This document shows, one piece after another, positions 1-64,000 of a DNA stretch of 64,000 nucleotides. How positions within the stretch are numbered: the first letter of the stretch is position 1; the number at the start of each line of letters is the position of its first letter. The notes beneath the pieces are model-generated. The model saw nothing but the letters and a program-made list of their open reading frames with translations, was not told the DNA's origin and did not search any database. The DNA comes from a bacterium (GTDB lineage: Bacteria > Patescibacteriota > Saccharimonadia > Saccharimonadales > SZUA-47). A program made the translations under genes and the position numbers. The stretch is taken from positions 31,963 to 95,962 of the forward strand of contig JAUHWW010000001.1 of the NCBI GenBank assembly GCA_030427365.1, given 5' to 3'.

Positions 1-863
1 GAAAAACTCAAAACAAGTATCGCCAGAATTGCGCATAGCCCGGGAATAAGTCCGTCAGCTCTTGTGAGGAATATTGAGCCAAAGGAAACTCCAGCTGCAG
101 CTGCGAGCAAATTAGCTTTTTGAGATTTTTCTCTAATTGCTAATACAAGTAGGCTCAAAGAAGTTAGAAGTAATGTCGCGGACAGCGGTTCAGTAAATGT
201 ATCCCTGGAAAAGTAAACGAGAGGAAAAGATAGCGAGAATGAAACCGCACCAAAGACCGCCCATCGAGGCTTCATATAGAGTGTCATCAGTAAATACAGA
301 GAAAGAATGGCAGTTGCTCCGAATAATGGAGCAACGTCCAGCATTCTTTTTTCCCCTATAAACTTGCCGGCTCCGCCTAGCAGTGCAGGTAGCATGTGTA
401 GACCCTGTGGATCGATCTCGTCCTTATTTGTAACACTTCTCCCAAATCCTGCAGCAGTAAACTCTAAATCGTATTCTGATGAATTTGGATGCTCATTGAC
501 TATTGTTATTGTTTCATTATCGATGAGGTGTCTCCCGCTCACGGTATAGATTGCTGGATCTCTATTAACAAATATGTCTTCAGCGCTGAGAGGGACGTTA
601 TAAAGAAACCATCCAAAAGAAAAAATGAGCATCAAGATACTCGCAATTAGCCACTCCTTAGAAATCTGAGCTTTTAAACCGCTATAGGATGCTTTTGCTA
701 CGAATACGCCAATACTTATTGACACTAGCAAAGCGAGAGCTACTGCAAATGTCAAAAATAGCTTCAGTAAAAGTAATACTATCAACAGACTGCCAAAAAC
801 TGGAAGTGCTATTAGTGGTGTTAGAACAGCCAGAAAAACATAAAAGGATACATTCTTCATCAT
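1..863 (-). CDS. polytopic membrane protein, 5' part only (3' end beyond window edge); GT-C-like glycosyltransferase fold suspected; paralog of 860..2005
   Basis: Continuous open frame on minus strand from ATG at 861-863 (ATGA overlap with stop of upstream gene) to window edge; translation MMKNVSFYVFLAVLTPLIALPVF... with many hydrophobic helices; absent from ORF track because no stop in window. Confidence 0.45.
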   Translation of the reverse strand, partial: MMKNVSFYVFLAVLTPLIALPVFGSLLIVLLLLKLFLTFAVALALLVSISIGVFVAKASYSGLKAQISKEWLIASILMLIFSFGWFLYNVPLSAEDIFVNRDPAIYTVSGRHLIDNETITIVNEHPNSSEYDLEFTAAGFGRSVTNKDEIDPQGLHMLPALLGGAGKFIGEKRMLDVAPLFGATAILSLYLLMTLYMKPRWAVFGAVSFSLSFPLVYFSRDTFTEPLSATLLLTSLSLLVLAIREKSQKANLLAAAAGVSFGSIFLTRADGLIPGLCAILAILVLSF

Positions 864-2005
864 TTATTTTTAGCCTTTTTCATTTTACTAGTTATCCAAG
901 TTTGAGATTCTTTTAAGAAAACGACCGTAGCAAAATTAAATAGAATTAACACCGGTGAAAAATATCTAATACAGTGAAAGGCCAGTTTCTGAGCAGACAC
1001 GTTAGAACCTGCAAGATAGAATCCTAAAAGACCTATAGAAACAAGGGAGTAGAACTTGATTGAAAAAGGATATCTGCGTCCAAACAGGATTAGCAGAATT
1101 CCTGGCAACGCAAGCCAGAGCCACGGTGAGGCCTGAAAAAGCGCTTTCCGGCGAACCTCTGGTCGCTCATCCTCATTACTATCTATGAGCACTTCATTAG
1201 TGTTGCGGACGAGGTTATCTGGCTGAAAATACTTCTCACCGACAGTAACTGAGTAGCTATCATCGTGACCTGATGTTGTGAGACTGCCGAAGGCATTTAA
1301 CTTCGAAATAAGTTGCGGCATTAAAGCGAAGAAAAAAACTGCTCCTGCAACCAAAAACTTCTTCAGGCTGGCTTTTGTAATCAGAAGATAGCCAAGCAAC
1401 AATATAGGCGTAAAAAGTATATACTCTTCTCTTGTTGTAACTCCAAATCCTGCAATAAAACTACTCAAAATTACCATAGTCAAGGACGAACTGTGGTTCT
1501 TTCGTGAAAAAAGCCAGAAAAAGTATGCAAATATGAATATCCCAACTTGATTATTCCAAGGAACAAGAAATACTTCTGTAAGTGTATGGAGTGTTCTTGC
1601 TACACCGTCCCATACAAGCAAAAAACCCAAGAACATTACTGCCCAGCCTCGTCCGAGCAAATTAGATGCAGCTTTAAAAGCAAAAACTACCGTAGCACTA
1701 AGTAGTAGATAGGAAACCAATAAAAATGGGTGCGTAGGCAGAAGGAGCCCCCCAAGCAACCCGAGCAATGAAAAACCAACAGGAAAGTGCAGTTGTGCTC
1801 TACTCGGCAACATCCCCTCTCTCAGAGATGTCACGGTGTTTGTGTATAGCTCTTGATCAGCCCAACCCGCGCCGTTCGTAACGACAGAGTCATCAAAAAA
1901 AACACCTACCCAGAAGGACATGCTACTGACTGCCAAGACTAGCAGAAGTACCCAGTTGCGTTTTGCAAAACTATACACACTCTCGTAGTAGTCACTTATT
2001 TTCAT
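860..2005 (-). CDS. polytopic membrane protein, possible GT-C family glycosyltransferase (ArnT/PMT-like)
   Basis: 381-aa ORF with ~10 predicted TM helices, short cytoplasmic N-terminus; sits at head of glycan locus. Confidence 0.5.
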   Translation of the reverse strand: MKISDYYESVYSFAKRNWVLLLVLAVSSMSFWVGVFFDDSVVTNGAGWADQELYTNTVTSLREGMLPSRAQLHFPVGFSLLGLLGGLLLPTHPFLLVSYLLLSATVVFAFKAASNLLGRGWAVMFLGFLLVWDGVARTLHTLTEVFLVPWNNQVGIFIFAYFFWLFSRKNHSSSLTMVILSSFIAGFGVTTREEYILFTPILLLGYLLITKASLKKFLVAGAVFFFALMPQLISKLNAFGSLTTSGHDDSYSVTVGEKYFQPDNLVRNTNEVLIDSNEDERPEVRRKALFQASPWLWLALPGILLILFGRRYPFSIKFYSLVSIGLLGFYLAGSNVSAQKLAFHCIRYFSPVLILFNFATVVFLKESQTWITSKMKKAKNK

Positions 2006-2103
2006 AGGTTCCCTCTAGTATACAGTCGATTGTATACCGGACCGCTAGTTATCATAAGTAAGCACTAGCGTTTTTTGTAAAATTATGTTATCATCATGAA
2101 GTA

Positions 2104-2658
2104 ATGCGTAATAAAAATCCCCAAAAACAAAAATTACTAATAGGCCTGATTGTACTCCTTATTTTAGGAGCTCTAGCTGCTTTGGTCTACATATCAAATC
2201 GAGATAACAATTCTGCAAATGAGCAAAGCGACGGCAACGTCCAGTCACCGCAGGATATGATCAACTTAGAGCCCCCGACTTCACAAGAACAAGAAGCTGG
2301 GGACGCAATAAAACCTCAGCTTCCCGATGCAGATAGTGAGCCTCAAAACGGAAATTCTGGCGACAGAACAGTCGATCTCGTCATAACCGACGCAAGCCAG
2401 TATGACGATACAATTGAGGTGCGCTCGTTTGTTGCAAACTATATTGAGGATGGAACGTGTACTATGACTTTCAGTCTTGGAAACGAAACTATTACTAGAG
2501 AAACCGTCGCAAAAGCAGATGCATCAACAACTCTTTGTTTAACACTAAACGTGCCTAGAGCTGATTTCCCAAAGAGCGGTAATTGGAAATTAAAAGTCTC
2601 GTACGACGATGGCAAGAGTGCATCAGGTAGCGCAGAGACAACAGTGGTAATAGAATAA
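2104..2658 (+). CDS. membrane-anchored/secreted hypothetical protein with acidic low-complexity linker
   Basis: N-terminal hydrophobic helix LLIGLIVLLILGALAALVYI, D/E/Q-rich linker, ATGA-type overlap with next gene (TAATG at 2656-2660). Confidence 0.45.
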   Translation: MRNKNPQKQKLLIGLIVLLILGALAALVYISNRDNNSANEQSDGNVQSPQDMINLEPPTSQEQEAGDAIKPQLPDADSEPQNGNSGDRTVDLVITDASQYDDTIEVRSFVANYIEDGTCTMTFSLGNETITRETVAKADASTTLCLTLNVPRADFPKSGNWKLKVSYDDGKSASGSAETTVVIE

Positions 2659-4664
2659 TGAACGTAAAAGTTTTTAGAGCAAAATCTGTAAAAATAACGT
2701 TAGCTCTATTACTTTCTGTATTGCTATGCAGTACGTTTCTATTTCAAATGATAGGTGGTCGTTCCGTTAGTGGACTTTCGGGATCAGACTTCGATGCCGG
2801 CAATATAATAAGTGATTCTATATTCTACAATTCTTCGTCTATGTCTACTTCACAGATACAGAGTTTTTTGGACTCTAAAGTACCTGTATGCGACACCAAT
2901 GGTACACAACCCTACGGAGGCACAACCCGTGCAGCATATGGCGCATCAAGGGGCTACCCTGCTCCATATACGTGCCTAAAAGACTACTCACAAAGCGTAC
3001 CCTCTATTACCAATAGTGGAAGTGACCTGTGCGGCGGGAGCATAAGCGGGGGCACAAAATCTGCAGCTCAAATTATCTATGACGTTTCGAAAGCGTGTGG
3101 CATAAATCCTCAGACACTAATTGTTCTATTGCAGAAAGAGCAGTCACTTGTAACGGATGACTGGCCGTGGTCAATACAGTACCGCTCAGCAACAGGATAC
3201 GGCTGTCCCGACACTGCTCCATGTGACAGTGAATACTATGGGTTCTTTAATCAAGTCTACCAAGCAGCCAAGGCTTTCCGTCGCTACGAAGCTAATCCTG
3301 ATAGCTATAACTACAAAGCAGACCGCAATAATTATATCTACTATCATCCTAGTTTGGCTGCTTGCGGAGGTACAAATGTTTTCATTGATAACCAAGCGAC
3401 TGCAAATCTTTATATATATACCCCGTACCAACCAAACACAGCTGCATTAAATAACCTCTATGGAACTGGTGATGGGTGTAGCGCGTATGGCAATCGTAAT
3501 TTTTGGCGTATGTTTAATGATTGGTTTGGATCAACACAATTAAATTACGCAGCTGAAATGATTGAAAGTAAACTCTATACCGATCCAGCTAGAACAAACG
3601 AAACCTCAGGCCTTACGGGATATCCTGCAGGGACGAAACTATATGCCAGAATTACTGCAAAAAATGTTGGCAGTAGAACATGGCTAAAAAGCACAACGAG
3701 GGTTGGTACAAGAAGTCCATTTAATCATGCGAGTAGGTTTTACGATCCCTCGACATGGTTGAGTGCAGCTAGGCCAGCAACCATGAGCGAAAATTCTGTC
3801 CAGCCAGGGGAAGAAGCGACTTTTGATTTTACTTTGCTACTCGACGAAGACAATGGTCAGTATACTGACCAGTTCCAGCTTATCGTAGAGGGTCAGGCGT
3901 GGATGGAATATCGTTCAAGGTTCGATATCACAGCTACATTAGATACTCCTTATCGAGCAAAGCTTGTTTCTAGACGTGTTTATTTAGACCAAGCTCAAAC
4001 AGCAAAAGTTGGAAATACCATTCGACCAGGTGAAAAGCTTTACTGGGAAGTGAAGTATAAAAATACAGGATCAGTTACTTGGACAAACGTTAGCACAAAA
4101 ATAGGTACCGTTGATCCATTGAATCGATCTAGTAGTTTCTTCGACCCAGCGACTTGGGAGTCTGCAAGCCGTCCAACACTCATGGAAGAGTCATCTGTCG
4201 CCACGGGTCAAATTGGTACATTTTTGTATACCTCTGTCTCACCCGGATCTGATGGCTTCTTTACCGAGTCTTTAGGTCTGGTGGTTGAGTCGATGGCTTG
4301 GATAAGCAACTCTCATTTCTCTGATGTCATAAGATCCTCAAGTACTATTGACAGGCTATTTGGCGGAGAGAGACTGCTGCCGGGTACTGAGCTCCGTTCT
4401 AGTGGTCACCGACTTATAATGCAAGGTGATGGAAACCTGGTTGTCTACAATCCAGAAGGGCAAGCAACTTGGAACTCTGGAACGTCTGGTGGTAATCGAT
4501 TCATTATGCAAGGTGATGGAAACCTAGTTATGTACAATTCGAGTAATAAGGCGATTTGGTCAAGTGGGACCAAAGGTGGTAATCGATTCATTATGCAAGG
4601 TGATGGAAACCTGGTTATGTACAATTCGAGTAATAAGGCGATTTGGAGTTCAGGAGCTAATTGA
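2658..4664 (+). CDS. secreted protein with C-terminal bulb-type (B-/GNA-like) mannose-binding lectin domain and two internal ~85-aa repeats
   Basis: Signal/TM at N-terminus; three consecutive QxDxNxVxY motifs (MQGDGNLVVY, MQGDGNLVMY x2) in last ~95 aa = one beta-prism II lectin domain; internal repeat TRVGTRSPFNHASRFYDPSTWLSAARPATMSENSV / TKIGTVDPLNRSSSFFDPATWESASRPTLMEESSV. Confidence 0.7.
   Translation: MNVKVFRAKSVKITLALLLSVLLCSTFLFQMIGGRSVSGLSGSDFDAGNIISDSIFYNSSSMSTSQIQSFLDSKVPVCDTNGTQPYGGTTRAAYGASRGYPAPYTCLKDYSQSVPSITNSGSDLCGGSISGGTKSAAQIIYDVSKACGINPQTLIVLLQKEQSLVTDDWPWSIQYRSATGYGCPDTAPCDSEYYGFFNQVYQAAKAFRRYEANPDSYNYKADRNNYIYYHPSLAACGGTNVFIDNQATANLYIYTPYQPNTAALNNLYGTGDGCSAYGNRNFWRMFNDWFGSTQLNYAAEMIESKLYTDPARTNETSGLTGYPAGTKLYARITAKNVGSRTWLKSTTRVGTRSPFNHASRFYDPSTWLSAARPATMSENSVQPGEEATFDFTLLLDEDNGQYTDQFQLIVEGQAWMEYRSRFDITATLDTPYRAKLVSRRVYLDQAQTAKVGNTIRPGEKLYWEVKYKNTGSVTWTNVSTKIGTVDPLNRSSSFFDPATWESASRPTLMEESSVATGQIGTFLYTSVSPGSDGFFTESLGLVVESMAWISNSHFSDVIRSSSTIDRLFGGERLLPGTELRSSGHRLIMQGDGNLVVYNPEGQATWNSGTSGGNRFIMQGDGNLVMYNSSNKAIWSSGTKGGNRFIMQGDGNLVMYNSSNKAIWSSGAN
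4405..4664 (+). repeat. 81-bp-period in-frame tandem repeat (3 copies, last two near-identical at nucleotide level) encoding the three lectin sub-sites
   Basis: ggtaatcgattcattatgcaaggtgatggaaacct[a/g]gttatgtacaattcgagtaataaggcgatttgg occurs at ~4495 and ~4576; diverged copy at ~4414. Confidence 0.7.
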
Positions 4665-4714
4665 AGCGTGGAAAGTGACTACCCTAGTCTTCGTGACTGA
4701 TATAATTATTCGAC

Positions 4715-5884
4715 ATGGCTGTTAATAATATTTTCTTTGAAGGTCTTGGCTTGGTAGAGGGGCACTTTAGCGGAATTGGTCAATATATCCTAGGAATCCT
4801 AAAAGGTGTAGATGAAGAGATTGATAAGAGAATGCTCATGGGTGAACAAACCCCAAAGGTGTTCGTTATCATTCCATATGACACGTACCCCCGCTTTCAG
4901 GAGTACAATTTTAAACACATACGAGCAAAAAAGCTCCCTTTGAAGTTTAAGTACGTGGCGGCTTTGTGGCACAGAGGAATGATGCCTCCGCTGGATTTAT
5001 TTTTTGGAAAAGGTCATTATATCTTTACTCGTTTTGTAACTATGCCCGTCTTGTTTAGTAAGTCTTCAGTTGTTATATACGATCTCTCTTTTGAACTATA
5101 CGCAGACTTTGCTGATGCTAAAAATGCTAAGTTCTTATCCAAAGGTACTCGAAAATCAATTAAGTCAGTCGATAATGTATTCACAATTTCACAAAACTCC
5201 AAACGCGAAATTGCAGATTTCTACGGTTTTCCAAAATCAAAAATCTATGTCGCGACACCTGCTGCCGATCAGGCCTACTTTTACCGACGTAGTGATAAAG
5301 AAATAGAAAATATAAAGAGAAAGTACGGCATAGGGAAAAACTATATCCTTGCTCTTTCAAATCTAGAGCCCAGAAAAAACCTTGAGACACTTGTTGACGC
5401 ATACTGTCAGCTCCCCGCAAATATAAGAAATACGTACAGCCTTCTTTTGGTGGGAGTAAGTGGATGGAGAACTGATGCCCTTTTTTCAAAAATCAAAGAT
5501 CTTGTTGCAGAAGGCTACGATATTATCCGGCCGAATGAATACGTCTCTGACATTGATAAGCCAGCAATTATTTCTGGCACTTCAGTCCTTGTATATCCTA
5601 GCCATTATGAGGGGTTTGGCATGCCGCCCCTTGAAGCACTTGCATGTGGAGTACCTGTAATTACGGCTGATAATTCTTCCTTGCCAGAAGTAGTGGGAGA
5701 CGCAGGCACCATGCTGGACTGTAATGATGTTGATGGCTTCACAAGACAGATTGCAAAACACCTGGAAAATTCCGAGAAGACAAAAAAGGAATTCATGAAA
5801 ACCGGACCAATACAAGCAGAGAAATTTGATTGGCAAAAAAGTGCAAACGTCTACTTATCGGCTGTGCTCGGAGATAGAGAATGA
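4715..5884 (+). CDS. glycosyltransferase family 4 (GT-B, retaining)
   Basis: C-terminal EGFGMPPLEALACGVPVI motif (E-x7-E GT4 signature). Confidence 0.8.
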   Translation: MAVNNIFFEGLGLVEGHFSGIGQYILGILKGVDEEIDKRMLMGEQTPKVFVIIPYDTYPRFQEYNFKHIRAKKLPLKFKYVAALWHRGMMPPLDLFFGKGHYIFTRFVTMPVLFSKSSVVIYDLSFELYADFADAKNAKFLSKGTRKSIKSVDNVFTISQNSKREIADFYGFPKSKIYVATPAADQAYFYRRSDKEIENIKRKYGIGKNYILALSNLEPRKNLETLVDAYCQLPANIRNTYSLLLVGVSGWRTDALFSKIKDLVAEGYDIIRPNEYVSDIDKPAIISGTSVLVYPSHYEGFGMPPLEALACGVPVITADNSSLPEVVGDAGTMLDCNDVDGFTRQIAKHLENSEKTKKEFMKTGPIQAEKFDWQKSANVYLSAVLGDRE

Positions 5885-7170
5885 GAATCGGGATAGACCT
5901 TACAGTGTTACAAACCGCTCATCGTATGAGAGGCATAGGCTATACTCTCATAAACTTTCTTAACTACATGCCCGAAGCACAAAAAAAAGACCACACCTTT
6001 ATCTTCTACATAGACAGCGCTTCAGACGACCCACTTCAGTTAGTGAATCTAGATGGTTATAAGTATGAAAAACGATTAGTTTCGGGTACCTCAGTAAAAG
6101 TTGAAAATTCAAGAGATAAGGGTAAGGTACATTTTATAAAAACAGGCGTCCGTAATCAGTTTGTCGTACTTCGAGATTCAGTATTCGGTGATTCAAGAAT
6201 TACTAATCTTGAAGACGTTGACTACTTCATACAGTTTGATCAGAACCAACCAGTTCCAAATAAACGAAAGGTGCGCTCTACCCTTATACTGTATGACCTA
6301 ATACCTTTTGTTATGGAGTCTGACTATTTATGGGGCTACAAAACTGCTCGTGCACATGGTAGGAGCAGGAAGAACGCAGCTAGACTAGCTGCAAAAAGAC
6401 TTACGTATTATTGGACAACCAAACTTAACTGCAAGAATGCCGATTCTCTTATTGCGATATCGGAGCATACTAAAAAAGACTTTATAAAATTCTTATCAGT
6501 TCCTAAAGAGAAAATTAGTGTTGTTCTGTTGGGGGTGGAAAATGATAAGGCTAAAAGCAGTAAGAAACCTTCATTTAGTCGATTTATTGAAACGAGTTGG
6601 GGCCCAATGCCTCGCAAAACTAAATTACCTGAAAAATTCATTCTGTATTTGGGGGGTGGTGATCAGCGCAGGAAACTTGTCGACCTATTAGCTGCATTTA
6701 ACAGCCTTCGTGCGCAAGAAAAAGAAATTTCACTAGTAATGGCGGGTGATATCATGAGAGGTCCAGGCACAACACCTATCAAGGAGCATAGGGACTACTA
6801 CAAATCAGTATCCTATATTGATGATATCTATTTTCTTGGCTTTGTATCTGATGATGAGAGACAGTATCTCTATGAAAATGCTCTAGCCTGTGTATACCCA
6901 AGTGTCTATGAGGGGTTTGGGCTGCCCGTACTAGAGGCTATGAAACACAGTTGTCCTGTTATCACCTATAATAATTCTTCGATTCCTGAAGTTGGGGGTG
7001 ATGCAGCTCTCTATGCATCAGACCAAAAAACGATTAGAAAGCAGCTCGTGAAACTAATTGATGACAATAGCTTCAGAAAAGAAATGGTTGAGAAAAGCGA
7101 AAAACAAGCTCAAAAGTTTGGCTGGGAGCAAACGGCCACATCTATTTTAGAAGAAATTCTTAAGTCTTAG
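5881..7170 (+). CDS. glycosyltransferase family 4
   Basis: EGFGLPVLEAMKHSCPVIT motif; ATGA overlap with upstream GT4. Confidence 0.8.
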   Translation: MRIGIDLTVLQTAHRMRGIGYTLINFLNYMPEAQKKDHTFIFYIDSASDDPLQLVNLDGYKYEKRLVSGTSVKVENSRDKGKVHFIKTGVRNQFVVLRDSVFGDSRITNLEDVDYFIQFDQNQPVPNKRKVRSTLILYDLIPFVMESDYLWGYKTARAHGRSRKNAARLAAKRLTYYWTTKLNCKNADSLIAISEHTKKDFIKFLSVPKEKISVVLLGVENDKAKSSKKPSFSRFIETSWGPMPRKTKLPEKFILYLGGGDQRRKLVDLLAAFNSLRAQEKEISLVMAGDIMRGPGTTPIKEHRDYYKSVSYIDDIYFLGFVSDDERQYLYENALACVYPSVYEGFGLPVLEAMKHSCPVITYNNSSIPEVGGDAALYASDQKTIRKQLVKLIDDNSFRKEMVEKSEKQAQKFGWEQTATSILEEILKS

Positions 7171-8031
7171 ATAAAGCTCTGCAAAAAATCTTCTACTTAG
7201 ATATTTGATACTATGCTGTTTGCTGGAAAGATCTGCGTAGTTGTTTGAGATCGCAACAAGCTCTGAGTGCTGCTTTTCAGTAATATGCACATACTCTTCA
7301 AGCTTGACTAATATTGATTTCTTTTCTTGTTTAAATGCTTTTGCGTGATGCTCTCGGATCGAGCGGTGGGCTATCTTTGCTGCCTCTTCAGCAAAACCAC
7401 TCAACATGGCCTGTTTTTCAGAATTAAGCAAGTAATACTCATTGAGTCCGTCAAAAATTGCCATACTGTAGCCAGACTTTTCAAGAAACTTATTCCACCC
7501 ATCCTTGCTGTTTCGATGATTCGCTTCTATGCAAATTACTCTTGGATGAAATAGCTTCCAATCATTACTTCTTACTACAGCACCTTCGGCGCCTTCTACA
7601 TCTATCTTTATAAAGTCTACCCTAGTATTTTTTGCATATTTAGCAAAAATCTCTTTTAAGGTAATCGATTTTACCCTATAGTCTAGGAAATCAATTTTTG
7701 TACCTGTTTCTTTTATTGACTCTGTGTCTGTGGTTGATAACCCATCATGATTAGGGTACTCTCTGAATTCTACTGTCCCCGGAGTGTCAGAGACAACTGC
7801 CTGTATATTTATATCTCTAGTTCGTTTTTTGTCGAATTTCTTTATTAGCCTTTCAATAGGTTCTACATTGACTCCTGACCATCCTTTCTTATAAAAATAC
7901 TTTGTTACTGAATGATACTCTTCGTGATTTGCTCCTACATCAATATAGAAGCCTTTTTTCACATTTCTAAGTAAAGCAGCTAAAACAATGTCTTCATGAT
8001 ACTGAGCGTAAACTACGTCTAAGTTGTCCAT
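7147..8031 (-). CDS. FkbM-family SAM-dependent methyltransferase
   Basis: YIDVGANHEEY and FIKIDVEGAEGAV motifs typical of Methyltransf_21/FkbM. Confidence 0.7.
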   Translation of the reverse strand: MDNLDVVYAQYHEDIVLAALLRNVKKGFYIDVGANHEEYHSVTKYFYKKGWSGVNVEPIERLIKKFDKKRTRDINIQAVVSDTPGTVEFREYPNHDGLSTTDTESIKETGTKIDFLDYRVKSITLKEIFAKYAKNTRVDFIKIDVEGAEGAVVRSNDWKLFHPRVICIEANHRNSKDGWNKFLEKSGYSMAIFDGLNEYYLLNSEKQAMLSGFAEEAAKIAHRSIREHHAKAFKQEKKSILVKLEEYVHITEKQHSELVAISNNYADLSSKQHSIKYLSRRFFAELYLRLKNFF

Positions 8032-8043
8032 GCGGCGTAAAAT

Positions 8044-9030
8044 CTAGCCTTCCTTTTTGTGTTTATTTACTAGTGAAGCTAATAGTGCAACATCTTCTTC
8101 AGGAGACCTAAATAGCGAATCGTCACTGTGACATAAAGACGTCTCTATGCGCAAATCTTTATCTTCATTTGAGAATGATGCAACTATTAACCCATCGCCA
8201 CTGAACGATTCGGCAATGGTATGAGAGGATACTATGTGTGCGCCGTTTTCCCTTAAGAATGTCAAACATTCGCTATGTGTGTTCGGATTCCTCGAGAAAT
8301 AATAATGATGCGTAGAAACAAATACAAACCTAATTTTTTGTTGTTTGATAGATTTTATTGACCCTTTTAGTGCATCGAGTTCAACACCCTGAACATCCAT
8401 GTGTAAAATACCTACTTTTTTGATCGAATTCTCTGAAACAATGGAATCAACGCTTCTTACTTCAACTGTAACTTCCTCGGCTGGATTCGAGTCGAGGGGT
8501 AAACTAATCTTGACACCATTTTGACTCCCGGCAGCTGCGCTTAAGAAAGTGGCATCCATGCCGTTCAATTCCGCATTTAACTCTCCGACGGCTCTATTTT
8601 TTGGGTCTGGTTCCGAGCAAAATGCTTTAGATCCTTTTATAGCTGAGAGAAACCACAGTGAATAATAGGACCAAAAGCTACCGAGCTCAATTATTGCTGA
8701 GCCTGCCTCTACCCTTTTCAGCACTTCATAAAAAAGTTTCTCTTCTTGGGGTTCATGATGACCTTTTAAGTCTTTGATTATTTCCGACATCCACTCACCA
8801 TGATATCCCCCCAAAGAAACCCTGAGCCCATTGTGCATTATTTGTACTTTTCCTTTGGTTGTATCCTCAATTAATCCTGCATGTTCAACTTTTGGAATAT
8901 AATCAGTGTCTCTGCATGAAACAGTCATCTGCTTGCGCTGATGCTCGTCTTTAGACCAAAGTCCCGGGGCATCAATTAGATATTGAACGGGGTCGGGCAT
9001 TTGATTATGTTTGGTCTTTTTTCTTAACAT
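8044..9030 (-). CDS. FkbM-like methyltransferase (divergent)
   Basis: IELGSFWSYYS and LHMDVQGVELDAL positionally equivalent to FkbM motifs; 1-nt overlap with ABC ATPase gene. Confidence 0.5.
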   Translation of the reverse strand: MLRKKTKHNQMPDPVQYLIDAPGLWSKDEHQRKQMTVSCRDTDYIPKVEHAGLIEDTTKGKVQIMHNGLRVSLGGYHGEWMSEIIKDLKGHHEPQEEKLFYEVLKRVEAGSAIIELGSFWSYYSLWFLSAIKGSKAFCSEPDPKNRAVGELNAELNGMDATFLSAAAGSQNGVKISLPLDSNPAEEVTVEVRSVDSIVSENSIKKVGILHMDVQGVELDALKGSIKSIKQQKIRFVFVSTHHYYFSRNPNTHSECLTFLRENGAHIVSSHTIAESFSGDGLIVASFSNEDKDLRIETSLCHSDDSLFRSPEEDVALLASLVNKHKKEG

Positions 9031-10223
9031 TACTTAGCTCCTTTTAGGGTCACGCTGCACTTCACTTCAGGATTTGTAATCGATGGTACGCGCCTTTTTC
9101 CTTTCATCAGAAGTTGCACTGCATCCTCTTGCCAATCAAAAACCGTTACCCCGTCACCACCTAAAACTGCCAGGTCTACTGTATGTATGCCGTTATTCAG
9201 GTAGTTCGGCATGTCAAAGCTAACAAGATACCTTTCTTTTTCATTAAGACCAATTGTTTCAAGCTCTAATAATTTTGAATTGGAGGCTATAATAGACAAT
9301 CCTTCACCGTTCTTTATCGAAAATCCATAGACAATGTCCTGAATCTTTCTATGTGCTTTAATTTGAAATTTAATACTGATACCTGTTTTTGATGCTTTAG
9401 CCTGAATGTCTTCGATTGTCGCCTCCATTGTGCCCCACCGACTGTCACTATTTCTAGTTGAGAGTGATTCAGTTTCCGTAAATAGCTGCGTGTATTTCTT
9501 AGCGGCAGTCCTCGCATCGCCATACTCTGCTACCTTACCGTCGTCTATTAGAACTGCCTTGTCACAATACTCTCTAACTGCATCCATGTCATGGCTGACA
9601 AAAACGACCGTCTTCTTGTTTTTCTTCAGTGTCTTGAAATAATCAAAGCATTTCCGTTGAAAATCCGCATCACCAACGGCCAGCACTTCGTCTAGCAGCA
9701 GTATGTCTGAGTCGGCGAGGATGGTTGCAACAGAAAATGCCAGGCGTACCTGCATGCCCGAGCTGTAGTTCTTGAGCTTTTGACCCATGAACTTTTCGAG
9801 TTCTGCGAACTCAACAATAGCATCGTACTTTTCATCGACTTGTTTTTCAGTGAAGCCCAGCAGTGCGCCATTGAGATAGACGTTGTCACGACCACTAAGC
9901 TCTGGGTTAAACCCAACACCAAGTTCAATAAATGGTACGATTTTCCCTGTGGTTTCAATTGAACCTTTTGTAGGTTGGTAAATACCAGCAAGCATCTTGA
10001 GCAGCGTACTTTTTCCGCTTCCGTTGCGGCCAACAATGCCAAAGAATTCGCCCTTTTTTACCTCAAAACTAACCCCATGTAAGGCTTTCTGCACTTCGAA
10101 CTCGCGGTATTTTTTAAGCTTCGCCATGTTTGTAAACAAGGTCTTAATTGATCCGGCTTTTGACGTCGGCAAACGGAATGATTTGTGGACGTTCTTTACT
10201 GAAATGACTGTTTGATCATCCAT
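9030..10223 (-). CDS. polysaccharide ABC exporter ATP-binding protein (Wzt/TagH-type) with ~150-aa C-terminal extension (putative glycan-binding domain)
   Basis: Walker A GRNGSGKST, signature YSSGMQVRLAF, Walker B ILLLDE; C-terminal beta-rich extension as in Wzt. Confidence 0.85.
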   Translation of the reverse strand: MDDQTVISVKNVHKSFRLPTSKAGSIKTLFTNMAKLKKYREFEVQKALHGVSFEVKKGEFFGIVGRNGSGKSTLLKMLAGIYQPTKGSIETTGKIVPFIELGVGFNPELSGRDNVYLNGALLGFTEKQVDEKYDAIVEFAELEKFMGQKLKNYSSGMQVRLAFSVATILADSDILLLDEVLAVGDADFQRKCFDYFKTLKKNKKTVVFVSHDMDAVREYCDKAVLIDDGKVAEYGDARTAAKKYTQLFTETESLSTRNSDSRWGTMEATIEDIQAKASKTGISIKFQIKAHRKIQDIVYGFSIKNGEGLSIIASNSKLLELETIGLNEKERYLVSFDMPNYLNNGIHTVDLAVLGGDGVTVFDWQEDAVQLLMKGKRRVPSITNPEVKCSVTLKGAK

Positions 10224-10225
10224 AA

Positions 10226-11047
10226 CTATATCTCCTCCGCAAAGGATTTGGCTTTTTTGCTGAAGTACAGTGATGAGACAGCAAAAATCAGAATTGTTAA
10301 AACGACAGGGACAATCCTAATTGCTTCGTTACCGTCAAATACATCGGCAATTGTCGCGGTGTCTTTGGACACGAGTAAATAGCGCATATCCTGGATGATC
10401 TGAGCCATCGGATTGAGCATGAGAGTCTTCTGTGCCCAGAGCGGCGCAAACGTGATCGGGAAAAGGATCGGCGTGAGATAGAACAAGGCCTGCATAACAA
10501 CATCCCATATGTAATTAACATCGCGCAGCTTTACATACGCTGTCGCCAGAAAATAGCCGATGCCCAGGCTAAGCACGAAAAGCTGGAGAAATAAAAGTGG
10601 CAACACAAGCGTTTCAAGCGATATGCTTGCGCCTCCGATAGCTAGGAACACGGCAACCACAAAGAGGTTAAGCGCTAGGTTGATAAGCGCAGAGTATGTG
10701 ACCGCCTGGACAATGACTTTTTTAGGAAAGTTTAATTTACGGATCAAATCGCCTTTTCCAACTATTGACGTGACGCTGCCCCCCGTGACCTCAGAGAAAA
10801 ATGACCAGATAACGATACCAAGCAGCAGATACGCCCCTGAGTTTTCTACGCCGTAGTCAACCTTCACGATTTCAACAAAGACGATATAGAGAATACCGAA
10901 TAGAAATAGCGGCTTTAAAAGCGACCATAGATAACCGAGGGCTGATCCCTGATAACGGAGCTTAAAATCAGTCTTAACAAGCTGCCGCAGCAATATCAAA
11001 GAATAAGCTGGACTTGTTCTTTTAACACTGTTCATTTTCACTACCAA
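10226..11047 (-). CDS. ABC-2 type polysaccharide exporter permease (Wzm/TagG-type)
   Basis: 273 aa, 6 TM helices, immediately upstream of Wzt-like ATPase. Confidence 0.8.
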   Translation of the reverse strand: MVVKMNSVKRTSPAYSLILLRQLVKTDFKLRYQGSALGYLWSLLKPLFLFGILYIVFVEIVKVDYGVENSGAYLLLGIVIWSFFSEVTGGSVTSIVGKGDLIRKLNFPKKVIVQAVTYSALINLALNLFVVAVFLAIGGASISLETLVLPLLFLQLFVLSLGIGYFLATAYVKLRDVNYIWDVVMQALFYLTPILFPITFAPLWAQKTLMLNPMAQIIQDMRYLLVSKDTATIADVFDGNEAIRIVPVVLTILIFAVSSLYFSKKAKSFAEEI

Positions 11048-11097
11048 TAGTATACGTTACTACTCTAGAAAACCCTTGCAAATGCTATGATGGGTGC

Positions 11098-12045
11098 ATG
11101 AGAAAGACAGTTCTGGTCACAGGGGTTAATGGATTTGTTGGTCATCACGTTGCACGTTTGCTAGCAGAGCGTGGAGTTTCAGTTGTCGGTGTGGGCAATC
11201 AACCAGCACTAGAGGACGATCTGCAAGACGTTGTCGATACCTACACATCGTGTGACCTTACCGACCCTGACGAGGTTGCCTCAATCAATCTCAGCGATAT
11301 TGGCGCCATCATAAACCTAGCCGGATTCGCAAAAGTCGGTGATTCGCACGGTCAAGGAGACTTATACAACAAAGTAAACATTGGTGTCCACACCGTTCTG
11401 TACGATGAAGTGCTTCGCCAGAACATACGGCCACGAATCATCGCTGTCAGCACCGGCGCCGTCTACGATCCGAACCAGCCGCTACCAATTACCGAAGACT
11501 CTCAGCTTATCCCACGTGACAAGACGAACGAATACGTTGTTAGTAAACAAAAGATGGAGGAGGCGGTGCGCAGCTTTAGGGGCAAAGGTCTTGATGTGAT
11601 TATCGTGCGGCCTTTCAACCATTCAGGACCTGGCCAATTGCCAGGGTTTTTACTCCCTGATCTAGGCGAGCAAATCGCAGATGCATCACGAGACAACACA
11701 CCTCTACTCGTTGGTAACCTCGAAACAAAGCGTGATTATACTGACGTTCGAGATGTTGCGAGAGCCTACGTCGAACTAGCGCTGGCCGATTCCCTCAACT
11801 ATGACCTGTACAACATCTGCTCCGGTCAAAGCACGAAAGGCACCGATATCTTAGATTTGCTAAAAAAAGCCTTTGGTGCAAGCGATGTTGAGGTAAAAGT
11901 TGACCAATCACGCATCCGCCCAAATGATGTCATGGATATTTATGGTTCACGACAACGATTGACAGATGACACTGGCTGGGAACCGCAATTTAGCGTCGAG
12001 CAAATGGTGCGTGATTACGCTGCCTGGAAACAACTCAATGATTAA
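11098..12045 (+). CDS. NAD-dependent epimerase/dehydratase, likely GDP-4-keto-6-deoxy-D-mannose reductase (Rmd-like)
   Basis: VLVTGVNGFVGHHVARLL Rossmann motif, YVVSK catalytic YxxxK, RPFNHSGPGQ; adjacent gmd. Confidence 0.65.
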   Translation: MRKTVLVTGVNGFVGHHVARLLAERGVSVVGVGNQPALEDDLQDVVDTYTSCDLTDPDEVASINLSDIGAIINLAGFAKVGDSHGQGDLYNKVNIGVHTVLYDEVLRQNIRPRIIAVSTGAVYDPNQPLPITEDSQLIPRDKTNEYVVSKQKMEEAVRSFRGKGLDVIIVRPFNHSGPGQLPGFLLPDLGEQIADASRDNTPLLVGNLETKRDYTDVRDVARAYVELALADSLNYDLYNICSGQSTKGTDILDLLKKAFGASDVEVKVDQSRIRPNDVMDIYGSRQRLTDDTGWEPQFSVEQMVRDYAAWKQLND

Positions 12046-12568
12046 TAAGTGGAAGAAGATTTCATCAAAGAAGCTATTCTCTCATCCACGGTTGTCCCTG
12101 TACGAAGATAAAGCGCAGCTCCCAAACGGGAAAATCGTTGACTATCTGCATTTTGGCGACATGCCCGATACAGCCATGGTTATTGCAAAACGAGAAGACG
12201 GGAAGCTCCTCATGCAAAAAGAGTACAGTTACCCTCCTGACGAGGTGTTATTGCAGTTTCCTGGTGGTGTCGTCGAAAAAGGTGAAGACCCTGAAACGGG
12301 TGCAGCTCGAGAATTAGCAGAAGAAGGAAAACTAAAAGGTACCTTGCAGAAAATCGGATGGATGTATTTCAACAACAGAAGGACTGGCAGTAAGATGCAC
12401 TTTTTTGTGGCAACGAACCTGGAAAAACTCAACCTTCCAGCTGATCCTGAAGAGTTTCTTGAAGATCACTGGCTCACCGAAGCCGAGATTGACAAGCTAA
12501 TTGCGACAAACGAAATCCGCCACTACACAGCCCTCGCAGGCTGGACGTTTTATAAGAGCAGACTTTAA
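12038..12568 (+). CDS. NUDIX hydrolase
   Basis: NUDIX box GGVVEKGEDPETGAARELAEEGKL; start chosen at ATG 12038 (ATGATTAA overlap with upstream stop) rather than ORF-track 11966. Confidence 0.6.
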   Translation: MINKWKKISSKKLFSHPRLSLYEDKAQLPNGKIVDYLHFGDMPDTAMVIAKREDGKLLMQKEYSYPPDEVLLQFPGGVVEKGEDPETGAARELAEEGKLKGTLQKIGWMYFNNRRTGSKMHFFVATNLEKLNLPADPEEFLEDHWLTEAEIDKLIATNEIRHYTALAGWTFYKSRL

Positions 12569-12581
12569 GGCCATAGCGAGC

Positions 12582-13040
12582 TTAGCGAATATTTTCTAAC
12601 CCAAGGCGTAGATAATGAGCGTACATTGCACCTACTCTTTTGGGTATTTCCTTCGTTATCATCATCTCACTAAAATGATCTTTATTCATCACAATATGTT
12701 CATCACCCGCAAGCTCAATCAAATAGCATGTTGAGATGTCTTGGCGATTTTTCTCTGTCTTGAATTTTCCAACATATTGACCAACTAATACTTTATTGGT
12801 TGTATCTACGTTTATTCCCAATTCATTCTTGGCAATTCTCTTTAATGTATCTTCGATGGTTTCGCCTTTGTACATTCTAAGTCCAGGTAGCGCCCAGACA
12901 TTTTTGTAAGGCTCGATTTTTCTTTTAAGAACAATGAAGCCGCTGTCTCCGTAGCGCAGCAACAAATCAAAAGTTGGAATAACCGACCACTCAAGTATTT
13001 CTTCGAAAACTTCTCGTGGTGCAAATTTTGGATGGCCCAT
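12582..13040 (-). CDS. NUDIX-family hydrolase, GDP-mannose mannosyl hydrolase-like
   Basis: GLRMYKGETIEDTLKRIAKNELGI NUDIX-like box; directly downstream of gmd as in gmd-gmm arrangements. Confidence 0.5.
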   Translation of the reverse strand: MGHPKFAPREVFEEILEWSVIPTFDLLLRYGDSGFIVLKRKIEPYKNVWALPGLRMYKGETIEDTLKRIAKNELGINVDTTNKVLVGQYVGKFKTEKNRQDISTCYLIELAGDEHIVMNKDHFSEMMITKEIPKRVGAMYAHYLRLGLENIR

Positions 13041-13046
13041 TAGAAG

Positions 13047-14081
13047 CTAAGCTTCGACTTCGAGGTCTTTTTCCACCATCAATTTGACGAGGCCTGGGAA
13101 GTCTACGTTACGTTTCCAGCCAAGTTCTTCTTCAGCAGCAGTCGGATTACCAAGAAGTAGATTAACTTCTGCGGGACGATAAAACTGAGGGTTCACCTTG
13201 ACTCTGACGATGCCGTTTTGATCAACGCCTTCTTCATCTTCTGCTTCACCGCGCCATGAAATGTCGAGACCAATTTCCTTAAATGCTAGTTCAACGAATT
13301 CGCGCACTGAGTGCGTTTCACCAGTCGCTAGAACGTAGTCTTTCGGTTTGTCTTGCTGCAGCATTCGCCACATTCCCTCGACATAGTCTCCTGCATAGCC
13401 CCAGTCACGCTTTGAGTCCATGTTGCCGAGCTCCATAAACTCTTGCTTACCGTGTTTGATGCGCGCGACGGTCTTCGTAATTTTGCGTGTGACAAATTCC
13501 GGTCCGCGCCTGTCACCCTCGTGGTTAAACAATATGCCGCTGAGCGCGAACATGCCGTAACTTTCACGGTAATTTTGCGTAATCCAATGTCCGTACAGCT
13601 TCGCGACACCGTATGGGCTGCGCGGATGAAAGGTTGACTCTTCGGTGTAACCAGTTTCTGGGCGGTTATAATCAAGTCCGCCAAACATTTCTGATGTCGA
13701 TGCCTGGTAAAATCGTGTTTTATCTGCGAGACCAGCAAGGCGAATCGCCTCCAAGACGTTCGTAACGCCTTTGCCGGTAACGTCTGCTGTTAGTAGCGGG
13801 TCTCTGAATGAATAGCCGACATGGCTGATTGCAGCAAGATTGTACACCTCATCTGGCTGAATTTCTTGCATTGCATGCGTCAACGAGGATAGGTCAAGCA
13901 AGTCTGCAAAAACGAGATTAACGTATGGAAACTCTTCGAGGAATTTCTGAGCGCGAGGGTGAGAAGCCTCCATCTGACCGCGCATGACGCCATAGACTTT
14001 GTAGCCCTTATCATTTAATAACTTGGCAAGATGTCCACCATCCTGTCCATTAACTCCGGTAATAAATGCTGTTTTACTCAT
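13047..14081 (-). CDS. gmd: GDP-mannose 4,6-dehydratase
   Basis: MSKTAFITGVNGQDGGHLAKLL, YQASTSEMFG, YGVAKLYGHW (YxxxK) - canonical Gmd. Confidence 0.9.
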   Translation of the reverse strand: MSKTAFITGVNGQDGGHLAKLLNDKGYKVYGVMRGQMEASHPRAQKFLEEFPYVNLVFADLLDLSSLTHAMQEIQPDEVYNLAAISHVGYSFRDPLLTADVTGKGVTNVLEAIRLAGLADKTRFYQASTSEMFGGLDYNRPETGYTEESTFHPRSPYGVAKLYGHWITQNYRESYGMFALSGILFNHEGDRRGPEFVTRKITKTVARIKHGKQEFMELGNMDSKRDWGYAGDYVEGMWRMLQQDKPKDYVLATGETHSVREFVELAFKEIGLDISWRGEAEDEEGVDQNGIVRVKVNPQFYRPAEVNLLLGNPTAAEEELGWKRNVDFPGLVKLMVEKDLEVEA

Positions 14082-14109
14082 ATAAAAATTATAGCAGGTG
14101 CCCGAAGGG

Positions 14110-15492
14110 TTATTTTCTTGATTTCGTTGCAGTATTTACAGAGCCGATGGCTGCACCGGTGAGGAGCCACCACTGGAGGGCTATGGCTTCGTTGGACCAA
14201 AGATGGATGAGAAGGCTATAAAACAGAAGCCCGGCTAGTGAGGCAAGCAGTATTACTGCAAGCGATGAAGCTTCTGATTTCTTATTGCAAGAAATTTGCA
14301 ATTGGCGAGCAAGCAGATAGATGATTGCGACGAATAACGCCAATCCTAGCCAGCCGACTTCGTACGCCACCTGCAAATAATAGTTTTCCGTCAGCAATCC
14401 GCCTTTTGGATTGGTGATGGCGACCAGTCCTGCACTTCCCGGCCCCTCTCCAAGCGGTGTCTCTGCGATGTCCTCGAGCGCTTCAGCTTGCAGACTCACG
14501 CGTTTTGCATTCGGATCCTGCTCGTCGGTGCTGACGGCAGCGTGCAGGACGTAGTCTTGTACGAAAGCGCTGTTACGCGCTGCGTAGACCGTACCGATGC
14601 TGAAGATGAGCGTGAGGATGAGGGGCAGCCCAAACTTTTTAGCAAACAGGATGAGTTTCTCGCGGCTGATGAGAAAAACGAGGACGGCAGACGAAATAGC
14701 CAGCCCGAGCAAAGCCCCCCGAGAAAACGTTAGCCAGAGCGCAAATAGATGTATAGCCAACAGAACGCTCAAGGTTTCGCGGCGTAATGGCCTGATAAAT
14801 AACTGTTTGTTGGCTGCCCTGCTTTTCAGGCTGTAGCCGAGCGCCAGAATCGGCAGGATGAGGTAGGCGCCAAGCGAGTTTGGATCTTTCAGCGTGCTCA
14901 TAACGCGCGGCAATTCTGGCCGATCATCAATGAAAAACAGAGGCTTCACCCCCCGCTCGAGCGAGTATCCAACGTTTTCGAGCAGATCAGGCGGGAGAAA
15001 ATATTGCATGACGCCGAAGAGCGCGACTAGCGAGGAGACCAACACCGCTGCCGTCATAAGGATTTTTAAATGGCGCTGCGGCGTTTTACTCAGACGAAGC
15101 GCAACGTAGCCGAGCAAGAAGTAGCCCATCAGCCGCGTGTTGTAGACGCTGGCGACAATCGTAGAATAGGTATCATCGTTTTGATCAAATAGGACAAATA
15201 ACAGATGTAAAAAAGCATAGCAAGCGCTTAAAATAACGATTAATCTGAAGTGTTTATCGCGAAACAGATCCTTGCGCCACGCCAGGAATAACAGCAGTGG
15301 CACGAGAGCAAACAATAGAACGTCCTTTGCCGCCTTCCACACTTCCAGCCCGCCAGTCAGCAAACTCGCCGACTGCACAATAAACACATGCAGCGGCATA
15401 TAGATAACGAACGCGAGTGATAAGTAAAAGGTAAAGGGTAGAACGTAGCGCTGAATCATTACTACTAGTGTAGCGACTGAAGACAAAAACAA
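14110..15492 (-). CDS. O-antigen ligase / polymerase-like polytopic membrane protein (Wzy_C family)
   Basis: ~11 TM helices with large extracytoplasmic loop near C-terminal third; glycan locus context. Confidence 0.55.
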   Translation of the reverse strand: MFLSSVATLVVMIQRYVLPFTFYLSLAFVIYMPLHVFIVQSASLLTGGLEVWKAAKDVLLFALVPLLLFLAWRKDLFRDKHFRLIVILSACYAFLHLLFVLFDQNDDTYSTIVASVYNTRLMGYFLLGYVALRLSKTPQRHLKILMTAAVLVSSLVALFGVMQYFLPPDLLENVGYSLERGVKPLFFIDDRPELPRVMSTLKDPNSLGAYLILPILALGYSLKSRAANKQLFIRPLRRETLSVLLAIHLFALWLTFSRGALLGLAISSAVLVFLISREKLILFAKKFGLPLILTLIFSIGTVYAARNSAFVQDYVLHAAVSTDEQDPNAKRVSLQAEALEDIAETPLGEGPGSAGLVAITNPKGGLLTENYYLQVAYEVGWLGLALFVAIIYLLARQLQISCNKKSEASSLAVILLASLAGLLFYSLLIHLWSNEAIALQWWLLTGAAIGSVNTATKSRK

Positions 15493-15602
15493 GAAGCTAA
15501 CCTAAAAGCGGATTCCTGTCCCGTACGCAGACTTGTCTTGCTACGGGATAAATCCGCTTTTGCTTTCTTTGAGAAAAGTTCGAAACAGTTTACACTTGAG
15601 AC

Positions 15603-16121
15603 ATGAAAAAGCTTAAGCATTTGCATCCGGTGAAGCGATGGAAGAAGTTAAGTGACACCAAACGACTGTTTGTTGCTCTATCTGTCTTCGTGATAGTTGT
15701 AGGTGGCTTGATTGGGTGGGCACAATACCAAGATTGGCGCAATGAACAGCTGTTGCGAAATATATCTGCTGATTTTGCACAGTTAGAGCGTGATCTGGAG
15801 GCAGAGCTAGGTATCGATGTTGAAAATAAGAGTGGCTGTTTCACGACCCAGGAGAAATTTGGTGACGGGAAAACTGGATGTTTTATGCGACTTGAGACAA
15901 CATCAGGAGAAAAAACAGATGCAAATAAACTCGACTTTATAGTTAGCTCAAATACAGTGTTTAAAGATAGATCTCAATTTAGAGAACAGGGTTTTTCAGC
16001 TACCTACGGAGGCTGGGAGTGTACATATGGTACGTGGATTTTTGGAGATGCTGTGCTTTATCTTGAGTGCCCTGTTCCAGTCAGAGCCGGAAACGCCAGC
16101 CTCGTCGATGAGTTGTTCTAG
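15603..16121 (+). CDS. hypothetical membrane-anchored protein
   Basis: N-terminal TM LFVALSVFVIVVGGLIGW; Cys-containing ectodomain. Confidence 0.4.
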   Translation: MKKLKHLHPVKRWKKLSDTKRLFVALSVFVIVVGGLIGWAQYQDWRNEQLLRNISADFAQLERDLEAELGIDVENKSGCFTTQEKFGDGKTGCFMRLETTSGEKTDANKLDFIVSSNTVFKDRSQFREQGFSATYGGWECTYGTWIFGDAVLYLECPVPVRAGNASLVDELF

Positions 16122-18912
16122 GCTGTTTATCAACCACCGGGCAATCAAATTTATCGTATAGTTTTTGCACAAGTGGCCTTAGGAATCGTGGCAGAGCTGT
16201 TTCAAGCTTGCGCAACACTTTGCAGATTTGTGGCTCAGGTTCTGGTGGTTCAGGTGGGTTAACAACTGGAATAACCTCATCGTCGCAAGAATCATCCACC
16301 CCGTCCTGATCTTCGTCAGTTCCGCTATTTTGAATGGTGCTGCATGAGTCTTCTTCATTTGGCACGCCATCTCCGTCAAAGTCGATGTCAGATGATGCAA
16401 TCATGATCGGCTCATATATTGTCACTTCTTGGCCAAACTTATCTGTTCCAGTAATAAAGACTGTATGCGTACCAGGTTCGATAGACTCAGGAACATCTAC
16501 TTCAAAGCGCAATACCCCATTTTCATCCACAGTGTAGGTGCCTAGGTCGGTTGGCGTTGACTCTATCCAAGACTCCGCCTCGCTGCCAGCAAGCATGTTA
16601 TCTAAAATAAAGACGAACCTTTGTCCCGTGCTTGCACCCAGGCTCAGCAGTGAACCAGCCTGAGGCACCACCAAAACACTGCTACCAAACTGACTATTCT
16701 CCGCGTTCACATAAGCCCTCGTGAGTTCGCCAAAAACGCCTTCCGGGGGCAATGGGATGTTTTGTGGTTGCGGCTCTGGCATTGCAGCCGTTAAGTCGTT
16801 AGTGGCCAGCTGAATTCGCTCTGCGTACTTCTCATGACCTGCTGGGCGAGGATGGTATGTCTCGTTTCCTGCACAACCAGCGCGCCATGAGCAAAGTCCA
16901 ACACCTAATATTCCTGGGTCTATATCATTCCCACCTGTAATGCCATTAAACAATAGTTCATCGTTATCTCTTGTGTCACACAACCTGCCACCAATTAAAA
17001 TATCTTCAACATCAACATAGAAAACGCCTGCTTCTAATGCCGCCGCCTCTATGATGTCATTCATATAAGAGACTCCCTGGGAGGCAGCGATGCGTTCCTG
17101 CAGGTTTAGCTGCACATTGAAATTGCACGTTTCAACTCCTTCAATTTCTGGATTCAGAAATTGTGGGTAACCATGAACATACACACGAGCTTCAGGTGCA
17201 CTTGTTTTAACCTTTTTAAATGACTCAACGAGTCGATGTTTTTGCTGGGCCATTCTCACTCCAAGGTAATCGTTACCGATAGAACCTTCGCTTGCCTGAT
17301 CACACGTGAGACTGTCTGGTCTCGGCCCAAGACACGACATAATAAAACCACCAAAATCCGCGTCATTTCCACCTATTGATATTGAAATCGCCTCGGGCTG
17401 TAAATTATTAACCTGCATTAAATCGATTTGTGATCTATAACCTGGTTGAAAGACTCCTAGAGTTGTTCCATCGATTGGTCGAAACTGATTATCTGTATCT
17501 TGAAATGCAGTTGCATCACCGTCACCTTCAAAAATTCCAGTGCCGCCAATAATATTGTGAATCTTGGCGCCGGAGCAGGCGACTGAATGGAATAAACCAT
17601 CGGCTGGTGGCGTAGATGGAGAGCTCAAATAGCCAAGGTCTACAGCCATCAAGTAAGGATAGCTGCGACGTGACAAATGACAGAGGTTGCGGCCAGCAAA
17701 AGTTTCTTTATCGCCCTGCTCGTCAGTTCCTGGCTCATACCACTCGCCGCCTTGCAGATCACCCTCACCAGACACAAAACTATCACCCATTGCCAAATAA
17801 CCTTGGGCTGTTGAGACATAATCTTCAGCCGTAATCGCAATTTCTCTCCATGTGTAGTCAGGCTGACCTGAAAACTTCTCGCCGAACGCAAAGGTGAGCG
17901 TATCACCCACTAAATCAAAATATGCGCGTCTGTATTGGCGGTTTGCATTACCCGAATATATGTCGATGATCCCATTGCTATGCGCGTACTCGAGCAGATT
18001 TCCTGACACCACGCAGCCTGGTGGATTCTCGGCGAATCCATGATTTTGCCAGCTACCAAACGCGTAGGTGCTCTCGCAACCCTCAGAATCAACAACTGAT
18101 AATGAGTTGCTGGTTTGGTGTGCTATGTAGCGTCCGTTTGAGCTAATTGAAAGAGAAATCGACCGATTACTGTTGCCAGGAACGTATTTCACAGGTGTCA
18201 TTTCTAGCGTATCGAGATCGATCTTATGTAGCCACACGCCCGCCTGCGCCACAACATAGCGTCCATTCGGTGAAAAAGCGTGGATCGTCACTTCATATTC
18301 GTTGCCATTACTGTACGTGAAAGGAATCCGAGCTGTTGATAACCCGTTAAACCGATGAATCACCTGGATATTGAGCTGCCTGCCGAGCGATGTGTCATCG
18401 CGGAAATTTGGGGCGTAGGCTAACCGGTACGTCGCACTAGATGGAAAGCGCCAATTCTTCAGCAAGACATGCGGGCCTGATGGTGCCGGGCTCGGTACTT
18501 CCGATCCGGTATCAAGCTCCATATAGTTGGTTAACCCGCCTGCTGGCGCGTACAACTTCTTGCTAGAGATATCCGGATTGTTGAAGTTACCTTGGGCGTT
18601 TCGATAAACGCACTGGTTCGCCTGGATCTGAATAGTGTCAAAACTGTTTAATAACTCGACTATTGAAAGGTTTGACCCTGTTGGGCCGCGAACAACTCGC
18701 TCCAAAACTGTTTGAAGTTCACAATTAGGGTCTATGGTAGTTAACGCTTCTGGGATTGAGCCGCGGTCTTCAAATGATAGTTGGCCGTCCCAGAGGTGAT
18801 TAGGAGCCTCTTGAGCTGTTGCCGTCTGGAAAGCTGGGGTAGATGAGAATAAAAGCGTGACAGACAATAAGACAGCAAACGCAAAACTCACAAAACGCCT
18901 CATAGGCTTCAC
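16081..18912 (-). CDS. secreted SGNH/GDSL-family hydrolase with beta-propeller-like N-terminal region and thrombospondin-type-3-like Ca-binding Asp repeats
   Basis: Signal peptide; SGNH blocks MGDSFVSGEG, SIGGNDADF, ETYHPRPAGH; C-terminal DFDGDGVPNEEDSCS...DEDQDGVDDSCDDE. Confidence 0.6.
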   Translation of the reverse strand: MKPMRRFVSFAFAVLLSVTLLFSSTPAFQTATAQEAPNHLWDGQLSFEDRGSIPEALTTIDPNCELQTVLERVVRGPTGSNLSIVELLNSFDTIQIQANQCVYRNAQGNFNNPDISSKKLYAPAGGLTNYMELDTGSEVPSPAPSGPHVLLKNWRFPSSATYRLAYAPNFRDDTSLGRQLNIQVIHRFNGLSTARIPFTYSNGNEYEVTIHAFSPNGRYVVAQAGVWLHKIDLDTLEMTPVKYVPGNSNRSISLSISSNGRYIAHQTSNSLSVVDSEGCESTYAFGSWQNHGFAENPPGCVVSGNLLEYAHSNGIIDIYSGNANRQYRRAYFDLVGDTLTFAFGEKFSGQPDYTWREIAITAEDYVSTAQGYLAMGDSFVSGEGDLQGGEWYEPGTDEQGDKETFAGRNLCHLSRRSYPYLMAVDLGYLSSPSTPPADGLFHSVACSGAKIHNIIGGTGIFEGDGDATAFQDTDNQFRPIDGTTLGVFQPGYRSQIDLMQVNNLQPEAISISIGGNDADFGGFIMSCLGPRPDSLTCDQASEGSIGNDYLGVRMAQQKHRLVESFKKVKTSAPEARVYVHGYPQFLNPEIEGVETCNFNVQLNLQERIAASQGVSYMNDIIEAAALEAGVFYVDVEDILIGGRLCDTRDNDELLFNGITGGNDIDPGILGVGLCSWRAGCAGNETYHPRPAGHEKYAERIQLATNDLTAAMPEPQPQNIPLPPEGVFGELTRAYVNAENSQFGSSVLVVPQAGSLLSLGASTGQRFVFILDNMLAGSEAESWIESTPTDLGTYTVDENGVLRFEVDVPESIEPGTHTVFITGTDKFGQEVTIYEPIMIASSDIDFDGDGVPNEEDSCSTIQNSGTDEDQDGVDDSCDDEVIPVVNPPEPPEPEPQICKVLRKLETALPRFLRPLVQKLYDKFDCPVVDKQPRTTHRRGWRFRL

Positions 18913-18948
18913 TATACAAGAATTAGTTACCGTGTAAAGTGATCATGG

Positions 18949-19374
18949 TTACTTTTTATAAACAAGAGCCGTTGAGGATATGAGCAAGATGGCAACGAGC
19001 ACGCTCAGGGTGGCGACGCTGCCTGTTTCTGCCAGCACAGCCTGCTTGTCATCAGTCTCTGCAAGTACGGCGCCTTCATCGAGCACTTCCTCAGTGCCTG
19101 CGACGGTCTCTTCGCTGACCTCACCTTTGGGCACGTTGCCGTCGTTTTCCTCAGGAGTTGTCTGCTCGTCTTCAATTGTTTCAACCTGCTCTGTTTCACA
19201 GAGATCATTAACGCCATTCTCGTCAAGGTCGACGATTTCTTCGGCTTCACATTGATTTTCAACAGGAGGTGCTTGTTGAGCTGACACTGAAGGCGCAGCA
19301 AACCACGCGGCAATCAGCACCCATAACAATGCATAGGTGAAAAAGGCTCTTAAGTGAATTGGTTTTATTGCCAT
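18949..19374 (-). CDS. small acidic surface protein with C-terminal sortase sorting signal (LAETG)
   Basis: Signal peptide, D/E-rich body, ...LAETGSVATLSVLVAILLISSTALVYKK (motif + hydrophobic span + basic tail). Confidence 0.6.
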   Translation of the reverse strand: MAIKPIHLRAFFTYALLWVLIAAWFAAPSVSAQQAPPVENQCEAEEIVDLDENGVNDLCETEQVETIEDEQTTPEENDGNVPKGEVSEETVAGTEEVLDEGAVLAETDDKQAVLAETGSVATLSVLVAILLISSTALVYKK

Positions 19375-19413
19375 AAGCGTCTCTTTTCTCTGTTAATGCT
19401 ATCATACTCTTGT

Positions 19414-20526
19414 ATGAGTCAGAAAAAACACATTGTCATCGATGCCCGAATACGCCCTGCTTCGACAGGACGACCGATCGCACGGTTGCTTGAACACTTG
19501 CAGGAGATCGATAAAGAGCATCGTTATACCGTCCTTATAAAAAAAGATGATGACTGGCGACCAACAGCCAAGAACTTTACCGCAAAGCCGATCGACTACC
19601 CAATATTTAGTTTCAACCCGCTGAACCAAATTGGCCTGGCACTGGCACTCCACAGGCTAAAGCCTGACCTTACCTATTTTGGGCTTACTCCATCGCAGCC
19701 GCTATTTTACTCAAGGAAATACATCACACTTACGCATGACTTGGGTATGTTGCGTTTCGCACGGGCAGGCCGTTTGCCAGAGTGGCTACACAAAATCCGT
19801 ATGGCTGGCTACCGTTTTCTGCTGCGACAAGCCCATAAGCGTGCGGCGCATATTGTGACACCAACGGAGTTTGTCGCGGAAGATGTCAAGAAATACCACC
19901 TCTTCACCAGCCGTAAAGTGACTACTATCTATGAGGCGAGTGAGCCGCCGCTGCCCGGTAAAGCACAGCAGCCAGTTAACCCGCCCAAGGAATTCATTAT
20001 GTACACCGGTAGCGCCTTCCCGCACAAGAACCTTGATCGCTTAGTCAGTGCCTTCACCATCCTTCGTGAGCAGCACCCAAATCTGAAGCTGGTGCTTGTC
20101 GGAAAGCGTGAATATCACAGCAAGCAGCTGGAGCGAAAAATTAATAAACAGGAGCTACTGCAGCGCATCATCTTTACCGGCTTTATCCCTGATGAAGAAC
20201 TCAAATGGTACTACCAAAACGCCCGAGCCTACGTCTTCCCAAGCCTCAATGAAGGCTTCGGCCTGCCAGGCCTCGAGGCGATGGTGCATGGCTGTCCAGT
20301 GGTGAGCTCTGATGCCAGCTGTTTGCCTGAGGTAAACGGCGATGCAGCGCATTATTTTAACCCGCTGGATGTGCAAGAAATGGCAGTGAAAATAGACGAG
20401 GTAATTAGCTCAGAAAAACTAAGAAACGATCTGATCAAAAAGGGCTATGAGAACGCCAAGCGTTTCAGTTGGAAAACTTTTACGAAGAAACACCTTGAAC
20501 TATTTCGGCACTATTTGAATCACTAG
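19414..20526 (+). CDS. glycosyltransferase family 4
   Basis: EGFGLPGLEAMVHGCPVVS; start chosen at ATG 19414 (MSQKKHIVIDARI) to avoid overlap with divergent gene. Confidence 0.8.
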   Translation: MSQKKHIVIDARIRPASTGRPIARLLEHLQEIDKEHRYTVLIKKDDDWRPTAKNFTAKPIDYPIFSFNPLNQIGLALALHRLKPDLTYFGLTPSQPLFYSRKYITLTHDLGMLRFARAGRLPEWLHKIRMAGYRFLLRQAHKRAAHIVTPTEFVAEDVKKYHLFTSRKVTTIYEASEPPLPGKAQQPVNPPKEFIMYTGSAFPHKNLDRLVSAFTILREQHPNLKLVLVGKREYHSKQLERKINKQELLQRIIFTGFIPDEELKWYYQNARAYVFPSLNEGFGLPGLEAMVHGCPVVSSDASCLPEVNGDAAHYFNPLDVQEMAVKIDEVISSEKLRNDLIKKGYENAKRFSWKTFTKKHLELFRHYLNH

Positions 20527-20669
20527 GATCGTGACCAATTATTGCTACCAGCTCGGAGCTACTTAGATAACCTCTTCGAATTCGCGTTCTAAATACATTG
20601 CCTGTTTCTGGATCTTCTAAAACACATGTGGGCATGCTTCGTTCCCGCTCGAAGTCAGATGCTGGCAAC

Positions 20670-21146
20670 TTATTCTCCTGCTGGCTTGAGAACGATGTGG
20701 CGGTCGCGGCCTTCGCCCTCTGATTCTGTTTCGAGACCGTGCTCGCCGGCAAGCTTGTGAATGGTGCGGCGATCGGCAGCGTTCATTGGCTTGAGGTGCA
20801 TTGGCTCGCCTGACTCTTTCACCTGTTTGAGCCATTCTTCGGCGCGGTCTTCCAAGCGCGAGGCGCGCTGTTTTTTGTAATCAGCGATATCAACGTTGAC
20901 GCGCTCGAGTTCATATTCGGCAGTCTTTAGCGCCATTGAGGTCAAAAATTGCAGGGAGCGCATTGTCTCACCGCGGTTACCAATGAGAAAGCCGTTCAGA
21001 TGCGTGCTCGGCACGTTTAACTCGATCACTTCGCCGTCTTCACTCGTGGCATAGACGTCGACATTTAGGCCAAAAAACGACAAGATGTCTTCAAGATACT
21101 TCTTGGCAAATAGAATTGCTGCCTCGGCGTTTCGCTCGTCGCTCAT
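20670..21146 (-). CDS. jag: Jag/KhpB-like RNA-binding protein (KH + R3H domains)
   Basis: C-terminal R3H motif ...DRRTIHKLAGEHGLETESEGEGRDRHIVL; downstream of yidC with 4-nt overlap. Confidence 0.75.
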   Translation of the reverse strand: MSDERNAEAAILFAKKYLEDILSFFGLNVDVYATSEDGEVIELNVPSTHLNGFLIGNRGETMRSLQFLTSMALKTAEYELERVNVDIADYKKQRASRLEDRAEEWLKQVKESGEPMHLKPMNAADRRTIHKLAGEHGLETESEGEGRDRHIVLKPAGE

Positions 21147-22087
21147 TTCTTCCTCTTTCTACTCGTCTTCGGCTTAGAAGTTTTCGAAGAAGCGGTCTTT
21201 TTACTGGTGGTTTTCGAAGAAGCTGTCGACTTTTTCTCATCTAAGCGAGTCTTGCTGACCACTTTCGCGGTCGAACGCATCAATGTCTCGTCCTGGCTTA
21301 GCAGATGACGCTGCTGGAGGTAGGCAATGAGCCCGCTGGTAAACCAGTAGAGTGCTAAGGCGGCCGGGAAGCCGATAGTGATGATGAATATCAAGATTGG
21401 CATAAACAGCCCCATATTGCGGCCCATAGCGGCATTGACTTCGCTGTTATCAGGCTCCTTGCCTGATTTTGCATCGTTTAGAATATCCCGCAGCTTGCGG
21501 GCATTTTCTTCTTTTGGCATCGTTTGGCGAATCTGGAAGAACTGCGTCACAGCTGAACCGAGCACAAGCAAGAACGCCGGGAAGTAGAATCCGGCTTCAC
21601 TGTCTACGGCCGAGCGGCCAAGATCGACAATACCGAACAAGGTGTTATCAAACTTTGTCGGGTCTTCAGCGAGTTCCTGCATCGTGCCAAGGTTCTGAAT
21701 CGGCTCATACGAAAAGCTCACGAGCTGGCTTGGGTCGTTCACAATGCGGTTGAGCCCAGAAAACAGCGCGAGGAAAATGACAATCTGGACGACAAGCATA
21801 CCAATAAAGCTGAGCGGCTTGATCTCTTTCTCTTTGTAGAGCTCCATCATCATCATGGACTCTTGTTGGCGATTGCCTTTGGAAGCTTTCTTTATCTTCT
21901 TGATTTCTGGCGCCATTTCGCGCATCGCACGGGTGTGCTTGAGCTGTTTGCGCAGCAAAGGATACATCACCCAGCGGGCAAGAATAGTGAAGATAATGAT
22001 AGCTAAACCGAAGTTATGCCCTGGCAGCAGCGCATAAATAAGGCTCAGAACGTTAAAAATAGGTTGCACAAAAAGCGTGGTTAACAC
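21143..22087 (-). CDS. yidC: membrane protein insertase YidC/Oxa1 (short monoderm type)
   Basis: 5 TM, IIIFTILARWVMYPL motif, Lys/Ser-rich C-terminal tail. Confidence 0.85.
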   Translation of the reverse strand: MLTTLFVQPIFNVLSLIYALLPGHNFGLAIIIFTILARWVMYPLLRKQLKHTRAMREMAPEIKKIKKASKGNRQQESMMMMELYKEKEIKPLSFIGMLVVQIVIFLALFSGLNRIVNDPSQLVSFSYEPIQNLGTMQELAEDPTKFDNTLFGIVDLGRSAVDSEAGFYFPAFLLVLGSAVTQFFQIRQTMPKEENARKLRDILNDAKSGKEPDNSEVNAAMGRNMGLFMPILIFIITIGFPAALALYWFTSGLIAYLQQRHLLSQDETLMRSTAKVVSKTRLDEKKSTASSKTTSKKTASSKTSKPKTSRKRKK

Positions 22088-22120
22088 GAAGTGGTTCTCC
22101 TCTTTGGACTTCTTTACTAA

Positions 22121-22468
22121 CTAGTGTAGCACGCGGGCAAGTATTTTTTTGGTGAGGCTCGCAACTTCGGTCTGGAGCTCATCATTCGATAGGGCCGCAA
22201 GCGACTCGTCCTTTACGTATATCACGCAGTCAACCGGCAAGTTGTCTAAACGGCGCTGCGTGCGGACTGCTTCAAACAGTCTGCGCCGAATACGATTACG
22301 CCGGACAGCTTTTGCAGCCGTTTTTTTACTTACCACCACCGCCAGTCGATAATCATCACGTTTGGGGTTTTTGCTAGCGCGTGCACTAAGCAAATCAGTA
22401 TGCACGCTTGCGCCGCGTAAACGACGAACGGCGTGCGGACCGTGAAAACGATTTTTGCGATTAATCAT
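22121..22468 (-). CDS. rnpA: ribonuclease P protein component
   Basis: Basic 115-aa protein with RNRIRRRLFEAVR motif; rpmH-rnpA-yidC-jag synteny. Confidence 0.85.
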   Translation of the reverse strand: MINRKNRFHGPHAVRRLRGASVHTDLLSARASKNPKRDDYRLAVVVSKKTAAKAVRRNRIRRRLFEAVRTQRRLDNLPVDCVIYVKDESLAALSNDELQTEVASLTKKILARVLH

Positions 22469-22564
22469 AATAACTAGTATGGATGAAATTATTGTTTGTA
22501 TCTAGTGCAACAAATAGGCGCTTTACGCACATTCAAAACCGTGGGTACTTCGCGCTTCCCTGTT

Positions 22565-22598
22565 AAAAAAGCTTATTGCAAGTTTTTTGCAATAAGCT
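22565..22598 (-). terminator. hairpin + T-run between rpmH and rnpA (attenuator/terminator)
   Basis: On minus strand agcttattgcaa-aaaac-ttgcaataagct followed by TTTTTT. Confidence 0.5.
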
Positions 22599-22623
22599 CC
22601 TTCCGGATTTAGGGTACTGCTGT

Positions 22624-22761
22624 TTAGTGAGTAAGACGAGCGCGGCCCTTTTCACGGCGACGCTTCACGACTGACTTCCCCTGCCGGGTAGACATGCGCT
22701 TCAAAAAGCCATGGACGCGTGATCGATGTCGTTTTTTCGGTTGGTAGGTTCGCTTTGGCAT
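22624..22761 (-). CDS. rpmH: 50S ribosomal protein L34
   Basis: Not in ORF track (<60 aa); revcomp translates [45 protein letters not shown]. Confidence 0.9.
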
Positions 22762-22959
22762 AAAAATCCTTTATGAAACACCCTTTCAGGGTTTCTCATC
22801 GCGCAGGGCGAGTCGGTAAAGCCGGCTTACTCTGGCTACTCTTCCCGAGCTGCAGGTTGCAATGAGAGTGGGTGCACTACTTCTTAACTTGGCTTATTAC
22901 TTTAGCAGAAATAAGAGAAGTTATCAAGGTGTTTCAGGAGTCCTTTTTACCATCACCAA

Positions 22960-23150
22960 TGCTGTGGAGAATAGCGACTCCATTGTTTGGAAAATGATGC
23001 AAAACTCTCGCCTTATCAGCAGAATTATCCACTATCCACACCTATTGTCCACACAATTTACAGAGGTCGTTTGTGGCTGTGGAAAATTCTACCCCTATTC
23101 TGCTGTTTTTCTGGCTTTCTTTGGTGTTGTGAAAGTAGCTGTGGAAAAGT
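22960..23150. promoter_or_regulatory. cluster of >=6 DnaA-box-like 9-mers (candidate oriC / dnaA autoregulatory region)
   Basis: TTATCCACT 23026, cTATCCACA 23032, TTGTCCACA 23045, TTTTCCACA (as tgtggaaaa) at 23073 and 23142, TTCTCCACA at 22965; between rpmH and dnaA. Confidence 0.55.
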
Positions 23151-23219
23151 CACTGCTCTTTTTGGTACTATACGCATACCTAAGTAAAGCAAAAACGTGA
23201 GCGAGGGAGTAGAACGTAA

Positions 23220-24602
23220 GTGCAGGCAACTGGCGGAATATGGCAGGCAGTGCTCGGCGAGATCGAGCTAAGTGTAACGCGAGGACAATACGTCACGTGG
23301 TTTAAAAACACCGAACTGCTCGAGTATTCTCCAGAAACAGCCGTTATTGGCGTGCCGAATGTTTTTATCAAGCAGCAGCTTGAGCGTCGCTACCAAGACA
23401 CCCTACTCGACCTACTTGACAAGAACGGCGTGCGACCAAAGACGATGGAGTTTAAGATCTATAGTTCACCGTCGACGCGTTCAAGTAAGCGACGAAATAC
23501 AGATGCAGTTGAGCTGACGCCTGATCTAGACGCAACCTCCCCTCGAAAAAAGAAGCTCGAAACCAGCTCAGGCGTCGCACATAAATACCGCCAAGGATTA
23601 AACAAGAAGTACACTTTTGACTCCTTTATTGTCGGTGGTGCCAACGACTTAGCGTACGCCGCCTGTCAGGCAGTTGCCGCTTCACCGGGAGAAAAATACA
23701 ACCCATTGTTTGTCTATGGCGGCGTAGGTATTGGAAAAACGCACCTTATCCAGGCAGTTGGCAATGAAATATTAACTCAAAACCCAAGTGCTCACGTCGT
23801 CTATGTATCAACTGAGCAATTTGTGCAGGAGTTTTTGGACGCAATCCGCTTTAAAAAGAACACTGAATTCGCCGGTCACTATCGCAGCGCCGACGTGCTG
23901 ATTATTGATGATATTCAGTTTATTACCGGCAAAGAAAAGACGCAGGAAGAATTTTTTCATACCTTTAATGCGCTTCACCAGGCGAACAAGCAAATCATTA
24001 TCAGCAGTGACAAACCGCCGCACGAAATCGCCACACTGGAAGAACGTCTCAAAAGCCGCTTTGCAATGGGCATGACCGTTGATATGCGCACGCCAGAGTT
24101 TGAGACCAGGGCAGCGATTGTGCAGGCCAAGGCTGAGGCGCAGCGGCTGAATTTACCAGCCGATGTCGTAGAGTTCCTCGCAAATCATGTGAAGACAAAC
24201 ATTCGTGAACTTGAAGGCGCCCTGAACCAGCTGGTTGCCTTTTGCGAGATGAAGGGGCTCGATCCTGACTTGGCTGTCGCTAAAGTGGTGCTGGCTGGAA
24301 ACTCAACTCGGGCAAAGCACATTACCCCGAAAAAGCTTGTCGAAACCGTCGCTGACTACTACTCCGTTCCGATGGTCGACATCATGAGCCCAAAGCGCGA
24401 TAAGGAAATTGTCGTGCCGCGGCAAATTGCGATGTACCTTATGCGTGAAGAACTACACCTTAGTTTTCCGAAGATCGCTCATGAGTGCGGCCGTAAAGAC
24501 CACACGACCGCCATCCATTCGGTAGATAAAATCAGCAAGGAGTTGGCCATCAACCCAATGCTGCGTCAGCAAATCACTGACATTAAGGAGCGCATAAAAT
24601 GA
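23220..24602 (+). CDS. dnaA: chromosomal replication initiator protein DnaA
   Basis: GTG start; AAA+ Walker A GGVGIGKTHL, Walker B LIIDDIQF, sensor/helix-turn-helix C-terminus. Confidence 0.95.
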   Translation: MQATGGIWQAVLGEIELSVTRGQYVTWFKNTELLEYSPETAVIGVPNVFIKQQLERRYQDTLLDLLDKNGVRPKTMEFKIYSSPSTRSSKRRNTDAVELTPDLDATSPRKKKLETSSGVAHKYRQGLNKKYTFDSFIVGGANDLAYAACQAVAASPGEKYNPLFVYGGVGIGKTHLIQAVGNEILTQNPSAHVVYVSTEQFVQEFLDAIRFKKNTEFAGHYRSADVLIIDDIQFITGKEKTQEEFFHTFNALHQANKQIIISSDKPPHEIATLEERLKSRFAMGMTVDMRTPEFETRAAIVQAKAEAQRLNLPADVVEFLANHVKTNIRELEGALNQLVAFCEMKGLDPDLAVAKVVLAGNSTRAKHITPKKLVETVADYYSVPMVDIMSPKRDKEIVVPRQIAMYLMREELHLSFPKIAHECGRKDHTTAIHSVDKISKELAINPMLRQQITDIKERIK

Positions 24603-24865
24603 TGCTGCGAGTGTGTGGATTAAGTGCGGAAAAGGTGCGAGTAAAGACGATCGGAAGCGTGCATAATTTGTGCAGAACACTCATCATGTCCACACCCGCA
24701 GTAGACGGCCTAGTGGCTTTCCACTGGTTTGTCCGAGCGCTTTCCATGAGGCTTCCACGATTTTCCACCGCCAAAATAACAGCGGTTGTAACGGGGTTTT
24801 CCCACGTTTCCACTGCCCCTATAACAATAACTAAGTATATATAAAGAAAAGGAGCATCTAACGCC

Positions 24866-25960
24866 ATGAGACTGACAGTCCACCAAGAAAACCTCGCGAA
24901 GGCCCTTGCGAGTGTGTCACGAGTCGCCAGTAGTCGGGCCAGCCTCCCGGTACTTTCAAATGTTCTTTTGCGCACTAGTGGGAATCGGCTAACAATCGCC
25001 GCGACGAATCTTGATATTGCCATTACCGAACATATTGGCGCGAAAGTCACCACTCAAGGAGCCATTACCGTACCAGCGCGCCTCATGCAGGATTTTGTAG
25101 CCAGCCTCCCTCCTGGGCAGTTAAAGCTTGATGTCGACGGCGTGAAGCTGCATATCGAAGCTGAGCGCTTTAGCTCGACTATCAATGGTATGCCAGCTGA
25201 TGAGTTCCCTGCCATGCCGACTATTGAGAGCGCTAAAGAGATTGTGTGGCCTGCTAGCGAATTAAAGGAAACATTATCACAAGTTCTGTTCGCTTCCTCG
25301 AGTGACGAAACTCGCCCAGTATTAACAGGCGTTCTCTTGCGTGAACAAAAGGGCTTGCTTGTGTGCGCTGCAACCGACTCTTATCGGCTGGCAGAAAAGC
25401 GTCTATCTCATAAAGTGTCAGAGGGGTTAAGCGTCCTGTTGCCGGCAAGCTCATTAGCAGAAGTGTCTCGAGCGATTCGGGATGATTCAGGCGATATTGT
25501 TATGTCATACGATGACAATCAAGCGCGATTTTTGGTTGATGAGGTTGAGATCGTGACCCGGCTGGTGGACGGGCAGTACCCGGAGTATAGCCGCCTATTG
25601 CCGAGTTCATTTGAGACCACCGCGACGGCTGAGCGGAGTGCAATTAGTGAAATCACCAAGGTCTCGAGCTTATTTGCCCGCGAATCAGCTGGCAGCGTCA
25701 CGCTCAATATAGATGCGGCTAAAAAACAAATCAGCATTAACTCTATCGCTTCGCAGGTTGGAGAAAATACCGCTAGTGCTGAAGCTGACGTGAGTGGCGA
25801 CGCGGTTATTACCCTTAATTCTCGCTATATTCTAGACGCTCTCGGAGCTTTTAAGGGCAGTCGGCTACAAGTGAATGTAAATGGTAAGCTCGATCCGTGC
25901 GTGCTAACCGATCCGGATGACGATTCATACCTCCATGTGATTATGCCGGTGAAGAGCTAG
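24866..25960 (+). CDS. dnaN: DNA polymerase III beta sliding clamp
   Basis: 364 aa, three-domain clamp pattern; strong RBS AAAGGAG upstream. Confidence 0.9.
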   Translation: MRLTVHQENLAKALASVSRVASSRASLPVLSNVLLRTSGNRLTIAATNLDIAITEHIGAKVTTQGAITVPARLMQDFVASLPPGQLKLDVDGVKLHIEAERFSSTINGMPADEFPAMPTIESAKEIVWPASELKETLSQVLFASSSDETRPVLTGVLLREQKGLLVCAATDSYRLAEKRLSHKVSEGLSVLLPASSLAEVSRAIRDDSGDIVMSYDDNQARFLVDEVEIVTRLVDGQYPEYSRLLPSSFETTATAERSAISEITKVSSLFARESAGSVTLNIDAAKKQISINSIASQVGENTASAEADVSGDAVITLNSRYILDALGAFKGSRLQVNVNGKLDPCVLTDPDDDSYLHVIMPVKS

Positions 25961-26000
25961 CTGTGGTCTATACGCATCTCCCCGCTATACTAAAGACACA

Positions 26001-27044
26001 ATGATTCGGTCACTACAGCTGCAGCAGGTGCGCTCTCATAAGAGCAGCTTATTTTCGTTTGAAAGCGGCGTAAATATTATTGTTGGACCCAATGCGAGTG
26101 GAAAAACAAATACGCTTGAGGCGATTCACATGCTTCACACTGGTCGGTCGTTTCGTAGTAGTGACAGCGACATGGTGTCATTTGATGAAGAATGGGGGCG
26201 GATTGATGGAGAGGTCGCCGGCGAGAACCGAGTCGTGAAAATTACGAGCGGCGGCAAAAAAAGTTTTGAGATTGCCGACGTTGCCTATAAACGCCTTCCC
26301 TACCGTTTGCAGCTGCCCGTGGCGGTATTTGATCCATCACACCTTTTGCTTTTAAGTGGTGATCCTGAGGGACGGCGGCGCTATATTGATGATTTCATCT
26401 CCCAGATTGATCCACTCTATGCGGAAAGCCTCTCAAAGTATCGACGAGCCTTGCAGCAACGAAACAGATTGCTAAAATCCGACAACTTGCAGCCTGATCA
26501 GGTCTTCGTCTGGGATGTGCAGCTGGCGCAACATGCCGGTGACATTACCAGGCTTCGCTTGCAGTATATAAAATCACTCGAGGAAGTTGCTGCTCAGGCA
26601 TACCAAAGTATTAGTTCATCAGATGATGCTTTGACGATTGCGGTTGAAAGTAAATTACCCCTAGATAACTATGCAGACGGGCTGGCAAAAAAACTACGCG
26701 ATTCGTTTGAGCTGGATAGGTTGCGCGGATTTACTGGCGCCGGGCCGCACCGCGACGACCTGCTGTTCACATTAAACGGCCACGATGCGCGAGTGTCGGC
26801 ATCACGCGGAGAAAGCCGGAGCATCGTACTAGCGTTGAAGTTAGCCGAAATGCAGCAGCTGAGCGACTTCTCTGAAGTGCAGCCTATTTTTCTTCTTGAC
26901 GATGTATTCAGCGAACTTGACGGCAAGCGCCGCCGCACGCTAGCAGATACGCTGCAGCACTATCAGTCATTCATAACCACTACTGATGCCGACATCGCCG
27001 CCGAACACTTCAGCGACAGCAACGTTATCCCAATTTCACGATGA
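26001..27044 (+). CDS. recF: DNA replication and repair protein RecF
   Basis: Walker A GPNASGKTN, signature LSxGE-like, Walker B FLLDDVFSELD. Confidence 0.9.
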   Translation: MIRSLQLQQVRSHKSSLFSFESGVNIIVGPNASGKTNTLEAIHMLHTGRSFRSSDSDMVSFDEEWGRIDGEVAGENRVVKITSGGKKSFEIADVAYKRLPYRLQLPVAVFDPSHLLLLSGDPEGRRRYIDDFISQIDPLYAESLSKYRRALQQRNRLLKSDNLQPDQVFVWDVQLAQHAGDITRLRLQYIKSLEEVAAQAYQSISSSDDALTIAVESKLPLDNYADGLAKKLRDSFELDRLRGFTGAGPHRDDLLFTLNGHDARVSASRGESRSIVLALKLAEMQQLSDFSEVQPIFLLDDVFSELDGKRRRTLADTLQHYQSFITTTDADIAAEHFSDSNVIPISR

Positions 27045-27060
27045 CTGCTTCGCGGTGTGT

Positions 27061-27789
27061 TTACGGAGTGTTTTGTGGGCTGTTCGTAAACTTAACTACC
27101 TCATCAAAAGTTACTCTACCTACGGAGTTTATGTTATAAATCACACCATCATTGAGACTGTCATCACTGTTTGTTTTAAGAATTTGTGACACGGCCTGGA
27201 TGTCTTGCTGGGTATAGCCGAGATAAAAAGTAACAACTAAGTCGTTGGAAGAGTTTAGATAACGTATAGAATACCGCTCTTCCTCTATAGGGAGTTGTCT
27301 TAAGACGGTACTTTTTTGGCCATTTAGCTGCAAGGCATCGTCTATGTTTGCCCCTGTCACCGTATTGGTAATCGACAAGATGGCAAACCCAAGTTCAGAA
27401 TACTGAACCTTGAGCTCAATCTCTTCTTCGAGACCGTAATAGAAACCTGTATGTACGTACATTTCACCATCGGTGGCAAACCCATCAGAAAAAGTAAACC
27501 CAATCAACTGCTGCTCATTAATAAAAGCACTGCTTGTCGTTTTTGCAAATAGTGCCAAATCCTCCTGTGCTAGCCGAAAAATTCGTTCATCCTGGTTTAT
27601 GTGCGGAAAAAACTCATCGGAATTATAAATAATTGCATAGTCGCGGCCTGCTCTTGGGTCGTCATACGGATTTTGTTTTGCAGGATTAACCGGACCACCC
27701 TCGCTAGTAAAATAGGCAACAGTTATCCCTAGTAATGCAAACACTATAACGATAACAAAGCTGAGTTTTCTAATAACCTGCATATTCAT
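27061..27789 (-). CDS. bitopic membrane protein of the T4SS-like block (VirB8-like topology, unassigned)
   Basis: N-terminal TM FVIVIVFALLGITVAYF + ~210-aa ectodomain; last gene of minus-strand block. Confidence 0.35.
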   Translation of the reverse strand: MNMQVIRKLSFVIVIVFALLGITVAYFTSEGGPVNPAKQNPYDDPRAGRDYAIIYNSDEFFPHINQDERIFRLAQEDLALFAKTTSSAFINEQQLIGFTFSDGFATDGEMYVHTGFYYGLEEEIELKVQYSELGFAILSITNTVTGANIDDALQLNGQKSTVLRQLPIEEERYSIRYLNSSNDLVVTFYLGYTQQDIQAVSQILKTNSDDSLNDGVIYNINSVGRVTFDEVVKFTNSPQNTP

Positions 27790-27801
27790 ACTATTTCCTC
27801 C

Positions 27802-29787
27802 CTAATTTCCGTCTATTGACCAGTGCCATGCTTCATACCCCTCAGAATCACGATCTTGCCCCCGACCAAACTCATACAAACCGTAACTTGATGCATTAGA
27901 AACAAGCCAGTTAAAACACTCATTGTCTAGGGCCTCACTATAAGCTCTCGGTAACAACACTTCATTACACTCAATATCTAAGGCTAAGCCCAGCTGATGA
28001 TTTGAATACCCAGGAGGGGCACCTCCAGGACAGCTTTGATAATCCTCAAGCGGTTTAGGATACGGTCCCGGGGTTGGCGTGTAACCTCCTGAGCTACAGT
28101 GAGATTCATAGATTGCTACTTGCCCGTCCATCGTTCTAAAGCCACCACCCCCTCCACCGGTAAAGGTTATGTTCGCCCCAGCAGCTCTCGCGTCGTCGAT
28201 TAACGATTTTACCGCAGCTGAAATCTGCGAATTAACAACTGCGCCCTCATATTCACAGGTGCGGATACGGTACTCTTCACCGTTTCTGAAGCCGAGAGCA
28301 TTCTCGTCGACAGTTCTTGTGCCTGTAGCACAAAGAATCGCAGTTGTATCTCTTGACTCGGTGTCGACCGTAGTGCCTGCTGCACAGCTCGCTCCCGTGT
28401 AGCTGCCTCCAGTTCCAGTATATTCGTTAAATATTCGATTTGCTCTCTCTCGACGATTATTAATCTCATTTTGTCGGCTGGCCCCTCCATCAATAACAGA
28501 TCTTGGCCTTTCGAATTCAAGAAGAAAGCTGTCAGAAGCCTCATTTATGGTAACGGATGGGTTCTCCATAACCGCAAGAACGCCAGTGAACAGTTCACTC
28601 AATTCCTTGAACAAAAAGTCTAGCTGTAGATCCATGCTTCCTGTTGAGCGTCCCGTTTCTGTGGCGTAAGCAATAAGCGCGTCCTGTCTTGTCTCAAAAG
28701 TCCACTGAGCAAGCCCATAACCATAACTGCCTCGAAATATCGGACCCTTGCTTCCTGTAGCTGCTGTAAAGTCAATTGGTATCTCAGGACTTCTGTTGTC
28801 TGGATAACCAGCCGAAAATTCAACCACTTGCGGATCCATTGTGCCAGCAGATTCGACTTCCAAGTTACCCATGATTCCTGCAGCCGCTTGTTCTGATAAT
28901 CCGATGCCAGCAGCCTCGTCTGTTAGGTAATTCCAGGCATTTTGATACCGCTCTTCTTTTGTTGTAGCGCTTTCCACGATAGGACTATTGACGTTACAGC
29001 TACAGCCGGCAAGGCCCGCCGGACCCGAAAACTCCTCTTCTGGGTCTGTAAGTTGTGTAATTATGTATCGTGTCATCGCTGGGTAATTTTCGGGGTGCAG
29101 ACCATCACCCGATAGATTAGATGCAGCGACACTACTGGAGCCCCACGGAATAATAGATACGTTAGTTTGGCTGCTCGCGACATTTTCAATGCCCTGGTTG
29201 ATAACAGGCCCCGCTATGGTCAAGTTGTTGCCCGCACTCGAACCACGAATGTATGTTGTTATCCATCGAATTTCAATAGCTGGGTTTATAGTGGTTGCAG
29301 CCGTAACGAGTGATGAAGCTAGTTCGGTAATTAGCTCCTCGCCTCCTTCGACCACTTCAGATCCATTGACGACATCAGCAACATTATTTGTTCCCAGACC
29401 AACAACAAGCACGTCACTATTAGACACCTCGGTCTGACGCGCGTTTATTTGCTCAACTCCCCAACTAATACTTCGTCCAATTTCTGCAACAACTCCACTA
29501 ACTTGCCAGCCAGCTTCTTCAACGGCTCCGCTAAGGTCGCCCAGATCTCTCATGCCGACTGTTAGCGAATCCCCCAGAAAGAATAGTTGAGAGCCTGCGG
29601 CGATTTCATCGACGGTAGTTGCTAGGGTTGGAGCAGTGCAGTATATGGTTTCTTCAATATCAAAATACGATGATCCGCTGTCAATAACCCTGCGCTGCTC
29701 AGGATCAAGTGCGTGTACCGAAGGTACGGTAATGGTAAGAACAAAAAACAGTGAAAGAGCGAGGCAAGAAATAATGCGCAATCTCAT
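27802..29787 (-). CDS. secreted tri-domain cell-wall hydrolase: SGNH/GDSL esterase + lysozyme-like (GN..ES...GLAQW) + M15/VanY-type D-Ala-D-Ala peptidase
   Basis: Signal peptide; FFLGDSLTVG, VVGLGTNNV, GDGLHPE (SGNH blocks I/III/V); GIMGNLEVESAG...GYGLAQWT; C-terminal SNHQLGLALDIEC (SxHxxGxAxD zinc-peptidase motif). Confidence 0.6.
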   Translation of the reverse strand: MRLRIISCLALSLFFVLTITVPSVHALDPEQRRVIDSGSSYFDIEETIYCTAPTLATTVDEIAAGSQLFFLGDSLTVGMRDLGDLSGAVEEAGWQVSGVVAEIGRSISWGVEQINARQTEVSNSDVLVVGLGTNNVADVVNGSEVVEGGEELITELASSLVTAATTINPAIEIRWITTYIRGSSAGNNLTIAGPVINQGIENVASSQTNVSIIPWGSSSVAASNLSGDGLHPENYPAMTRYIITQLTDPEEEFSGPAGLAGCSCNVNSPIVESATTKEERYQNAWNYLTDEAAGIGLSEQAAAGIMGNLEVESAGTMDPQVVEFSAGYPDNRSPEIPIDFTAATGSKGPIFRGSYGYGLAQWTFETRQDALIAYATETGRSTGSMDLQLDFLFKELSELFTGVLAVMENPSVTINEASDSFLLEFERPRSVIDGGASRQNEINNRRERANRIFNEYTGTGGSYTGASCAAGTTVDTESRDTTAILCATGTRTVDENALGFRNGEEYRIRTCEYEGAVVNSQISAAVKSLIDDARAAGANITFTGGGGGGFRTMDGQVAIYESHCSSGGYTPTPGPYPKPLEDYQSCPGGAPPGYSNHQLGLALDIECNEVLLPRAYSEALDNECFNWLVSNASSYGLYEFGRGQDRDSEGYEAWHWSIDGN

Positions 29788-30351
29788 CTACTGACTGCCT
29801 TCTGTGATGTAGTTAATAACGGATCGTGGGTAATTTAACTCCGACAGATACTCTTCGTCATAACCAGTTCCCGACTCGCGCAGCTTCCATCCCTGTGAGA
29901 TGGTATATTCGTGAATAGTAAGATAGCCTTCAACCGTTCCGTCACTGCCAATATAGCTAACAAGCCAACCATCATCTTCCAATAGCTCAGCATCTAGTAT
30001 GGTAAAGCGGTTATCTTCTAGGTTGATAAGCACGCTGCTCAGCTCAATCGCTGAAAGCTGTCTTGAGTCCAAGACAACGCTTTTCGAGGAAAAGGGCTGT
30101 AATGATACTGTTTCAGAAACAGGACTCGTTCGCTTCCCACTAGCCCCTATAGAGTATGTACCGGGTCTTAAGCGAAAAGTAGGGTCTGAATTTATTTCTA
30201 TTGTCGGGTAGGTTTTCTCCCCGATTGTTATAGTTTCAAAATCGCTACTATTCTCCAAGGATACAGTTCCAAACCAAAATAATTGATAGAATAAAGTTGC
30301 TATTCCTGCTGTCAACAGGACTGAAATAATCACAAGGACTCTTCTGTTCAT
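29788..30351 (-). CDS. bitopic membrane hypothetical protein (T4SS-like block)
   Basis: N-terminal TM VLVIISVLLTAGIATLFYQLFWF; translationally coupled at both ends. Confidence 0.35.
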   Translation of the reverse strand: MNRRVLVIISVLLTAGIATLFYQLFWFGTVSLENSSDFETITIGEKTYPTIEINSDPTFRLRPGTYSIGASGKRTSPVSETVSLQPFSSKSVVLDSRQLSAIELSSVLINLEDNRFTILDAELLEDDGWLVSYIGSDGTVEGYLTIHEYTISQGWKLRESGTGYDEEYLSELNYPRSVINYITEGSQ

Positions 30352-33300
30352 GGTGACGACCCCGGACCGATATATCGCACTGCATAGGGGTAGTAGCTTG
30401 CATCCCTCGTGTAATAGCCAGTACGTCTTTCTCCCTCGTCGTTTCTGCTGGCTGATGATTCCATCGTTAAGAATTCACCGCTCGGTAGACGCTCGGCCAG
30501 AATCCCTATGTGGCCGTTGTTTCCACATGTGCGGCTTTTTATCAAGAAGTCTCCTGTCCTTGCTTCCCCAGGACTTATTTGTGTAAAATAATCTGTTCTG
30601 TCGAGATATCCTGCTGAGCAGGTTGGTCCTATTTCCACACCGAATGCTTCGTAGATGGCAACGTTTGTAAAGCCACTGCACTCCATGAAGTCGTTGGAGC
30701 CATTCACTACGCGTTCCTCTATCCACTCTCGTGGTCTTTGCCCCAGGCTCCCTTCAATTGTACTAACCCCCCATTCTTCCAGCCACCGGCTGCCTGTACC
30801 AACGTTGTAGTTAGCGTATCTCACTCCGAAATAGTTTTGCGCAGCACAGGTAATTCGTTCGTTGCCTGTAATATTTGAACACTCACCTGTGCTCGTGTTT
30901 TCCTCTGCGACTACTGATCCTATTGGCTCATTGTTAAAGCCTAGGAGTGCACACGACTCCTCAGAGCTAACTACAGTCGCCTCATCTCCAGCGTTATCGG
31001 GTAGGTAGCAGTTGAGACTGTGGCTTGTAAGAGTGTCATTTATGTAGAAGCGGTAGTCTAGGTAATCTGCATTGTCCCTAAAGCCATCACATTCCTCTGG
31101 TTGATTGAACGGCGAGCTTGCCATCTGGTCACTTTGCACGATTGGATCGAGAGTGTCTACGTCAATTCGTGTCGGAAAACATTGGCCATATCTGCTTTCG
31201 AGATCGGCGATATTTGCCTCAACTCTGCTTGCCACCGCGTAAGGATCCTGCACCTGTTCAGCGTCTTGTTCGCTAGCCGAAAAGCCTATTTCGCTGAAGC
31301 CATAATCAAACGGCTCTGAAGCCTCCGCTGCACCTGCCTTAGCGCTAGAGAACAGGCTAAATGGATTCGATATCGCAGCAAACATATTTGAGTGCAGAGA
31401 ACTGACAGACGATATTACTGACGTAGGCACAGAGCGCAAAGTTATCGCAGCTAGTGAGTCTGTCGAATCAAGATCAAATACGCGTGCAAAGAACGATTGC
31501 TTACTCCTCAAATCCTCTTTTAATTGTTGATTTCTGGCATCAAGTATTCCCACTTCTTGATTAGTCAACTCTTCTCCCCCCATGCCGAAGCCGAGCATTC
31601 CAGCAGCCAGTCGTGCCCCGTAGTTGGCAACGTTTCCGAGTGCTGGCCCTACCACATCAGTAACTACTCCATCGCCTGCCAGCCATGAGGCGACGCTGAG
31701 AGCAATATCTTGGGGTGTTGGCAGGCCAAGCCCAGTAAGCACTCCGCTTAGTGCAGCATCAGACAACTGCCCGACCTGAGCTATGACTGGGAGCCCGGAA
31801 ATCCAGCTGCTCACACCGCAGGCAGTGCCGAGACCTGGTATGTTGTCTATTGCTACAAAAAGCTTTGGTTTACCTTTAATACTATCTGGCTTCACTGATG
31901 GATCAATATCTGGCCCAGTAATCGGTTTGCCCATTTCATGCTGGATACTCGCCGCCGCATATACACTTCCTGTTTCGGGGTCATTCAGTTCTTTTACAAA
32001 AAAACCGATTTCATCTAGAGATAAGTCAGAGGTTGGCGAGGAGAAAGCGAGTATCTGTGCTCCTTTTGACATCCAACGGAAACCGGTCCGAAGCATTGGA
32101 AGGATCGTGTTTTGAAATTGAATTTCCTCAGCCTGGTTGCCGACGTCACGAACAGCGCATAGCACCCCAACGACGGCGGCAGGACCCGAGGCTTTGCTAA
32201 TAATGCTTCTACCAATACCCCTCAACCTGCTTAGGCGGCTTCCCTCACCTTCTAGTGCAGCTGCTGCCTCTCGTGACGCTTCATTTCCAAAGTCTGCAGC
32301 ATCAATGTTTTCTGGAGGAGTATCAGGAACTCCATCTCCATTTAAGTCTTGATCGGCTTCCCCGGTCAGCGTACGCGCCCTTACGTCACTCACACCATTT
32401 CTTATGTCTGCGTTTCTGGTCGTCCGCACTCGATTATAGTATGAGAGTAGCGTCTCCCCAGGGCGCCGCACAGTTTTAAACGGATGAAAATCGACACCTC
32501 CGAGCCGCTTTAGAATACGTGATGCCACTATTTGCGACCTTTTTTTGAGTCCGCTGTTCTCTAGTATTTGATCGACGCCAAGACGGCGATTGCGGTCAGA
32601 GCCTCCGATGACAACAATACGTTTTTCGGTAGGACTTCCGTCAATTCTTGTGACTGAACTTGGGGGGTCTCCTGATGAGTCGATATTTTTGAGAAAGTCT
32701 CTAGCCTTATTCTCATCTAAAACTTCTAGTCCGACGAACCTTCCCCTGTCGCCTGGATCAAATACTGGTCTCACGCCTACCTGGTCTATGAGCTTTGTTT
32801 CATAGCTGTTGGCAACACGATTGCCGACCGCGCCCAAACGAGTCTGTTGGATATTTCCACTTTTTGCGTAACGATAGAGAATTCTTGAACTTCTATCGTC
32901 GCCGAAGGCCTGGATGTTCGTAAAGTGAAATTGCTCAAGTAATTGAGCAAACTGGACAATCTGAAATGGTCCAGAAACAGTGAGAAAAACAAGAAATGAC
33001 GCGACAACTCCACCACCAATGCCGCCACCTATTAACACTCTTCGACGCGTAATGCGCTTTCGAAGTCGCTTAAACCCACTCTCTTCTTCTACTTCACCAG
33101 AATTATTGTAAAGACTATCGACTTCTTTTTTATCGACACCACTAGTGTCCTGTCCATCCGATTCAGTTGGTTGGTTTTCCTTTTTCGCCGTGTCATTGGC
33201 TTGCTCAGTAGGATCGGTATTGGCGCGTTCTTTTGCTTCATCGGCGTTTGACGCGTCTTTCGCGTCTTCATCAAGCGTTGGGTCGCCGTTCTCATCAATA

Positions 33301-33632
33301 TTTCCTTCTGCGAGCCGGTCGCTGGCCTCTGGCGGCGCAAAGGCTTGATTAGTGCCTCGGCTCTCAGGAAGTGCTGGCCCGTAATCATCGATGCCAACAC
33401 CACCTTCAAGGTTTTGACTAGGGGCATCATTCTTGTTTATGGACGCTCGGTCAACATCTGGTTTTTGAGATGTCTTCGTTCGCTGTCCACCACCCTTAAA
33501 CGTTGGGCTGGTTGCATAAGGATTTTTACCGCCAACCGTATGGCGACCTTTGCTGCTAATGCGTCGCCGGCCAGTTACTTTGACCTTTGCTTTTCGTCTG
33601 TTATCTCCTGGTGCGGGAGCGGTGGTTGCCAT
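30348..33632 (-). CDS. large bitopic membrane protein with basic N-terminal cytoplasmic tail and C-terminal CHAP/NlpC-P60-like peptidoglycan amidase/peptidase domain (VirB1/PrgK-like role)
   Basis: 1094 aa; Lys/Arg-rich N-terminus, single TM LIGGGIGGGVVASFLVFLTV, C-terminal ECSGFTNVAIYEAFG ... NNGHIGILAE (Cys/His pair). Confidence 0.6.
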   Translation of the reverse strand: MATTAPAPGDNRRKAKVKVTGRRRISSKGRHTVGGKNPYATSPTFKGGGQRTKTSQKPDVDRASINKNDAPSQNLEGGVGIDDYGPALPESRGTNQAFAPPEASDRLAEGNIDENGDPTLDEDAKDASNADEAKERANTDPTEQANDTAKKENQPTESDGQDTSGVDKKEVDSLYNNSGEVEEESGFKRLRKRITRRRVLIGGGIGGGVVASFLVFLTVSGPFQIVQFAQLLEQFHFTNIQAFGDDRSSRILYRYAKSGNIQQTRLGAVGNRVANSYETKLIDQVGVRPVFDPGDRGRFVGLEVLDENKARDFLKNIDSSGDPPSSVTRIDGSPTEKRIVVIGGSDRNRRLGVDQILENSGLKKRSQIVASRILKRLGGVDFHPFKTVRRPGETLLSYYNRVRTTRNADIRNGVSDVRARTLTGEADQDLNGDGVPDTPPENIDAADFGNEASREAAAALEGEGSRLSRLRGIGRSIISKASGPAAVVGVLCAVRDVGNQAEEIQFQNTILPMLRTGFRWMSKGAQILAFSSPTSDLSLDEIGFFVKELNDPETGSVYAAASIQHEMGKPITGPDIDPSVKPDSIKGKPKLFVAIDNIPGLGTACGVSSWISGLPVIAQVGQLSDAALSGVLTGLGLPTPQDIALSVASWLAGDGVVTDVVGPALGNVANYGARLAAGMLGFGMGGEELTNQEVGILDARNQQLKEDLRSKQSFFARVFDLDSTDSLAAITLRSVPTSVISSVSSLHSNMFAAISNPFSLFSSAKAGAAEASEPFDYGFSEIGFSASEQDAEQVQDPYAVASRVEANIADLESRYGQCFPTRIDVDTLDPIVQSDQMASSPFNQPEECDGFRDNADYLDYRFYINDTLTSHSLNCYLPDNAGDEATVVSSEESCALLGFNNEPIGSVVAEENTSTGECSNITGNERITCAAQNYFGVRYANYNVGTGSRWLEEWGVSTIEGSLGQRPREWIEERVVNGSNDFMECSGFTNVAIYEAFGVEIGPTCSAGYLDRTDYFTQISPGEARTGDFLIKSRTCGNNGHIGILAERLPSGEFLTMESSASRNDEGERRTGYYTRDASYYPYAVRYIGPGSSP

Positions 33633-33675
33633 CGTGTTTGCGCCCTTTGATGGTTAGTGTTTGTTTGGTCTAAAA

Positions 33676-35592
33676 CTACCGTAAATTAACTGATTCATTA
33701 TACCCCGTTTGGTCAAGGTTGACCTGTTGCTGTTGCCGCTGTTCTTCTATCTGCCTGACCTCATCAGGATTAGTAGTGATGAGTGAGGTTTCGGTTGGTG
33801 ATGCGGTAATCTGAATATGAACATGGTTTTCACCGGCAAAGAACAATCCCTGTCCGACTGGAAATTGGCTGAGACGTTTCTTTTCTTCACTGGTGAGCTT
33901 GAAGGTGTTGGCGAGCACGTCGACAGCTGAAGCGGATTGTTTCAGCAATATCTGCATACTAGCGTTGGCGACAATAGCACGCCCCATCTTGCTATCCATG
34001 AAGTCTTCAACGTCTTGCGTCACAGTAGTGATGCCGAGGTTGTACTTTCTGGCTCGCTTCGCCAAAGAGAAGAGGAAGTTTGCGGAATCTTCATATTTCA
34101 TGAGCTGCCATGCCTCATCAACAACCAGCATGCGCTTTTTACGATCAGTCTTTGTCTTGTTCCAAATGTAATTCAGGACAATGTACATTGCGACTGGACG
34201 TAGTTCATCCTCGAGGTCGCGGACATTGAACACTACCATCGGATTATCAATGTTGATGTTGCTTTGCTGAGAGAAAATGCCCGCAAATGTGCCGGTGGTA
34301 TATTTACGCAAGCGCTGCGCGAGCTCTGGGCCAGTTCCACCCATATGTAGCAGCGTGTCGTAGAGGTCATTAATGGTCGGCGCCGGCGTGTTGTGGGTCA
34401 GTGGGTCGTTGGTAATGCCAGCTTTTGCGTAGGTTTCGATCAGCGCAGCATCGAGGTCGGACTCTTCGACTGGGCTGAGCGCTGGCATCATGACTTGCCC
34501 GCCCTGGCTGGCCATTTGCGCCTGCGCACCGCCCATCATCAATCGCAGCAGTCCGTGCAAGGTAATAAGGTTGCTGCGCAGTGCGTCATCGGCTTCGGCG
34601 TCATCGGTGACTTTTGGCAGATCAAACGGATTAATACGCGTTGAGCTGTTAAGACTGAGGCGCACGTAGGCGCCACCGACGGCGTCTGCAAGGCGCTCGT
34701 ACTCGTTCTCAGGATCGATAATAAACACTTCGGTGCCGAACATCATACTGCGCAGCGCTTCGAGCTTGACGGTGAAGCTCTTACCAGCACCAGACTTTGC
34801 AAAGACAACACTGTTGCCATTCTCGAGACTGAAGCGATCAAAGATAACCAGCCCTGAGTTGTGCATGTTAACCCCATAGAGGACGCCGTCGTCTTGAGTG
34901 AGGTCGGCAGAGGTAAATGGGAAGCTGGTTGATATGGCGCCGGTATTCATGTTGCGGCGAACCTGCAACTGGTCGGTGAACTGCGGTAGCGTGGAGTTGA
35001 GCCCCTGCTCTTGCTGAGCACTGGCTGGCTTGCTGTATACGAGCTGCTGGGCTAAGACACTTTCTACTTTGTGGCTGACAAACTCCATTTCTTCAACGTC
35101 ATTTGCATAAACGGTAAAGTAGAAGCCGAATCGGAAGAAGCGCTCTTCTCCCACTTGCAATTTGTCGCGCAATTCCTCGGCGTCGTTGATGGCGGCTTGT
35201 TTTCCTGGATCGCGAGCACGGCCTTTTTCAGCATCAATCTGCAGGCCTGCTTCAAGCTGTCCGACCTTTTTCTTGAGGTTTTCCAGCACTACCTGACTCT
35301 CAACTGGGTAGACGAACAGGGATAAATCAATGACTTCATCGAGATTAATCATGCTTGATAACCAGCCGGTGTAGATTTGCCGCGGATACCCAAAGACGTA
35401 GTAGGTGCGACCAATTCGCGTGCCAATCTTGAACTGACTGCTTTCGAATTCGAGGGACGCCGGCGCGATAAAGTCACGCAGCGCGGTAATACCCTTTTGG
35501 AAGGCTGCCTGCACTTCAGCTTGTTCTTGCGCAGATTGCACTTGCGCCTGCGCGACAGGATCGGGCATCTTTTTACCGCCAAATAAGCCCAT
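33676..35592 (-). CDS. VirB4/TrbE-family type IV secretion ATPase
   Basis: Walker A VFAKSGAGKSFT, Walker B MLVVDEAWQL, 638 aa as in monoderm VirB4 (PrgJ/TcpF/Orf16-like). Confidence 0.8.
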   Translation of the reverse strand: MGLFGGKKMPDPVAQAQVQSAQEQAEVQAAFQKGITALRDFIAPASLEFESSQFKIGTRIGRTYYVFGYPRQIYTGWLSSMINLDEVIDLSLFVYPVESQVVLENLKKKVGQLEAGLQIDAEKGRARDPGKQAAINDAEELRDKLQVGEERFFRFGFYFTVYANDVEEMEFVSHKVESVLAQQLVYSKPASAQQEQGLNSTLPQFTDQLQVRRNMNTGAISTSFPFTSADLTQDDGVLYGVNMHNSGLVIFDRFSLENGNSVVFAKSGAGKSFTVKLEALRSMMFGTEVFIIDPENEYERLADAVGGAYVRLSLNSSTRINPFDLPKVTDDAEADDALRSNLITLHGLLRLMMGGAQAQMASQGGQVMMPALSPVEESDLDAALIETYAKAGITNDPLTHNTPAPTINDLYDTLLHMGGTGPELAQRLRKYTTGTFAGIFSQQSNINIDNPMVVFNVRDLEDELRPVAMYIVLNYIWNKTKTDRKKRMLVVDEAWQLMKYEDSANFLFSLAKRARKYNLGITTVTQDVEDFMDSKMGRAIVANASMQILLKQSASAVDVLANTFKLTSEEKKRLSQFPVGQGLFFAGENHVHIQITASPTETSLITTNPDEVRQIEEQRQQQQVNLDQTGYNESVNLR

Positions 35593-36389
35593 TACTGCAT
35601 CTCCCTCTCTAGGTTCGGGTTGACCGCCTGACCTTGGCCTTTTGTGATGACCGGCGCGGTCAAATCACTAAAGTTTTTGAGCTGCTGACGAGTGGCGGTA
35701 TCGGGGTTGTAAGCGTCGTAGTACAGTTCAATCAACTCTTGTGTATCGAGTGGCAACGACTTCACCTGACACTGCACGAGGCCGTTCATGGTGGCCTGAA
35801 TACGGTTTTTCAGCTCTGTTTTTGCGCGCTCCAGGTCAATTTCGTTGATAACGACCTTCTCTTCTTTCTTGCCGAAAATTGTCTGGAAAAACCCGCGTGA
35901 TGCTTGCACCACTTTCTGAGCATCCATTTTTGGCTCAAACGGGATGACCACGTAAAATTTCTTATCCATGATGTTGGTCTGCTGCGCGATAATTTCCATG
36001 TAATTGATGTAGTCTTCCATAAGGAGCGCAAGCAACATATTGTCATGTTCGGTGCGGATTTTATCGAGCTTTTCGATATATGGGCGGATGTCGATCTTCT
36101 GCGAGCGAACAAATACCTGAATCGGGAAATACAAAGAGTTTAAAAAGCCTTGGTAGGCGAACTCAACCGCCTCACGCTCATTTGGGCTCATAAGATCAAA
36201 GTTGATGCTCTGACACATCAGCACGGCGCGGAATGAGCCGTCGTTCATGATAACGATGCCGTCACGTATTTCGGCAATCTCTAAAGAGTTTTGTGTACTC
36301 GTCGGATTTGTCTGAGGCCCAGGCGGCGGCGGTCCGGCCTGTGGGGCGGTCACCTGGGGCTGAGCTGGTTGTTGCTGATTCGGATTCAC
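35592..36389 (-). CDS. hypothetical protein with Pro/Gln-rich N-terminus (T4SS-like block)
   Basis: TAATG overlap with virB4-like gene; no TM; MNPNQQQPAQPQVTAPQAGPPPPGPQTNP... Confidence 0.4.
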   Translation of the reverse strand: MNPNQQQPAQPQVTAPQAGPPPPGPQTNPTSTQNSLEIAEIRDGIVIMNDGSFRAVLMCQSINFDLMSPNEREAVEFAYQGFLNSLYFPIQVFVRSQKIDIRPYIEKLDKIRTEHDNMLLALLMEDYINYMEIIAQQTNIMDKKFYVVIPFEPKMDAQKVVQASRGFFQTIFGKKEEKVVINEIDLERAKTELKNRIQATMNGLVQCQVKSLPLDTQELIELYYDAYNPDTATRQQLKNFSDLTAPVITKGQGQAVNPNLEREMQ

Positions 36390-36422
36390 GCTATATCTTA
36401 CTTCCCACCCTTATTCAGCGGA

Positions 36423-37487
36423 CTAATGAAGTGGAACAACAACTTCACCGCTATCATCAGGTTCTTGATGACTCATCTCACGTTGGAATGACGAAATCGA
36501 GCGGTCATCGTTTTGACTTGCCATCAGTATAGCAGGATTTACGGGGGTAGCACTAGCGCTTTGCGCTTCGCTTTTGCGCCTAGCCGCCTCGGCCTCTTCT
36601 TCCGCCTTTCTCTTGGCCTCAGCTTCTCTCTCGGCCTGGGTTGGTATGCGCTTTTCATGGCTGCTTAGGCGTATCTTCTTTTGAGCTTCTTGCTCTTTGT
36701 GGAGCTTATCAAGCAGTTTCTTTTCATCAGCAGCTGTGAGCGTGCTCTTCACCTTTGGCGAAGCCTTCATTGAAGCGTGTTGCGGGCTGACTGGTGGCAA
36801 AGAAATGCTGCCCGTTAGTGTGTCTGCACCATTCCTTCTACTACCTTGCTTTGTGGTGTCACTAGTTTTTGCCTGCGCAACAAGATCGAGCGCCTCTTTG
36901 CGGTGCTCATTTTCTGATCTTTGTATCAATTCATCAACTTGAGATGAGCGCTCCTCAAGAATGTCAGGCGTGCGTTTAGCATTAATTTCCTCAGGGCTTT
37001 CCTGCCGAGGCGAAGGTGCTACCAGCCGGTCAGAATCATCTGGACGGGCTGCGTTTTTGACCGCCCACCCTCTTGAATCAACGACATTTGATAGAGCAGC
37101 AAAACGACTTTTAACTTCTTCTTGCGTTAGGCCATCTGTGTAGTAGTGGACTTCACGCTTAGGGACGGTAATTGTCACAAGATCTTTCATGCCCGACTGA
37201 TCCCAGATGCGCTTTCGTTTCATGAACAAGAAGCGGATGCGTGATGCGAGAAAGAGATCGGTCGGCTGATCTTTCGACCAAGGAATGGTAAAAACGAGTG
37301 AGATCAAAAAGAATGGCAGAAATAGGATCACCAGCCACGGAAGCGGACTGGTAAGCACTAAAAATGACAAGTAGCCTGTCACCATCGTCGCCATTGCAAA
37401 GAGGAATTGCTTGAAAGTCAACGGACCGATAAATTTGTCTTCGGCCTCTACGTCTTGTGGAACTTTATACTGCGCCATTGTAAGCAT
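36423..37487 (-). CDS. membrane protein, possible VirB3-like component with long charged coiled-coil tail
   Basis: Two N-terminal TM helices (FLFAMATMVTGYLSFLVL / LPWLVILFLPFFLISLVF) then KRKAEEEAEAARRKSEAQ-type charged region; immediately upstream of VirB4 partner genes. Confidence 0.4.
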   Translation of the reverse strand: MLTMAQYKVPQDVEAEDKFIGPLTFKQFLFAMATMVTGYLSFLVLTSPLPWLVILFLPFFLISLVFTIPWSKDQPTDLFLASRIRFLFMKRKRIWDQSGMKDLVTITVPKREVHYYTDGLTQEEVKSRFAALSNVVDSRGWAVKNAARPDDSDRLVAPSPRQESPEEINAKRTPDILEERSSQVDELIQRSENEHRKEALDLVAQAKTSDTTKQGSRRNGADTLTGSISLPPVSPQHASMKASPKVKSTLTAADEKKLLDKLHKEQEAQKKIRLSSHEKRIPTQAEREAEAKRKAEEEAEAARRKSEAQSASATPVNPAILMASQNDDRSISSFQREMSHQEPDDSGEVVVPLH

Positions 37488-37525
37488 AAGTATAGCTTAC
37501 ATAGGACATTTCGTTAACCGTGCGT

Positions 37526-39301
37526 TTAGCTACTTTTCTCTTTATGTAACCGAAGCAGTTCATCGACAGCATCATCGTATTTTTGAATTCTTTTTTCGTG
37601 GTCAACATCAGAAAATTTTTTCGGATCCCTCATGAGCTCACGCCGAATCTCTATTTCTCGAGGATTAATAGGACGTGGAATACTATAGTCTCGTGTAAAG
37701 CGAACTATAGAATCCCGCAAGGCCTGCGCTTCTTTTTCTTCGCCGCTTTGTATGATGTCGTCGGTTATTCCCTCAGCACGTTTTTTCAGATATCTAATGT
37801 AGGCGGTTTCATGTGTCATTTGGTTGGCAGCGCGCGCGTGCATGTCCATGTTTGTTTCGTCTTGGATCAGGACGGTTTTTCCAGTGTCGTCTTTACTTAC
37901 CTTAAGTCCTTCAGGAACTCCCCCGCTTTCCAAGAGCGACACTTCTATCGCTGCGTCAACTATTAAATGACCAGCAAATCTACCTGCCTCGTATAGCTGT
38001 CTCCGCAAACTTAAGGCATGTTCGAAATCCAAAGACCCTTCGACCTCAACCGTTCCTCTTGGTAGGTGTAATTCAGTCACGTCATCTCTATAGCTGATTA
38101 AGCGAACACCTGAGCCGTCTGTGAGTGATTTATTATTCGGGTTCCAGGTGAGTGTTGCTTCATCACCAAACTTATGGAGTACACCCCAGGCATCAACGTA
38201 TTTATCGCCAATTGTTTGATCGGAAAGAGGCTCATACTTAAAAGTGTGTTTCTCAACAGGTAATTGTGGTTCGACATATGGCGCTGGTTCAACTTTAGGC
38301 AGTGCATCATAATCTTCCTGCGTGTTACGTTTTACAGCTGTAATGATTTGAGCAGCTAGCTCAGGCGCCCTTCTAAAAGCTTGCTCTACGAAGTATTTCG
38401 CATTTTCTTGCAGGTGGTGTGCGGCTTCTTTTCTTGCTTCCTGGCGATTTTTTATTTTTTCTGCCTTATCGTCTGGAAGCTGCATACCAGGGTGAAAAGG
38501 ATCAATAGCCGTCTCAGTTTGCTTAAAGTGAGCTGCATCTCTTCGCGTTTTCGCAAGATGTCGGCCCATTTTCGTGGCATGTTGAACATCTGCATCGAGG
38601 TATGGCACAACCTGCACCAATTTGCGAATAGCGAGTGGGAGTGCTCTAGGACCAGTTTTTGTTGGATCTGATTCTTCGTAAGGCACAGAGGTACCCTTAC
38701 CTGCTGCGAGGCGCTCAGAGATGAAATGATCGGTTGCGACGGCTCTAAGCGCTTCAAGAAGTCCAGTATCTCCAGTGCTTAGTTCGGTTTTTATGCCTTT
38801 TTCAGCCTTGTGTGCTCTCTCGTTGGCACTTGTAATTCTTTTGAACACGGCTGCGATATCTTCCGTGCTTATATCTGCGGGCAGCATAGTTCTCTGTCCT
38901 TGCGAGCTACTGGATGGCGGCAAGTAACTGCCAATCGCCCATCTTACATACTCAGCCGCTACATACTCGTCCGGGACGCGGTTTAGGTCTTCAGAATAGT
39001 ATTCTCTTAGATCTGGTGAGGTAAAGCAGAGATCTTGCGTTGGCTTGCCTAAATCAACGGGCGCATAAGCAGAGGTGTTTACTAAGCTGTCAGAGTAGGG
39101 CGAAAGAGGACTTGTATGGTTCCACGATTTTCGGGTCGTGCTGCGAAATCCTCCGTCACCAGGCCCTACGGGCTGTCGATCATCAACAATCTCTACAAAG
39201 TTAACATCTAGGCTATCAGGTTTAGGGTGCTGGGGCTCTAAAGCGGGAGCGTGTTCGCCGGACATAGTATAAATATTACCAGAAATAGGCAATAAAGTCA
39301 A
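37526..39301 (-). CDS. hypothetical soluble protein (591 aa) in T4SS-like block
   Basis: No TM/signal, no recognisable catalytic motif by eye. Confidence 0.4.
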   Translation of the reverse strand: MTLLPISGNIYTMSGEHAPALEPQHPKPDSLDVNFVEIVDDRQPVGPGDGGFRSTTRKSWNHTSPLSPYSDSLVNTSAYAPVDLGKPTQDLCFTSPDLREYYSEDLNRVPDEYVAAEYVRWAIGSYLPPSSSSQGQRTMLPADISTEDIAAVFKRITSANERAHKAEKGIKTELSTGDTGLLEALRAVATDHFISERLAAGKGTSVPYEESDPTKTGPRALPLAIRKLVQVVPYLDADVQHATKMGRHLAKTRRDAAHFKQTETAIDPFHPGMQLPDDKAEKIKNRQEARKEAAHHLQENAKYFVEQAFRRAPELAAQIITAVKRNTQEDYDALPKVEPAPYVEPQLPVEKHTFKYEPLSDQTIGDKYVDAWGVLHKFGDEATLTWNPNNKSLTDGSGVRLISYRDDVTELHLPRGTVEVEGSLDFEHALSLRRQLYEAGRFAGHLIVDAAIEVSLLESGGVPEGLKVSKDDTGKTVLIQDETNMDMHARAANQMTHETAYIRYLKKRAEGITDDIIQSGEEKEAQALRDSIVRFTRDYSIPRPINPREIEIRRELMRDPKKFSDVDHEKRIQKYDDAVDELLRLHKEKSS

Positions 39302-39325
39302 TACGCTTATGCTGGTAATAATCTC

Positions 39326-40171
39326 TTAGGCCTCTTGGTCGTCAGCGCCAGCCCGGCTCTCTTGCTGTCGTCGCATCATCTCGAGCTCTTCCTGTGTCAT
39401 ACCCGCTTCGCGGCTAACCGATCTCGCACCTTCTATAATTGCTCTTAGCTCAGGAGGTACATCCGCTTCATTCATGCGCTCCCTAACAATCTTAGTAACT
39501 GGCTGTCCATTTTCGACGACAGTAACTGTTCGCTCTACCATTGGCCAGCTTGCACCCGCTTCTATGAGATCTGATAGAGTATTTGCATCCTTGCCATCAA
39601 TAGTAAATTTGAAGTTCTCGTCTTTCGTTTTTGGTCTTGGGAGATCAAAGCCATTCGCAACAATCCTTTGAACTTCGCCGTTTGCTGTCGCATTAACATT
39701 TTGCCGCATGCTTTTCATCTGACCAATGCGTTGTCCCATAAGTCGCAAATCAGCTTCTCTTTTTTCGCCAGCAGTTTGAGTGACCCTTCCTTCCTCATCA
39801 ACGCTATCAGTGTATTTGTTTTGTGAGAGGCGAGTTTCAATTTCCTGTACGTCTGCACCTAGCATAGATACAAGATTTTTTGCATCCGTCGGATGGATGT
39901 TGTTCCAGTCGTAGGTACCCATGGCATCAAGCGTCTTTTGCTTCATGCGCAGGTTAATATCTTCTTTGGTCATGCCGGCTTTAATTGTATGTGTTTCACC
40001 AGTAATTTCATCTTGGTAAGTAATATCTTGTGTCGTCGCATCGCCACCACTGGCATTTATCATACGGTTTGCCTGTGCGAGAGCGAGACCCTCACCAAAT
40101 GAGATACGAGATAGCATATATCGCCTGGTTGTAGGCTTCGGCGTAGAGCACTGTATTTCCATGAGTACCAA
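39326..40171 (-). CDS. hypothetical soluble protein (T4SS-like block); start may be downstream ATG (~40063) to avoid 80-nt overlap
   Basis: ORF track; hydrophilic; overlaps 3' end of VirB6-like gene. Confidence 0.35.
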   Translation of the reverse strand: MVLMEIQCSTPKPTTRRYMLSRISFGEGLALAQANRMINASGGDATTQDITYQDEITGETHTIKAGMTKEDINLRMKQKTLDAMGTYDWNNIHPTDAKNLVSMLGADVQEIETRLSQNKYTDSVDEEGRVTQTAGEKREADLRLMGQRIGQMKSMRQNVNATANGEVQRIVANGFDLPRPKTKDENFKFTIDGKDANTLSDLIEAGASWPMVERTVTVVENGQPVTKIVRERMNEADVPPELRAIIEGARSVSREAGMTQEELEMMRRQQESRAGADDQEA

Positions 40172-42122
40172 CCTCTATGTCATCCAGCATTTCTGTGGCG
40201 CCATTAATATGCGACGTTTTTGAGCCTGCTTTTGCGGCAGCCGCCATGCCTCCGAGCGAGTCACCATAGGTGTTGTAGAGTGTTCTCGCCTGGGCAATCT
40301 CACCCTCCGCGTCTAGTCCAACAATACCGTTTTTCTCAAGTTCAATTTTCGCCTCTAATTCGTTTCCTTCGGCCCTTGCGAGCGCCAAGTATGCTTGAAC
40401 AAAATTGTCGTTTGCAAATTTCGTCCCAACATTCTTGTCTTCTCCAGCATGCCTCTCGTGCTCTCTATGAAGTCGATCTGCAGCTGCCTTTCTGTTTCCA
40501 GCACTGAGCTTATCCTTCAGACTGTCATCTGTACCCAGAGACTCTTTTAGAGCGAGACCGCTTTTCGTTGCGCTGTTCAAGCGGCTTCCAAAGCGAGATT
40601 TTGCGGCCTTGCTACCCGGCCGTAATAGCCCTCTTTGCTGCACCCGTTCCCAGTCCTTCTTTCCCCTTTCCCGGCGGAACTTCTTTTGTCTATCAAAGAT
40701 ACCTTTACCACGATCATTGACCATGCCGGCGAGGTTGGCGAATGCGCCGCCAAGGTATTTGAATGCGGCTGGAATGGCAAAGAACGGACCAATGTAGGCA
40801 ATGAACTTTAGGAACAAGCTGAATACGCCCTCTAAGCCCTCAAGATCAGAAGTAAAGACGACAGCTGCGAAGCCCCTGCCTGCATAGAGAAGCAGGATAA
40901 TAAGTGGGAATATCATTAGTAACTTGCTGAATGTTGACCACCATAGTTTCCACAGCTTGTCATTGCCGGGGAAAATCCATGACACGATCGCGATCGGCGC
41001 CATAATAATAAGGAAGATTATCAGGAGCTCTCTCACTGAGAGAAGTGCAAAGATAATTATTACTGCCAGAGCCGACGTGAACAGAAAGCTCATGAGAATG
41101 CTGATCGATACAATGCCAACAGCAAGTGCAGCGACAATACCGACAAGACCAACACCCAGTGTTGCGGTTGTTGCAGCCCCTTCTCCTATAGAGAAGACAT
41201 CTGTAAATTCGAGTGCTCCTTTACCGCCAAATGGCGCCGCCACCAGCCCTCCAACGCCATTACCGACATTGTTGGTGAACTCAATTAAGAACACACATAT
41301 ATCAAACGAGAGTGCCATAAATATGACGGCAATGAAGAGTCGTGGCATTGCTCGCTTCACGGTGTAGGCGTCGACAAACTGGAAACCCAATGCAGTTGAT
41401 ATCACCATCACGAGCAAGACTGGTATGAGCAAAATATAGCTGATATTACGGAAGCTCGACCAGACAGCGCGCAATTCAGGGGTCGAGTAGTATTCTTCCT
41501 TTACTTCCAGCGCATCAATGATCTGCTGATCAACCTCTTCAATGACTTCGGCAGAGCCATAGATGATCGGACAGAGTAGCCATCCCCATCCATCCCCACT
41601 TTGTTCACAACTATCTTGCTCAACCACGTCGCCTTCTTCAGGAACATCTGAACTACCGACACCGTCGGGGTTATCGCTGAGCAAAGGACTAATGCTGCCA
41701 CAATCTACCGGAAGAGCTTGACCAGACAGATAGCAGAGACCATTCCCAACACCAACCTCTTGTTGAGGGTTACACTCAGCTTCATCGTAGAAGCCAGCTT
41801 GACTTCCGCTATCAAGTAGTTCGTAACAGCCGGGAGGAGCAGAACTCCCAACTCCGCCTGGGTTGTCGCTAAGCAGCGGCGTAATACTGTTACAGTCTAC
41901 CGGAAGAGCTTGACCAACCAGATAACAGTTTCCATTTCCAACTCCAGCTTGTTGAAGTGAATTACACTCACCTTCATCATAAAAGCCATTTTGAGGTCCA
42001 CCAGAGAGTAGTTCGTAACAGCCAGGATCGGCTGCAAAAGCAGTTTCTGTTGGGATCAGACTTAGTCCAAAAGCTCCAATCAGTACAAAAAATGCTGCGA
42101 AGAAGTAATGTAGAATTTTCAT
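40092..42122 (-). CDS. VirB6/TrbL-like polytopic T4SS channel protein with duplicated Cys-rich N-terminal ectodomain modules
   Basis: Signal peptide, two ~60-aa modules each with 4 Cys (PGCYELL...GFYDE.ECN...GVGNG.CYL.GQALPVDC), then ~8 TM helices, charged C-terminal tail. Confidence 0.6.
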   Translation of the reverse strand: MKILHYFFAAFFVLIGAFGLSLIPTETAFAADPGCYELLSGGPQNGFYDEGECNSLQQAGVGNGNCYLVGQALPVDCNSITPLLSDNPGGVGSSAPPGCYELLDSGSQAGFYDEAECNPQQEVGVGNGLCYLSGQALPVDCGSISPLLSDNPDGVGSSDVPEEGDVVEQDSCEQSGDGWGWLLCPIIYGSAEVIEEVDQQIIDALEVKEEYYSTPELRAVWSSFRNISYILLIPVLLVMVISTALGFQFVDAYTVKRAMPRLFIAVIFMALSFDICVFLIEFTNNVGNGVGGLVAAPFGGKGALEFTDVFSIGEGAATTATLGVGLVGIVAALAVGIVSISILMSFLFTSALAVIIIFALLSVRELLIIFLIIMAPIAIVSWIFPGNDKLWKLWWSTFSKLLMIFPLIILLLYAGRGFAAVVFTSDLEGLEGVFSLFLKFIAYIGPFFAIPAAFKYLGGAFANLAGMVNDRGKGIFDRQKKFRRERGKKDWERVQQRGLLRPGSKAAKSRFGSRLNSATKSGLALKESLGTDDSLKDKLSAGNRKAAADRLHREHERHAGEDKNVGTKFANDNFVQAYLALARAEGNELEAKIELEKNGIVGLDAEGEIAQARTLYNTYGDSLGGMAAAAKAGSKTSHINGATEMLDDIEVGTHGNTVLYAEAYNQAIYAISYLIW

Positions 42123-42227
42123 GGCTAGGTAATTATGTACTGAAACTATAACAAAATTTTACCTCTTTTGCTTATCTGATTTTGCTAAGTAGTTATCGAG
42201 CAGGTATTATCTACTATAGATATCACC

Positions 42228-42629
42228 ATGAAAATACTAAAATCACTGCTTATTTTAACCCTTTTTCTAGCACCAGCTAGCCAGGCTGCGAACGCTTCTG
42301 CAAGCGCCACAGATTCAGATAATTTTCGTTTTTCCGCAGCGTTAAACTTCAGTGCTGAGTGCGATCCGCCGCCGAACCAAGACTTGACATCAGAAAATTG
42401 CGGCATCGTTGCGTACCTCGTACTTGCAATTAATGTCCTCTCAGCTGTTGCAGGAATAGCAATTGTTGCGTCGATTATGATAGCCGGATTTCAGTATATG
42501 ACGGCTCGGGATAATGCTGGACAAGTTGAGGCGGCACGTAAACGGATTGTCTGGGCGCTGTTAGCATTGCTGATATTCATATTCACCTATGCCTTTCTAA
42601 ACTTCGTTGTCCCGGGAGGCGTCTTGTGA
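42228..42629 (+). CDS. VirB2/TrbC-like pilin paralog 1
   Basis: Signal peptide, 2-Cys variable segment, two C-terminal hydrophobic helices separated by ARDNAGQVEAARKR loop. Confidence 0.5.
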   Translation: MKILKSLLILTLFLAPASQAANASASATDSDNFRFSAALNFSAECDPPPNQDLTSENCGIVAYLVLAINVLSAVAGIAIVASIMIAGFQYMTARDNAGQVEAARKRIVWALLALLIFIFTYAFLNFVVPGGVL

Positions 42630-43330
42630 TAATCCGTAGGCTACTCAGCTTTACAACGTTGGTTCTTTTTGCCGCAGTTTTACCCCTCAATAGTAGTTCA
42701 TTTGTGAGCGCTCAAACTGGTGAGGACATCTGTCCAAACCCCGGAACCTCAAGCTACGTAGCTTGTGTGCAGGAAGTGAATCAGAAGTTATCTGCATGTG
42801 ATGCGCTTGGAACAGGAACAACAACATGGCAGAGCTGTAGGGAAGAGATATTTGATGATTACGGTTTTTCTGCAGGAGACGGCCCGGAAGTGGATGAGGG
42901 GTTGCCGGCTGGCGCCGCTGTCACTGCAATAAGAGAGGATCCGTGCGGCGAGAATGAGTATGCAACAGATATTTTAGGCATTCCTGTCTGGTACAAGTAT
43001 CTTGATGTTAGGAAGGATGTTTATGAGTACGACAGTGGTGATGAAGTTGAAGGAAAGTGTACGCCTCGTCTAAGTGAGTCAGGCGGCGGTATTGACCCCA
43101 CCTCAGCGTTACCAATCGGGCTAGCGGTACTCGAGGCCATGATGGTCATAGCCGGCTTAGTCGCGGTCGTGATGATTTTCTGGGGCTCCTTCCTTTACCT
43201 GGTCAGCCAGGGTGAGTCAGACAAGGCTGCCGGGGCGCGTAAAACAGTTATCAACGCGGCGATTGGTTTGGTGATCGTGATAATCGCGACGCGTGTCGTA
43301 TCATTTATAGCAACGAGGCTAACAAGCTGA
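42626..43330 (+). CDS. VirB2/TrbC-like pilin paralog 2 (long 6-Cys N-terminal domain)
   Basis: Signal peptide; C-terminal ...MIFWGSFLYLVSQGESDKAAGARKTVINAAIGLVIVIIATRVVSFI; ATGA overlap with paralog 1. Confidence 0.5.
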   Translation: MIIRRLLSFTTLVLFAAVLPLNSSSFVSAQTGEDICPNPGTSSYVACVQEVNQKLSACDALGTGTTTWQSCREEIFDDYGFSAGDGPEVDEGLPAGAAVTAIREDPCGENEYATDILGIPVWYKYLDVRKDVYEYDSGDEVEGKCTPRLSESGGGIDPTSALPIGLAVLEAMMVIAGLVAVVMIFWGSFLYLVSQGESDKAAGARKTVINAAIGLVIVIIATRVVSFIATRLTS

Positions 43331-43629
43331 TGCTGCAAAAAATTACACAGTTCATCGCACAGATAAGTATCGACGAAGGCGATATTGACATTCCTACCAA
43401 CGTTGATCCGGATTCTGGTTCAATTGATACACTTTTGACTCTCATGTTTAGTGTCATGGGTGGGATTGCCCTGCTCGTGATCATCATCGCAGGTATGCAA
43501 TTTGTCCTTAGCCGTGGTGATGCAGAAAAAGCTGCTAAAGCTCGCCGCACTATTATCTATGCCGCTGTTGGGCTCGTGATTGCCGTTATGGCCTTTACCA
43601 TTGTTAGCTTTGTTGTAGGGAGTGTGTGA
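43330..43629 (+). CDS. VirB2/TrbC-like pilin paralog 3 (short, no obvious signal peptide)
   Basis: C-terminal IIIAGMQFVLSRGDAEKAAKARRTIIYAAVGLVIAVMAFTIVSFVV. Confidence 0.45.
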   Translation: MLQKITQFIAQISIDEGDIDIPTNVDPDSGSIDTLLTLMFSVMGGIALLVIIIAGMQFVLSRGDAEKAAKARRTIIYAAVGLVIAVMAFTIVSFVVGSV

Positions 43630-44048
43630 TGTTACGCCGAGCCCTACTCTCACTTCTTGTTTTAGCCTTCTTACCACTGGCTATGACCTCAAGTGTGTCG
43701 GCAGGTGGTTTTGACCCTCTAGGCCGTGCATGTACTACGACAAACGAAGACGGAGAGACAATAAGAATAGAATCGGCTGCATGTGAGGAGAGTGAAACTG
43801 GTCAAGGCTCAGATAACCCGGTCACAGGAGAGACAGGTATTGTGGAACGTGTTGCGAACATTCTCGCGATTGTTACGGCGATTATTGCCATCATTATTAT
43901 CGTCATCGCAGGTATGACGATGTCGCTTTCTGGGGGTGACTCTACAAAGGTGCAGAATTCACGCAACGCCATTATCTACGCCGCTGTTGGCCTAGTGGTT
44001 GTCGCGCTTGCACGAACTATAGTAGTATTTGTGGTAAATAGATTATGA
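43626..44048 (+). CDS. VirB2/TrbC-like pilin paralog 4
   Basis: Signal peptide; 2 Cys; IIVIAGMTMSLSGGDSTKVQNSRNAIIYAAVGLVVVALARTIVVFVV. Confidence 0.5.
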   Translation: MMLRRALLSLLVLAFLPLAMTSSVSAGGFDPLGRACTTTNEDGETIRIESAACEESETGQGSDNPVTGETGIVERVANILAIVTAIIAIIIIVIAGMTMSLSGGDSTKVQNSRNAIIYAAVGLVVVALARTIVVFVVNRL

Positions 44049-44500
44049 AAAAGATACTATCGTTTTTTGTTAGCCTTACCTTGCTCAGCGGTTTTTTCGC
44101 ATTCGTGTATGGGCCCCAGCCAGTCATGGCATCTGACGCAGCGAAAGACGCCATCTGTTCAGGCATCGTAGCGGCAGGTGAAGATTGCGGTACGGACGCT
44201 GATGCTGACAGCAGTTCGGTAAGCTCTACTATCGAGACGGTGATCAATATCCTTTCTGTTATCGGAGCCGTTATAGCGGTCATCATGATCATTATTGGTG
44301 GTATGAAGTTCATTACCTCACAGGGTGATGGCAATTCCACAGCTGGTGCGCGCAATACGATTATCTACGCTGTTGTCGGATTGGTCATCATTGCGCTCGC
44401 GCAAGTGATTGTGCAGTTCGTTGTAGGACGGGTTGGCAGTGATCCGCCAGCCTCTCAAAATGTTCCTCCTCCACTACCTCCAGACGGTGGCCCGAGTTAA
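44045..44500 (+). CDS. VirB2/TrbC-like pilin paralog 5 (Pro-rich C-terminal tail)
   Basis: Signal peptide; 2 Cys; IIIGGMKFITSQGDGNSTAGARNTIIYAVVGLVIIALAQVIVQFVV + PPASQNVPPPLPPDGGPS. Confidence 0.5.
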   Translation: MKKILSFFVSLTLLSGFFAFVYGPQPVMASDAAKDAICSGIVAAGEDCGTDADADSSSVSSTIETVINILSVIGAVIAVIMIIIGGMKFITSQGDGNSTAGARNTIIYAVVGLVIIALAQVIVQFVVGRVGSDPPASQNVPPPLPPDGGPS

Positions 44501-44570
44501 AAAGGATTGAGCTCCGATGGAGCTTGTGGTATAAAGTACATAAACAAAGTAATAAGGAATTAGACTAATC

Positions 44571-45014
44571 ATGACAAGACTAAAACGACTATTAGCAAGT
44601 TTTATGCTGACATTCAGCTTTGCAGTGCCAGCGCTCGTGCCGGCTGTAGCTGCGGCTCAAGGCACCAATAACACGGATCAATTATGTGCGGGGGCTAATC
44701 TTGAGTTCACGCTTGATCCAGAAGCAGGTGTCTGTGAAGGAGACGGGGAGGAAGGAAATGCGGGGGACACACTTACCGGTATTGTCACGACTATCATTAA
44801 TATCCTATCAGTGGTCGTTGGTATCGTGGCAGTCATCATGATTATCGTCGGTGGCTTCCAATACCTCACGTCACAAGGTGATTCAGGCAAGGTAACAAAT
44901 GCGAAGAACACGATCCTCTATGCAATTGTTGGTCTCGTAATAGTAGCGCTGGCTCAAATCATCGTCCAGTTCGTGACTGGTCGACTCGGAAACGCACCAG
45001 CATCCGATGGTTAA
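44571..45014 (+). CDS. VirB2/TrbC-like pilin paralog 6
   Basis: Signal peptide; 2 Cys; IIVGGFQYLTSQGDSGKVTNAKNTILYAIVGLVIVALAQIIVQFV; good RBS AAGGAA. Confidence 0.5.
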   Translation: MTRLKRLLASFMLTFSFAVPALVPAVAAAQGTNNTDQLCAGANLEFTLDPEAGVCEGDGEEGNAGDTLTGIVTTIINILSVVVGIVAVIMIIVGGFQYLTSQGDSGKVTNAKNTILYAIVGLVIVALAQIIVQFVTGRLGNAPASDG

Positions 45015-45033
45015 CAGAGCACTTAACTCTAGT

Positions 45034-45066
45034 AAAAATCTCCCTGCTGTTACGGGGAGATTTTTA
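45034..45066. terminator. bidirectional rho-independent terminator after pilin array
   Basis: aaaaatctccc-tgctgttacg-gggagattttt (A-run/stem/T-run). Confidence 0.5.
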
Positions 45067-45101
45067 TTTAGCTACTGGTTACTCTACAAAAGCAGCAATT
45101 A

Positions 45102-45131
45102 AAAAACCGACGTATAGCTACGTCGGTTTTA
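45102..45131. terminator. bidirectional rho-independent terminator after hsp20
   Basis: aaaaaaccgacgta-tagc-tacgtcggtttta. Confidence 0.5.
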
Positions 45132-45148
45132 TCCTAGTTCGCTTTGTG

Positions 45149-45646
45149 CTAGTTGATCGTAATCTTCTTGACTGTGTCTTGTTTGAGCTTGTTGAAGCTG
45201 ATGGTTAGAACGCCGTCTTTAAGCATGGCTTCAATTTCATCTTCCTTCACAGGTACTGGCAGTGCGATGCTGCGGCTAAATTCGCCCCAGTAGCATTCCT
45301 GCACGAAGTAGTTCTCCACGCCCTCTTCAGCGCCAGCTGATAGTGTGCCGCGAATTGAAAGCGTATTATCAGCGATACTGACGTCGAGATCGTCTTTGTT
45401 CACGCCAGCGGTGCGGGCTTTTACGACCAACTTCTCTTTCGTCTCATAAACATCAACAGCGAGCTGACCAGGAACAGCCTCGTCCTCATCCCATTCATCG
45501 GCGGCAGGCGCTTCTTGCATCGGCTCATCACCGGCCATATCATCAACTGGGTCAGCAGTTTGTGGCTGATCCATCTCATCACCCAAAAAGGCTGCAGTTA
45601 ACTCATCTTCTAGTAGTAAGTCGTCGTCACGGTTGCGTCGTGCCAT
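45149..45646 (-). CDS. Hsp20/alpha-crystallin small heat-shock protein with acidic N-terminal extension
   Basis: ACD motifs LSIRGTLSAG...GEFSRSIALP...DGVLTISF. Confidence 0.75.
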   Translation of the reverse strand: MARRNRDDDLLLEDELTAAFLGDEMDQPQTADPVDDMAGDEPMQEAPAADEWDEDEAVPGQLAVDVYETKEKLVVKARTAGVNKDDLDVSIADNTLSIRGTLSAGAEEGVENYFVQECYWGEFSRSIALPVPVKEDEIEAMLKDGVLTISFNKLKQDTVKKITIN

Positions 45647-45912
45647 CAGTGTGTACCCTCTCCTTATAATTGTGTGCTCAGGTAGAAAGGGCGCTTGTTG
45701 GCTAACGCAATGCGTAGAGCCATAGAACCGCGCCCTCCCCTTTTCTACCGATTTTTGTGTTACTTCATAGTATAGCGCTTGTGTAAAGCTTGGTTCAACA
45801 GCTAGATGGGTTATTTACAACACTATTTACACAACGCTTACGGCAGCTGCATGTAAGTAGGACACAACGGTTGTGGTTGAGTGTAGGAGTCAGCAGTTCT
45901 ATACTTCAGCGT

Positions 45913-46584
45913 ATGTCAGTTGTCGATACTGTAATTGAGAAGCTCGCCCCATACGAGTGTATTGCTTGTCAGCGCCTTGGTGATCCTTTGTGCGCTCATT
46001 GCCTGTCGCTGGCCGGTTCCCCTCCCCCGGCTCGCTGCGCAGGCTGCAAGAAAATATCAAGCGCAAGCCAGACGTGCAGTACCTGCAAGAAATGGCTTCC
46101 CCTTGGAGTAATATATGTTGCCACGACACTCGATGGGATAGAGGAACGACTCTTGCACGCCTACAAGTTTGATCTGCAGCGCAGCGGCTCAAAAGCTATT
46201 GTCACGCTCATGAAGCAGGTGCTTGAAGGTGGAGAATATGACGTCATGACGTGGGTTCCCACCGCGCCAGCCCGTATCCGCTCAAGGGGTTTTGATCATG
46301 CTCGTTTGCTTGCAAAGGAACTCGCAAAGCATGAAGGCCTGCCGCCAATGGCTCAGCTGCTTCACCGGCGCAGCAACGTGCGTCAGCTCGGTGCTTCACG
46401 CAGAGAACGCCTCGAGCATATGGCCGAGGAGTTTATGCCAACAAATGCGCCTATAAAAGGCAAGAAAGTATTACTTATTGATGATGTCATGACGACTGGT
46501 GCATCTCTGGCCGCAGCAGCAAAAATGTTGAAGCAGATGGGGGCTCGCCAAGTTGACGGCCTCATCTACGCACAAAAACTATAA
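45913..46584 (+). CDS. comFC: ComF family protein (ComFC-type phosphoribosyltransferase with N-terminal Cys4 zinc finger)
   Basis: CIACQRLGDPLCAHC...CAGCKK...CSTC; PRTase motif VLLIDDVMTTGASL; start at ATG 45913 preferred over ORF-track 45790. Confidence 0.7.
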   Translation: MSVVDTVIEKLAPYECIACQRLGDPLCAHCLSLAGSPPPARCAGCKKISSASQTCSTCKKWLPLGVIYVATTLDGIEERLLHAYKFDLQRSGSKAIVTLMKQVLEGGEYDVMTWVPTAPARIRSRGFDHARLLAKELAKHEGLPPMAQLLHRRSNVRQLGASRRERLEHMAEEFMPTNAPIKGKKVLLIDDVMTTGASLAAAAKMLKQMGARQVDGLIYAQKL

Positions 46585-46586
46585 GG

Positions 46587-48032
46587 CTAAAAGGTAAGGC
46601 GCTCAACGGGCGCAAAATCATCGGTCAAAATGCTGCTAGGATCAACGGGAATGAGACTGCTGGCAAAGGCTTGACGAAGCGGAGCAATAATTTCTGTATC
46701 TCCCGCAACAACAATAAAGTTCTGCTTCCGATTTGGAGTAATTGCAGAGCCATCTGTTATGACAATCACGTCTTCAAACACCGATGCTTGCGTCGCCACC
46801 GCGCTCTGCATATATCCATCTGGATAGCGAGAGATAATGTTGCTAATAAACACGCCATAGCCCTGTAGACGCTGCTGCACGGCTGCTGCAGCCTCTTTTG
46901 TGGTCAAATGAAACGGCGGTGTTGTGGCAGAGAAGGCGTCCATAATAATCACATCGAATTGCTCGTCACTGTTTTTCAAAAAGGTTCTACCGTCTTCGTA
47001 GATGGTTTCGACAGTATCGCTGGTATGTCCAAAGTAGCTTCTAGCAATTTCATCAAGTGCTGGGTCGATCTCGACTGATACAACGCGTGAGATATTGTGC
47101 GCGCTCGCGTACTGCCTTGGCAAGGAGTGCACCGCCCCACCGATGATGGCGAGTGAATCTGGTGAAGCTGACAAACGTGTGATGACGTCGTTGATGCGCC
47201 GTCCGTAGTCCAGGACGATGGAGTCAGGACTATCAGGAAACACGCCCGACTGGATGCTTTGACCATCGGTTAATAGGTAGTGAACTGGTTGCCCGTCTCG
47301 TTTGCCCTGGAGCACCTTGTAGCGGGCGTGTGCTGTGTCAGTGTCTAGTAGCACCGCACTTGCGGCAGGCGTCGGCGCAATGAGAAGAAGTAGCACTCCA
47401 GCCACAGCAAGCAGCATTCTTCCCCAAAACAGACGGCTGGACTCTGCGATAAAGGAGCTGAGTATAAGGATAAGTGACAGAAAAATGCCAATATCACGCG
47501 AGCCGAAATAGCCAAGAAGCACGTAGCCGCTAACAAATGTTCCAAAGATGCTGCCGAGTGCGCTGGCAGCTTCGAGCCGCCCAATCGATTCACCGCTTGT
47601 TTTGAGCGAGGTAACGCGGATTTTCGCCAGGTGCGGCGTGATAAAGCCGATCAGCAAGCTGGCTGGTCCAAACAGCACCCCAGCAGACAGGAGTGCGCTC
47701 ACGCGAGTGTCCAAGGAGAAGCCATTAATCAGCGATAGCACCGGTTCGGTTAACAAGTTTGATATCAGCAGGCTAAACCCGCCCATCGCGATGATAATGC
47801 CGATATCTTTTGTTGGGTTGTCGCGGTCAGCAACTCGTCCACCCAGCCAGTAGCCGAGAGAGAGAAAGCTTAAAATAGTGCCGATCATCGCCGTCCATAC
47901 GTAGCTGGAAAGCCCAAAGTACGGCGCGAGCAGTCGTCCGCCGGTTATTTCAACGCTCAGCAGCACTGCACTGGTGATAAATGCCACCAGCTCGTAGCGG
48001 TAGCGATTATAAAAGTGTGATAGGTTATTCAT
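46587..48032 (-). CDS. membrane-anchored spermidine/spermine synthase-family (aminopropyltransferase-like) protein
   Basis: ~7 N-terminal TM helices + C-terminal SAM-MTase-like fold (VVSVEIDPALDEIARSYFG, FDVIIMDAFS); start moved to ATG 48032 to clear tRNA. Confidence 0.55.
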   Translation of the reverse strand: MNNLSHFYNRYRYELVAFITSAVLLSVEITGGRLLAPYFGLSSYVWTAMIGTILSFLSLGYWLGGRVADRDNPTKDIGIIIAMGGFSLLISNLLTEPVLSLINGFSLDTRVSALLSAGVLFGPASLLIGFITPHLAKIRVTSLKTSGESIGRLEAASALGSIFGTFVSGYVLLGYFGSRDIGIFLSLILILSSFIAESSRLFWGRMLLAVAGVLLLLIAPTPAASAVLLDTDTAHARYKVLQGKRDGQPVHYLLTDGQSIQSGVFPDSPDSIVLDYGRRINDVITRLSASPDSLAIIGGAVHSLPRQYASAHNISRVVSVEIDPALDEIARSYFGHTSDTVETIYEDGRTFLKNSDEQFDVIIMDAFSATTPPFHLTTKEAAAAVQQRLQGYGVFISNIISRYPDGYMQSAVATQASVFEDVIVITDGSAITPNRKQNFIVVAGDTEIIAPLRQAFASSLIPVDPSSILTDDFAPVERLTF

Positions 48033-48037
48033 AATTT

Positions 48038-48129
48038 TGGCGGAGAGGATGGGATTCGAACCCACGAAACGAGTCGCCCCGCTTACACGCTTTCCAAGCG
48101 TGCTCCTTCAACCACTCGGACACCTCTCC
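48038..48129 (-). tRNA. tRNA-Ser (anticodon GGA), long variable arm, genomically encoded CCA
   Basis: Revcomp GGAGAGGUGUCCGAGUGGUUGAAGGAGCACGCUUGGAAAGCGUG...GGGUUCGAAUCCCAUCCUCUCCGCCA; anticodon loop UUGGAAA. Confidence 0.85.
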
Positions 48130-48245
48130 GTAGCTACCGCTTTATTCTAGCAGCTTACCAGGGTAAAAAATTGCAGAAAAAACACCTTGCTTACGCTTTG
48201 AAACCAGTGATTAACAGGTTAAACTATAGGAAAGCAGCAAAAACT

Positions 48246-49118
48246 ATGGCAAAAAAGCAGCAAACACCAGTAATCAGTATTGAAGACGTCTCCAAGGTCT
48301 ATGGCTTTGGTGATGCAACAACCGTGGCGCTTGATGAAGTAACGCTCGAGGTTAACAAAGGCGAATTTATCGCTGTCATGGGGCCAAGTGGTTCGGGAAA
48401 AACGACGCTGATGAACATTATCGGTTTGCTCGACCGACCCTCACACGGCCGCTATATGCTGAGTGGCCGCGACGTATCACGCGTGAGCAAAAACCGACGC
48501 GCCAAAGTGCGTCGAGACAACATTGGCTTTATTTTTCAGTCATTTAATCTTTTGCCGAACATGACGGCTTTGGAGAACGTGGCCCTTCCGCTTGCCTACA
48601 AAGGTCGCACAAAAACGCGCCGGCTCAAACTTGCTTCGAACGTGCTGGACCGGGTTGGCTTGTCTGACCGCGAATATTATTTGCCGACGCAGCTCTCGGG
48701 CGGACAGTTGCAACGCGTGGCGATTGCCCGTGCTCTCGCCAATGACCCAAGCATTATTATCGCTGATGAGCCGACCGGTAATCTTGATAGCGTGTCAGCC
48801 CGCGTCGTGATGGAGATGCTCAGTGACATACATAAAACCGGCAATACGGTGATTATGGTGACGCATAACCCTTCCCTGACCCGCTACGCTGACCGCATTA
48901 TCTACATGCTCGATGGCAGCATCGTGTACGACGAAGCGAGTGCGGTGGGCGAGGTACCAAGCCGCGTGCAACGAGCGGTCAACGCACTGCGCCAATCTGA
49001 TGACGATGAGAAATTAGCGAATGTTTCAGCTATGATCGAGACAATGCCTGATAGCAAAAGCGACGACAAGCCGAAGAAGAAGCGGAAGTACAAAAAGCGG
49101 AAGAAGGCGAAGAAATGA
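48246..49118 (+). CDS. ABC transporter ATP-binding protein (MacB/LolD/FtsE-type) with Lys-rich C-terminal tail
   Basis: [42 protein letters not shown]; tail [14 protein letters not shown]. Confidence 0.85.
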
Positions 49119-50341
49119 AGCTTTTAATCGAATACTACAAAATGGCGCTGCAGTCGATTCGGGCAGCTCGTTTCCGCTCACTTCTAACGATGTTCGGCAT
49201 CATTATTGGCGTGAGTTCGGTGGTTACAGTTATCTCGCTTGGCGAAGGCGTTCGTCAACAGGTCACGACGCAAGCTGGTGAGGTGTCTGATTCGCTGATC
49301 GTTGTACGCCCTGGCCGCGAGCGCGAAGCTAAGGCTTTTTCGTTGGATTCCCTGCGCTCCTACGTTAACAACAACACCGGCAGTCTGAGCGAGAAAGATT
49401 GGCGTGATACGCAAAAAGTCGAAGGTGTTCGCTCGAGCGTGCCTGTCGGCATCGTTAGTGGCATCGCTGAGTATGAGGAGCGAGAATACTCCGGAAGCAT
49501 TATCGCCAGCACGGAGCGCTTGCCAGTGCTGCTTAACCAAGAGGTAGAGTTCGGTGAGTTCTACGAAGACACTGCGTCATCCAGGCAGAAAACCGCGGTT
49601 ATAGGCCGTGACGTGGCGGAGCAGTTATTCGAAGAAAATGTGCCAATTGGCAAATCATTTCAGATACGCGGCGAAAAGTTCATCGTTATCGGCGTGTTTG
49701 CGCAGCAAGATTCTGGGACGTTTGCTGCGATCAACGTCAACACCTCAATTATGATTCCGTTTGATGCCGCTCGCGATATTGGCGGCACGATCCAGCTGCT
49801 ACAGATTTATATCGAAGCAGCGGAGTCGGCGGATGTTTCGATGGTATCTCAGGCAGTTCGAAAAACGCTGATAGAGAATCACGCTGGTCAGGAGGATTTT
49901 ACCCTGCTGGAGCGTGAGGAAGCGCTTGAAGCGACCAACGCCGTGTTTTATCAGCTTACCGTCTTTATCGCTGGTGTTGCCTTTATCTCATTCATTGTTG
50001 GCGGCATCGGCATCATGAACATTATGTTTGCCACCGTCAGTGAACGTACACGGGAGATTGGCATCCGCAAGGCGATTGGCGCAACAAATTCGCAGATTTT
50101 GGGCCAGTTTATGATGGAGGCAACGGTTCTCAGCCTGGTTGGCGGGATATTTGGCATTGGTCTGGCGCTACTAGCAAATGGGATCATTCGCGTCACATCA
50201 GACTTGCAGCCGGTTACTACGTGGCAAGTTGTCGTTATCGCTGCGGTGATTTCTGTACTGACTGGGATTGTATCTGGGCTTTTACCTGCTGTACGCGCTG
50301 CGAGGAAGGATCCGATTACATCCCTTCGCTCCGGTATCTAA
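49115..50341 (+). CDS. ABC transporter permease, FtsX/MacB-type
   Basis: N-terminal TM, large extracytoplasmic domain, 3 C-terminal TM with GIGIMNIMFATVSERTREIGIRKAIGA. Confidence 0.8.
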   Translation: MKLLIEYYKMALQSIRAARFRSLLTMFGIIIGVSSVVTVISLGEGVRQQVTTQAGEVSDSLIVVRPGREREAKAFSLDSLRSYVNNNTGSLSEKDWRDTQKVEGVRSSVPVGIVSGIAEYEEREYSGSIIASTERLPVLLNQEVEFGEFYEDTASSRQKTAVIGRDVAEQLFEENVPIGKSFQIRGEKFIVIGVFAQQDSGTFAAINVNTSIMIPFDAARDIGGTIQLLQIYIEAAESADVSMVSQAVRKTLIENHAGQEDFTLLEREEALEATNAVFYQLTVFIAGVAFISFIVGGIGIMNIMFATVSERTREIGIRKAIGATNSQILGQFMMEATVLSLVGGIFGIGLALLANGIIRVTSDLQPVTTWQVVVIAAVISVLTGIVSGLLPAVRAARKDPITSLRSGI

Positions 50342-50376
50342 ACGAACAGTGTGACAAAAAAGGTACAATTAAATAG

Positions 50377-50994
50377 ATGAAGCTTACTCTCAGGCGGTTT
50401 AATAATTTTTTGTCGGTCATCGTTATAGTGCTTGGCCTCTACATCGCTATTACGCCGTTCTTGCCCGTGATAGGCTACTGGTTTACAGACAAGTCGCCGG
50501 AAGCGAGCGCACCGTACGGTGGAGGTTTGGCTGAGCGAGTTGGTAGCTCGAGCGACGCTCCCCCACCCCAGGAGAACCGAATCGTCATTCCGTCTATTCA
50601 GGTGAACGAGCCAATTTTAGAGAGTTCAAACATCGGCGTCATCAATGATGGTGGTACGTGGCGTCGTCCAAACACAGCGACGCCGACTGAGGATGACAAC
50701 ACGGTGATTGTCGGTCATCGTTGGTTTGGTAATGAAGTCTCCACGTTCTATCACCTGGATAAAGTCCAGCCAGGGCAGACTTTGGCGCTGTATTGGGAGG
50801 GTGAAGAACTCTTGTATGAAGTCGTTGCCAAAGAAATTGTCGATGCGACGGCAGTGCAAATCGAAGCGCCAACGGATGAAAAACTGCTAACAATCTATAC
50901 ATGCGATCCAATTTGGACGGCCAGAAATCGGCTCGTTATTGTCGCGAAACCGCTTGTGAATGATACGAATGCTCAGGAGACAGAGGATGTTTAA
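50377..50994 (+). CDS. sortase (class E-like transpeptidase)
   Basis: N-terminal TM anchor; catalytic His in VIVGHRW, Cys in LLTIYTCDP (TLxTC), Arg in ARNRLVIVA. Confidence 0.75.
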   Translation: MKLTLRRFNNFLSVIVIVLGLYIAITPFLPVIGYWFTDKSPEASAPYGGGLAERVGSSSDAPPPQENRIVIPSIQVNEPILESSNIGVINDGGTWRRPNTATPTEDDNTVIVGHRWFGNEVSTFYHLDKVQPGQTLALYWEGEELLYEVVAKEIVDATAVQIEAPTDEKLLTIYTCDPIWTARNRLVIVAKPLVNDTNAQETEDV

Positions 50995-51124
50995 GAAACT
51001 GCGAAACTGGCAGCTAACAGAAAAGCAACGAACGATTATTTTGCTGTTATTGCTCGCCTTCGCCATCGGGTTTATCATCTGGACCCGCCAGCAGTATTCC
51101 ACGAATTTTGTTGATAGCTTTTAG
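50987..51124 (+). CDS. possible 45-aa single-TM small protein overlapping sortase stop
   Basis: ATG 50987; MFKKLRNWQLTEKQRTIILLLLLAFAIGFIIWTRQQYSTNFVDSF*; not in ORF track. Confidence 0.3.
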   Translation: MFKKLRNWQLTEKQRTIILLLLLAFAIGFIIWTRQQYSTNFVDSF

Positions 51125-51786
51125 CTGGCCAAGGAATCAAGCAGTTTTTTATCAAGCGCAGTTAAGCTGTGGAGTTTTAGATCGGCGGTGTTAATGAACG
51201 GGTGGTCAAAGTGTTCTTCATCAGGCACCGCAATACACGTCATTTTTGCGGCTTTTGCCGCCAGCACACCTGAAGGTGAATCTTCAAACACGAGGCAGTG
51301 CTGCGGCTCGACGTTGAGGTGTGAGGCGGTCGATATAAATACTGCCGGATGAGGCTTCCCATGAGTTTCATGTTCTGCAGAGAACAGCTCGACAAAGTAA
51401 TCACGTATGCCGAGTGTGCTGATGACCACATCGATGAGTTCTGATGAAGAGCTTGATGCGACTGCGAGGGGCACGTTTAGAGATTTACAGATATCAAGTG
51501 TTTCCTTGACGCCATCTCGCAGGGTGCCCTCTGCTTTGACCAGCTCAAGTACGCCGTCAATAATACCGGCTTCGATGTCTTTACGAGATTTACCTTCCCA
51601 GGGACGCTCATGAAACCAGTGTTCGACCACCTCATCGATTCGTCTTCCCATTGTCGACTTCATGTCTTCTTCTGTCAGATCAACGCCGACGCTTGCAAAC
51701 ACCTCTTTTGAAGCGCGTCTCCAAAACGGCTCGCTGTCAATTAGCAATCCATCCATATCAAAAATAATTGCTTTGATGTTACTCAT
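51121..51786 (-). CDS. HAD-superfamily hydrolase (beta-phosphoglucomutase-like)
   Basis: Motif I IIFDMDGLLIDSE; 221 aa. Confidence 0.8.
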   Translation of the reverse strand: MSNIKAIIFDMDGLLIDSEPFWRRASKEVFASVGVDLTEEDMKSTMGRRIDEVVEHWFHERPWEGKSRKDIEAGIIDGVLELVKAEGTLRDGVKETLDICKSLNVPLAVASSSSSELIDVVISTLGIRDYFVELFSAEHETHGKPHPAVFISTASHLNVEPQHCLVFEDSPSGVLAAKAAKMTCIAVPDEEHFDHPFINTADLKLHSLTALDKKLLDSLAS

Positions 51787-52810
51787 CCAAAGCTTTCTTC
51801 ATCTTCTCGACGAGGTCTACTGGGGCTGGGTCGACGCCGTTTAAGAGCCCGGTGTACATGCTGACGAAATCGCCGAAGGCTACGAGGTAGAGGATGTGCT
51901 CAAGAATCGTTTCTCCCTTGGCGTCAACAACGTGTGGACTTGGGCGCAGGCCAGATAAGACGCGCTCGGTGACGGTAAAGCGCTTTTGCACGCGCTCATG
52001 CTCGAAGCTAGAGCGCAAATCAATCACGCTGTAGGGTTTATCAACCGGATGCGATGACCAGCCAATGAGTTCGTTGTGCGAGAACTCCGGGATTTCGTTG
52101 CACCAGGCGACGTTTTTGGCGTTTTCGTTGAAGCTTATTTTCCATTTATAGGCGGCTGGGAACATCTTGCTGCCGGCGTAGATCACTGGAGAGGTGCCAG
52201 CGACCTCCAGTGCGAGTTGTTTGGCGGGATTATTTTCAGTTGGGACGTCTGGTAGCCAGTTGGCAATTTCGCTTTTCAAAAAATCAGCTGCTTCGTGAAG
52301 CGTTTTCTCAGCGCCTTCAGCCGCAACCAAACCAGCCCGCTCGAGGATGGTCACCAGTGATTTGAGGCCATTGAGTGCTGCGTAGCGTGGCTGAGCAGAT
52401 TTCGGGAGCAGCGTGAGCGGGTAGCCTTTTGCTTCGGCAATCTCAACGAGTTTACCGCCGCTGGCCGCAACGACGATTTGTGCACCGGCATTTTCGCCGG
52501 CTTCGAGTGCGGATAACGTCTCTTCGGTATTGCCGGAGTAGCTAGAAACGATGAGCAAGGTCTTGTCAGATATGTAGGATGGCGCATCATAGCGGCGCCA
52601 GATTTCAAACGGCACGCTGAAGCCAGGCCAGGTTGTTGCTATCAGCGCCCAGAGTGCTGACCCGCCCATACCGGCAAAGACAATGTTCTCAACTTCGAAG
52701 TCAAGCTGGGGAAGGTCGTACTCGGTTGTGAGCATGTGCCACTGTCCGGCAGCTAAGCCCAGAGCGTCCTGAGTGTCTTTTTGGTGAATGTATTTTAGAT
52801 CGTCTAGCAT
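51779..52810 (-). CDS. bifunctional phosphoglucose/phosphomannose isomerase (SIS-domain PGI/PMI family)
   Basis: 343 aa; GMGGSALWALIA and second SIS repeat; overlaps HAD gene by 8 nt. Confidence 0.65.
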   Translation of the reverse strand: MLDDLKYIHQKDTQDALGLAAGQWHMLTTEYDLPQLDFEVENIVFAGMGGSALWALIATTWPGFSVPFEIWRRYDAPSYISDKTLLIVSSYSGNTEETLSALEAGENAGAQIVVAASGGKLVEIAEAKGYPLTLLPKSAQPRYAALNGLKSLVTILERAGLVAAEGAEKTLHEAADFLKSEIANWLPDVPTENNPAKQLALEVAGTSPVIYAGSKMFPAAYKWKISFNENAKNVAWCNEIPEFSHNELIGWSSHPVDKPYSVIDLRSSFEHERVQKRFTVTERVLSGLRPSPHVVDAKGETILEHILYLVAFGDFVSMYTGLLNGVDPAPVDLVEKMKKALDE

Positions 52811-52877
52811 TGTGCCTCTTCCCTTTTATGCTCTATACTATAGCGCAAAGCAATAACAACAAATAAGGGTGGGGTGA

Positions 52878-53465
52878 ATGTTCGGACAGCCAGACGATCA
52901 ACAAATGGGAGCACAATCAGGCGTCGTGCCGCCGCAAAATCCGGCGATGCTCGATAACGTATCAACAGGCCAGCCGAGCGGTGGGCAACAACAACCTGAT
53001 CCAACATTTACCCCGATGGGCGATGGCTCAAATGGGCAGCAGCAACCATCACAGCCAGTCATGAATCAGCCGATGCCGCCGCAGCAGTCGATGGGCACGC
53101 AACAAATGCAGCAACCTGGTCCGATGTACCAGCCACCTGCTGATCACACGCATCATTATCAGCCTCCAGCACAGTCGAGTTCGCAAGCTTCGTTTGCCCC
53201 GGATGTTGGCGGTATCGACAGGCAGAAATTGAACGATCTGAAGAAAGCCGCCATGCACGAGCTGGAAGGGCTTGTCGATAAAATTGATGGCGATCCGGAG
53301 CAAGTTTTCCGCACGACTATGATGATGATTCAGGCGAACGACAATCATGCCTTGCTCGATAGGGCGCTTGAGACGGCCAAGAAGATTACTGATGATAAGA
53401 AGCGCGCCGAAGCGCTGATGGATGTAGTGAACGAGATTAATTATTTTAGTCAGAGCTCTCAATAA
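52878..53465 (+). CDS. hypothetical protein with Gln/Pro-rich low-complexity N-terminal half and helical C-terminal domain
   Basis: QQQPDPTF...QQPSQPVMNQPMPPQQSMGTQQMQQPGPMYQPP. Confidence 0.45.
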   Translation: MFGQPDDQQMGAQSGVVPPQNPAMLDNVSTGQPSGGQQQPDPTFTPMGDGSNGQQQPSQPVMNQPMPPQQSMGTQQMQQPGPMYQPPADHTHHYQPPAQSSSQASFAPDVGGIDRQKLNDLKKAAMHELEGLVDKIDGDPEQVFRTTMMMIQANDNHALLDRALETAKKITDDKKRAEALMDVVNEINYFSQSSQ

Positions 53466-53552
53466 AAAGCCCTGTTCCGACGGGCAAACGGCCAATATTT
53501 TTGACGTCAAAAATATTGGATAAAAACCGCTCGCGGTTCAGAAAAACATCTT

Positions 53553-53674
53553 GGCAATACCCGGAAAAACTAACGTTCCTGCGGAACGCTCAAAGGCGGC
53601 CAGCAACTGTTCTCCTAGTTATTTGTTGCTGGCTGGTCCTCGGAAGTGACTCGCTAGTTTTTCCGGGTATTGCC
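53553..53674. repeat. 122-bp element bounded by 23-bp near-perfect inverted repeats with two internal hairpins (candidate structured sRNA or MITE-like element)
   Basis: GGCAATACCCGGAAAAACTAACG ... CGCTAGTTTTTCCGGGTATTGCC (22/23 complementary); internal cgttcc-tgc-ggaacg and gccagcaac-N20-gttgctggc. Confidence 0.4.
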
Positions 53675-53724
53675 AGAGTTTACTGAAAGCGAGAGAGCGG
53701 CTAGAGCTGGGAGCTCTGCGCCGT

Positions 53725-54249
53725 CTAGCCAAAGAGAAGTTTATGCGCTTTGCGTATGATGTCGGGGTATAGGGGGTATGAGAATTCAAGGGAATCTATC
53801 TCATCAAGATCGTAAAATTCTACCCCTGCAACGTCATCATGGGCTTGTATATCTTTTTTATTGACGATGATTGCAAAGTCCATGGTTAGCGTCGATACAG
53901 ATTCATTGCTGAACTCGTAGTCGTCTGCAGTCCAGCTACAACAAAATAAAGGCGTACTGTAGTCATCACGCTCAAGTTCTAGCTCTTCTAATATCTCTCG
54001 TGACAGGCCGTCTTCTACCGTTTCATTAAGCATGATAAAGCCGCCTGGGAGGTCTTTCTTGCCTTTATTCGGGTCAATTCCTCTTGTTGAAACAAGAACT
54101 TGGCCGGCCGGATTAAAAATCACAGCCTCGGCGCACGGACGAGAGTTTTCATAACAAAGATTGCCGCAGCTGGAGCATTCCCATGGCTGCTCTTTGCCAT
54201 CAACGTATTTTGCTCCACATAAGTGGCAGTAGTTTTTTACAATCTTCAT
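53725..54249 (-). CDS. NUDIX hydrolase with N-terminal Cys4 zinc ribbon (NudC-like)
   Basis: CHLCGAKY...CSSCGN; NUDIX box GGFIMLNETVEDGLSREILEELEL. Confidence 0.6.
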   Translation of the reverse strand: MKIVKNYCHLCGAKYVDGKEQPWECSSCGNLCYENSRPCAEAVIFNPAGQVLVSTRGIDPNKGKKDLPGGFIMLNETVEDGLSREILEELELERDDYSTPLFCCSWTADDYEFSNESVSTLTMDFAIIVNKKDIQAHDDVAGVEFYDLDEIDSLEFSYPLYPDIIRKAHKLLFG

Positions 54250-54344
54250 TGAGATTATTTTATCATCGAAAGCCTAGCGAAGCTGGCGTTTAAGACTGAG
54301 ACAGTAGCCGAGTTCCTTTGTTTAGAGTAGGGCTTCAGCATCTG

Positions 54345-54848
54345 CTATGTATTGTATGTTACTTCAAAAGAATGCGGTTTTGGGTGCCACTCAATAGAGA
54401 CGTATGATCCAACACCTTCAAAATGATACGGCAGAGATTCTACCGCTACGTCGATAACACCCGAGATTTTATCGTAAAGTGCTCCTTCTGGATCATCCTC
54501 ATCATTACCTGGGTCGTGCCGAAGTACGGCTCTGTGTGGTGAGAAGTCTTTCGAAGTAAAAAAATCAGTAGCCACCTGTAAAAATTCTATTTGCTGAGCA
54601 CTATAATATCTTTGGGCATGACTAAGATAGATCGCTACTTCATCCTCATGAACGAACCCAACCGCAAGAGCATTGCATGAAACGAGTCCACCTGTGTTCA
54701 TAGCCAATCTGGAGCTACTCGGCCCAGATATAGCAGCTGCTTCTGGATATCCAACGTTCATTCGAGGATGCAATAACTTTCGGGGGTTCTCCCAGTTGCT
54801 CGAGAGACGCTTCTGGCCGGGAGCATAGTACTCACCGTAGAATTTCAT
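54345..54848 (-). CDS. hypothetical protein
   Basis: ORF track, 167 aa, no recognisable motif. Confidence 0.4.
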   Translation of the reverse strand: MKFYGEYYAPGQKRLSSNWENPRKLLHPRMNVGYPEAAAISGPSSSRLAMNTGGLVSCNALAVGFVHEDEVAIYLSHAQRYYSAQQIEFLQVATDFFTSKDFSPHRAVLRHDPGNDEDDPEGALYDKISGVIDVAVESLPYHFEGVGSYVSIEWHPKPHSFEVTYNT

Positions 54849-54852
54849 CTAA

Positions 54853-55473
54853 TCAGTCAGAAATTAGTGATTTTTGTTGATGTCTACGGCTGATGTAGTA
54901 GCCGAGAACTATTGTCACTGCAGGGATAGCGAATAGGATGTCGCCTGCGCCGGTGCTTGGGAGGTCTTCGTCGTTTGAGTCATTGCGAGTAGTATTTGTT
55001 GAAGTATTACTATCACCAGCAACATCGCGAGTGATTGACGCAGCTTCGTCTGAAACCACCCCGCCTTCTTCTACCGCTGATTCATCGCTAGAAGTTGCGC
55101 CATCATTGTCGGTGGTCGAGTCAGCATTGCTCTGATCATTGTCATCTTGGCCAAGTACTGCAATTACTTCGTCATCATCGCTTCGTGGATCAGTTGTCAG
55201 TGGATTCGTGCCATCGACAGTTACTTCACCCTGAGGGGTGTCTTCCTGCGTCGTAGTTTCTGAAGATGAGTCATTATCCGAGATGGTGTCGTACAGCCAC
55301 TTGCCTGCAAAGAATAGGCCGGCGATCACCGCCAGAGTAATGATGAGGCTAAGTAGCGCCATCGCCCAGGCTTTACCTGTGCGCGTACCACTAGAGTTAT
55401 AGCTCGAGCCATAATAATTCTCGAGTTCGGCAATTGTTTGATTGCTGTCTTTGCGGCTAAATGGACTTCTCAT
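54853..55473 (-). CDS. Ser/Thr/Asp-rich surface protein with N-terminal TM and C-terminal LPSTG sortase sorting signal
   Basis: ...DEDLPSTGAGDILFAIPAVTIVLGYYISRRHQQK; consensus promoter upstream. Confidence 0.6.
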   Translation of the reverse strand: MRSPFSRKDSNQTIAELENYYGSSYNSSGTRTGKAWAMALLSLIITLAVIAGLFFAGKWLYDTISDNDSSSETTTQEDTPQGEVTVDGTNPLTTDPRSDDDEVIAVLGQDDNDQSNADSTTDNDGATSSDESAVEEGGVVSDEAASITRDVAGDSNTSTNTTRNDSNDEDLPSTGAGDILFAIPAVTIVLGYYISRRHQQKSLISD

Positions 55474-55526
55474 CTGTTATCTCCCAGGTTGTTACAGTTT
55501 TGACACTCTCCCACCTGTATCTATTC

Positions 55527-55555
55527 ATTTTACCACAGAAAGGGTAAAAAGTCAA
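55527..55555 (-). promoter_or_regulatory. sigma70-type promoter for LPSTG-protein gene
   Basis: Minus strand TTGACT-17-TAAAAT. Confidence 0.4.
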
Positions 55556-55570
55556 TCCATCTAGGGGTCG

Positions 55571-57208
55571 CTACATGCCGAGGCCCATTTGAGGGGCGGC
55601 TCCAGATGTTTCTTCCTTCTCTGGCACGTCGACGACAAGCGCGCCCATGGTCATGCTGGTGCCGGCGATTGAGCTGGCATTCTGCACGGCTTGTTTAGTA
55701 ACGAGGACTGGGTCAACGACGCCGGCTTTCTTCATATCGACGAGCTTATCAGGACTGTTAACGTTAACGCCCTGCCCTGCCTTCGCTGCTTTGACCTTCG
55801 GTAGCCACTCATCTGCGTTGAGGCCGGAGTTTTCCATCAAAATGCGGAAAGGTTGCTGTAAGGCGCGCGCCAAAAGCTGTGCACCGGCGTTTTCTGTCTC
55901 GTCTTTCAGAGATTTTATATCGCTGGATAGATTAACAAGGGTGACACCACCGCCAGGGACGATGCCCTCGTTCATGGCTGCTTTGACGGCCGCAACGGCG
56001 TCATCGACGCGGTATTTCTTCTCTTCGATTTCGGTTTCGCTGGCGCCGCCGACTTTGATAACGGCCACTTTGCCAGAGAGCGCAGCCGAGCGCTTAGTAA
56101 GTTCACCGCGGTCGTAGGAGCTGGTTGAGGCTTTCGCTTGATTTTTTATCTGCGAAACGAGCGCTTTGACATCTGATTTTGCACCTGCACCTTCGACTAT
56201 GGTTGTTTCATCTTTGCTAATTATAACTTTGCGGGCTCCTCCCACAACTTCTTGAGGTGCATCAGCTAAGCTCGCACCTAGCTCAGTCGAAACCACCATT
56301 GCGCCAGTTAATATTGCAATATCATTTAGCACGTCTGTGCGGCGATCTCCGAAGCTCGGGGCTTTGATTGCAACTGTTTTAAAGCCGCCTTTGAGCTTGT
56401 TGAGAATGAGCATCGTCAGCGCGTCGCCTTCGATGTCTTCGGCGATAAGGAAGAGCTCTTTTTTGCCCATGTTGGCGACGAGCTCTAGTACCGGCTGCAT
56501 CTCCTCAACCGTGCTGAGTTTGGCGTCGGTAATGACGATAGCTGGGTTATTGAGAACTGCTTCGAGACGGTTGCCGTCAGTGATCATGAAAGGACTGATG
56601 TAGCCCCTATCGATAGTGAATCCTTCGACGATATCGCTTTCTAGTTCGAGGCCTTGACCCTCTTCGACGGTGACAACGCCGTCCTTACCAACGGCCTCCA
56701 TGACGTCTGCAATCAGCGCACCAATAGCTTTGTCGCCAGCAGATATGGTTGCTACTTCAGCGATGCGGTCTTTACTGCCGGAAATGTCCTCAGCTTGTTT
56801 ATCGAGGCCCTTGATGACGTCTTCCGCCGCTTTTTCTAGCCCTTTGCGCAGCAGCATTGGGTTGTGCCCTGCTGCGATGAGTTTGTTAGCCTCAGACAGG
56901 ATGTGATACGTCAGCACGGTGACGGTTGTGGTGCCATCACCAGCCACGTCATTCATCTTGCTAGCGGCTTGTTTGATAAGTTCAGCGCCGACGCTGTAGC
57001 CGAGCGTTTCATCGTCGACATCAGCGATTTCCACACCTTTTGCCACCGTAACGCCGTCGTGCGTGACGGATGGTCCGCCGTAGCTCTTCGCGATGACGAC
57101 ATTGCGGCCCTTTGGCCCCATCGTGGTTTTTACCGCGTTATACAGAACCTGCGCTCCACCTAAAACTCTGCGGCGGGCGTCTTCGTCATAAAAAACTTTT
57201 TTAGCCAT
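55571..57208 (-). CDS. groL: chaperonin GroEL
   Basis: 545 aa, canonical motifs (AAVEEGIVPGGG-like), C-terminal GGM-type tail MGLGM. Confidence 0.95.
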   Translation of the reverse strand: MAKKVFYDEDARRRVLGGAQVLYNAVKTTMGPKGRNVVIAKSYGGPSVTHDGVTVAKGVEIADVDDETLGYSVGAELIKQAASKMNDVAGDGTTTVTVLTYHILSEANKLIAAGHNPMLLRKGLEKAAEDVIKGLDKQAEDISGSKDRIAEVATISAGDKAIGALIADVMEAVGKDGVVTVEEGQGLELESDIVEGFTIDRGYISPFMITDGNRLEAVLNNPAIVITDAKLSTVEEMQPVLELVANMGKKELFLIAEDIEGDALTMLILNKLKGGFKTVAIKAPSFGDRRTDVLNDIAILTGAMVVSTELGASLADAPQEVVGGARKVIISKDETTIVEGAGAKSDVKALVSQIKNQAKASTSSYDRGELTKRSAALSGKVAVIKVGGASETEIEEKKYRVDDAVAAVKAAMNEGIVPGGGVTLVNLSSDIKSLKDETENAGAQLLARALQQPFRILMENSGLNADEWLPKVKAAKAGQGVNVNSPDKLVDMKKAGVVDPVLVTKQAVQNASSIAGTSMTMGALVVDVPEKEETSGAAPQMGLGM

Positions 57209-57361
57209 CTATTTCTTCTCCTTCTCTAACTTTGCAATCTTTTTCTGAAGCTCTTTGATGTCATCAGTGTTTTTCTTGATAGTGCTGAATTTCTCGAAAA
57301 TCCATAATACCGTTCCGATGATGATGACAATCTGCAGAATGAAAAATATAAATGAAACCAT
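57209..57361 (-). CDS. 50-aa small membrane protein (one TM + Lys/Glu coiled-coil tail) encoded between groES and groEL
   Basis: Not in ORF track; MVSFIFFILQIVIIIGTVLWIFEKFSTIKKNTDDIKELQKKIAKLEKEKK*; starts 5 nt after groES stop, stop codon abuts groEL ATG. Confidence 0.4.
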   Translation of the reverse strand: MVSFIFFILQIVIIIGTVLWIFEKFSTIKKNTDDIKELQKKIAKLEKEKK

Positions 57362-57366
57362 TTCTC

Positions 57367-57672
57367 TTAACTCAACTTCGCGTAGATATTTTCGTTGCGA
57401 ACGAGCAAGTATTCTTCGCCCTCGACTTTGATGTCGGTGTTACTGTAGCCACCAAAGATGACGCGGTCACCGGCTTTGACATCCTTCACCATCGGTCCGA
57501 CGGCGAGTACTTTGGCAAACTTTGGTTTCTCAGTGCCCTTATCTGGCAGGTAGAGCCCACTCGCGGTTTTATTCTTTGCCTCTTCCTGTTGCATCACCAC
57601 ATAGTCAGCGAGTGGCGTGATTGGTACTTTGTTCATATATCCTCCCGCAGTGGTTTTGGAGCGGTCATCCAC
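57367..57672 (-). CDS. groS: co-chaperonin GroES (true start possibly ATG at 57636)
   Basis: ...TASGLYLPDKGTEKPKFAKVLAVGPM... Confidence 0.9.
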   Translation of the reverse strand: MDDRSKTTAGGYMNKVPITPLADYVVMQQEEAKNKTASGLYLPDKGTEKPKFAKVLAVGPMVKDVKAGDRVIFGGYSNTDIKVEGEEYLLVRNENIYAKLS

Positions 57673-57813
57673 TTCTCTCCTGCGTCAATTTTGCTCGTCG
57701 TATGCTTGATACGCCACCGCAAAATGTGCTCGGTTAGAAGCAAATGACCCTTGGCCAAAAGCCACTGCTCATTAAGTGATACCCTCTGAATCGTAAAGGT
57801 GAATCAGCAAGCA

Positions 57814-57870
57814 TTAGCAATTAAACTAAATGAGTGCCAATTTCTAGCACTCATCATACTGGTCTGCTAA
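57814..57870. promoter_or_regulatory. nested palindrome upstream of groES (CIRCE-like but everted): TTAGCA-N12-GAGTGC-N9-GCACTC-N12-TGCTAA
   Basis: ttagcaattaaactaaatgagtgccaatttctagcactcatcatactggtctgctaa. Confidence 0.35.
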
Positions 57871-57925
57871 CGAACTCGTCAAGCTGTATTCTAGGCCTAG
57901 TTTCGATGAATTAGAAGCATAAGAA

Positions 57926-58897
57926 TCACTTATTAATGAGATCCCTGAGCTCGTTAATAAGCTCTTTCCTTGACTGTGTTCTATCACCTTTTTGTTGTGC
58001 ACCAAAAAAAGCACTACGCCAATTCAGGTATGCTTCATAAAAATGCTCGTCGAACAATTCTTTCAGTTCTTGCTTTGAATATCCTTCGCGCTTAGTTGTC
58101 TCAACGAAGTCCATTTCAAGTGATCGAACGTCATGAAAAGCGGTGTTTATATCAAGTTTTTTTGCGTCACCGTCTGCTATGTTCGATCTACCCCAATCGA
58201 TCAGGTACGGTCCACCGCCGCTTTGAGGGTCGGGTAAAACAATATTACGAAGTGCAACGTCGCCGTGCGCGATGCCTTTTGCATGCAAGAATGCAAGCTC
58301 TTTTGCAACTCGTCCTAAGACGGATGAATTATTGTCACCCTCAGTGATTGCTTCAACTGAAAATTTGTCCAAAGAGCGAATCGATCTATCTAGCAGAGAA
58401 ATGGTTCCGCCTCCTCCGTTCTCAGTTAGGTAAAAGCCAAGTGTTTGTGTGTTGTCTAGCCCTAGGTGTCTTGCGAACATGTTACGTGCAAAGTCTTCAA
58501 GGACACTGTCCGAAGATTTAGGGTTGTGCGGTCGAAAAGCGAGTGAAAAATGCCTATCCGTCTCTGGGCTAGAAAATTCATGCGCGAAAAAGCCGTCAGC
58601 AGAAGAGGAGCCTCTTGTGTCAATTCTGGCTCCTGGAACCATTTTGTCGAAAGGCAACGGGATGCTGTCATCCTGTAGATAGTCTGATCCGAATGTCGGG
58701 TCTAAGAGATATGTACCGGGCGGTAAGTACTCTTGCAACTCAGTTACTCTCTCAACGTATGTTTGATAATCATCGTCAACACCCACCTGGCAAAAATCTG
58801 GCAGATCGTTGACGATAGGGTTTTCGTGGAGATCATCGAGGTACTGTCGACGAAAGATTTCAGATTTAGGTTCGGTTTGAAGCGTTTCTGTTTTCAT
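57926..58897 (-). CDS. protein-kinase-like fold phosphotransferase (APH/choline-kinase/Kdo-kinase-like)
   Basis: Catalytic loop HGDVALRNIVL and metal-binding IDWG (DFG-equivalent). Confidence 0.5.
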   Translation of the reverse strand: MKTETLQTEPKSEIFRRQYLDDLHENPIVNDLPDFCQVGVDDDYQTYVERVTELQEYLPPGTYLLDPTFGSDYLQDDSIPLPFDKMVPGARIDTRGSSSADGFFAHEFSSPETDRHFSLAFRPHNPKSSDSVLEDFARNMFARHLGLDNTQTLGFYLTENGGGGTISLLDRSIRSLDKFSVEAITEGDNNSSVLGRVAKELAFLHAKGIAHGDVALRNIVLPDPQSGGGPYLIDWGRSNIADGDAKKLDINTAFHDVRSLEMDFVETTKREGYSKQELKELFDEHFYEAYLNWRSAFFGAQQKGDRTQSRKELINELRDLINK

Positions 58898-58924
58898 GTT
58901 GGATTTTTTTAGTCTTTGGTGTGC

Positions 58925-59374
58925 TTATGAATTTGTTGCAAGTCCTCCGATTGCTCGAAAGCGCTGCATACCGGAAACGAAAGTCGGTAGCAATCGGATG
59001 GGAGCATCTCCCTCTGTAGCGAAATTCATATGGACGAGGTGCATACGTAGCTGCTCGGATTCAATCCCACTGATTTGCTCCCCTCGCTTTAGTGAGTCGA
59101 ATATTTCATCCTCGTACGCAGCAGTTATATCAGCAGAGAGCGCGGTGATTGGCACGACACCTATCGGTATTTCATAACGACGTAAATATCCTGATTGCAC
59201 ATCGGCTCTTTGGGCAGCTAATAAGCCTGCTGCCTCTGCTCTATCAAGTGCCGCCGCCTGCTCAGCAGTTAACTGGTGACGTTCAGCTTCTACAAAAAAT
59301 ACTCCGTCATTCTCATGTAAAACTTCAAATGGTGTCGTGGGCATTTTTTCTATCCAAGTGTTATTCATATGCAA
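58925..59374 (-). CDS. hypothetical protein
   Basis: ORF track, 149 aa. Confidence 0.4.
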   Translation of the reverse strand: MHMNNTWIEKMPTTPFEVLHENDGVFFVEAERHQLTAEQAAALDRAEAAGLLAAQRADVQSGYLRRYEIPIGVVPITALSADITAAYEDEIFDSLKRGEQISGIESEQLRMHLVHMNFATEGDAPIRLLPTFVSGMQRFRAIGGLATNS

Positions 59375-59421
59375 TAAAGTGAACTAATTATAACACTTTA
59401 TTTATACTTTGAAAAATATTC

Positions 59422-59523
59422 TTACTTCTTTACGTGAACTTCGATTTTTACGGGTTCGACGTCTTCGAACTTCAGATCAAAGTGTTTTGTGGCTTCGTGA
59501 GCCTGGGGTGTTTCGTTTTTCAT
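59422..59523 (-). CDS. possible 33-aa small ORF behind a consensus promoter (could instead be the 5' part of an sRNA)
   Basis: MKNETPQAHEATKHFDLKFEDVEPVKIEVHVKK*; promoter 59560-59588. Confidence 0.3.
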   Translation of the reverse strand: MKNETPQAHEATKHFDLKFEDVEPVKIEVHVKK

Positions 59524-59559
59524 AGTGATGCAATCTTTTTGTTTTAGATTAACATTGAC

Positions 59560-59588
59560 ATTATAGCAAAAAGCTTATGTATTGTCAA
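59560..59588 (-). promoter_or_regulatory. consensus sigma70 promoter with extended -10 (TTGACA-17-TGCTATAAT)
   Basis: Minus strand TTGACAatacataagctttttgcTATAAT. Confidence 0.55.
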
Positions 59589-59851
59589 GTTTCTCTTGTA
59601 CTCGGTGGTCGTTCAGGATAATGAGTGAAAGAGCTGTTATTCATCTTAAATAGCACCCCTTCTCCTAACAGTCTGTAAGTACCATCATCTACTAAATCAG
59701 TAATGGGTTGTCTATCGTCAGTGAGAAATTTATTGGCCTCTACTAGCATTGGACGTCGTCCTACGTGGAGTGATACTTGGTCTCCTGGTTGGACTTCAGA
59801 AAGGTCTGGGCTTCCGTCAACTGTAGTAATAGAGGGTTTTTTATTTTCCAT
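59585..59851 (-). CDS. hypothetical 88-aa protein
   Basis: ORF track; consensus promoter immediately upstream. Confidence 0.4.
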   Translation of the reverse strand: MENKKPSITTVDGSPDLSEVQPGDQVSLHVGRRPMLVEANKFLTDDRQPITDLVDDGTYRLLGEGVLFKMNNSSFTHYPERPPSTRET

Positions 59852-59877
59852 GAGCTTCTATTTTTTTGAGTATTTAT

Positions 59878-59906
59878 ATCATAGCAAAAAATGTGCGATT
59901 TGTCAA
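59878..59906 (-). promoter_or_regulatory. consensus-like sigma70 promoter with extended -10 (TTGACA-17-TGCTATGAT)
   Basis: Minus strand TTGACAaatcgcacattttttgcTATGAT. Confidence 0.5.
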
Positions 59907-59915
59907 TATTTGCGA

Positions 59916-61160
59916 CTAGCAGTCTTCATCTTCATCGTCGTCGGAGTACAGATAGTCAAGTTTTCCGTCCTTGATCAGCGTCATAACTATTGTGTTGAAA
60001 TCAATTTGCTCGTGCATGTTAATGACGTTGTTGCCATTCCACAGCATCCCATCGCTGTGTATATGCCAGTGCATGTCGCTGCCAGGATTGAGCCAGTTGT
60101 ACGCTGCGATACCTTCGTAAATTGCCTCGTCTTTCAACGCATCCGATACCCCAATATCATCCAAGTATCTCCATGGCACCTGAGTTCTATCGGCGTTGAG
60201 TAAATCTTCGGTAGCAGGGATAAGAGAGCTCTGCTCAGCGGGCGCTGCTGGCTCGATCGGTTCGCTCGTCGCTTGTGTTGGCTCCTCCTCAGCTGGGGTG
60301 TCTGCTTGATCTGACTGAGGCTCTTCGACATGTGGCTCCGGTTCAGGCTGCGGAATCGGATCGAGGACACTGGCTGAAGCATCTTCAATATCATCTTGTA
60401 ATTCAGCGACGTCTTCCTGTAATTCACTCACTTCATCTCTCAGGTCGGCAACTTCTTCCTGTAATTCATGAATCACCTCTTGTGCTTCGTCGATAGATAT
60501 GGAGACTTCATTAAACGTATCCCTTGCCTCGGCTACTTCCTCCTGAAACGCTGCTACAGCAGGAGCAATGCTATTTTCAAAAGACTCGACGGCTTCATCA
60601 TGGGCAGCGGTGATAATGCCGGCAAAATCGAACTGATCCTCAGCAGCCATTTCATCACTCACATCACCCCCGTGCGTGCAGGTTTCTGGATCAAGCTTGC
60701 GTACCATCTCCTCCAGGTCTTCCCTTTCTCCATTCAAAACGTTTTCGGCAACGCAGTCGCTCCAAGCGGCCAATGAATCAGCATCATTGTCATCTGCCTT
60801 GTCCCTTACGAGGAATAACGAGCTGATCTGCAGCCCAACCATACCGATGGCTGCAAGTTTTCGTCTATTTCTTTTCAGCCAGCTCGGTCTGTTGTCTTTT
60901 GGGCGGTCTGGATTTGTGGCCTCGCGCAGCGCGCTGTAGTTGACTGAACTTCTTGGATCCGGGTAGGGTGAGGGCTCGGTCAAGTTGAACTCGTACTCGA
61001 GGGCGTCGGCAGGCTGCTGCATCAGACGGTAGGCGTCAGCTCTTCGTACCATTGTTCCTGCCGATTCAGTATCGCCCACAATGTGATAGCGTCTCGTCGC
61101 CTCATTGAAATGGACGTGCTCTGCTTCGTAGGTGTTCCCTGCTTTACTGGTAATAGTCAT
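59916..61160 (-). CDS. hypothetical membrane-anchored coiled-coil protein, acidic
   Basis: One TM (LAAIGMVGLQISSLFLV), long E/D-rich heptad region, C-terminal DDDEDEDC. Confidence 0.4.
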   Translation of the reverse strand: MTITSKAGNTYEAEHVHFNEATRRYHIVGDTESAGTMVRRADAYRLMQQPADALEYEFNLTEPSPYPDPRSSVNYSALREATNPDRPKDNRPSWLKRNRRKLAAIGMVGLQISSLFLVRDKADDNDADSLAAWSDCVAENVLNGEREDLEEMVRKLDPETCTHGGDVSDEMAAEDQFDFAGIITAAHDEAVESFENSIAPAVAAFQEEVAEARDTFNEVSISIDEAQEVIHELQEEVADLRDEVSELQEDVAELQDDIEDASASVLDPIPQPEPEPHVEEPQSDQADTPAEEEPTQATSEPIEPAAPAEQSSLIPATEDLLNADRTQVPWRYLDDIGVSDALKDEAIYEGIAAYNWLNPGSDMHWHIHSDGMLWNGNNVINMHEQIDFNTIVMTLIKDGKLDYLYSDDDEDEDC

Positions 61161-61294
61161 TTGGTCAACTACCTCAAATCAGAAATTGGAAGATTAGTCA
61201 TAGATGTATTGTAGCTTGTAACTGTACGTAAATTTTGTCAAGTATCTCACAGTAAATCTATAAAGTCGCTTGTATGGCTTGATATGATTGCTGC

Positions 61295-62404
61295 ATGATT
61301 GTGTTAGGAATTGAGACCAGCTGTGATGAGACCGCAGTGGGGATCGTGCAGGATGGAGAGACATTGCTGGCGAACGCCGTGGTGAGCTCTATGGATTTGC
61401 ACGCGGCGTTCGGCGGCGTCGTCCCAGAGATTGCTGCTCGCTCTCATATTGAGGTGATGACTCCCGTTATAAAGGAGGCGCTGCAAACTGCTTTCCCCGA
61501 TCTGGACGAAAAGGCGGTATGGGAACAAATTGATGCGATTGCGGTGGCATATGGTCCGGGTCTTGGCGGCAGTTTGCTGGTTGGCGTCATGGCAGCGCGG
61601 GCCTTGGCGACTGCGAAGGACAAGCCACTTTTTGGCGTAAACCACGTGATTGCGCATGCCTATGCTAGCTTCCTTACGAAGACGGAGCTGGAAAACTACT
61701 CGCTGCCTGATACGCAGCCGACATTTCCGATGTTGGCGCTTACCGTAGCGGGAGGGCATTCGCAACTGACACTGTACCGTGACCACTTCGACTACGAAGT
61801 GCTGGGAAAAACGCGTGATGATGCCATTGGCGAGGCGTTTGATAAGGTCGCAAAGATACTCGGCCTCCCCTACCCTGGTGGCCCGTCGATCGCCACACTC
61901 GCAGAGCAGGGCGATGCGCACAAGTACAAGCTGCCAAAAGCGAAGCTAGACGAACCATACAGCTGGAGTTTTTCTGGGCTAAAGACGGCCGTCTTGCGGC
62001 TTGCGCAAGAGTTAATTGGGGAGGATTTCACGTTTCCATCCTACGCGCTGCCAGAGCGGCTCTCTGATAGCCAGAAGGCTGACATAGCCGCTAGTTTCCA
62101 GCGTGTTGCGATCGAAACCATCGTCGATAAAGTAGTTGATGCTGAGCGCGAGTTTCAGCCAGCGACTGTCGTGGTCGGCGGGGGTGTGGCGGCGAGCCAG
62201 GAACTGCGATCGCAGCTAAAGGCTGCGCTTCGGTCAAAGGTCGAAGGTCAAAGGTCGAAAAAAGAAGTGCTGCACTTTACTGAAATGAAATTGTGTACTG
62301 ATAACGGCGCCATGATCGCCACGCTTGGGTGCTTTATGGCGATGAAAGATCAACCAACTGCTGATCCAAGCACTCTCTCGATAGAGCCTAATCTATCAAT
62401 GTAG
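61295..62404 (+). CDS. tsaD: tRNA N6-adenosine threonylcarbamoyltransferase TsaD
   Basis: MIVLGIETSCDETAVGIV, HxxAH metal site (VIAHAYA), C-terminal DNGAMIA. Confidence 0.9.
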   Translation: MIVLGIETSCDETAVGIVQDGETLLANAVVSSMDLHAAFGGVVPEIAARSHIEVMTPVIKEALQTAFPDLDEKAVWEQIDAIAVAYGPGLGGSLLVGVMAARALATAKDKPLFGVNHVIAHAYASFLTKTELENYSLPDTQPTFPMLALTVAGGHSQLTLYRDHFDYEVLGKTRDDAIGEAFDKVAKILGLPYPGGPSIATLAEQGDAHKYKLPKAKLDEPYSWSFSGLKTAVLRLAQELIGEDFTFPSYALPERLSDSQKADIAASFQRVAIETIVDKVVDAEREFQPATVVVGGGVAASQELRSQLKAALRSKVEGQRSKKEVLHFTEMKLCTDNGAMIATLGCFMAMKDQPTADPSTLSIEPNLSM

Positions 62405-62406
62405 GT

Positions 62407-63708
62407 TTATTGAGACTGTTCTCCTGCAGATTGTTGGTTGTTGAGCATCGAGAATGATGAGGTGTTTTTCTTATAGCCCTTTTTATAGCCGTTAACTTTG
62501 ACTCGATAATTTGCAGACCCACCAGGATTAGACGGATCGAAGTCGTTTATTGTCTCACCAAGTTCATAGCCCAAAACTTTTGCAATCTGAATATAGAATG
62601 AAGCCATCCCGAACCGTTCAGCCATGCCCGTAGGGATAACAAGTTCACCCTGTTCAGCCATCTTGGTAACCTCTACCATGTGTTCGGCAAGACGTTCGGG
62701 ATGATCCTCGAAGTCGCTACGGAACTTATCAAAGAAAAGCGCCGCGTTTTTGATGTGCTCTTGCTCCCTGTCAGGATTGCTTGCTGTGTCTTTGAAGACG
62801 GCTTGACTCTCATTATTAGGCAACACTGAGACTGGTAAAGCCAAAGCATCAGTCACCTCTTGCTGATTTGGCAAGCGAAAACTAGCATATGTCGCCTCTG
62901 CTTGTGGCGTGTCTATAACGCGGAGATCTTCTACTATGAAACCGATACTTCTGGCAGCATTAACCATGACAGCAAATGGTAGCTGATCTGCTTCATCGAT
63001 TCCTTCTAGTCCGGCACCCTGCACGATGTCATGCTTGAGATATCTTGAAAGTAGTGACGGCTGGGAGGATCCTTTATACATCAAGAACGGCGCTTCAGCT
63101 TGTGCCCTCACATTGAACCCTGGATCTATGCCCTGCTCAAGCATGGCATCGGTTTTTCGAGCAAGCGCGGCGGGAGCGGTGCCTTCATAGTTGAAGGCAG
63201 CTTCAGCTTTTGCTTTCACTTCTGGTGGAAGCTGAAATTTTGCTTGGATTGCATCCATCGGATCAGGCAAAGTTTCTTCTCGGTTGTCTGCTGGCACCCC
63301 CGTTGAAATCTCTGCTACCTCCGGTTCTTGTACGTTTTCAGTTGAGATTAATGACGAAATGACTCCTCCGCCGCGTTCTTTGGCGCGTTTTTTCTCTGCC
63401 GCCGCGTCACGCTTCTCAACATATTCAGAGAACGGCATTTGTTTTGTTGTACCGTCGTCCATCGTTTTGACGATCTGCGGCATTCTTACCGGAGAATCAT
63501 CGCTGCGAGTTGTGACAAATTGCTCATCCGGCTGTAGGGTTATCTCACGGTTATCACCGGTAGTGCTATCGATAAACGAGACACGGCCTGCATCATTTCC
63601 TTCACTATCAACTAGTCTTGAAGCAAACATTGGATCAATGTTCATCGGCCCTCCAGGGAGGTCCCAGTCTATTGATTGAGCTGCTGCAGGTGTAAGTTGT
63701 TCTGACAT
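62407..63708 (-). CDS. hypothetical protein (start placed at ATG 63708 downstream of consensus promoter)
   Basis: ORF track 62407..63846; TTGACA-17-TATAAT promoter lies inside the annotated N-terminus so the shorter start is preferred. Confidence 0.45.
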   Translation of the reverse strand: MSEQLTPAAAQSIDWDLPGGPMNIDPMFASRLVDSEGNDAGRVSFIDSTTGDNREITLQPDEQFVTTRSDDSPVRMPQIVKTMDDGTTKQMPFSEYVEKRDAAAEKKRAKERGGGVISSLISTENVQEPEVAEISTGVPADNREETLPDPMDAIQAKFQLPPEVKAKAEAAFNYEGTAPAALARKTDAMLEQGIDPGFNVRAQAEAPFLMYKGSSQPSLLSRYLKHDIVQGAGLEGIDEADQLPFAVMVNAARSIGFIVEDLRVIDTPQAEATYASFRLPNQQEVTDALALPVSVLPNNESQAVFKDTASNPDREQEHIKNAALFFDKFRSDFEDHPERLAEHMVEVTKMAEQGELVIPTGMAERFGMASFYIQIAKVLGYELGETINDFDPSNPGGSANYRVKVNGYKKGYKKNTSSFSMLNNQQSAGEQSQ

Positions 63709-63732
63709 TTTTGTGTTTGATCTAACGAGTAC

Positions 63733-63761
63733 ATTATAGCAAAAAATATGCTTTTTGTCAA
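63733..63761 (-). promoter_or_regulatory. perfect consensus sigma70 promoter with extended -10 (TTGACA-17-TGCTATAAT)
   Basis: Minus strand TTGACAaaaagcatattttttgcTATAAT. Confidence 0.55.
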
Positions 63762-64000
63762 TCCCAGGAGTAAGCTGACTGCTACTACAGGACAAGAGTT
63801 GCTTATGCTTCTCTTCCCTGTTATGCTTATGATTGAAAACAAACACGGGCGTAAGTACTTCCCTGCCTGACTAGCTGGGATGAACATCTGGCGAGCATGC
63901 CGAACAAAAAGCGAACACAACTGCGAAGGTTCGCGCGAGGGTAGCTGAGAAGCACTAAGCATGAGAGGTTTCACGTGAAAAAACCTTTGATGTGTGTTGC

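Follow-up and report, generated by a model that had tools for sequence, protein, structure and literature searches.

Proteins that are anchored on wall polymers are well known (the choline-binding LytA, the SLH and the CWB2 proteins), and glycosidases such as PslG, BcsZ and AlgL are encoded inside polysaccharide operons. The gene described here was found in a stretch of 64,000 nucleotides (GCA_030427365.1 JAUHWW010000001.1:31963-95962), referred to as the window; the source organism belongs to the Saccharibacteria, and the encoded protein joins an unannotated head domain to a genuine bulb-type mannose lectin. It would share with the autolysins anchored on teichoic acids or wall glycopolymers the logic of a putative catalytic head combined with a module recognising the cell's own polymer, and it is likewise embedded in a polymer's biosynthetic locus, as are the operon-encoded glycosidases of polysaccharide synthesis, but none of the systems named above has the same putative catalytic domain or the same lectin-type anchor. 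Saccharibacteria and Actinobacteria are monoderm lineages. Like other Patescibacteria, the Saccharibacteria live as obligate epibionts; little is understood of their envelope biology or of how they recognise a host, and lectins together with wall glycopolymers are at present the foremost candidates for specificity.

The lectin resembles the bulb lectins of monocots (GNA, gastrodianin) in having about 105 aa in three pseudo-repeats, each with a QxDxNxVxY motif and a core Trp, but its pseudo-repeats are tighter (29-aa spacing versus about 31-32 in plants), two of its units have been homogenised to near identity, its Pfam score stays just below threshold, and it ends a bacterial exoprotein, after 560 aa, whereas the monocot lectins stand alone. 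Among bacterial MMBL proteins, LlpA (putidacin L1, pyocin L1) is similar to it with E-values of about 3e-18, and the ligand chemistry of pyocin L1 matches the adjacent locus; LlpA proteins, however, possess two MMBL domains with a C-terminal extension and no others, and kill diderms via BamA, while here one MMBL domain is part of a multidomain, predicted-secreted protein of a monoderm. The combination of a B-lectin and a peptidoglycan-directed module in a Gram-positive-type bacterium is represented by albusin B of Ruminococcus albus (PMC6240691) and by MSL of M. smegmatis (LysM plus B-lectin), whose structure 4oit was among the PDB matches of the lectin. Albusin B has an N-terminal lectin followed by a peptidase M15 and MSL carries LysM, whereas here the lectin is C-terminal and no M15, VanY or LysM match was found in the 668-aa protein with Pfam; assignment to the albusin B type of bacteriocin (B-lectin plus peptidase M15) was rejected because the M15/VanY match is missing. 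UmbA4, a lectin protein of the Streptomyces umbrella toxins, likewise contains a bulb lectin; it is a secreted protein of an actinobacterium and recognises wall glycopolymers (PMC13274773; Foldseek 9oee_A). It differs by combining the bulb lectin with a trypsin-like domain and a beta-propeller as part of a toxin particle, and the contacts to teichuronic acid were located in the propeller rather than in the bulb lectin.

Architecture of the protein and its lectin domain

The 668-aa reading frame reported in the first-pass annotation of this DNA is real (Table 1), and the protein called in ENA contig ERZ23499406 scaffold_96 is identical to its product. The DNA around the gene showed no noteworthy terminator and no noteworthy promoter of the sigma-70 type. 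The product had been described as secreted, in agreement with its Sec-signal-like N-terminus, read from the sequence as a K/R-rich start and a 17-residue hydrophobic core followed by VSG/LSGS; homologs have ASA/LSGS at the same alignment position, and cleavage would be expected after VSG, before LSGS.

Table 1. Coordinates of the lectin-bearing gene, its predicted domains and the surrounding genes in the window
Feature	Position	Strand	Basis
Polytopic membrane protein, 381 aa, divergent	860..2005	-	ORF
Small partner gene, 184 aa	2104..2658	+	ORF; stop overlaps start of 668-aa ORF (TAATG)
668-aa lectin-bearing ORF, stop codon included	2658..4664	+	ATG-to-stop ORF
Predicted Sec signal peptide, aa 1-39	2658..2774	+	Read from sequence; homologs alike
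Conserved N-terminal domain, aa 40-296, candidate lysozyme-like glycosidase	2775..3545	+	AF2, weak Foldseek, family conservation
Codon of Glu161, K-E-Q motif, candidate catalytic acid	3138..3140	+	Alignments A1 and A2
Codon of Asp185, C-P-D motif, candidate second carboxylate	3210..3212	+	Alignments A1 and A2, invariant
NBR1-type Ig-like domain 1, aa 299-430	3552..3947	+	Pfam N_BRCA1_IG; all-beta AF2 model
NBR1-type Ig-like domain 2, aa 434-564	3957..4349	+	Identity to domain 1; all-beta AF2 model
Bulb-type (beta-prism II, B_lectin) domain, aa 565-668	4350..4661	+	phmmer vs PDB, Foldseek, Pfam
Sugar-site motif I, QGDGNLVVY, aa 589	4422..4448	+	Motif scan
87-bp tandem duplication	4488..4646	+	TRF and direct comparison
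Sugar-site motif II, QGDGNLVMY, aa 618	4509..4535	+	Motif scan
Sugar-site motif III, QGDGNLVMY, aa 647	4596..4622	+	Motif scan
Two GT4 glycosyltransferase genes (4715-5884, 5881-7170)	4715..7170	+	Pfam Glycos_transf_1, 95 and 82 bits
Two FkbM-family methyltransferase genes, candidate chain terminators	7147..9030	-	Domain searches
Wzt (ABC ATPase with Wzt_C glycan-binding domain) and Wzm (ABC-2 permease)	9030..11047	-	Domain searches
SDR epimerase/reductase	11098..12045	+	Pfam
Nudix-like gene	12582..13040	-	Pfam
GDP-mannose 4,6-dehydratase (Gmd)	13047..14081	-	TIGR01472 equivalog

Between the N-terminal domain and the lectin the first-pass annotation had noted two repeats of ~85 aa. Two repeats do exist, but they measure ~130 aa each and are NBR1-type Ig domains: N_BRCA1_IG (PF16158) matches aa 323-411 of the first with 29.6 bits (gathering score 28), and the two are mutually 38% identical (E=6e-31).

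The bulb-type lectin recognised earlier at the C-terminus is a complete beta-prism II domain. All three of its QxDxNxVxY motifs are intact, as had been stated, and their spacing is kept across the units (29 and 29 aa). The motif alone does not predict the sugar specificity of this putative mannose-binding lectin. In the Pfam scan a B_lectin (PF01453) match is present (E=7.3e-7), but with 30.1 bits it lies just under the gathering score of 32.4; close homologs exceed this score (36.5-70 bits). Against the PDB, phmmer found 1dlp with E=3.4e-19, pyocin L1 and putidacin L1 with about 3e-18, and gastrodianin 1xd5 with 4.2e-17, where aa 565-667 align to residues 2-108 of the 112-residue chain; over the whole lectin domain the E-values against solved bulb lectins and LlpA/pyocin L1 were 3e-19 to 1e-17. 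In the AF2 model covering the lectin (pLDDT 90.3) the final 105 aa form twelve short strands, and Foldseek assigned the domain to the beta-prism II fold (TMt 0.82-0.84 and rmsd 1.7-2.0 Å to 1xd5, 1xd6 and 4tkc), with TMt 0.84 for 1xd6 and 1xd5_C/D and 0.82 for 1xd5_A (rmsd 1.9-2.0 Å, 44% identity); the superposition on gastrodianin has TM 0.84 and 1.9 Å. On these PDB sequence matches and the modelled fold, the identity of the lectin can be considered secure despite the sub-threshold Pfam score. Taken alone, the lectin domain adds one more ordinary member to a familiar fold. The opinion that bulb-type lectins are rare in bacteria fails in this lineage, where 74 of the best 120 homologs have at least two lectin motifs and frequently carry two lectin domains in tandem.

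The repeat period, previously given as 81 bp, is 87 bp (29 aa), both by the motif spacing and by TRF, which reported period 87, 1.8 copies and 98% matches in the lectin-coding tract. Near-identity of the tandem units applies to units 2 and 3 only, since 28-30 of the 87 positions of unit 1 deviate from these two. The single-nucleotide difference claimed for the last two units is correct over a 72-nt tract (4488-4559 versus 4575-4646; 71/72 identical, with the sole mismatch, A4526/G4613, synonymous), but not over the full 87 nt, where 13 positions differ because the last 15 nt diverge. Units 2 and 3 were thus homogenised very recently, as the proposed recent duplication or gene conversion implied, and the lectin-coding repeat region is evolutionarily dynamic. 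A Logan contig from SRR24075715 has 100% identical DNA except that exactly one 87-bp unit is missing, and encodes a 639-aa variant (P0001); therefore either the copy number is polymorphic or the repeat was collapsed by k-mer assembly. We lean towards an artefact rather than true copy-number variation, since k-mer assembly would collapse a 72-nt repeat.

The N-terminal domain and its family

The first ~300 aa, whose nature the first-pass annotation had missed, are the defining part of a large uncharacterised family. The ~260-aa N-domain matches 3,887 cluster representatives at 50% identity, mostly of Saccharibacteria, plus Microbacteriaceae and other Actinobacteria, and these more than 3,800 clusters are all "hypothetical". 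Searches with aa 36-300 against Pfam, NCBIfam, PHROG and PDB sequences and profiles gave no family match, nor did Pfam with 15 family members at E<=10; all that turned up in these searches were chance matches, for example a 27-residue PP2A stretch. In tblastn nothing matched the N-domain in phage and plasmid collections, and nothing points to a mobile element or phage lysin. The literature on Saccharibacteria lectins and genetics makes no mention of the family. The C-terminal modules vary on the constant head (bulb lectin, NBR1-Ig arrays or actinobacterial repeats); the lectin is absent from the actinobacterial and from most Saccharibacteria members, therefore it is accessory to the core function of the family. 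In this family a domain that is probably a new enzyme for wall glycans is combined with exchangeable tails that bind glycans, and its members sit within glycopolymer loci of both the epibionts and the parasitised Actinobacteria. Its culturable actinobacterial homologs (Leifsonia, Agromyces, Plantibacter) offer a tractable genetic system. One further sequence, P0193, in which a GH25 segment replaces the second half of the N-domain, was dropped as a case of domain displacement, being a lone metagenomic sequence that may be an assembly chimera.

Structure prediction of the N-terminal region yielded a confident AF2 model (pLDDT 92.6, pTM 0.90). Its Foldseek neighbours were weak, and in two independent libraries nearly all of them were peptidoglycan hydrolases of the lysozyme superfamily: GH73 (LytB, SagB, AtlE, Acp), g-type lysozyme, GH23/SLT transglycosylases and phage tail lysins, with probabilities up to 0.93 but no significant E-value (best 0.39 in the PDB, 0.06 in BFVD) and TM <=0.30. 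GH73/GH23 hydrolases are the sole recurring fold neighbours, and in them, as in the N-domain, a helix has a conserved Glu at its C-terminal end, a position occupied here by the invariant Glu161, the second-last residue of helix aa 151-162 in the model. The N-domain differs from them in having no sequence-profile match and six or seven conserved cysteines, and to our knowledge the C-P-D motif has not been described for these families.

Glu161 is invariant in 54/54 aligned sequences, and 310 of 311 single-copy homologs have Glu at this position; in the multi-copy proteins 7/11 copies carry K, Q or N instead. In three proteins with 3-4 tandem N-domain copies, exactly one copy each keeps K160, E161, P184-D185, Y210, Y254-T255 and G278-N279; in the extra copies E161 (to Q/K/N) and D185 (to G/A/Q) are lost together, and the Cys/Trp scaffold is retained in all copies. 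Such a pattern of one intact copy is what an active site would be expected to leave in the alignments. On the model and the conservation, the N-domain is most likely a very divergent glycosidase of the lysozyme superfamily.

The glycan locus and the partner gene

That the gene sits inside a glycan locus, as had been suggested, is borne out by the GT4, FkbM, Wzt (with Wzt_C), Wzm, SDR, Gmd and also Wzy_C-like genes nearby. The two GT4 genes lie directly downstream and co-directional, and their orthologs directly follow every lectin-bearing homolog; with gaps of <=50 nt and no terminator found, the lectin-bearing gene appears to be co-transcribed with them. Gmd scores above the TIGR01472 equivalog cut-off (420.2 versus 415 bits), therefore the neighbouring pathway starts from GDP-mannose. 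Such a pathway matches the bulb-lectin specificity for mannose or D-rhamnose, and pyocin L1 binds D-rhamnan, which is GDP-mannose-derived and exported by Wzm/Wzt (PMC3916391).

The 184-aa partner begins with a membrane anchor, continues with ~70 aa of acidic, Pro/Gln-rich linker and ends in a beta-sandwich-like domain of ~90 aa with two Cys; Pfam gave weak hints alone for the protein (DUF1573, MG2). In Leifsonia, where the same gene pair stands beside Wzt(Wzt_C)/Wzm, the gene upstream codes for a lipoprotein that is homologous to the partner (E=8e-8, 30% identity), and by HMM 69 of 76 loci have a partner homolog directly upstream of the N-domain gene. Genes for Wzt, Wzm, GT4 or Gmd are <=6 kb away in many loci, and this holds for both phyla.

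A lectin C-terminus is seen only where the block GT4-GT4-methyltransferase/kinase-Wzt/Wzm-SDR-Gmd follows directly downstream (8/8 versus 0/70 loci; Fisher p=4e-11 before any phylogenetic correction). By N-domain similarity the lectin-bearing genes do not form a single clade (their common ancestor spans 53/88 tips of an NJ tree without support values), and part of the association could reflect co-inheritance. Of the two ligands that had been put forward, the self polysaccharide gains real support from this pairing, and the mannan of a partner cell, i.e. of the actinobacterial host, is equally compatible with the fold. Because the bulb lectin is strictly paired with a locus for a glycan that is derived from GDP-mannose and exported by an ABC transporter, a directly testable lectin-ligand prediction follows.

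Proposed role and its alternatives

We propose, with a probability of about 0.5, that the protein is a secreted glycan hydrolase held by its lectin on the cell's own mannose-derived wall polymer. It would be a Sec-secreted cell-envelope protein of three parts (N-domain, two NBR1-type Ig domains and beta-prism II lectin), in which the disulfide-rich alpha/beta domain of aa 40-296 would use Glu161 as catalytic acid and Asp185 as partner carboxylate to cut a glycan of the cell wall, which may be peptidoglycan or else the glycopolymer made by the neighbouring genes. The Ig domains may serve as spacer or as accessory glycan binders, and the lectin with its three intact sites may be a multivalent tether of the enzyme to mannose or 6-deoxy-mannose residues. 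Its most likely ligand would be the cell's own glycopolymer: presumably the adjacent GT4-GT4 pair builds it, the FkbM methyltransferases cap it, Wzm/Wzt(Wzt_C) exports it, and Gmd and the SDR feed its synthesis. The membrane-anchored, translationally coupled upstream protein may be an obligatory partner, either anchor or inhibitor. It counts against this role that we know of no ABC-transporter-dependent glycopolymer pathway that needs a hydrolase.

Only tentatively might the proposal be widened to an unrecognised catalytic family in the head and, with the partner, a conserved two-gene cassette for an undescribed extracytoplasmic step on Wzm/Wzt-exported wall glycopolymers, the C-terminal glycan-binding module being swapped to match local glycan chemistry. 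The step could be trimming, release or transglycosylation onto the wall, performed on a lysozyme-like scaffold by the K-E-Q Glu and the C-P-D Asp, and the cassette is common to Saccharibacteria and to Actinobacteria, to which their hosts belong, possibly via horizontal transfer.

The same lectin might instead recognise mannose-rich envelope glycans of the actinobacterial host, followed by adhesion or local wall digestion, which would make the protein a host-directed weapon or adhesin. All this would suit the life of cultivated Saccharibacteria as obligate epibionts on Actinobacteria, in which proteins that bind glycans have been implicated in recognising the host (PMC11623550, PMC10633639); bacteriocins composed of a lectin plus a wall hydrolase exist, such as albusin B with its B-lectin and peptidase M15 (PMC6240691), and UmbA4, which targets actinobacterial wall polymers, includes a bulb lectin (PMC13274773; Foldseek match 9oee); in addition, variable C-terminal modules on a constant head recall receptor-binding diversification, and the recent homogenisation of the lectin units indicates a dynamic repeat region. 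We nevertheless hold this reading to be rather unlikely, as head and partner are conserved in free-living Actinobacteria, within their own wall-glycopolymer loci, therefore a housekeeping envelope role is favoured; moreover the lectin module strictly co-occurs with one type of self glycan locus, the gene is apparently co-transcribed with biosynthetic GT4 genes, and hallmarks of toxin or immunity were not found.

Near-absolute conservation of the Glu and the Asp, with their joint loss in all but one tandem copy, fits a catalytic site and makes it improbable that the protein is a non-enzymatic surface adhesin or scaffold, in which the N-domain itself would bind glycans and the protein would cross-link or organise wall glycopolymers; the fold neighbours, weak as they are, are almost exclusively hydrolases. 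Such a scaffold would agree with the lack of a significant enzyme-family match for the N-domain, with its 3-4 tandem copies in some proteins, which is commoner for binding modules, with the binding-type folds of all remaining domains, and with the name hemagglutinin or hemagglutinin-like that UniRef and some genome annotations give to actinobacterial homologs. The literature on the latter consists of genome announcements and one Clavibacter secretome listing (CMM_0431, a putative family member), with no experiment found, and the name appears to be an unsupported legacy annotation. Killing of related bacteria via the MMBL domain, in the manner of the LlpA-type lectin-like bacteriocins to which the gene had been compared, is hardly credible: pyocin L1 and putidacin L1 are the best bacterial PDB matches, LLB_putidacin is the sole NCBIfam match and many family members have two tandem lectin domains, but membership of this family was ruled out by the single MMBL domain and by NF033557 LLB_putidacin scoring 92.8 bits versus a cut-off of 275. 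The lectin here makes up 104 of 668 aa, behind an unrelated 560-aa body with a signal peptide, and the target of L-type pyocins is BamA in the outer membrane of diderms (PMC13463100), which the monoderm Saccharibacteria and Actinobacteria lack.

Around the gene pair the locus is not uniform among relatives. In L083 a protein kinase takes the place of the FkbM methyltransferases. The divergent 381-aa membrane protein has no match in Pfam; at the equivalent position L083 and L084 hold PMT_2-like genes (1069 aa, or 688 + 388 aa), and it is regarded as the counterpart of this upstream PMT_2/GT-C-type gene.

The lectin protein and its repeats

The ATG-to-stop ORF proposed in the first-pass annotation was confirmed as encoding 668 aa. 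Secretion, also proposed there, agrees with the N-terminus, which on inspection has the features of a predicted Sec signal peptide (a K/R-rich start, a 17-residue hydrophobic stretch and VSG/LSGS, with ASA/LSGS at the aligned cleavage position of homologs). The head of the protein is followed by two repeats (aa 299-430 and 434-564; 38% identity, E=6e-31), which are ~130 aa each instead of the ~85 aa originally described; both are all-beta in the AlphaFold2 model, and repeat 1 lies above the Pfam N_BRCA1_IG threshold (29.6 vs 28 bits). The three sugar-site motifs (Q.D.N.V.Y) are indeed intact, at aa 589, 618 and 647. Their 29-aa spacing gives a repeat period of 87 bp, replacing the 81 bp claimed earlier, and independently of this spacing TRF found period 87 on 4488-4646 (1.8 copies, 98% matches). 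That the last two units differ by one nucleotide holds over a 72-nt tract (4488-4559 vs 4575-4646), where the only mismatch is synonymous (A4526/G4613, CTA/CTG, Leu), but not over the whole 87-nt units, where units 2 and 3 show 13 differences, the divergence lying beyond the tract. Compared with either of them, unit 1 has 28-30 differences in 87 positions.

Features in the window (coordinates count within the window)
Feature	Coordinates	Strand	Remarks
Partner gene	2104-2658	+	184 aa, membrane-anchored, small two-Cys C-terminal domain; one-base overlap with lectin gene (TAATG)
Lectin gene	2658-4664	+	ATG at 2658, stop at 4664
Two GT4 glycosyltransferases			downstream of lectin gene
Two FkbM methyltransferases			downstream
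Wzt			downstream; Wzt_C glycan-binding domain
Wzm			downstream
SDR epimerase/reductase			further downstream
Nudix-like protein			further downstream
Gmd			further downstream
Wzy_C-like protein			further downstream
943-aa protein	16081-18912	-	beside glycan locus; only GDSL-lipase/acylhydrolase matches
DnaA gene	23220-24602	+	all three Pfam domains
661-aa protein (Phage_lysozyme2 + VanY), adjoining TraG/VirB4-like P-loop ATPase	27802-29787 and 33676-35592	-	
Large ORFs without Pfam match	30348-33632, 37526-39301, 40092-42122		near the 661-aa protein
tRNA-Ser(GGA)	48038-48129	-	single
GroEL gene	55571-57208	-	

The C-terminal domain was matched by the Pfam B_lectin profile at E=7e-7, although its 30.1 bits are slightly below the gathering score of 32.4. 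Phmmer against PDB sequences aligned aa 565-668 with practically complete chains of ~110 residues, namely the SCAfet lectin 1dlp (3.4e-19), pyocin L1 and putidacin L1 (~3e-18), gastrodianin (4e-17), the M. smegmatis LysM-lectin 4oit (2.5e-12) and the snowdrop, daffodil and garlic lectins (1e-11 to 1e-14). The AlphaFold2 model of aa 296-668 had a mean pLDDT of 90.3, and with Foldseek its C-terminal ~110 residues superposed on gastrodianin at TMt 0.84, with an rmsd of 1.9-2.0 A and 44% identity, further on the Marasmius mannose lectin, and then on GNA-type lectins, LlpA, pyocin L1 and the bulb-lectin-containing UmbA4. These profile, sequence and fold matches, together with the regular motif spacing, show that the bulb-type lectin is real. 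The first-pass finding is genuine and its core interpretation right, with the numbers corrected; taken by itself, the lectin adds one more protein to a familiar fold.

Within the clade with 29-aa motif spacing the lectin units were also compared between relatives. Units 2 and 3 of the window gene match at 71 of 72 nt; in P0004, a JGI relative, it is units 1 and 2 that are 89% identical, including a 58-nt tract with one mismatch, and in P0002 and P0003 the inter-unit identity is just 53-72%. The lectin subdomains thus undergo recurrent gene conversion or unequal exchange, which affects different unit pairs in different lineages. Homogenisation is present in independently assembled data. The Logan locus L002 (SRR24075715) equals the window base for base over ~4.8 kb, minus exactly one 87-bp unit, and encodes 639 aa with two lectin motifs. 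We suspect an assembly artefact, because a prism of two subdomains lacks a third of the fold and because a repeat of this kind would be collapsed at k=31; the alternative is a true copy-number variant.

The conserved head and its partner gene

The uncharacterised, probably enzymatic head and its partner gene are a more interesting result than the lectin. The first ~300 aa had no match in Pfam, NCBIfam, PHROGs or PDB sequences, even with a 15-sequence profile or at E<=10. A full-length search gave >7,800 significant matches, all named "hypothetical protein" and mostly from Candidatus Saccharibacteria, and exhaustive phmmer with aa 36-300 against 1.84 billion cluster representatives gave 3,887 matches (E<=1e-3), of which 2,199 reached E<=1e-30. 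Judged from these comparisons, the head is the conserved part of the protein. It stays constant across the family, and the tail varies: the window gene has two Ig repeats and one lectin, and other tails combine one Ig with a tandem pair of lectins, or have three to five Ig and no lectin. Cultured Actinobacteria among the GTDB species genomes (Agromyces, Leifsonia, Plantibacter, Geodermatophilus, Demequina) also carry the N-domain, at 52-58% identity, in proteins of ~760 aa with a different repeat tail lacking a Pfam match; these are called "hypothetical protein" or, in UniRef, "Hemagglutinin", a name for which we found no experimental basis in the literature. In a quick NJ tree, built without support values and from a sample biased to the matches nearest the query, all 20 actinobacterial N-domains (L050-L080) formed one clade inside Saccharibacteria, a placement suggestive of transfer between the phylum of the epibionts and that of their hosts. 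In P0193, a Leifsonia-type protein of 799 aa from a JGI metagenome, a strong GH25 muramidase segment (83 bits, aa 132-271) takes the place of the N-domain's second half, through either natural domain swapping or chimeric assembly.

The head was modelled with confidence (pLDDT 92.6, pTM 0.90), and Foldseek returned no significant neighbour for it (best E 0.39 in PDB and 0.06 in BFVD, TM <=0.30). The weak matches were, in both databases alike, overwhelmingly lysozyme-superfamily wall hydrolases: GH73 enzymes (LytB, SagB, AtlE, Atl, Acp), goose-type lysozyme, SLT, Slt35, phiKZ gp144, phi6 lysin, and phage beta-N-acetylglucosaminidases and tail lysins. Conservation is evidence independent of these fold matches. 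K160-E161-Q162 ends the modelled helix aa 151-162; E161 is conserved in 54/54 aligned sequences, and in single-copy family members its position holds Glu in 310 of 311 and Asp in one. P0241, P0242 and P0243 carry 3-4 tandem N-domain copies each, of which exactly one per protein keeps K160, E161, P184-D185, Y210, Y254-T255 and G278-N279. In the other copies E is replaced by Q, K or N and D185 by G, A or Q, with losses at the remaining positions of the set, and the cysteines and the Trp/Pro/Asn scaffold are kept in all copies. This joint loss of a few residues where copies are redundant looks like an active-site pattern. Because of the weak hydrolase matches and the behaviour of E161 and D185, we read the head as probably a diverged lysozyme-like glycosidase, in which E161 would act as the acid and D185 would be its likely partner.

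The partner gene is translationally coupled to the lectin gene through TAATG. Its homologs stand directly upstream of the N-domain gene in 69/76 loci of two phyla (12/20 among actinobacterial loci, by HMM), and in Leifsonia a homologous lipoprotein (30% identity, E=8e-8) is encoded ahead of the N-domain gene; partner and N-domain gene form a conserved two-gene cassette. The partner may anchor the putative hydrolase or inhibit it.

The glycan locus and the role of the lectin

The window corresponds to scaffold_96 of the ENA metagenome record ERZ23499406. The gene lies inside a glycan locus, as first described. Its Gmd exceeds the GDP-mannose 4,6-dehydratase equivalog cut-off (420 vs 415). The gene set follows the logic of ABC-transporter-dependent glycans whose capped end is recognised by Wzt_C, such as the E. 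coli O8/O9a polymannan and the P. aeruginosa D-rhamnan CPA; one relative has a protein kinase in place of the methyltransferases, in which it resembles WbdD-type terminators. In both phyla many loci, that of Leifsonia included, have a Wzt, Wzm, GT4, Gmd or SDR gene <=6 kb from the cassette. This position of the cassette inside wall-glycopolymer loci of Saccharibacteria and Actinobacteria is also notable, as is the matching of the lectin tail to its locus.

Seven further lectin-bearing homologs (41-58% identity, full length) all share one gene order: small gene, lectin protein, GT4, GT4, methyltransferase/kinase/further GT4, Wzt(Wzt_C), Wzm, SDR, Gmd. Among 78 complete loci with sufficient downstream sequence, an ortholog of the first glycosyltransferase (GT4a) starts <=600 nt past the stop in 8/8 lectin-bearing genes vs 0/70 genes without lectin motifs (Fisher p=4e-11, without phylogenetic correction). 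By N-domain similarity the lectin-bearing genes are not one clade, their common ancestor covering 53 of 88 tips; the head closest to that of the window (L003, 86%) belongs to a protein with neither a lectin nor such neighbours. Owing to this pairing across separate lineages, the tail module appears matched to the adjacent GDP-mannose-based glycan pathway. Mannose is the ligand of bulb lectins, and pyocin L1 binds D-rhamnose, that is 6-deoxy-D-mannose (PMC3916391). Of the two ligands suggested from the sequence, the self polysaccharide and a partner cell's mannan, the pairing and the pathway favour the first, though the lectin may also bind host mannans.

In the best explanation, to which we give a probability of about 0.5, the protein is a secreted enzyme whose head would hydrolyse wall glycan and whose lectin would tether it to the cell's own glycopolymer. 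The same domains could make up a host-directed adhesin or lysin, which we consider less likely beside a lectin-locus pairing that favours a self ligand; a non-enzymatic adhesin, to be set against the active-site pattern of the head, is ranked lower still. An LlpA-type bacteriocin would share the lectin fold, but LlpA proteins consist of two MMBL domains and nothing more (PMC6240691), whereas here one lectin domain is part of a 668-aa multidomain protein; the NCBIfam putidacin L1 model scored 92.8 bits against a cut-off of 275, covering the single lectin domain only, and this reading is highly improbable. The target of L-type pyocins is BamA (PMC13463100).

Further features of the loci and the window

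Upstream of the cassette, the lectin-bearing loci L083, L084 and L086-L089 carry a GT2, a large GT-C/PMT_2- or GtrA-like membrane protein, methyltransferases and the GDP-mannose supply genes ManC, PMM and mannose-6-P isomerase, a set which suggests an extra extracytoplasmic glycosylation step with a polyprenol-linked sugar. In the window, the 943-aa GDSL protein may act on glycans as an O-acyl esterase or transferase. The 661-aa protein, the TraG/VirB4-like ATPase and the large ORFs near them look like a Patescibacteria type IV secretion cluster with its wall hydrolase. As the DnaA gene is present, the chromosomal origin region is probably near it; the GroEL and tRNA genes are ordinary housekeeping features.

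Follow-up and report, generated by a model that had tools for sequence, protein, structure and literature searches.

The locus at 27061-45014 of the window (64,000 nt of contig JAUHWW010000001.1, assembly GCA_030427365.1, forward strand 31,963-95,962) is very probably a conserved, non-mobile chromosomal type IV secretion system (T4SS) of Saccharibacteria (TM7), and we are confident that it belongs to a Patescibacteria T4SS clade related to the MPF_FATA systems of monoderm bacteria. A pilus-type engine used for contact with the host is, with high likelihood, the best explanation of the whole. The identity, order and conservation of the parts are established in this analysis. For the VirB4 protein, related stretches number at least 355, and the top 80 come from Saccharimonadales/Patescibacteria MAGs; its closest relatives (80-86% identity) all occur in Saccharimonadales MAGs. 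These relatives, the essentiality of the Southlakia locus and a concurring survey of Patescibacteria all support the initial annotation, which had read the locus as a chromosomal, non-conjugative T4SS for cell-cell contact in an epibiont. As that reading coincides with published conclusions, the system counts as already known: a T4SS-like machine with six pilin genes near the replication origin is carried by all Saccharibacteria, and the copy in the window is genuine but not novel.

Motor, channel and pilins

The features of the locus are as follows.

27061-27789, minus: bitopic protein, 242 aa, TM aa 9-27 (TM prediction); last gene of the operon, positional equivalent of SEML1_0004
27802-29787, minus: secreted three-enzyme cell-wall hydrolase, 661 aa (SGNH, lysozyme, M15)
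27817-28236, minus: its M15 VanY/LdcB-type carboxypeptidase domain (VanY 1.5e-14, LdcB 4.1e-6)
28423-28947, minus: its phage-tail-type lysozyme domain (Pfam Phage_lysozyme2 3e-24)
29092-29580, minus: its SGNH esterase domain (Lipase_GDSL_2 1.6e-4, weak, plus motifs)
29788-30351, minus: bitopic protein, 187 aa, TM aa 5-23 (TM prediction)
30348-33632, minus: membrane-anchored protein, 1094 aa, hydrolase in the PrgK position, equivalent of SEML1_0007 (PDB 7cfl)
30441-30704, minus: its C-terminal NlpC/P60-type papain-like cysteine peptidase (PDB 7cfl 1.2e-5; Spr/MepS weak)
33676-35592, minus: VirB4-family ATPase, 638 aa, without the usual N-terminal segment (conju_CD1110, P-loop_TraG)
35592-36389, minus: TrsD-like protein, 265 aa, the detached VirB4 N-terminal domain (NCBIfam TrsD)
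36423-37487, minus: PrgI/VirB3-like protein, 354 aa, two TM helices and a long charged cytoplasmic tail (PF12666)
37526-39265, minus: near-orphan soluble protein, 579 aa from the ATG at 39265, in the virB6-prgI slot (no TM helix, no signal peptide)
39326-42122, minus: VirB6/TrbL-like polytopic channel gene, split in the window
42123-42227, unstranded: AT-rich divergent intergenic region, 105 nt, between apparatus and pilin operons (presumed promoters)
42228-45014, plus: six VirB2/TrbC-like pilin genes (PF18895, NF045849)
42228-42629, plus: pilin 1 (PF18895 4.7e-4, below cutoff)
42626-43330, plus: pilin 2 (PF18895, NF045849)
43330-43629, plus: pilin 3, without the long leader (PF18895, NF045849)
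43626-44048, plus: pilin 4 (PF18895, NF045849)
44045-44500, plus: pilin 5 (PF18895, NF045849)
44571-45014, plus: pilin 6 (PF18895, NF045849, TrbC PF04956 28.2 bits)
45039-45130, unstranded: two bidirectional terminator hairpins between the last pilin gene and convergent hsp20 (folding energy)

The VirB4-family ATPase proposed initially is borne out by NCBIfam conju_CD1110 (1.6e-108; 363.9 bits, cutoff 325; profile positions 175-735 of 752), by Pfam P-loop_TraG (1.7e-27) and by legible Walker A (GAGKS) and Walker B (VVDEAW) motifs; its best plasmid relatives share 36-39% identity. The TrsD-like ORF ends in a stop that shares 1 nt with the virB4 start. Its product scores 2.7e-6 against NCBIfam TrsD and 8.6e-5 against the CD1110 VirB4 profile (positions 2-118), and has a precomputed annotation as PF26593 (TraC-like). 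When the two proteins are fused artificially, the VirB4_CagE match extends to profile positions 19-734. The VirB3-like protein also holds up (PrgI PF12666 1.1e-11, two predicted TM helices), and is present in 43/43 full loci at ~35% identity.

The identity of the VirB6/TrbL-like channel protein was confirmed, although its gene is frameshifted here: a 26-nt deletion near 40120 divides it into products of 676 aa (40092-42122) and 263 aa (39326-40117). Elsewhere the protein is intact at 940 aa, and the deletion is absent from three assemblies identical in all else. The frameshift may leave this copy impaired, or it may reflect an assembly error. The region encoding the N-terminal ectodomain contains a 192-nt tandem duplication (41641-42024). 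Among the "several bitopic/unknown components" originally listed, the bitopic proteins without family matches stand, but ORF 39326-40171 was rejected as a separate component, being the VirB6 C-terminus severed by the deletion and so a frameshift artefact or variant of that gene.

The six VirB2/TrbC-like pilin paralogs are likewise upheld, with NF045849 and PF18895 (4.7e-4 to 9.8e-15) matched by all six and the PF18895 cutoff passed by all except pilin 1. Five are built of leader, variable region and conserved two-helix hairpin, the exception being the third, and identity to the first pilin is 24-34%. Exactly six pilin genes, in conserved order, occur in 34 of the 41 bounded loci, and the best match of each of window pilins 1, 2, 3 and 6 holds the corresponding place in the array in 32-38 of 38 loci. 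The six are ancient positional orthologues, contrary to the interchangeable variants suggested in the Patescibacteria survey (PMC12102498). It is very improbable that the small proteins are instead exported toxin-like subunits, following the analogy with Ptx/Ptl of Bordetella drawn by McLean 2020, or antigenic variants, as the versatility towards different hosts suggested by Quinonero-Coronel 2025 (PMC12102498) might imply. All six contain the VirB2/T4SS_pilin two-helix domain, both number and order hold across the class, and each is individually essential in Southlakia. Together these points speak for separate structural functions, none of them redundant, and against toxin subunits or variants.

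Hydrolases and variable components

The 661-aa hydrolase has an N-terminal hydrophobic segment, HxxxxxxD...H zinc ligands that can be read directly in the sequence and, despite the weak Pfam score of its SGNH domain, fully legible GDSL, GTNN and DGLHP motifs. The 1094-aa protein consists of a disordered N-terminus, a TM helix (aa 199-217), a large ectodomain without assignment and the C-terminal cysteine peptidase. Two hydrolase genes with four domain types had been proposed; the SGNH, lysozyme and M15 domains stand, whereas the CHAP domain was rejected, as the 1094-aa protein has no Pfam match, CHAP included, and its peptidase reads as NlpC/P60-type by PDB 7cfl. This protein has 29 homologues (~28% identity), and an ORF of 780-1700 aa directly follows virB4 in 61 of 63 related loci, with a short ORF first in the other two. 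Neither bitopic protein matched a Pfam or NCBIfam family, and among 80 related loci the 242-aa and 187-aa proteins have three and two weak relatives, respectively. By position alone, the 187-aa protein corresponds to PrgL (VirB8-like) of pCF10 and to the PEGA-domain protein SEML1_0005 of Southlakia; no VirB8-like component was identified at the locus.

Across related loci, identity falls from 82% for VirB4 and 68% for TrsD to 36-47% for the pilins, 33% for VirB6 and ~28%, with patchy occurrence, for the hydrolases, while the bitopic proteins are almost undetectable. These values point to a conserved motor with fast-evolving outward-facing parts, and the hydrolase module is a quickly shuffling mix of domains.

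The slot between virB6 and prgI is empty in 36 of 57 loci and holds mutually unrelated soluble ORFs in about one-third. Its occupant here (37526-39265) matches itself alone among 5.8e9 proteins, has just two relatives (51% and 30% identity, the latter in the equivalent slot) among 1.84e9 representatives, and has no match in the 80 related loci. This near-orphan, with neither signal peptide nor TM helix, would suit a system that injects proteins into the host Actinobacterium and takes over its physiology, with the pilins as conduit only and the slot protein perhaps among the cargo. Effector delivery has been speculated on in the literature (PMC10633639; PMC11665869), but we regard it as a possible, rather doubtful reading: a substrate-recruiting coupling protein is absent from the 64-kb window, the slot is so often vacant, no effector-like domain was found in the ORF, and its AF2 model (pLDDT 44) is unusable and uninformative.

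Genomic setting and related systems

The genes of the locus are closely packed, with junctions of 1-4 nt overlaps or 0-43 nt gaps. Promoters are presumed in the divergent intergenic region, where weak consensus matches at 42182-42210 (plus) and 42234-42206 (minus) are not above chance. The unit had been described as closed by strong bidirectional terminators, which is correct at the pilin end, where hairpins at 45039-45066 (-20.8 kcal/mol, z -5.6) and 45103-45130 (-16.3 kcal/mol, z -7.4) each lie between an A run and a T run, but not at the recF/27061 junction, where no strong terminator was found. Profile matches confirmed the adjacent dnaA, dnaN and recF, and rnpA, yidC, jag, GroEL and TsaD are further flanking housekeeping genes. 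A comF-like gene adjoins the locus, and tRNA-Ser is encoded 3 kb from it.

As first reported, no relaxase, VirD4, VirB11 or integrase turned up when every other sizeable ORF of the 64 kb was scanned with Pfam, and no att-like repeats flank the locus. An ordinary or decaying ICE, with relaxase, T4CP and integrase beyond the window, would agree with the conjugative family (CD1110) of the VirB4, with the T4CP, relaxase and NlpC/P60 gene beside VirB4 in the closest plasmid relative (Embleya), and with the nearby tRNA-Ser gene. This reading is largely refuted, and has next to no probability, given the lack of mobility genes and att-like repeats in the window, a GC content that is not atypical, the core-gene-like conservation of VirB4, a placement between recF and hsp20 shared by 42 of 43 species-level relatives, and the detection of relaxases in just 103 of the Patescibacteria genomes surveyed (PMC12102498). 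Of 43 full-length related loci, 42 share the order dnaN-recF...virB4...hsp20; the layout is standard for the clade and was wrongly called "unusually elaborate".

The window locus and SEML1_0004-0019 of Southlakia epibionticum ML1 are colinear; the latter is essential for epibiotic growth by Tn-seq (Wang 2023, Cell; PMC10633639), every gene scoring as essential, each of the six pilins included, except 0012. Both share dnaA-dnaN-recF, small bitopic proteins, two multi-domain hydrolases, VirB4, TrsD-like, PrgI, VirB6-like and six pilins, with Hsp20, a ComF-like gene and tRNA-Ser downstream. The Southlakia locus also has no recognisable coupling protein or relaxase (PMC10633639), and a VirD4-like T4CP elsewhere in that genome is non-essential. 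The two differ in their hydrolases (two lysozyme-like domains and a Cys protease in 0006 and M15 ending 0007, versus SGNH, lysozyme and M15 in one protein and NlpC/P60 ending the large one), in the swapped order of the PEGA-position and hydrolase genes, in the virB6-prgI slot (0011, of 998 aa, and NTF2-like 0012, versus the unrelated 579-aa near-orphan) and in VirB6 length (1088 aa versus 940 aa).

The window's order of VirB6, VirB3, VirB4 and large anchored hydrolase is also that of prgH-I-J-K in pCF10. Further likenesses to Gram-positive conjugative T4SSs are the CD1110/CTn2 family affinity of VirB4, which exceeds the CD1110 cutoff, and the two-activity hydrolases CwlT (ICEBs1) and PrgK (muramidase plus NlpC/P60 or CHAP). 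Unlike these systems, the window has no T4CP, relaxase, oriT or adhesin, possesses VirB2-type pilins, encodes the VirB4 N-domain as a separate protein and forms a chromosomal core gene set beside the replication origin. The megaplasmid of Pontibacillus sp. ALD_SL1 (NZ_CP062975, 351-361 kb) bears a cousin system, with which the Mycoplasma ICE genes Mbov_0395/0397 are grouped: two Mbov_0395-family pilin-like genes (<=46% identity to the window's six), a 779-aa protein undetected by the Saccharibacterial VirB6 profile, a small protein, a TrsD-like protein (31% identity, 3.5e-30), VirB4 (36% identity) and a 1050-aa peptidoglycan endopeptidase. As in the window, no T4CP or relaxase is adjacent; unlike it, the host is a Firmicute, the replicon is typed non-mobilizable and flagellar genes adjoin.

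T4SSs have been surveyed across Patescibacteria (McLean 2020; Quinonero-Coronel 2025, PMC12102498; FEMS review 2025). The 2025 survey, with which review PMC12857230 agrees, concluded on relaxase absence, pilin arrays and dnaA proximity, and its clade shows no essential difference from the window: VirB4 of MPF_FATA affinity with adjacent TrsD, PrgI/VirB3, VirB6, VirB2 arrays of 2-11 genes (~25% identity), no relaxase and a position near dnaA. The present analysis extends that survey with the positional orthology of the pilins, hydrolase domain counts across loci and the orphan virB6-prgI slot.

Proposed role

The role of the T4SS has been termed "completely unknown" (PNAS 2024, PMC11665869), and no pilus, substrate or transport direction has been demonstrated experimentally in any Saccharibacterium. 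The same study proposed import on the grounds that the T4SS is essential whereas competence (comEC) can be dispensed with; the epibiont would take up DNA, nucleotides or further building blocks from the host, in the manner of the Helicobacter ComB T4SS or archaeal Ced, offsetting missing biosynthesis. The VirB4 does score against the DNA-import ATPases CedB (7.6e-15) and CedD (1.9e-6), and the comF-like gene is adjacent. However, these scores are far below those of conjugative VirB4 families and reflect merely a shared P-loop, comF is non-essential in Southlakia and uptake has no direct support, which leaves import unlikely.

In F-type systems, the VirB4 homologue TraC powers pilus assembly by itself. 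This precedent, with the absence of T4CP, VirB11 and relaxase from the 64 kb, argues for a pilus engine rather than a substrate pump. VirB4 hexamers would act with their detached, TrsD-like N-domain, anchored at the membrane by PrgI/VirB3 next to the VirB6-like channel protein, and could pull the six Sec-inserted VirB2-type pilins out of the membrane for polymerisation into a heteromeric pilus or conduit. Along its path, the two hydrolases (esterase, muramidase, M15 peptidase and NlpC/P60 peptidase) would open peptidoglycan, maybe that of the cell itself and probably that of the host too. Pilus formation, target wall and cargo are here what we infer, and secretion, uptake and adhesion are candidate, unproven functions. 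Rather than conjugation, the structure would serve host contact or exchange of an essential kind.

The T4SS locus and its chromosomal neighbourhood

[quoted passage not shown] The system is already known, and the window copy is a standard example. In Saccharibacteria, a VirB4/VirB6/VirB2 region is conserved and includes four to six small secreted proteins encoded in an array (McLean 2020). In Southlakia epibionticum the T4SS cluster, which is Gram-positive-like in composition and without coupling protein and relaxase, and its pilin series are essential by Tn-seq (Wang 2023; PMC10633639). The requirement for epibiotic growth has been shown for this species only, by Tn-seq (PMC10633639). A survey of Patescibacteria described a distinct VirB4 clade near MPF_FATA, accompanied by TrsD, PrgI and VirB6, with VirB2 genes in arrays of 2-11 that share ~25% identity, a near absence of relaxases and a position near dnaA (Quinonero-Coronel 2025; PMC12102498). 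These systems have been regarded as unique among monoderm T4SSs, with six divergent pilins mentioned (2025 FEMS review; PMC12857230), and their function has been termed "completely unknown" (PNAS 2024; PMC11665869).

The gene order in S. epibionticum is dnaA, dnaN, recF, SEML1_0004, 0005 (PEGA), 0006 (two lysozyme-like domains and a Cys protease), 0007 (C-terminal M15), 0008 (VirB4), 0009, 0010 (PrgI), 0011, 0012 (NTF2-like), 0013 (TrbL/VirB6), 0014-0019 (pilins), Hsp20, ComF and tRNA-Ser (PMC10633639). The window is colinear with this gene table, with dnaA, dnaN and recF immediately left of the locus and hsp20 at its end, although no counterpart of the NTF2-like SEML1_0012 was found in the window. 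Neither of the two bitopic proteins of the locus, considered as a possible VirB8-like (NTF2-fold) component, matched a family.

Features of the T4SS locus (window coordinates, strand, description)
27061-27789, minus: bitopic protein, no family match in profile searches
27802-29787, minus: secreted three-domain hydrolase; Phage_lysozyme2 (3e-24), VanY/M15 (1.5e-14), GDSL/SGNH (1.6e-4, weak)
29788-30351, minus: second bitopic protein, no family match in profile searches
30348-33632, minus: 1094-aa protein with a putative peptidase C-terminus
33676-35592, minus: VirB4-family ATPase; NCBIfam conju_CD1110 (1.6e-108, over curated cutoff), Pfam P-loop_TraG (1.7e-27)
35592-36389, minus: TrsD-like protein, 265 aa, just upstream of VirB4; NCBIfam TrsD NF041427 (2.7e-6, under curated cutoff)
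36423-37487, minus: PrgI/VirB3-like protein adjoining the VirB4 region; PF12666 (1.1e-11; 45.6 bits, cutoff 27), two TM helices predicted
37526-39265, minus: 579-aa soluble protein
39326-42122, minus: VirB6-like gene, interrupted by a frameshift
42228-45014, plus: six pilin genes

At least 355 stretches related to VirB4 were retrieved in a back-translated search, the best 80 of which are 79-86% identical and derive nearly all from Candidatus Saccharibacteria/Saccharimonadales MAGs. Conservation beside the origin genes, which the initial annotation had named as a point for comparison, was confirmed: dnaN and recF lie on one side of virB4 in 42 of 43 loci with full flanks, and the other side carries the apparatus genes, with hsp20 as well wherever the flank extends that far, in window order. 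Across related loci, identity is 82% for VirB4, 77% for Hsp20 and 68% for the TrsD-like protein, 36-47% for the pilins, 35% for PrgI, 33% for VirB6 and ~28% and patchy for the hydrolases; essentially no counterparts of the two bitopic proteins or of the 579-aa protein can be detected. The motor (VirB4 plus TrsD) is nearly frozen in sequence.

No relaxase, VirD4-type coupling protein (T4CP), VirB11 or integrase was identified by Pfam among the sizeable ORFs of the 64-kb window, the scans taking in the 38 sizeable ORFs beyond the locus, in agreement with the initial reading. The locus has a GC content of 0.46-0.52, like neighbouring sequence, and shows no compositional anomaly. An ICE or prophage origin was rejected on the lack of mobility genes, the lack of att-like flanking direct repeats around the locus, and the conserved position.

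Other window genes recognised by Pfam comprise a polysaccharide-synthesis cluster, yidC, jag, rnpA, ABC transporters, a sortase, GroEL and TsaD. The surface-polysaccharide cluster (2658-20526), just upstream of the origin genes, encodes three GT4 glycosyltransferases, two FkbM methyltransferases, a Wzm/Wzt ABC exporter, a GDP-mannose 4,6-dehydratase, an epimerase, an O-antigen-ligase-like protein, a 943-aa GDSL-domain protein (16081-18912) and a 668-aa protein with lectin-like and Ig-like matches (2658-4664). In S. epibionticum tRNA-Ser directly follows comF, whereas in the window a 492-aa membrane protein with four TM helices and a spermidine-synthase-like domain (46587-48065, minus) lies between the comF-like gene and tRNA-Ser; none of the 43 full related loci has a counterpart at 10 kb or less from virB4. 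At 48171-50994, an ATPase and a MacB_PCD/FtsX permease form an ABC transporter pair of the MacB type, after which comes a sortase gene.

The VirB4 motor and the VirB6-like channel protein

Both the VirB4-family ATPase and the VirB3-like protein of the initial annotation were upheld by their profile matches, the former with Walker A (GAGKS) and Walker B (VVDEAW) motifs readable in the sequence and the latter with its pair of predicted helices. The VirB4 match to the CD1110 profile begins only at position 175, and the TrsD-like protein matches positions 2-118 of that profile (8.6e-5; under the curated cutoff, as for NF041427). The TrsD-like protein also carries a precomputed PF26593 TraC-like assignment, and its family gave nothing but chance matches, such as HA2, in a PDB sequence-profile search. 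Because the TrsD-like protein covers the start of the profile and VirB4 a later part, and because an artificial fusion of the two lengthened the match with the generic VirB4 profile, which then spans positions 19-734, VirB4 is split into two proteins, in line with published work on the clade. Among actinobacteria the closest relative is a classical conjugative cluster in Embleya, in which PrgI and a VirB4 N-domain-like module appear fused. On this Embleya sp. plasmid (NZ_CP108778; stretch L085, 10362-11414), the C-terminal half of a protein annotated as PrgI family matches the TrsD-like profile (6.7e-9).

The VirB6/TrbL-type assignment of the initial annotation was accepted, with moderate support, for the product of 40092-42122. 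This 676-aa product has a predicted signal peptide, a duplicated Cys-rich ectodomain and about six TM helices. The Pfam scan of the window protein was negative and a member-wise Pfam scan found TrbL in only 3 of 35 relatives; a family profile search found 263 relatives, and precomputed PF19590 TrbL_3 assignments were present in 116 of the 120 relatives listed, including the window product. The family profile also matches a polytopic protein in the PrgH position, upstream of PrgI-VirB4, on the conjugative Embleya plasmid (4.9e-6). An AlphaFold model built on 50 relatives has a confident membrane core; Foldseek ranked TrwI first without significance (E 1.6), and only chance matches, such as HA2, were returned by the PDB sequence-profile search. 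The conserved part of VirB6 is the TM core, the ectodomain and C-terminal tail not being conserved. A 192-nt tandem duplication at 41641-42024 (75% identity) encodes two ~64-aa Cys-rich modules of the extracellular N-terminus; this region is poorly kept in relatives and AlphaFold gives no model for it, and Tandem Repeats Finder reported no repeats on the locus.

The initial annotation counted several separate unknown components, among which ORF 39326-40171 was rejected as an independent component, as it is a frameshift fragment of the VirB6-like gene. Three assemblies matching the window (L081, L082 and L083) are 100% identical to it over 5.2 kb apart from 26 extra nt (gagcagcagccgagcgaggtgggcga), bordered by a 5-nt GGCGA repeat, and in these the gene is a single 940-aa ORF; in the window, where the segment is missing at about 40120/40121 (within 40092-40125), the frameshift leaves products of 676 and 263 aa. 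Intact and split forms are both present in the protein collection, and the 26-nt deletion may reflect either variation within the population or an error in assembly.

Cell-wall hydrolases and the virB6-prgI slot

Four hydrolase types in two genes had been proposed, of which SGNH, lysozyme and M15 were retained and CHAP was replaced by an NlpC/P60-type domain. In the 27802-29787 protein, direct reading shows the catalytic SGNH motifs GDSL, GTNN and DGLHP. In the 1094-aa protein, for which a word-indexed homologue search gave only two matches, the C-terminus matches the NlpC/P60 hydrolase PDB 7cfl (1.2e-5) and, weakly, Spr/MepS. Pfam scans of this C-terminus gave neither a CHAP nor an NlpC/P60 match; from the two matches above, with their Cys and His motifs in alignment, it is a papain-like cell-wall peptidase of the NlpC/P60 type. 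The lysozyme, M15, SGNH and NlpC/P60 domains of the operon are functional analogues of a VirB1-type hydrolase, and no SLT-type VirB1 domain was found in the window. The same activities occur in S. epibionticum, but are shared out differently between two proteins. Pfam searches at E up to 5 gave nothing useful for the locus ORFs that lacked an assignment.

Among the 63 loci with both virB4 and recF, an ORF of 780-1700 aa stands directly after virB4 in 61 and after a short ORF in the other two, and is followed by at least one further ORF. A domain scan covered 104 ORFs or ORF segments from the hydrolase region; the window supplied two of them and 43 of these loci the others.

Domains of the hydrolase region by number of ORFs (n = 104)
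Phage_lysozyme2 28; VanY 15; GDSL 15
M23 7; Amidase_3 7; Glucosaminidase 6
C39-like 5; CHAP 5; NlpC/P60 5
SLT 4; SLT_2 3; Exo_endo_phos 3
Amidase_2 2; M74 2; GDPD, alginate lyase and M14 1 each

Across species the module draws on at least 15 wall-degrading domain types in mix-and-match fashion; the multi-enzyme hydrolase module is thus general and fast-recombining.

The place between virB6 and prgI is also variable. VirB6 directly abuts PrgI in 36 of 57 loci, while in the other 21 one to four ORFs stand in this slot. Almost all of them lack TM helices and, apart from a few split VirB6 pieces, they are mutually unrelated. The soluble 579-aa protein found here (37526-39265) retrieved only itself among 5.8 billion proteins and only two relatives in a full HMMER scan of 1.84 billion representatives, one of which, at 30% identity, occupies the same slot. 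An AF2 model from the three-sequence alignment was unusable (pLDDT 44). The slot proteins, strain-specific soluble orphans such as this one, could, on a less likely reading, be T4CP-independent substrates or host-specificity factors.

The pilin array and a possible role in host contact

The six plus-strand genes at 42228-45014, initially described as VirB2/TrbC-like pilin paralogs, all match T4SS_pilin PF18895 (five over the cutoff, the first weakly) and the NCBIfam Mbov_0395 pilin-like family, and the last also matches TrbC PF04956 (28.2 bits against a cutoff of 27.9). In alignment, five of the six run from a leader through a variable segment into a conserved two-helix hairpin; a long leader is missing from the third. 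By profiles, hairpin and TM predictions, these genes are thus assigned to the VirB2/TrbC pilin family. The idea that the small two-helix proteins are holins was rejected, with only one stray match (0.077) against consistent pilin matches; Ptx/Ptl-like toxin subunits (for example, an ADP-ribosyltransferase) were likewise rejected, as all six belong to the T4SS pilin family and have no enzymatic domain.

The minus-strand block running from 42122 to 27061 is tightly packed, with junctions that overlap by 1-4 nt or lie 0-43 nt apart, and a 105-nt AT-rich spacer divides it from the pilin genes. The initial annotation had the whole unit closed by terminators. This applies to the pilin end, where two strong bidirectional hairpins, missed by a consensus terminator scan and found by reading and folding the sequence, lie 3' of the last gene (45039-45066, z -5.6; 45103-45130, z -7.4), but not to the recF end, which has no terminator hairpin. 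An Hsp20 gene (45149-45646, minus) bounds the array and keeps its position in 32 of 43 full loci, wherever the flank reaches; Hsp20 was scored essential in S. epibionticum (PMC10633639), and its link to the locus may be functional, with a chaperone for the pilins as one possibility, or no more than conserved adjacency.

Exactly six pilin genes are present in 34 of 41 loci bounded by hsp20, and for window pilins 1, 2, 3 and 6 the best-matching pilin holds the corresponding place in the array in 32-38 of 38 loci. Each of the six S. epibionticum pilins is individually essential (PMC10633639). The kept number, the ordinal matches and the individual essentiality suggest six old, non-redundant subunits, and hence point to a heteromeric assembly and not to interchangeable variants. 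Such a heteromeric pilus is, to our knowledge, not known for any T4SS.

A cousin system outside the Patescibacteria is present on the Pontibacillus sp. ALD_SL1 megaplasmid (NZ_CP062975; stretch L084, 7477-17030), where two Mbov_0395-family pilin-like genes, a 779-aa protein and a small protein are followed by TrsD-like (31% identity) and VirB4 (36% identity) proteins and a 1050-aa peptidoglycan endopeptidase. Neither a T4CP nor a relaxase stands next to this locus, which adjoins flagellar genes on a replicon typed as non-mobilizable. Given its pilin-like genes, VirB2-like pilins are not exclusive to Patescibacteria among monoderms.

VirB4/TraC carries out pilin extraction and polymerisation in pilus-forming systems. 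Here, VirB4 hexamers with their detached N-domain would be tethered by PrgI beside VirB6, and this engine would pull the Sec-inserted pilins out of the membrane and assemble them into a polymer, while esterase, muramidase, M15 and NlpC/P60 activities would open the cell wall. The lack of a T4CP argues against canonical substrate recruitment; taken with the essentiality of the pilins, it favours a pilus or conduit that acts in host contact. The structure may export effectors, bring in host material or serve mainly for adhesion, three roles that stand as rivals. It seems rather unlikely that the host-facing parts (hydrolases, six pilins and slot) are tuned to the host envelope and, jointly, that the 26-nt deletion, present in one of four otherwise identical assemblies, is a real on/off population variant.

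The locus is a chromosomal core-gene unit with a defined part list and operon structure, and essentiality is established by the literature on S. epibionticum. The saccharibacterial T4SS is the first found essential for the life of its bearer and among the few monoderm T4SSs encoding VirB2-type pilins, and what it does bears on the whole Patescibacteria radiation. The window adds one more copy and no new kind of system, its worth lying in four small comparative points that may guide experiments: the one-to-one correspondence of six pilins across species makes a heteromeric structure worth looking for, the fast reshuffling of hydrolase domains offers a handle on host range, the orphan-protein slot is a source of candidate substrates, and related systems in Firmicutes, the Pontibacillus locus among them, might lend themselves more readily to study.

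Follow-up and report, generated by a model that had tools for sequence, protein, structure and literature searches.

A predicted exported hydrolase with SGNH, lysozyme and M15B modules in the type IV secretion locus of a Saccharibacterium

A gene lying among type IV secretion system (T4SS) genes in the 64-kb window (the whole stretch of bacterial DNA analyzed here, 64,000 nucleotides) had been described, in a first-pass annotation, as encoding a secreted protein that combines an SGNH esterase, a lysozyme-like domain and an M15 D-Ala-D-Ala peptidase. Such an arrangement raises the question of what task a protein with several wall-directed modules would perform beside a secretion machine, and whose cell wall would be its target.

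Layout and modules of the protein

The open reading frame (27802..29787, minus strand) codes for 661 amino acids from an ATG start, with a predicted Sec-type signal peptide followed by three folded modules on disordered linkers. The signal peptide (aa 1-26; 29710..29787, minus strand) was recognized in the sequence itself: the N-terminus (MRLRIISCLALSLFFVLTITVPSVHA, then LD) is built of an n-, an h- and a c-region, and cleavage is predicted after VHA. Homologues align with equivalent hydrophobic N-termini, whose h-regions close in A-x-A-like sites, in keeping with the earlier view that the protein would be secreted. The three-module assignment itself is borne out by profile searches, structure prediction, fold search and the conservation of catalytic residues in alignments of all three modules. 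In the domain HMM scan, PF18013 and PF02557 exceed their cut-offs and PF13472 is matched below its own. The AlphaFold model as a whole (pTM = 0.38) is uninformative on the relative arrangement of the modules.

The N-terminal SGNH/GDSL hydrolase module (aa 62-248; 29044..29604, minus strand) contains S74 of block I, G110 of block II, N134 of block III and D228/H231 of block V. The blocks I, III and V recognized in the first reading were located as GDSLTVG (72-78), GTNN (132-135) and DGLHPE (228-233), and residues G72, D73, S74, G110, G132, N134 and H231 are invariant in a 15-sequence alignment. D228 is kept in most members; two of them (P0008 and P0017) have Asn at H-3 and Glu or Asp at H-2. 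The Pfam scan matched Lipase_GDSL_2 (PF13472) over aa 70-232 with E=1.6e-4 and 22.7 bits, below the 32.9-bit gathering cut-off, and the isolated domain reached 24.9 bits against the same 32.9-bit cut-off. Relatives from the loci L032 (40.0 bits) and L028 (40.6 bits) exceed it, all 13 of the 13 family SGNH segments match at E<=0.01 (best E=1.7e-13), and precomputed PF13472 matches are present on homologues. The module was modelled confidently (AlphaFold pLDDT about 90 over aa 61-247) with the three-layer alpha/beta/alpha SGNH fold, and the fold search led to GDSL esterases (Foldseek probability 1.00, E=4.6e-7, target-normalised TM 0.66-0.69), the top 50 PDB matches being almost all GDSL/SGNH enzymes. 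Its identity as an SGNH/GDSL hydrolase is thus supported by family-level matches, fold and invariant residues, despite the sub-threshold score of this particular member. A second large GDSL protein is encoded within a polysaccharide gene cluster of the same window.

A disordered linker with a nearly invariant G-C-S-C motif (C262, C264; 28963..29043, minus strand), delineated from the alignment and the AlphaFold model, leads to a lysozyme module of the phi29 gp13 type (aa 276-458; 28414..28962, minus strand), in which the motifs GNLEVES (307-313) and GYGLAQW (356-362) are found. Phage_lysozyme2 (PF18013) matches aa 281-455 with E=3e-24 and 86.2 bits (cut-off 28.2), over model positions 3-139 of 140. 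When the lysozyme-family profile was compared with the PDB, the best relative was phi29 gp13 (E=5e-13), and E312 aligned in the profile alignment with Glu45, the catalytic residue of gp13 (PMC10394673). E312 is invariant in a 12-sequence alignment of the lysozyme module, and its conservation in the 15-sequence alignment is 90% or more. The module had been likened to lysozymes of phage tails and of integrative elements, and a CwlT/Tn916-like enzyme was the first assumption; the phage part of the comparison holds, and the CwlT/Tn916 part was abandoned, as the family profile matches gp13 and misses 4hpe and 4fdy.

The C-terminal module as a whole spans aa 474-661 and consists of a beta-rich subdomain (aa 474-517) and an M15B zinc peptidase of the LdcB/VanY type (aa 518-657), together at 27805..28368 on the minus strand. 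VanY (PF02557) matches aa 518-657 with E=1.5e-14 and 54.4 bits (cut-off 25), and the motifs FR..Q (550-556), SNHQLGLALD (595-604) and YEAWHW (651-656) are present. Residues H597, D604, E652 and H655 are invariant in nine sequences and align to the motifs of LdcB and VanY, after which H597, D604 and H655 are presumed to be the zinc ligands and E652 the catalytic residue. Against the PDB, the M15B profile is closest to LdcB LD-carboxypeptidases and to VanY (E=1e-10), with which (4ox5, 4d0y, 4mph, 5hnm) the module shares the SxHxxGxAxD, ExxH and FR..Q motifs. It differs from them in a Pro-rich insertion of about 25 residues, in six family-invariant cysteines and in the extra N-terminal beta subdomain, and also in sharing its polypeptide with lytic modules instead of acting as a stand-alone recycling enzyme. 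The NCBIfam models for LdcB (NF041194, 26.9 against a cut-off of 275) and VanY (NF000473, 23.7 against 400) both fail, and the module is accordingly placed, by its predicted features, in the LdcB/VanY family at the domain level only. Of the earlier designation "M15 D-Ala-D-Ala peptidase", the M15 part stands on PF02557 and the SxHxxGxAxD zinc site, while D-Ala-D-Ala specificity becomes one candidate among others because the scores lie far below the NCBIfam cut-offs.

A conserved secretion locus with an exchangeable enzyme cassette

The hydrolase gene is the ninth in a co-directional cluster of ten genes on the minus strand, separated by gaps of -4 to 43 bp, and the cluster adjoins recF-dnaN-dnaA. 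It begins with orf591, orf281 and the multi-TM orf676 (37526..42122, minus strand), which are without family matches, orf676 being conserved in related loci. Profile matches then identify a PrgI/VirB3-like protein (36423-37487, minus strand) and a TrsD-like protein (35592-36389, minus strand), followed by a VirB4-like T4SS ATPase of the CD1110 family (33676..35592, minus strand; NF045971, 364 bits). The large membrane-anchored protein orf1094 (30348..33632, minus strand) and the small membrane or exported protein orf187 (29788..30351, minus strand) precede the hydrolase, and a small exported protein conserved in several loci, orf242 (27061..27789, minus strand), lies downstream of it. L032 and L034 have a 189/196-aa ORF in the orf187 position. 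Beyond the cluster, six genes for VirB2-like T4SS pilins form a divergent array at 42228..45014 on the plus strand. T4SS_pilin matches five of them, the one at 42228-42629 falling short of the Pfam cut-off and the other four exceeding it; the remaining gene (43330-43629, 99 aa) is pilin-like by eye. No gene for a coupling protein or relaxase was detected in the cluster. The placement of the hydrolase inside a T4SS-like block, as first proposed, is therefore upheld by its tight packing with the VirB4-like ATPase, the TrsD-like protein and PrgI, and by the pilin array beyond. With predicted glycan-cleaving and peptidase modules and a putative export signal, the protein has the makeup expected of a hydrolase of monoderm (MPF-FATA-like) T4SSs.

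The neighboring orf1094 appears to add a further enzyme. Pfam gave no match to it, even for the C-terminal 178 residues alone at E<=10; when a profile of eight homologues of the C-terminus was compared with the PDB, all 13 of the 13 best matches were NlpC/P60-type wall hydrolases (E 3.6e-4 to 0.2), including 4hpe and 4fdy, which are matched through their NlpC/P60 halves only. The predicted NlpC/P60-type Cys-peptidase domain covers aa 917-1094 (30351..30884, minus strand), and its Cys and His (C985 and H1041) are invariant. By these features, the C-terminus of orf1094 is the putative fourth wall-active module of the cassette.

The gene order orf676, PrgI, TrsD, VirB4, orf1094, hydrolase, recF, dnaN, dnaA recurs in 32 complete VirB4-anchored metagenome loci and in the majority of 31 genome loci, which come almost entirely from Saccharibacteria MAGs. 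Its conservation across about 60 Saccharibacteria loci altogether argues for a core chromosomal T4SS rather than a mobile element. An origin as an integrative conjugative or other mobile element was rejected, since dnaA-dnaN-recF is adjacent in nearly all loci. The GC content across the T4SS block (0.46-0.52) is not distinct from that of the remaining window.

Because the SGNH block-I pattern had served to retrieve the first locus set (L001-L031), that set is biased toward SGNH and gives no frequencies; the 32 complete VirB4-anchored loci were used instead, in their VirB4-to-recF intervals. Among the 51 proteins of these intervals, Pfam recognizes Phage_lysozyme2 (14), M23 (8), Glucosaminidase, CHAP, GDSL_2 and NlpC/P60 (4 each), and Amidase_3, C39_2 and SLT types (3 each); at the C-termini of the large proteins it finds VanY (7), M23 (2), Exo_endo_phos (2) and CHAP (1). 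Local HMMs built from the hydrolase's own family cover a narrow range and gave no match in 13 of the 32 loci, and Pfam revealed other hydrolase families among the proteins of the loci that they missed. Ten proteins of about 500 aa adjoining recF in other loci were spot-checked and contained no hydrolase families.

VirB4 is about 80% identical across genomes. Among the closest relatives, L029, where it is 89% identical, has a cassette of an M14 module and an SGNH+GH3+lysozyme protein, and L028 combines an SGNH C-terminus with a glucosaminidase. The two-gene enzyme cassette is thus combinatorial: the T4SS machine is kept, and the enzyme modules are exchanged, also where the genomes are closely related. 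An esterase turns up repeatedly among the options of the cassette, and the three-in-one protein described here is rare; the exact fusion of SGNH, lysozyme and M15B was found in none of the 32 unbiased loci and in about 14 clusters out of 1.84 billion.

Relation to known wall-breaching proteins

The nearest characterized counterpart is the T4SS cluster of Ca. Southlakia epibionticum ML1 (SEML1_0006-0019), which was essential in Tn-seq (PMC10633639, Tables S1/S2). Its SEML1_0006 (643 aa) is composed of a glucosaminidase, a PF18013 lysozyme and a Cys proteinase, and the C-terminal domain of SEML1_0007 is of the Hedgehog/DD-peptidase type (PMC10633639). Both loci, the Southlakia one also noted in PMC12102498, place these genes among virB4, a protein of about 1100 aa, small exported proteins and recF-dnaN-dnaA, orf1094 being the positional equivalent of SEML1_0007. 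The hydrolase and SEML1_0006 share the central PF18013 lysozyme and the three-module layout, and in both genomes glycan cleavage, a Cys peptidase and an M15-type peptidase are spread over two proteins. The flanking modules differ: the N-terminal SGNH stands in place of a PF01832 glucosaminidase, the C-terminal M15B in place of the Cys proteinase and, in an opposite swap, the NlpC/P60 domain of the neighbor in place of Hedgehog/DD-peptidase. SEML1_0006, the positional orthologue of the hydrolase gene, is essential for epibiotic growth (PMC10633639); essentiality is known for the Southlakia genes only, and the orthologue there has different N- and C-terminal modules.

Several hydrolases of monoderm conjugative systems offer a second comparison. 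PrgK of pCF10 consists of LytM, SLT and CHAP, TraG of pIP501 of SLT and CHAP, and the CwlT/Tn916-type enzymes of a lysozyme and NlpC/P60. Like these, the protein is encoded in a VirB4/PrgI-type T4SS operon, carries an N-terminal membrane or export signal and joins a glycan-cleaving module to one or more peptidase modules. It also has an esterase and an M15B module, which are not known from those enzymes, and its glycan cleaver is of the gp13 type, neither SLT nor a CwlT lysozyme. The systems differ as well, in that the T4SS here is chromosomal, pilus-bearing to judge from its genes, essential in a relative and apparently not conjugative. The multi-domain hydrolases of monoderm conjugative T4SSs serve channel assembly, and a local opening of the thick wall has been proposed for them (PMC12102498). 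In Patescibacteria, homologues of the VirB1/TrsG/CD419 type are mostly unlinked to virB4, and other glycosidases have been suggested instead (PMC12102498).

Phage tails provide further structural parallels. The closest solved relative of the lysozyme, phi29 gp13 (3csq/3csr), is likewise an enzyme of more than one activity on a flexible linker, and uses its lysozyme and M23 peptidase, as a tail enzyme, to penetrate the Gram-positive wall from outside; it differs in being a virion component, in having M23 instead of M15B and in lacking an esterase. In BFVD, the structural matches come from phages that infect Gram-positive bacteria and Actinobacteria, where they are esterases and lysins associated with the tail; no other viral proteins match better, and the top match spans two modules. 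In the SGNH tail-associated lysins, such as Gp44 (Tal) of the S. aureus phage phi11 and the "esterase" and "minor tail" proteins of actinophages, an SGNH esterase is likewise part of a wall-penetration device. The phage SGNH activities themselves are uncharacterised (PMC4876445). The phi11 Tal protein combines an endopeptidase with its SGNH domain, and its fusion partners and their order differ from those of the protein here. A further precedent is Ape1 of Neisseria, whose de-O-acetylation permits glycan cleavage and which has an SGNH catalytic architecture; the Ape1-type accessory domain is missing from the present protein.

Probable role and alternative readings

Taken with the conserved locus, these comparisons indicate that the protein is probably the wall-breaching (VirB1-analogous) enzyme of a chromosomal monoderm-type T4SS of a Saccharibacterium, a tiny episymbiont. 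Its signal peptide suggests that it would be exported by the Sec pathway, after which it would probably be held near the T4SS channel, its three independent modules attacking three kinds of bond from their flexible linkers. The SGNH module would remove an ester substituent, most likely an O-acetyl group on MurNAc or on another wall glycan, which would be useful because O-acetylation would otherwise block glycan cleavage. The gp13-type lysozyme, whose fold and catalytic residue are in place, may then cleave the glycan strands through E312, and the M15B module, with its putative set of zinc ligands, may cut or trim stem peptides. The NlpC/P60 endopeptidase on the adjacent 1094-aa protein would add a fourth activity. 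The outcome would be a local hole that lets the T4SS and its pilus through the peptidoglycan of the epibiont and plausibly also through that of an attached Actinobacteria-type host. A point against the wall-breaching reading is that the relatives closest to the M15B module by profile are carboxypeptidases, enzymes that trim stem peptides and do not open cross-links.

The substrate of the SGNH module is the part of this mechanism that has the most serious competitor. Peptidoglycan de-O-acetylation is a reasonable reading of the module; alternatively, it may act as a lipase or lysophospholipase on host lipids, as a deacetylase of other host glycans (capsule, teichoic acids or arabinogalactan-type) or as a peptidoglycan O-acetyltransferase. 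One or another of these is a possibility of some substance, if not the likelier one. Homologues are annotated as "lysophospholipase L1-like esterase", and among solved structures the closest to it are those of generic GDSL lipases/esterases, of sialate O-acetylesterase and of the O-acetyltransferases PatB and OatA-C; Ape1 was absent both from the profile search of the PDB (E up to 10) and from the Foldseek top 50. A DUF676/PGAP1/LCAT-type alpha/beta-hydrolase belongs to the cassette of one unbiased locus, Saccharibacteria cannot make fatty acids and their SGNH/thioesterase-like genes have been read as lipid-related (PMC6031116), and the second GDSL protein of the window belongs to a polysaccharide gene cluster. 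A search of 20 further ORFs of the 64-kb window found no OatA- or PatA/B-type O-acetyltransferases, and no gene of the window points to O-acetylation of the wall in either partner, which counts against the proposed substrate; the result covers these 64 kb and is uninformative for the whole genome. What speaks against the other substrates is the fusion of SGNH straight onto the N-terminal side of the lysozyme module, which recurs in the biased set, in three of the four unbiased cases and among many database representatives and fits an accessory role in glycan cleavage; moreover, every other cassette module is peptidoglycan-directed.

Whose wall is attacked bears on two further readings. That the wall of the host is involved is more plausible than the sequence alone allowed, because the T4SS is that of an episymbiont and essential in a relative, and the modules turn over rapidly. 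A tentative extension holds that the two genes downstream of virB4 form a rapidly recombining, phage-tail-like toolkit for host penetration which sets the host range, the SGNH module being suited to O-acetylated, lysozyme-resistant walls and trimming by M15B preventing re-crosslinking. A stricter version, rather unlikely, would separate the enzyme from T4SS assembly altogether and make it a host-directed lytic or nutrient-scavenging enzyme, which digests the host wall to salvage muropeptides and sugars, or weakens or kills the host. The modules do turn over much faster than the T4SS core, as expected for enzymes matching diverse host walls, there is strong structural likeness to the tail lysins and esterases with which phages attack Actinobacteria and Gram-positive bacteria, and Saccharibacteria are without many biosynthetic pathways (PMC10633639). 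However, the place downstream of virB4, with near-zero gaps, is kept in all examined loci, which argues for functional coupling to the T4SS; the use of multi-domain hydrolases for channel assembly by monoderm conjugative T4SSs (PMC12102498) points the same way, and the producer would put its own wall at risk as well by releasing a triple hydrolase that diffuses freely.

It is very doubtful that the protein is a housekeeping autolysin that acts when the epibiont grows, divides or buds and lies next to the T4SS genes by chance. Normal wall turnover does employ LdcB-like carboxypeptidases, NlpC/P60 enzymes and lysozymes too, but the linkage to virB4 is kept across about 60 loci while the gene content is freely exchanged, which is unlike a housekeeping autolysin acting on a conserved self wall, and the lysozyme is of the type found in phage tail devices. 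Most improbable is that the protein is an antibacterial effector like the X-Tfe proteins of Xanthomonas, translocated by the T4SS and countered by orf187 or orf242 as its immunity protein. A predicted multi-domain peptidoglycan-degrading protein is indeed encoded in a T4SS cluster, between two small exported proteins whose positional equivalents are essential in S. epibionticum. Yet the N-terminus bears a predicted Sec signal peptide, the protein ends at the last peptidase strand, where its domain layout offers no space for a C-terminal translocation domain of the XVIPCD type, and recognizable coupling and relaxase proteins are lacking in the published Saccharibacteria T4SS (PMC10633639) and were not detected among the genes of the present cluster.

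Saccharibacteria, like other Patescibacteria, live attached to host bacteria, and together these lineages account for a large part of the bacterial diversity that is still uncultured. The Saccharibacteria T4SS is the first for which a report has shown that its own carrier cannot survive without it. A conserved machine with a shuffled wall-degrading cassette offers a testable handle on how one or two Gram-positive walls are crossed. The modules are candidate enzybiotic parts against modified, lysozyme-resistant peptidoglycan, and the content of the cassette may bear on the determinants of host range.

Modules of a putatively exported hydrolase

The ORF at 27802..29787 (-), with an ATG start, codes for a protein of 661 aa that contains all the motifs listed by the first-pass annotation; GDSLTVG lies at aa 72-78, GTNN at 132-135, DGLHPE at 228-233, GNLEVES at 307-313, GYGLAQW at 356-362, SNHQLGLALD at 595-604 and YEAWHW at 651-656. 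The N-terminus, MRLRIISCLALSLFFVLTITVPSVHA|LD, reads as a predicted Sec signal peptide, and in alignment the N-termini of the homologues show the same layout, with A-x-A-like sites at the end. The AlphaFold2 model (mean pLDDT 72, pTM 0.38) contains three folded modules with disordered linkers (17-58, 251-274 and 459-472) between them, and thus predicts a beads-on-a-string enzyme. Pfam places the lysozyme and VanY domains above threshold and the GDSL domain below it, the latter being supported independently. The linker that joins the SGNH module to the lysozyme (aa 249-275; 28963-29043, -) carries a nearly invariant G-C-S-C motif (C262, C264), which is kept even where the C-terminal domains of relatives differ and which is preceded in many family members by a lipobox-like L-A-G; the linker ahead of the SGNH module has a single conserved cysteine, C50. 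These cysteines may serve for disulfide stapling or mark a processing site.

The central module matches Phage_lysozyme2 at aa 281-455 (E=3e-24, 86 bits versus a 28-bit cut-off). A profile built from 12 family members and run against the PDB has one significant match, the phage phi29 tail enzyme gp13 (3csr/3csq, E=5e-13), and a weak one to a phage Gp16. E312, invariant in the family, aligns with Glu45 of gp13, its proposed catalytic residue (PMC10394673). The same profile does not match the CwlT/Tn916-type hydrolases 4hpe and 4fdy; a CwlT-type identity is therefore rejected, and the module is of the gp13 type.

The C-terminal zinc-peptidase module of the M15 family, also proposed in the first reading, is borne out by a VanY match at aa 518-657 (E=1.5e-14, 54 bits versus a 25-bit cut-off) and by a family alignment that shows no variation in the zinc-site residues H597, D604, E652 and H655 or in the FR..Q motif. 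The best PDB matches of its profile are the LdcB/DacB LD-carboxypeptidases 4d0y, 4ox5 and 4mph (E ~1e-10), followed by VanY (5hnm, 1.6e-8) and VanXY, with marginal matches (E ~0.1) to the L-Ala-D-Glu endolysin peptidases 2vo9 and 6akv. Scores against the NCBIfam LdcB and VanY models fall far below their cut-offs. The module is further set apart by an insertion rich in Pro, by six cysteines invariant in the family and by an extra beta subdomain (aa 474-517). Judged by its sequence, it is an M15B domain, for which D-Ala-D-Ala cleavage is one candidate specificity.

The SGNH module required independent support, since Lipase_GDSL_2 (aa 70-232, E=1.6e-4) reaches 22.7 bits, short of the cut-off of 32.9. 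PF13472 matches are precomputed for homologues and are obtained for all 13 family SGNH segments scanned (best E=1.7e-13). Residues 61-247 fold with a pLDDT of about 90 in the AlphaFold2 model, and Foldseek relates this part to GDSL esterases (probability 1.00, best E=4.6e-7, TM of at most 0.69 when normalised to the target). The residues of blocks I, II, III and V (G72, D73, S74, G110, G132, N134 and H231) are invariant among 15 aligned sequences, and together these results uphold the assignment. By their conserved residues, all three modules appear catalytically intact, and a predicted export signal is also present.

By profile and Foldseek searches, the solved structures nearest to the SGNH module comprise generic GDSL esterases (8ik1, 7e16), a sialate O-acetylesterase and two peptidoglycan O-acetyltransferases of SGNH fold, PatB (8tlb, 8gr2) and OatA-C (6vjp, 6wn9). 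No structure of Ape1, a peptidoglycan O-acetylesterase, occurs among the PDB profile matches to E=10 or among the best 50 Foldseek matches. The first-pass annotation had proposed de-O-acetylation of peptidoglycan. In both sets of loci described below and among representative proteins, the SGNH domain is mostly fused immediately upstream of the lysozyme, which favours this idea of a putative accessory role in glycan cleavage. In view of the missing Ape1 signal and of the likeness both to generic esterases and to transferases, however, the substrate may instead be a lipid or another acetylated glycan.

The conserved T4SS cluster and its setting

The hydrolase gene is ninth of ten co-directional genes on the minus strand, in the order orf676 (multi-TM), orf281, orf591, PrgI (PF12666), a TrsD-like protein, a VirB4-like ATPase (NF045971, 364 bits versus a 325-bit cut-off), orf1094, orf187, the hydrolase and orf242, unnamed ORFs being denoted by their length in aa. 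Its location within a T4SS-like block is thus confirmed. Gaps range from -4 to 43 bp, except for the two most upstream ORFs, which as listed overlap by ~80 bp. The N-terminal ~170 aa of orf676 (40092-42122, -) hold two tandem Cys-rich repeats of ~66 aa ahead of the multi-TM region (PGCYELL..GFYDE.ECN...GVGNG.CYL.GQALPVDC.SI.PLLSDNP.GVGSS), for which no family match was found. Divergent from the operon are six small (+) genes at 42228-45014 coding for VirB2-like pilins with a hydrophobic VirB2/T4SS_pilin domain at the end. In a scan of five of them, four exceed the Pfam cut-off and one (42228-42629) falls short of it; by eye, the remaining gene (43330-43629, 99 aa) also looks pilin-like. On the other side of the cluster lie recF, dnaN and dnaA.

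A scan with an SGNH block-I pattern, using one genome per species, yielded 31 loci, nearly all from named Saccharibacteria or Saccharimonadales MAGs. By tblastn, most of them keep the order orf676, PrgI, TrsD, VirB4, orf1094, hydrolase, recF, dnaN, dnaA, which rejects a mobile-element identity. The cluster is the core chromosomal T4SS of Saccharibacteria, located beside the replication-initiation genes dnaA-dnaN. At least three unrelated sequencing runs (SRR15216810, ERR3428543 and SRR24075715) yield this 661-aa protein unchanged and between the same neighbouring genes, which indicates that the organism is found repeatedly, in separate samples; one of the three calls the large protein upstream at 1026 instead of 1094 aa.

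Further envelope genes accompany the cluster. A surface-glycan biosynthesis cluster (4715-20526), of lower GC (0.38-0.43) at its left end, codes for three GT4 glycosyltransferases, two FkbM methyltransferases, a Wzm/Wzt ABC exporter, GDP-mannose 4,6-dehydratase and an O-antigen-ligase-like protein. Within it lies a second large GDSL/SGNH protein (943 aa; 16081-18912, -; Lipase_GDSL_2 40.8 bits, above cut-off) with a weak thrombospondin type-3 repeat match, so that at least two big SGNH proteins that look exported lie at most 12 kb apart in this organism. A possible adhesin is the 668-aa protein at 2658-4664 (+), which has an Ig-like domain and, at its C-terminus, a bulb-lectin (B_lectin) match slightly under cut-off, and a sortase gene (50377-50994, +) is consistent with a monoderm envelope bearing wall-anchored surface proteins.

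A two-gene enzyme cassette

Pfam finds no match in the last 178 aa of the large protein orf1094, even at E<=10. A profile of eight homologues of this region (aa 917-1094; 30351-30884, -) matches NlpC/P60 enzymes in the PDB, including 7cfl, the Tn916-like hydrolases 9ubf and 4hpe, Spr/MepS and CwlO (E from 3.6e-4); all 13 best matches, to E=0.2, are NlpC/P60-type wall hydrolases. C985 and H1041 are invariant among homologues, and in loci L028, L051 and L027 this domain is carried by another gene.

Across the loci selected by SGNH, either gene can carry the SGNH, lysozyme and VanY modules, in many combinations. The bias of that set led us to fetch 80 loci through VirB4 instead, of which 32 have a complete VirB4-to-recF interval (VirB4 78-86% identical to that of the window). 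Among these 32, SGNH is found in four, the family lysozyme in 14 and VanY in six, and the three-in-one fusion in none. Pfam assigns to the 51 interval proteins Phage_lysozyme2 (14), M23 (8), Glucosaminidase, CHAP, GDSL_2 and NlpC/P60 (4 each), Amidase_3, C39_2 and SLT types (3 each) and DUF2272 (2), as well as a beta-lactamase-like domain and a DUF676/PGAP1/LCAT-type alpha/beta-hydrolase. The large proteins of VirB4-anchored loci end in VanY (7), M23 (2), Exo_endo_phos, a nuclease/phosphatase fold (2), or CHAP (1), and ten spot-checked proteins of ~500 aa adjoining recF have none of the hydrolase families.

Even the closest relatives of the window differ in their modules. L029 (6309-12331; VirB4 89% and DnaA 75% identical) combines a Peptidase_M14 C-terminus with SGNH, GH3 (NagZ-like) and lysozyme; L028 has an SGNH C-terminus and a glucosaminidase protein also bearing NlpC/P60; L032 has NlpC/P60 plus SGNH and lysozyme. 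The hydrolase architecture of the window is repeated in L001 and L002, the latter also with an NlpC/P60 C-terminus. Among 1.84 billion representative proteins, 3577 match the hydrolase at E<=1e-3, and about 14 among the best matches listed cover all three modules.

Implications for a proposed role in wall breaching

Wang et al. 2023 (PMC10633639) found by Tn-seq that the T4SS cluster SEML1_0006-0019 of Ca. Southlakia epibionticum is essential when this bacterium grows as an epibiont on Actinomyces. This system has been likened to Gram-positive conjugative systems, but with pilins and without recognisable coupling or relaxase proteins (PMC10633639), and its essential pilin array is matched by that of the window. 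SEML1_0006 (643 aa, essential) carries PF01832 glucosaminidase, PF18013 lysozyme and an ECOD 'cysteine proteinase' domain, and the last domain of SEML1_0007 (1113 aa, likewise essential) is of the Hedgehog/DD-peptidase type (PMC10633639 supplementary tables). The window hydrolase is the positional orthologue of SEML1_0006, yet the two share only the central lysozyme. In Southlakia the M15-like domain resides on the large protein, and the hydrolase combines glucosaminidase, lysozyme and Cys peptidase; in the window, NlpC/P60 resides on the large protein, and SGNH, lysozyme and M15B on the hydrolase. With the NlpC/P60 C-terminus of orf1094, the two sets of activities are comparable and differently arranged.

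The operon-like linkage of the hydrolase to an essential-type T4SS is conserved. We infer that the hydrolase is the wall-breaching component of this T4SS, comparable to PrgK, TraG and CwlT in the conjugation systems of monoderms. In this scheme, the esterase module would strip off an ester that stands in the way and the lysozyme would cleave the glycan chains, and peptides would be cut or trimmed jointly by M15B and the NlpC/P60 domain of the neighbour. The first-pass annotation described the protein correctly and interpreted it reasonably. That Saccharibacteria have a T4SS-linked multi-domain wall hydrolase, and that it matters, was already known; what is new is that esterase and M15B modules occur in this role, that the three-in-one fusion is rare and that the two-gene cassette is combinatorial. 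Among viral proteins, the structural matches of the hydrolase are mostly esterases and lysins from the tails of phages that infect Actinobacteria and Gram-positive bacteria, with phage precedents in phi29 gp13 and in phi11 Tal, which joins an endopeptidase to an SGNH domain. This likeness, and the contrast between a conserved machine and a fast-recombining enzyme cassette, would fit an action on the foreign wall of the host as well as on that of the epibiont itself.
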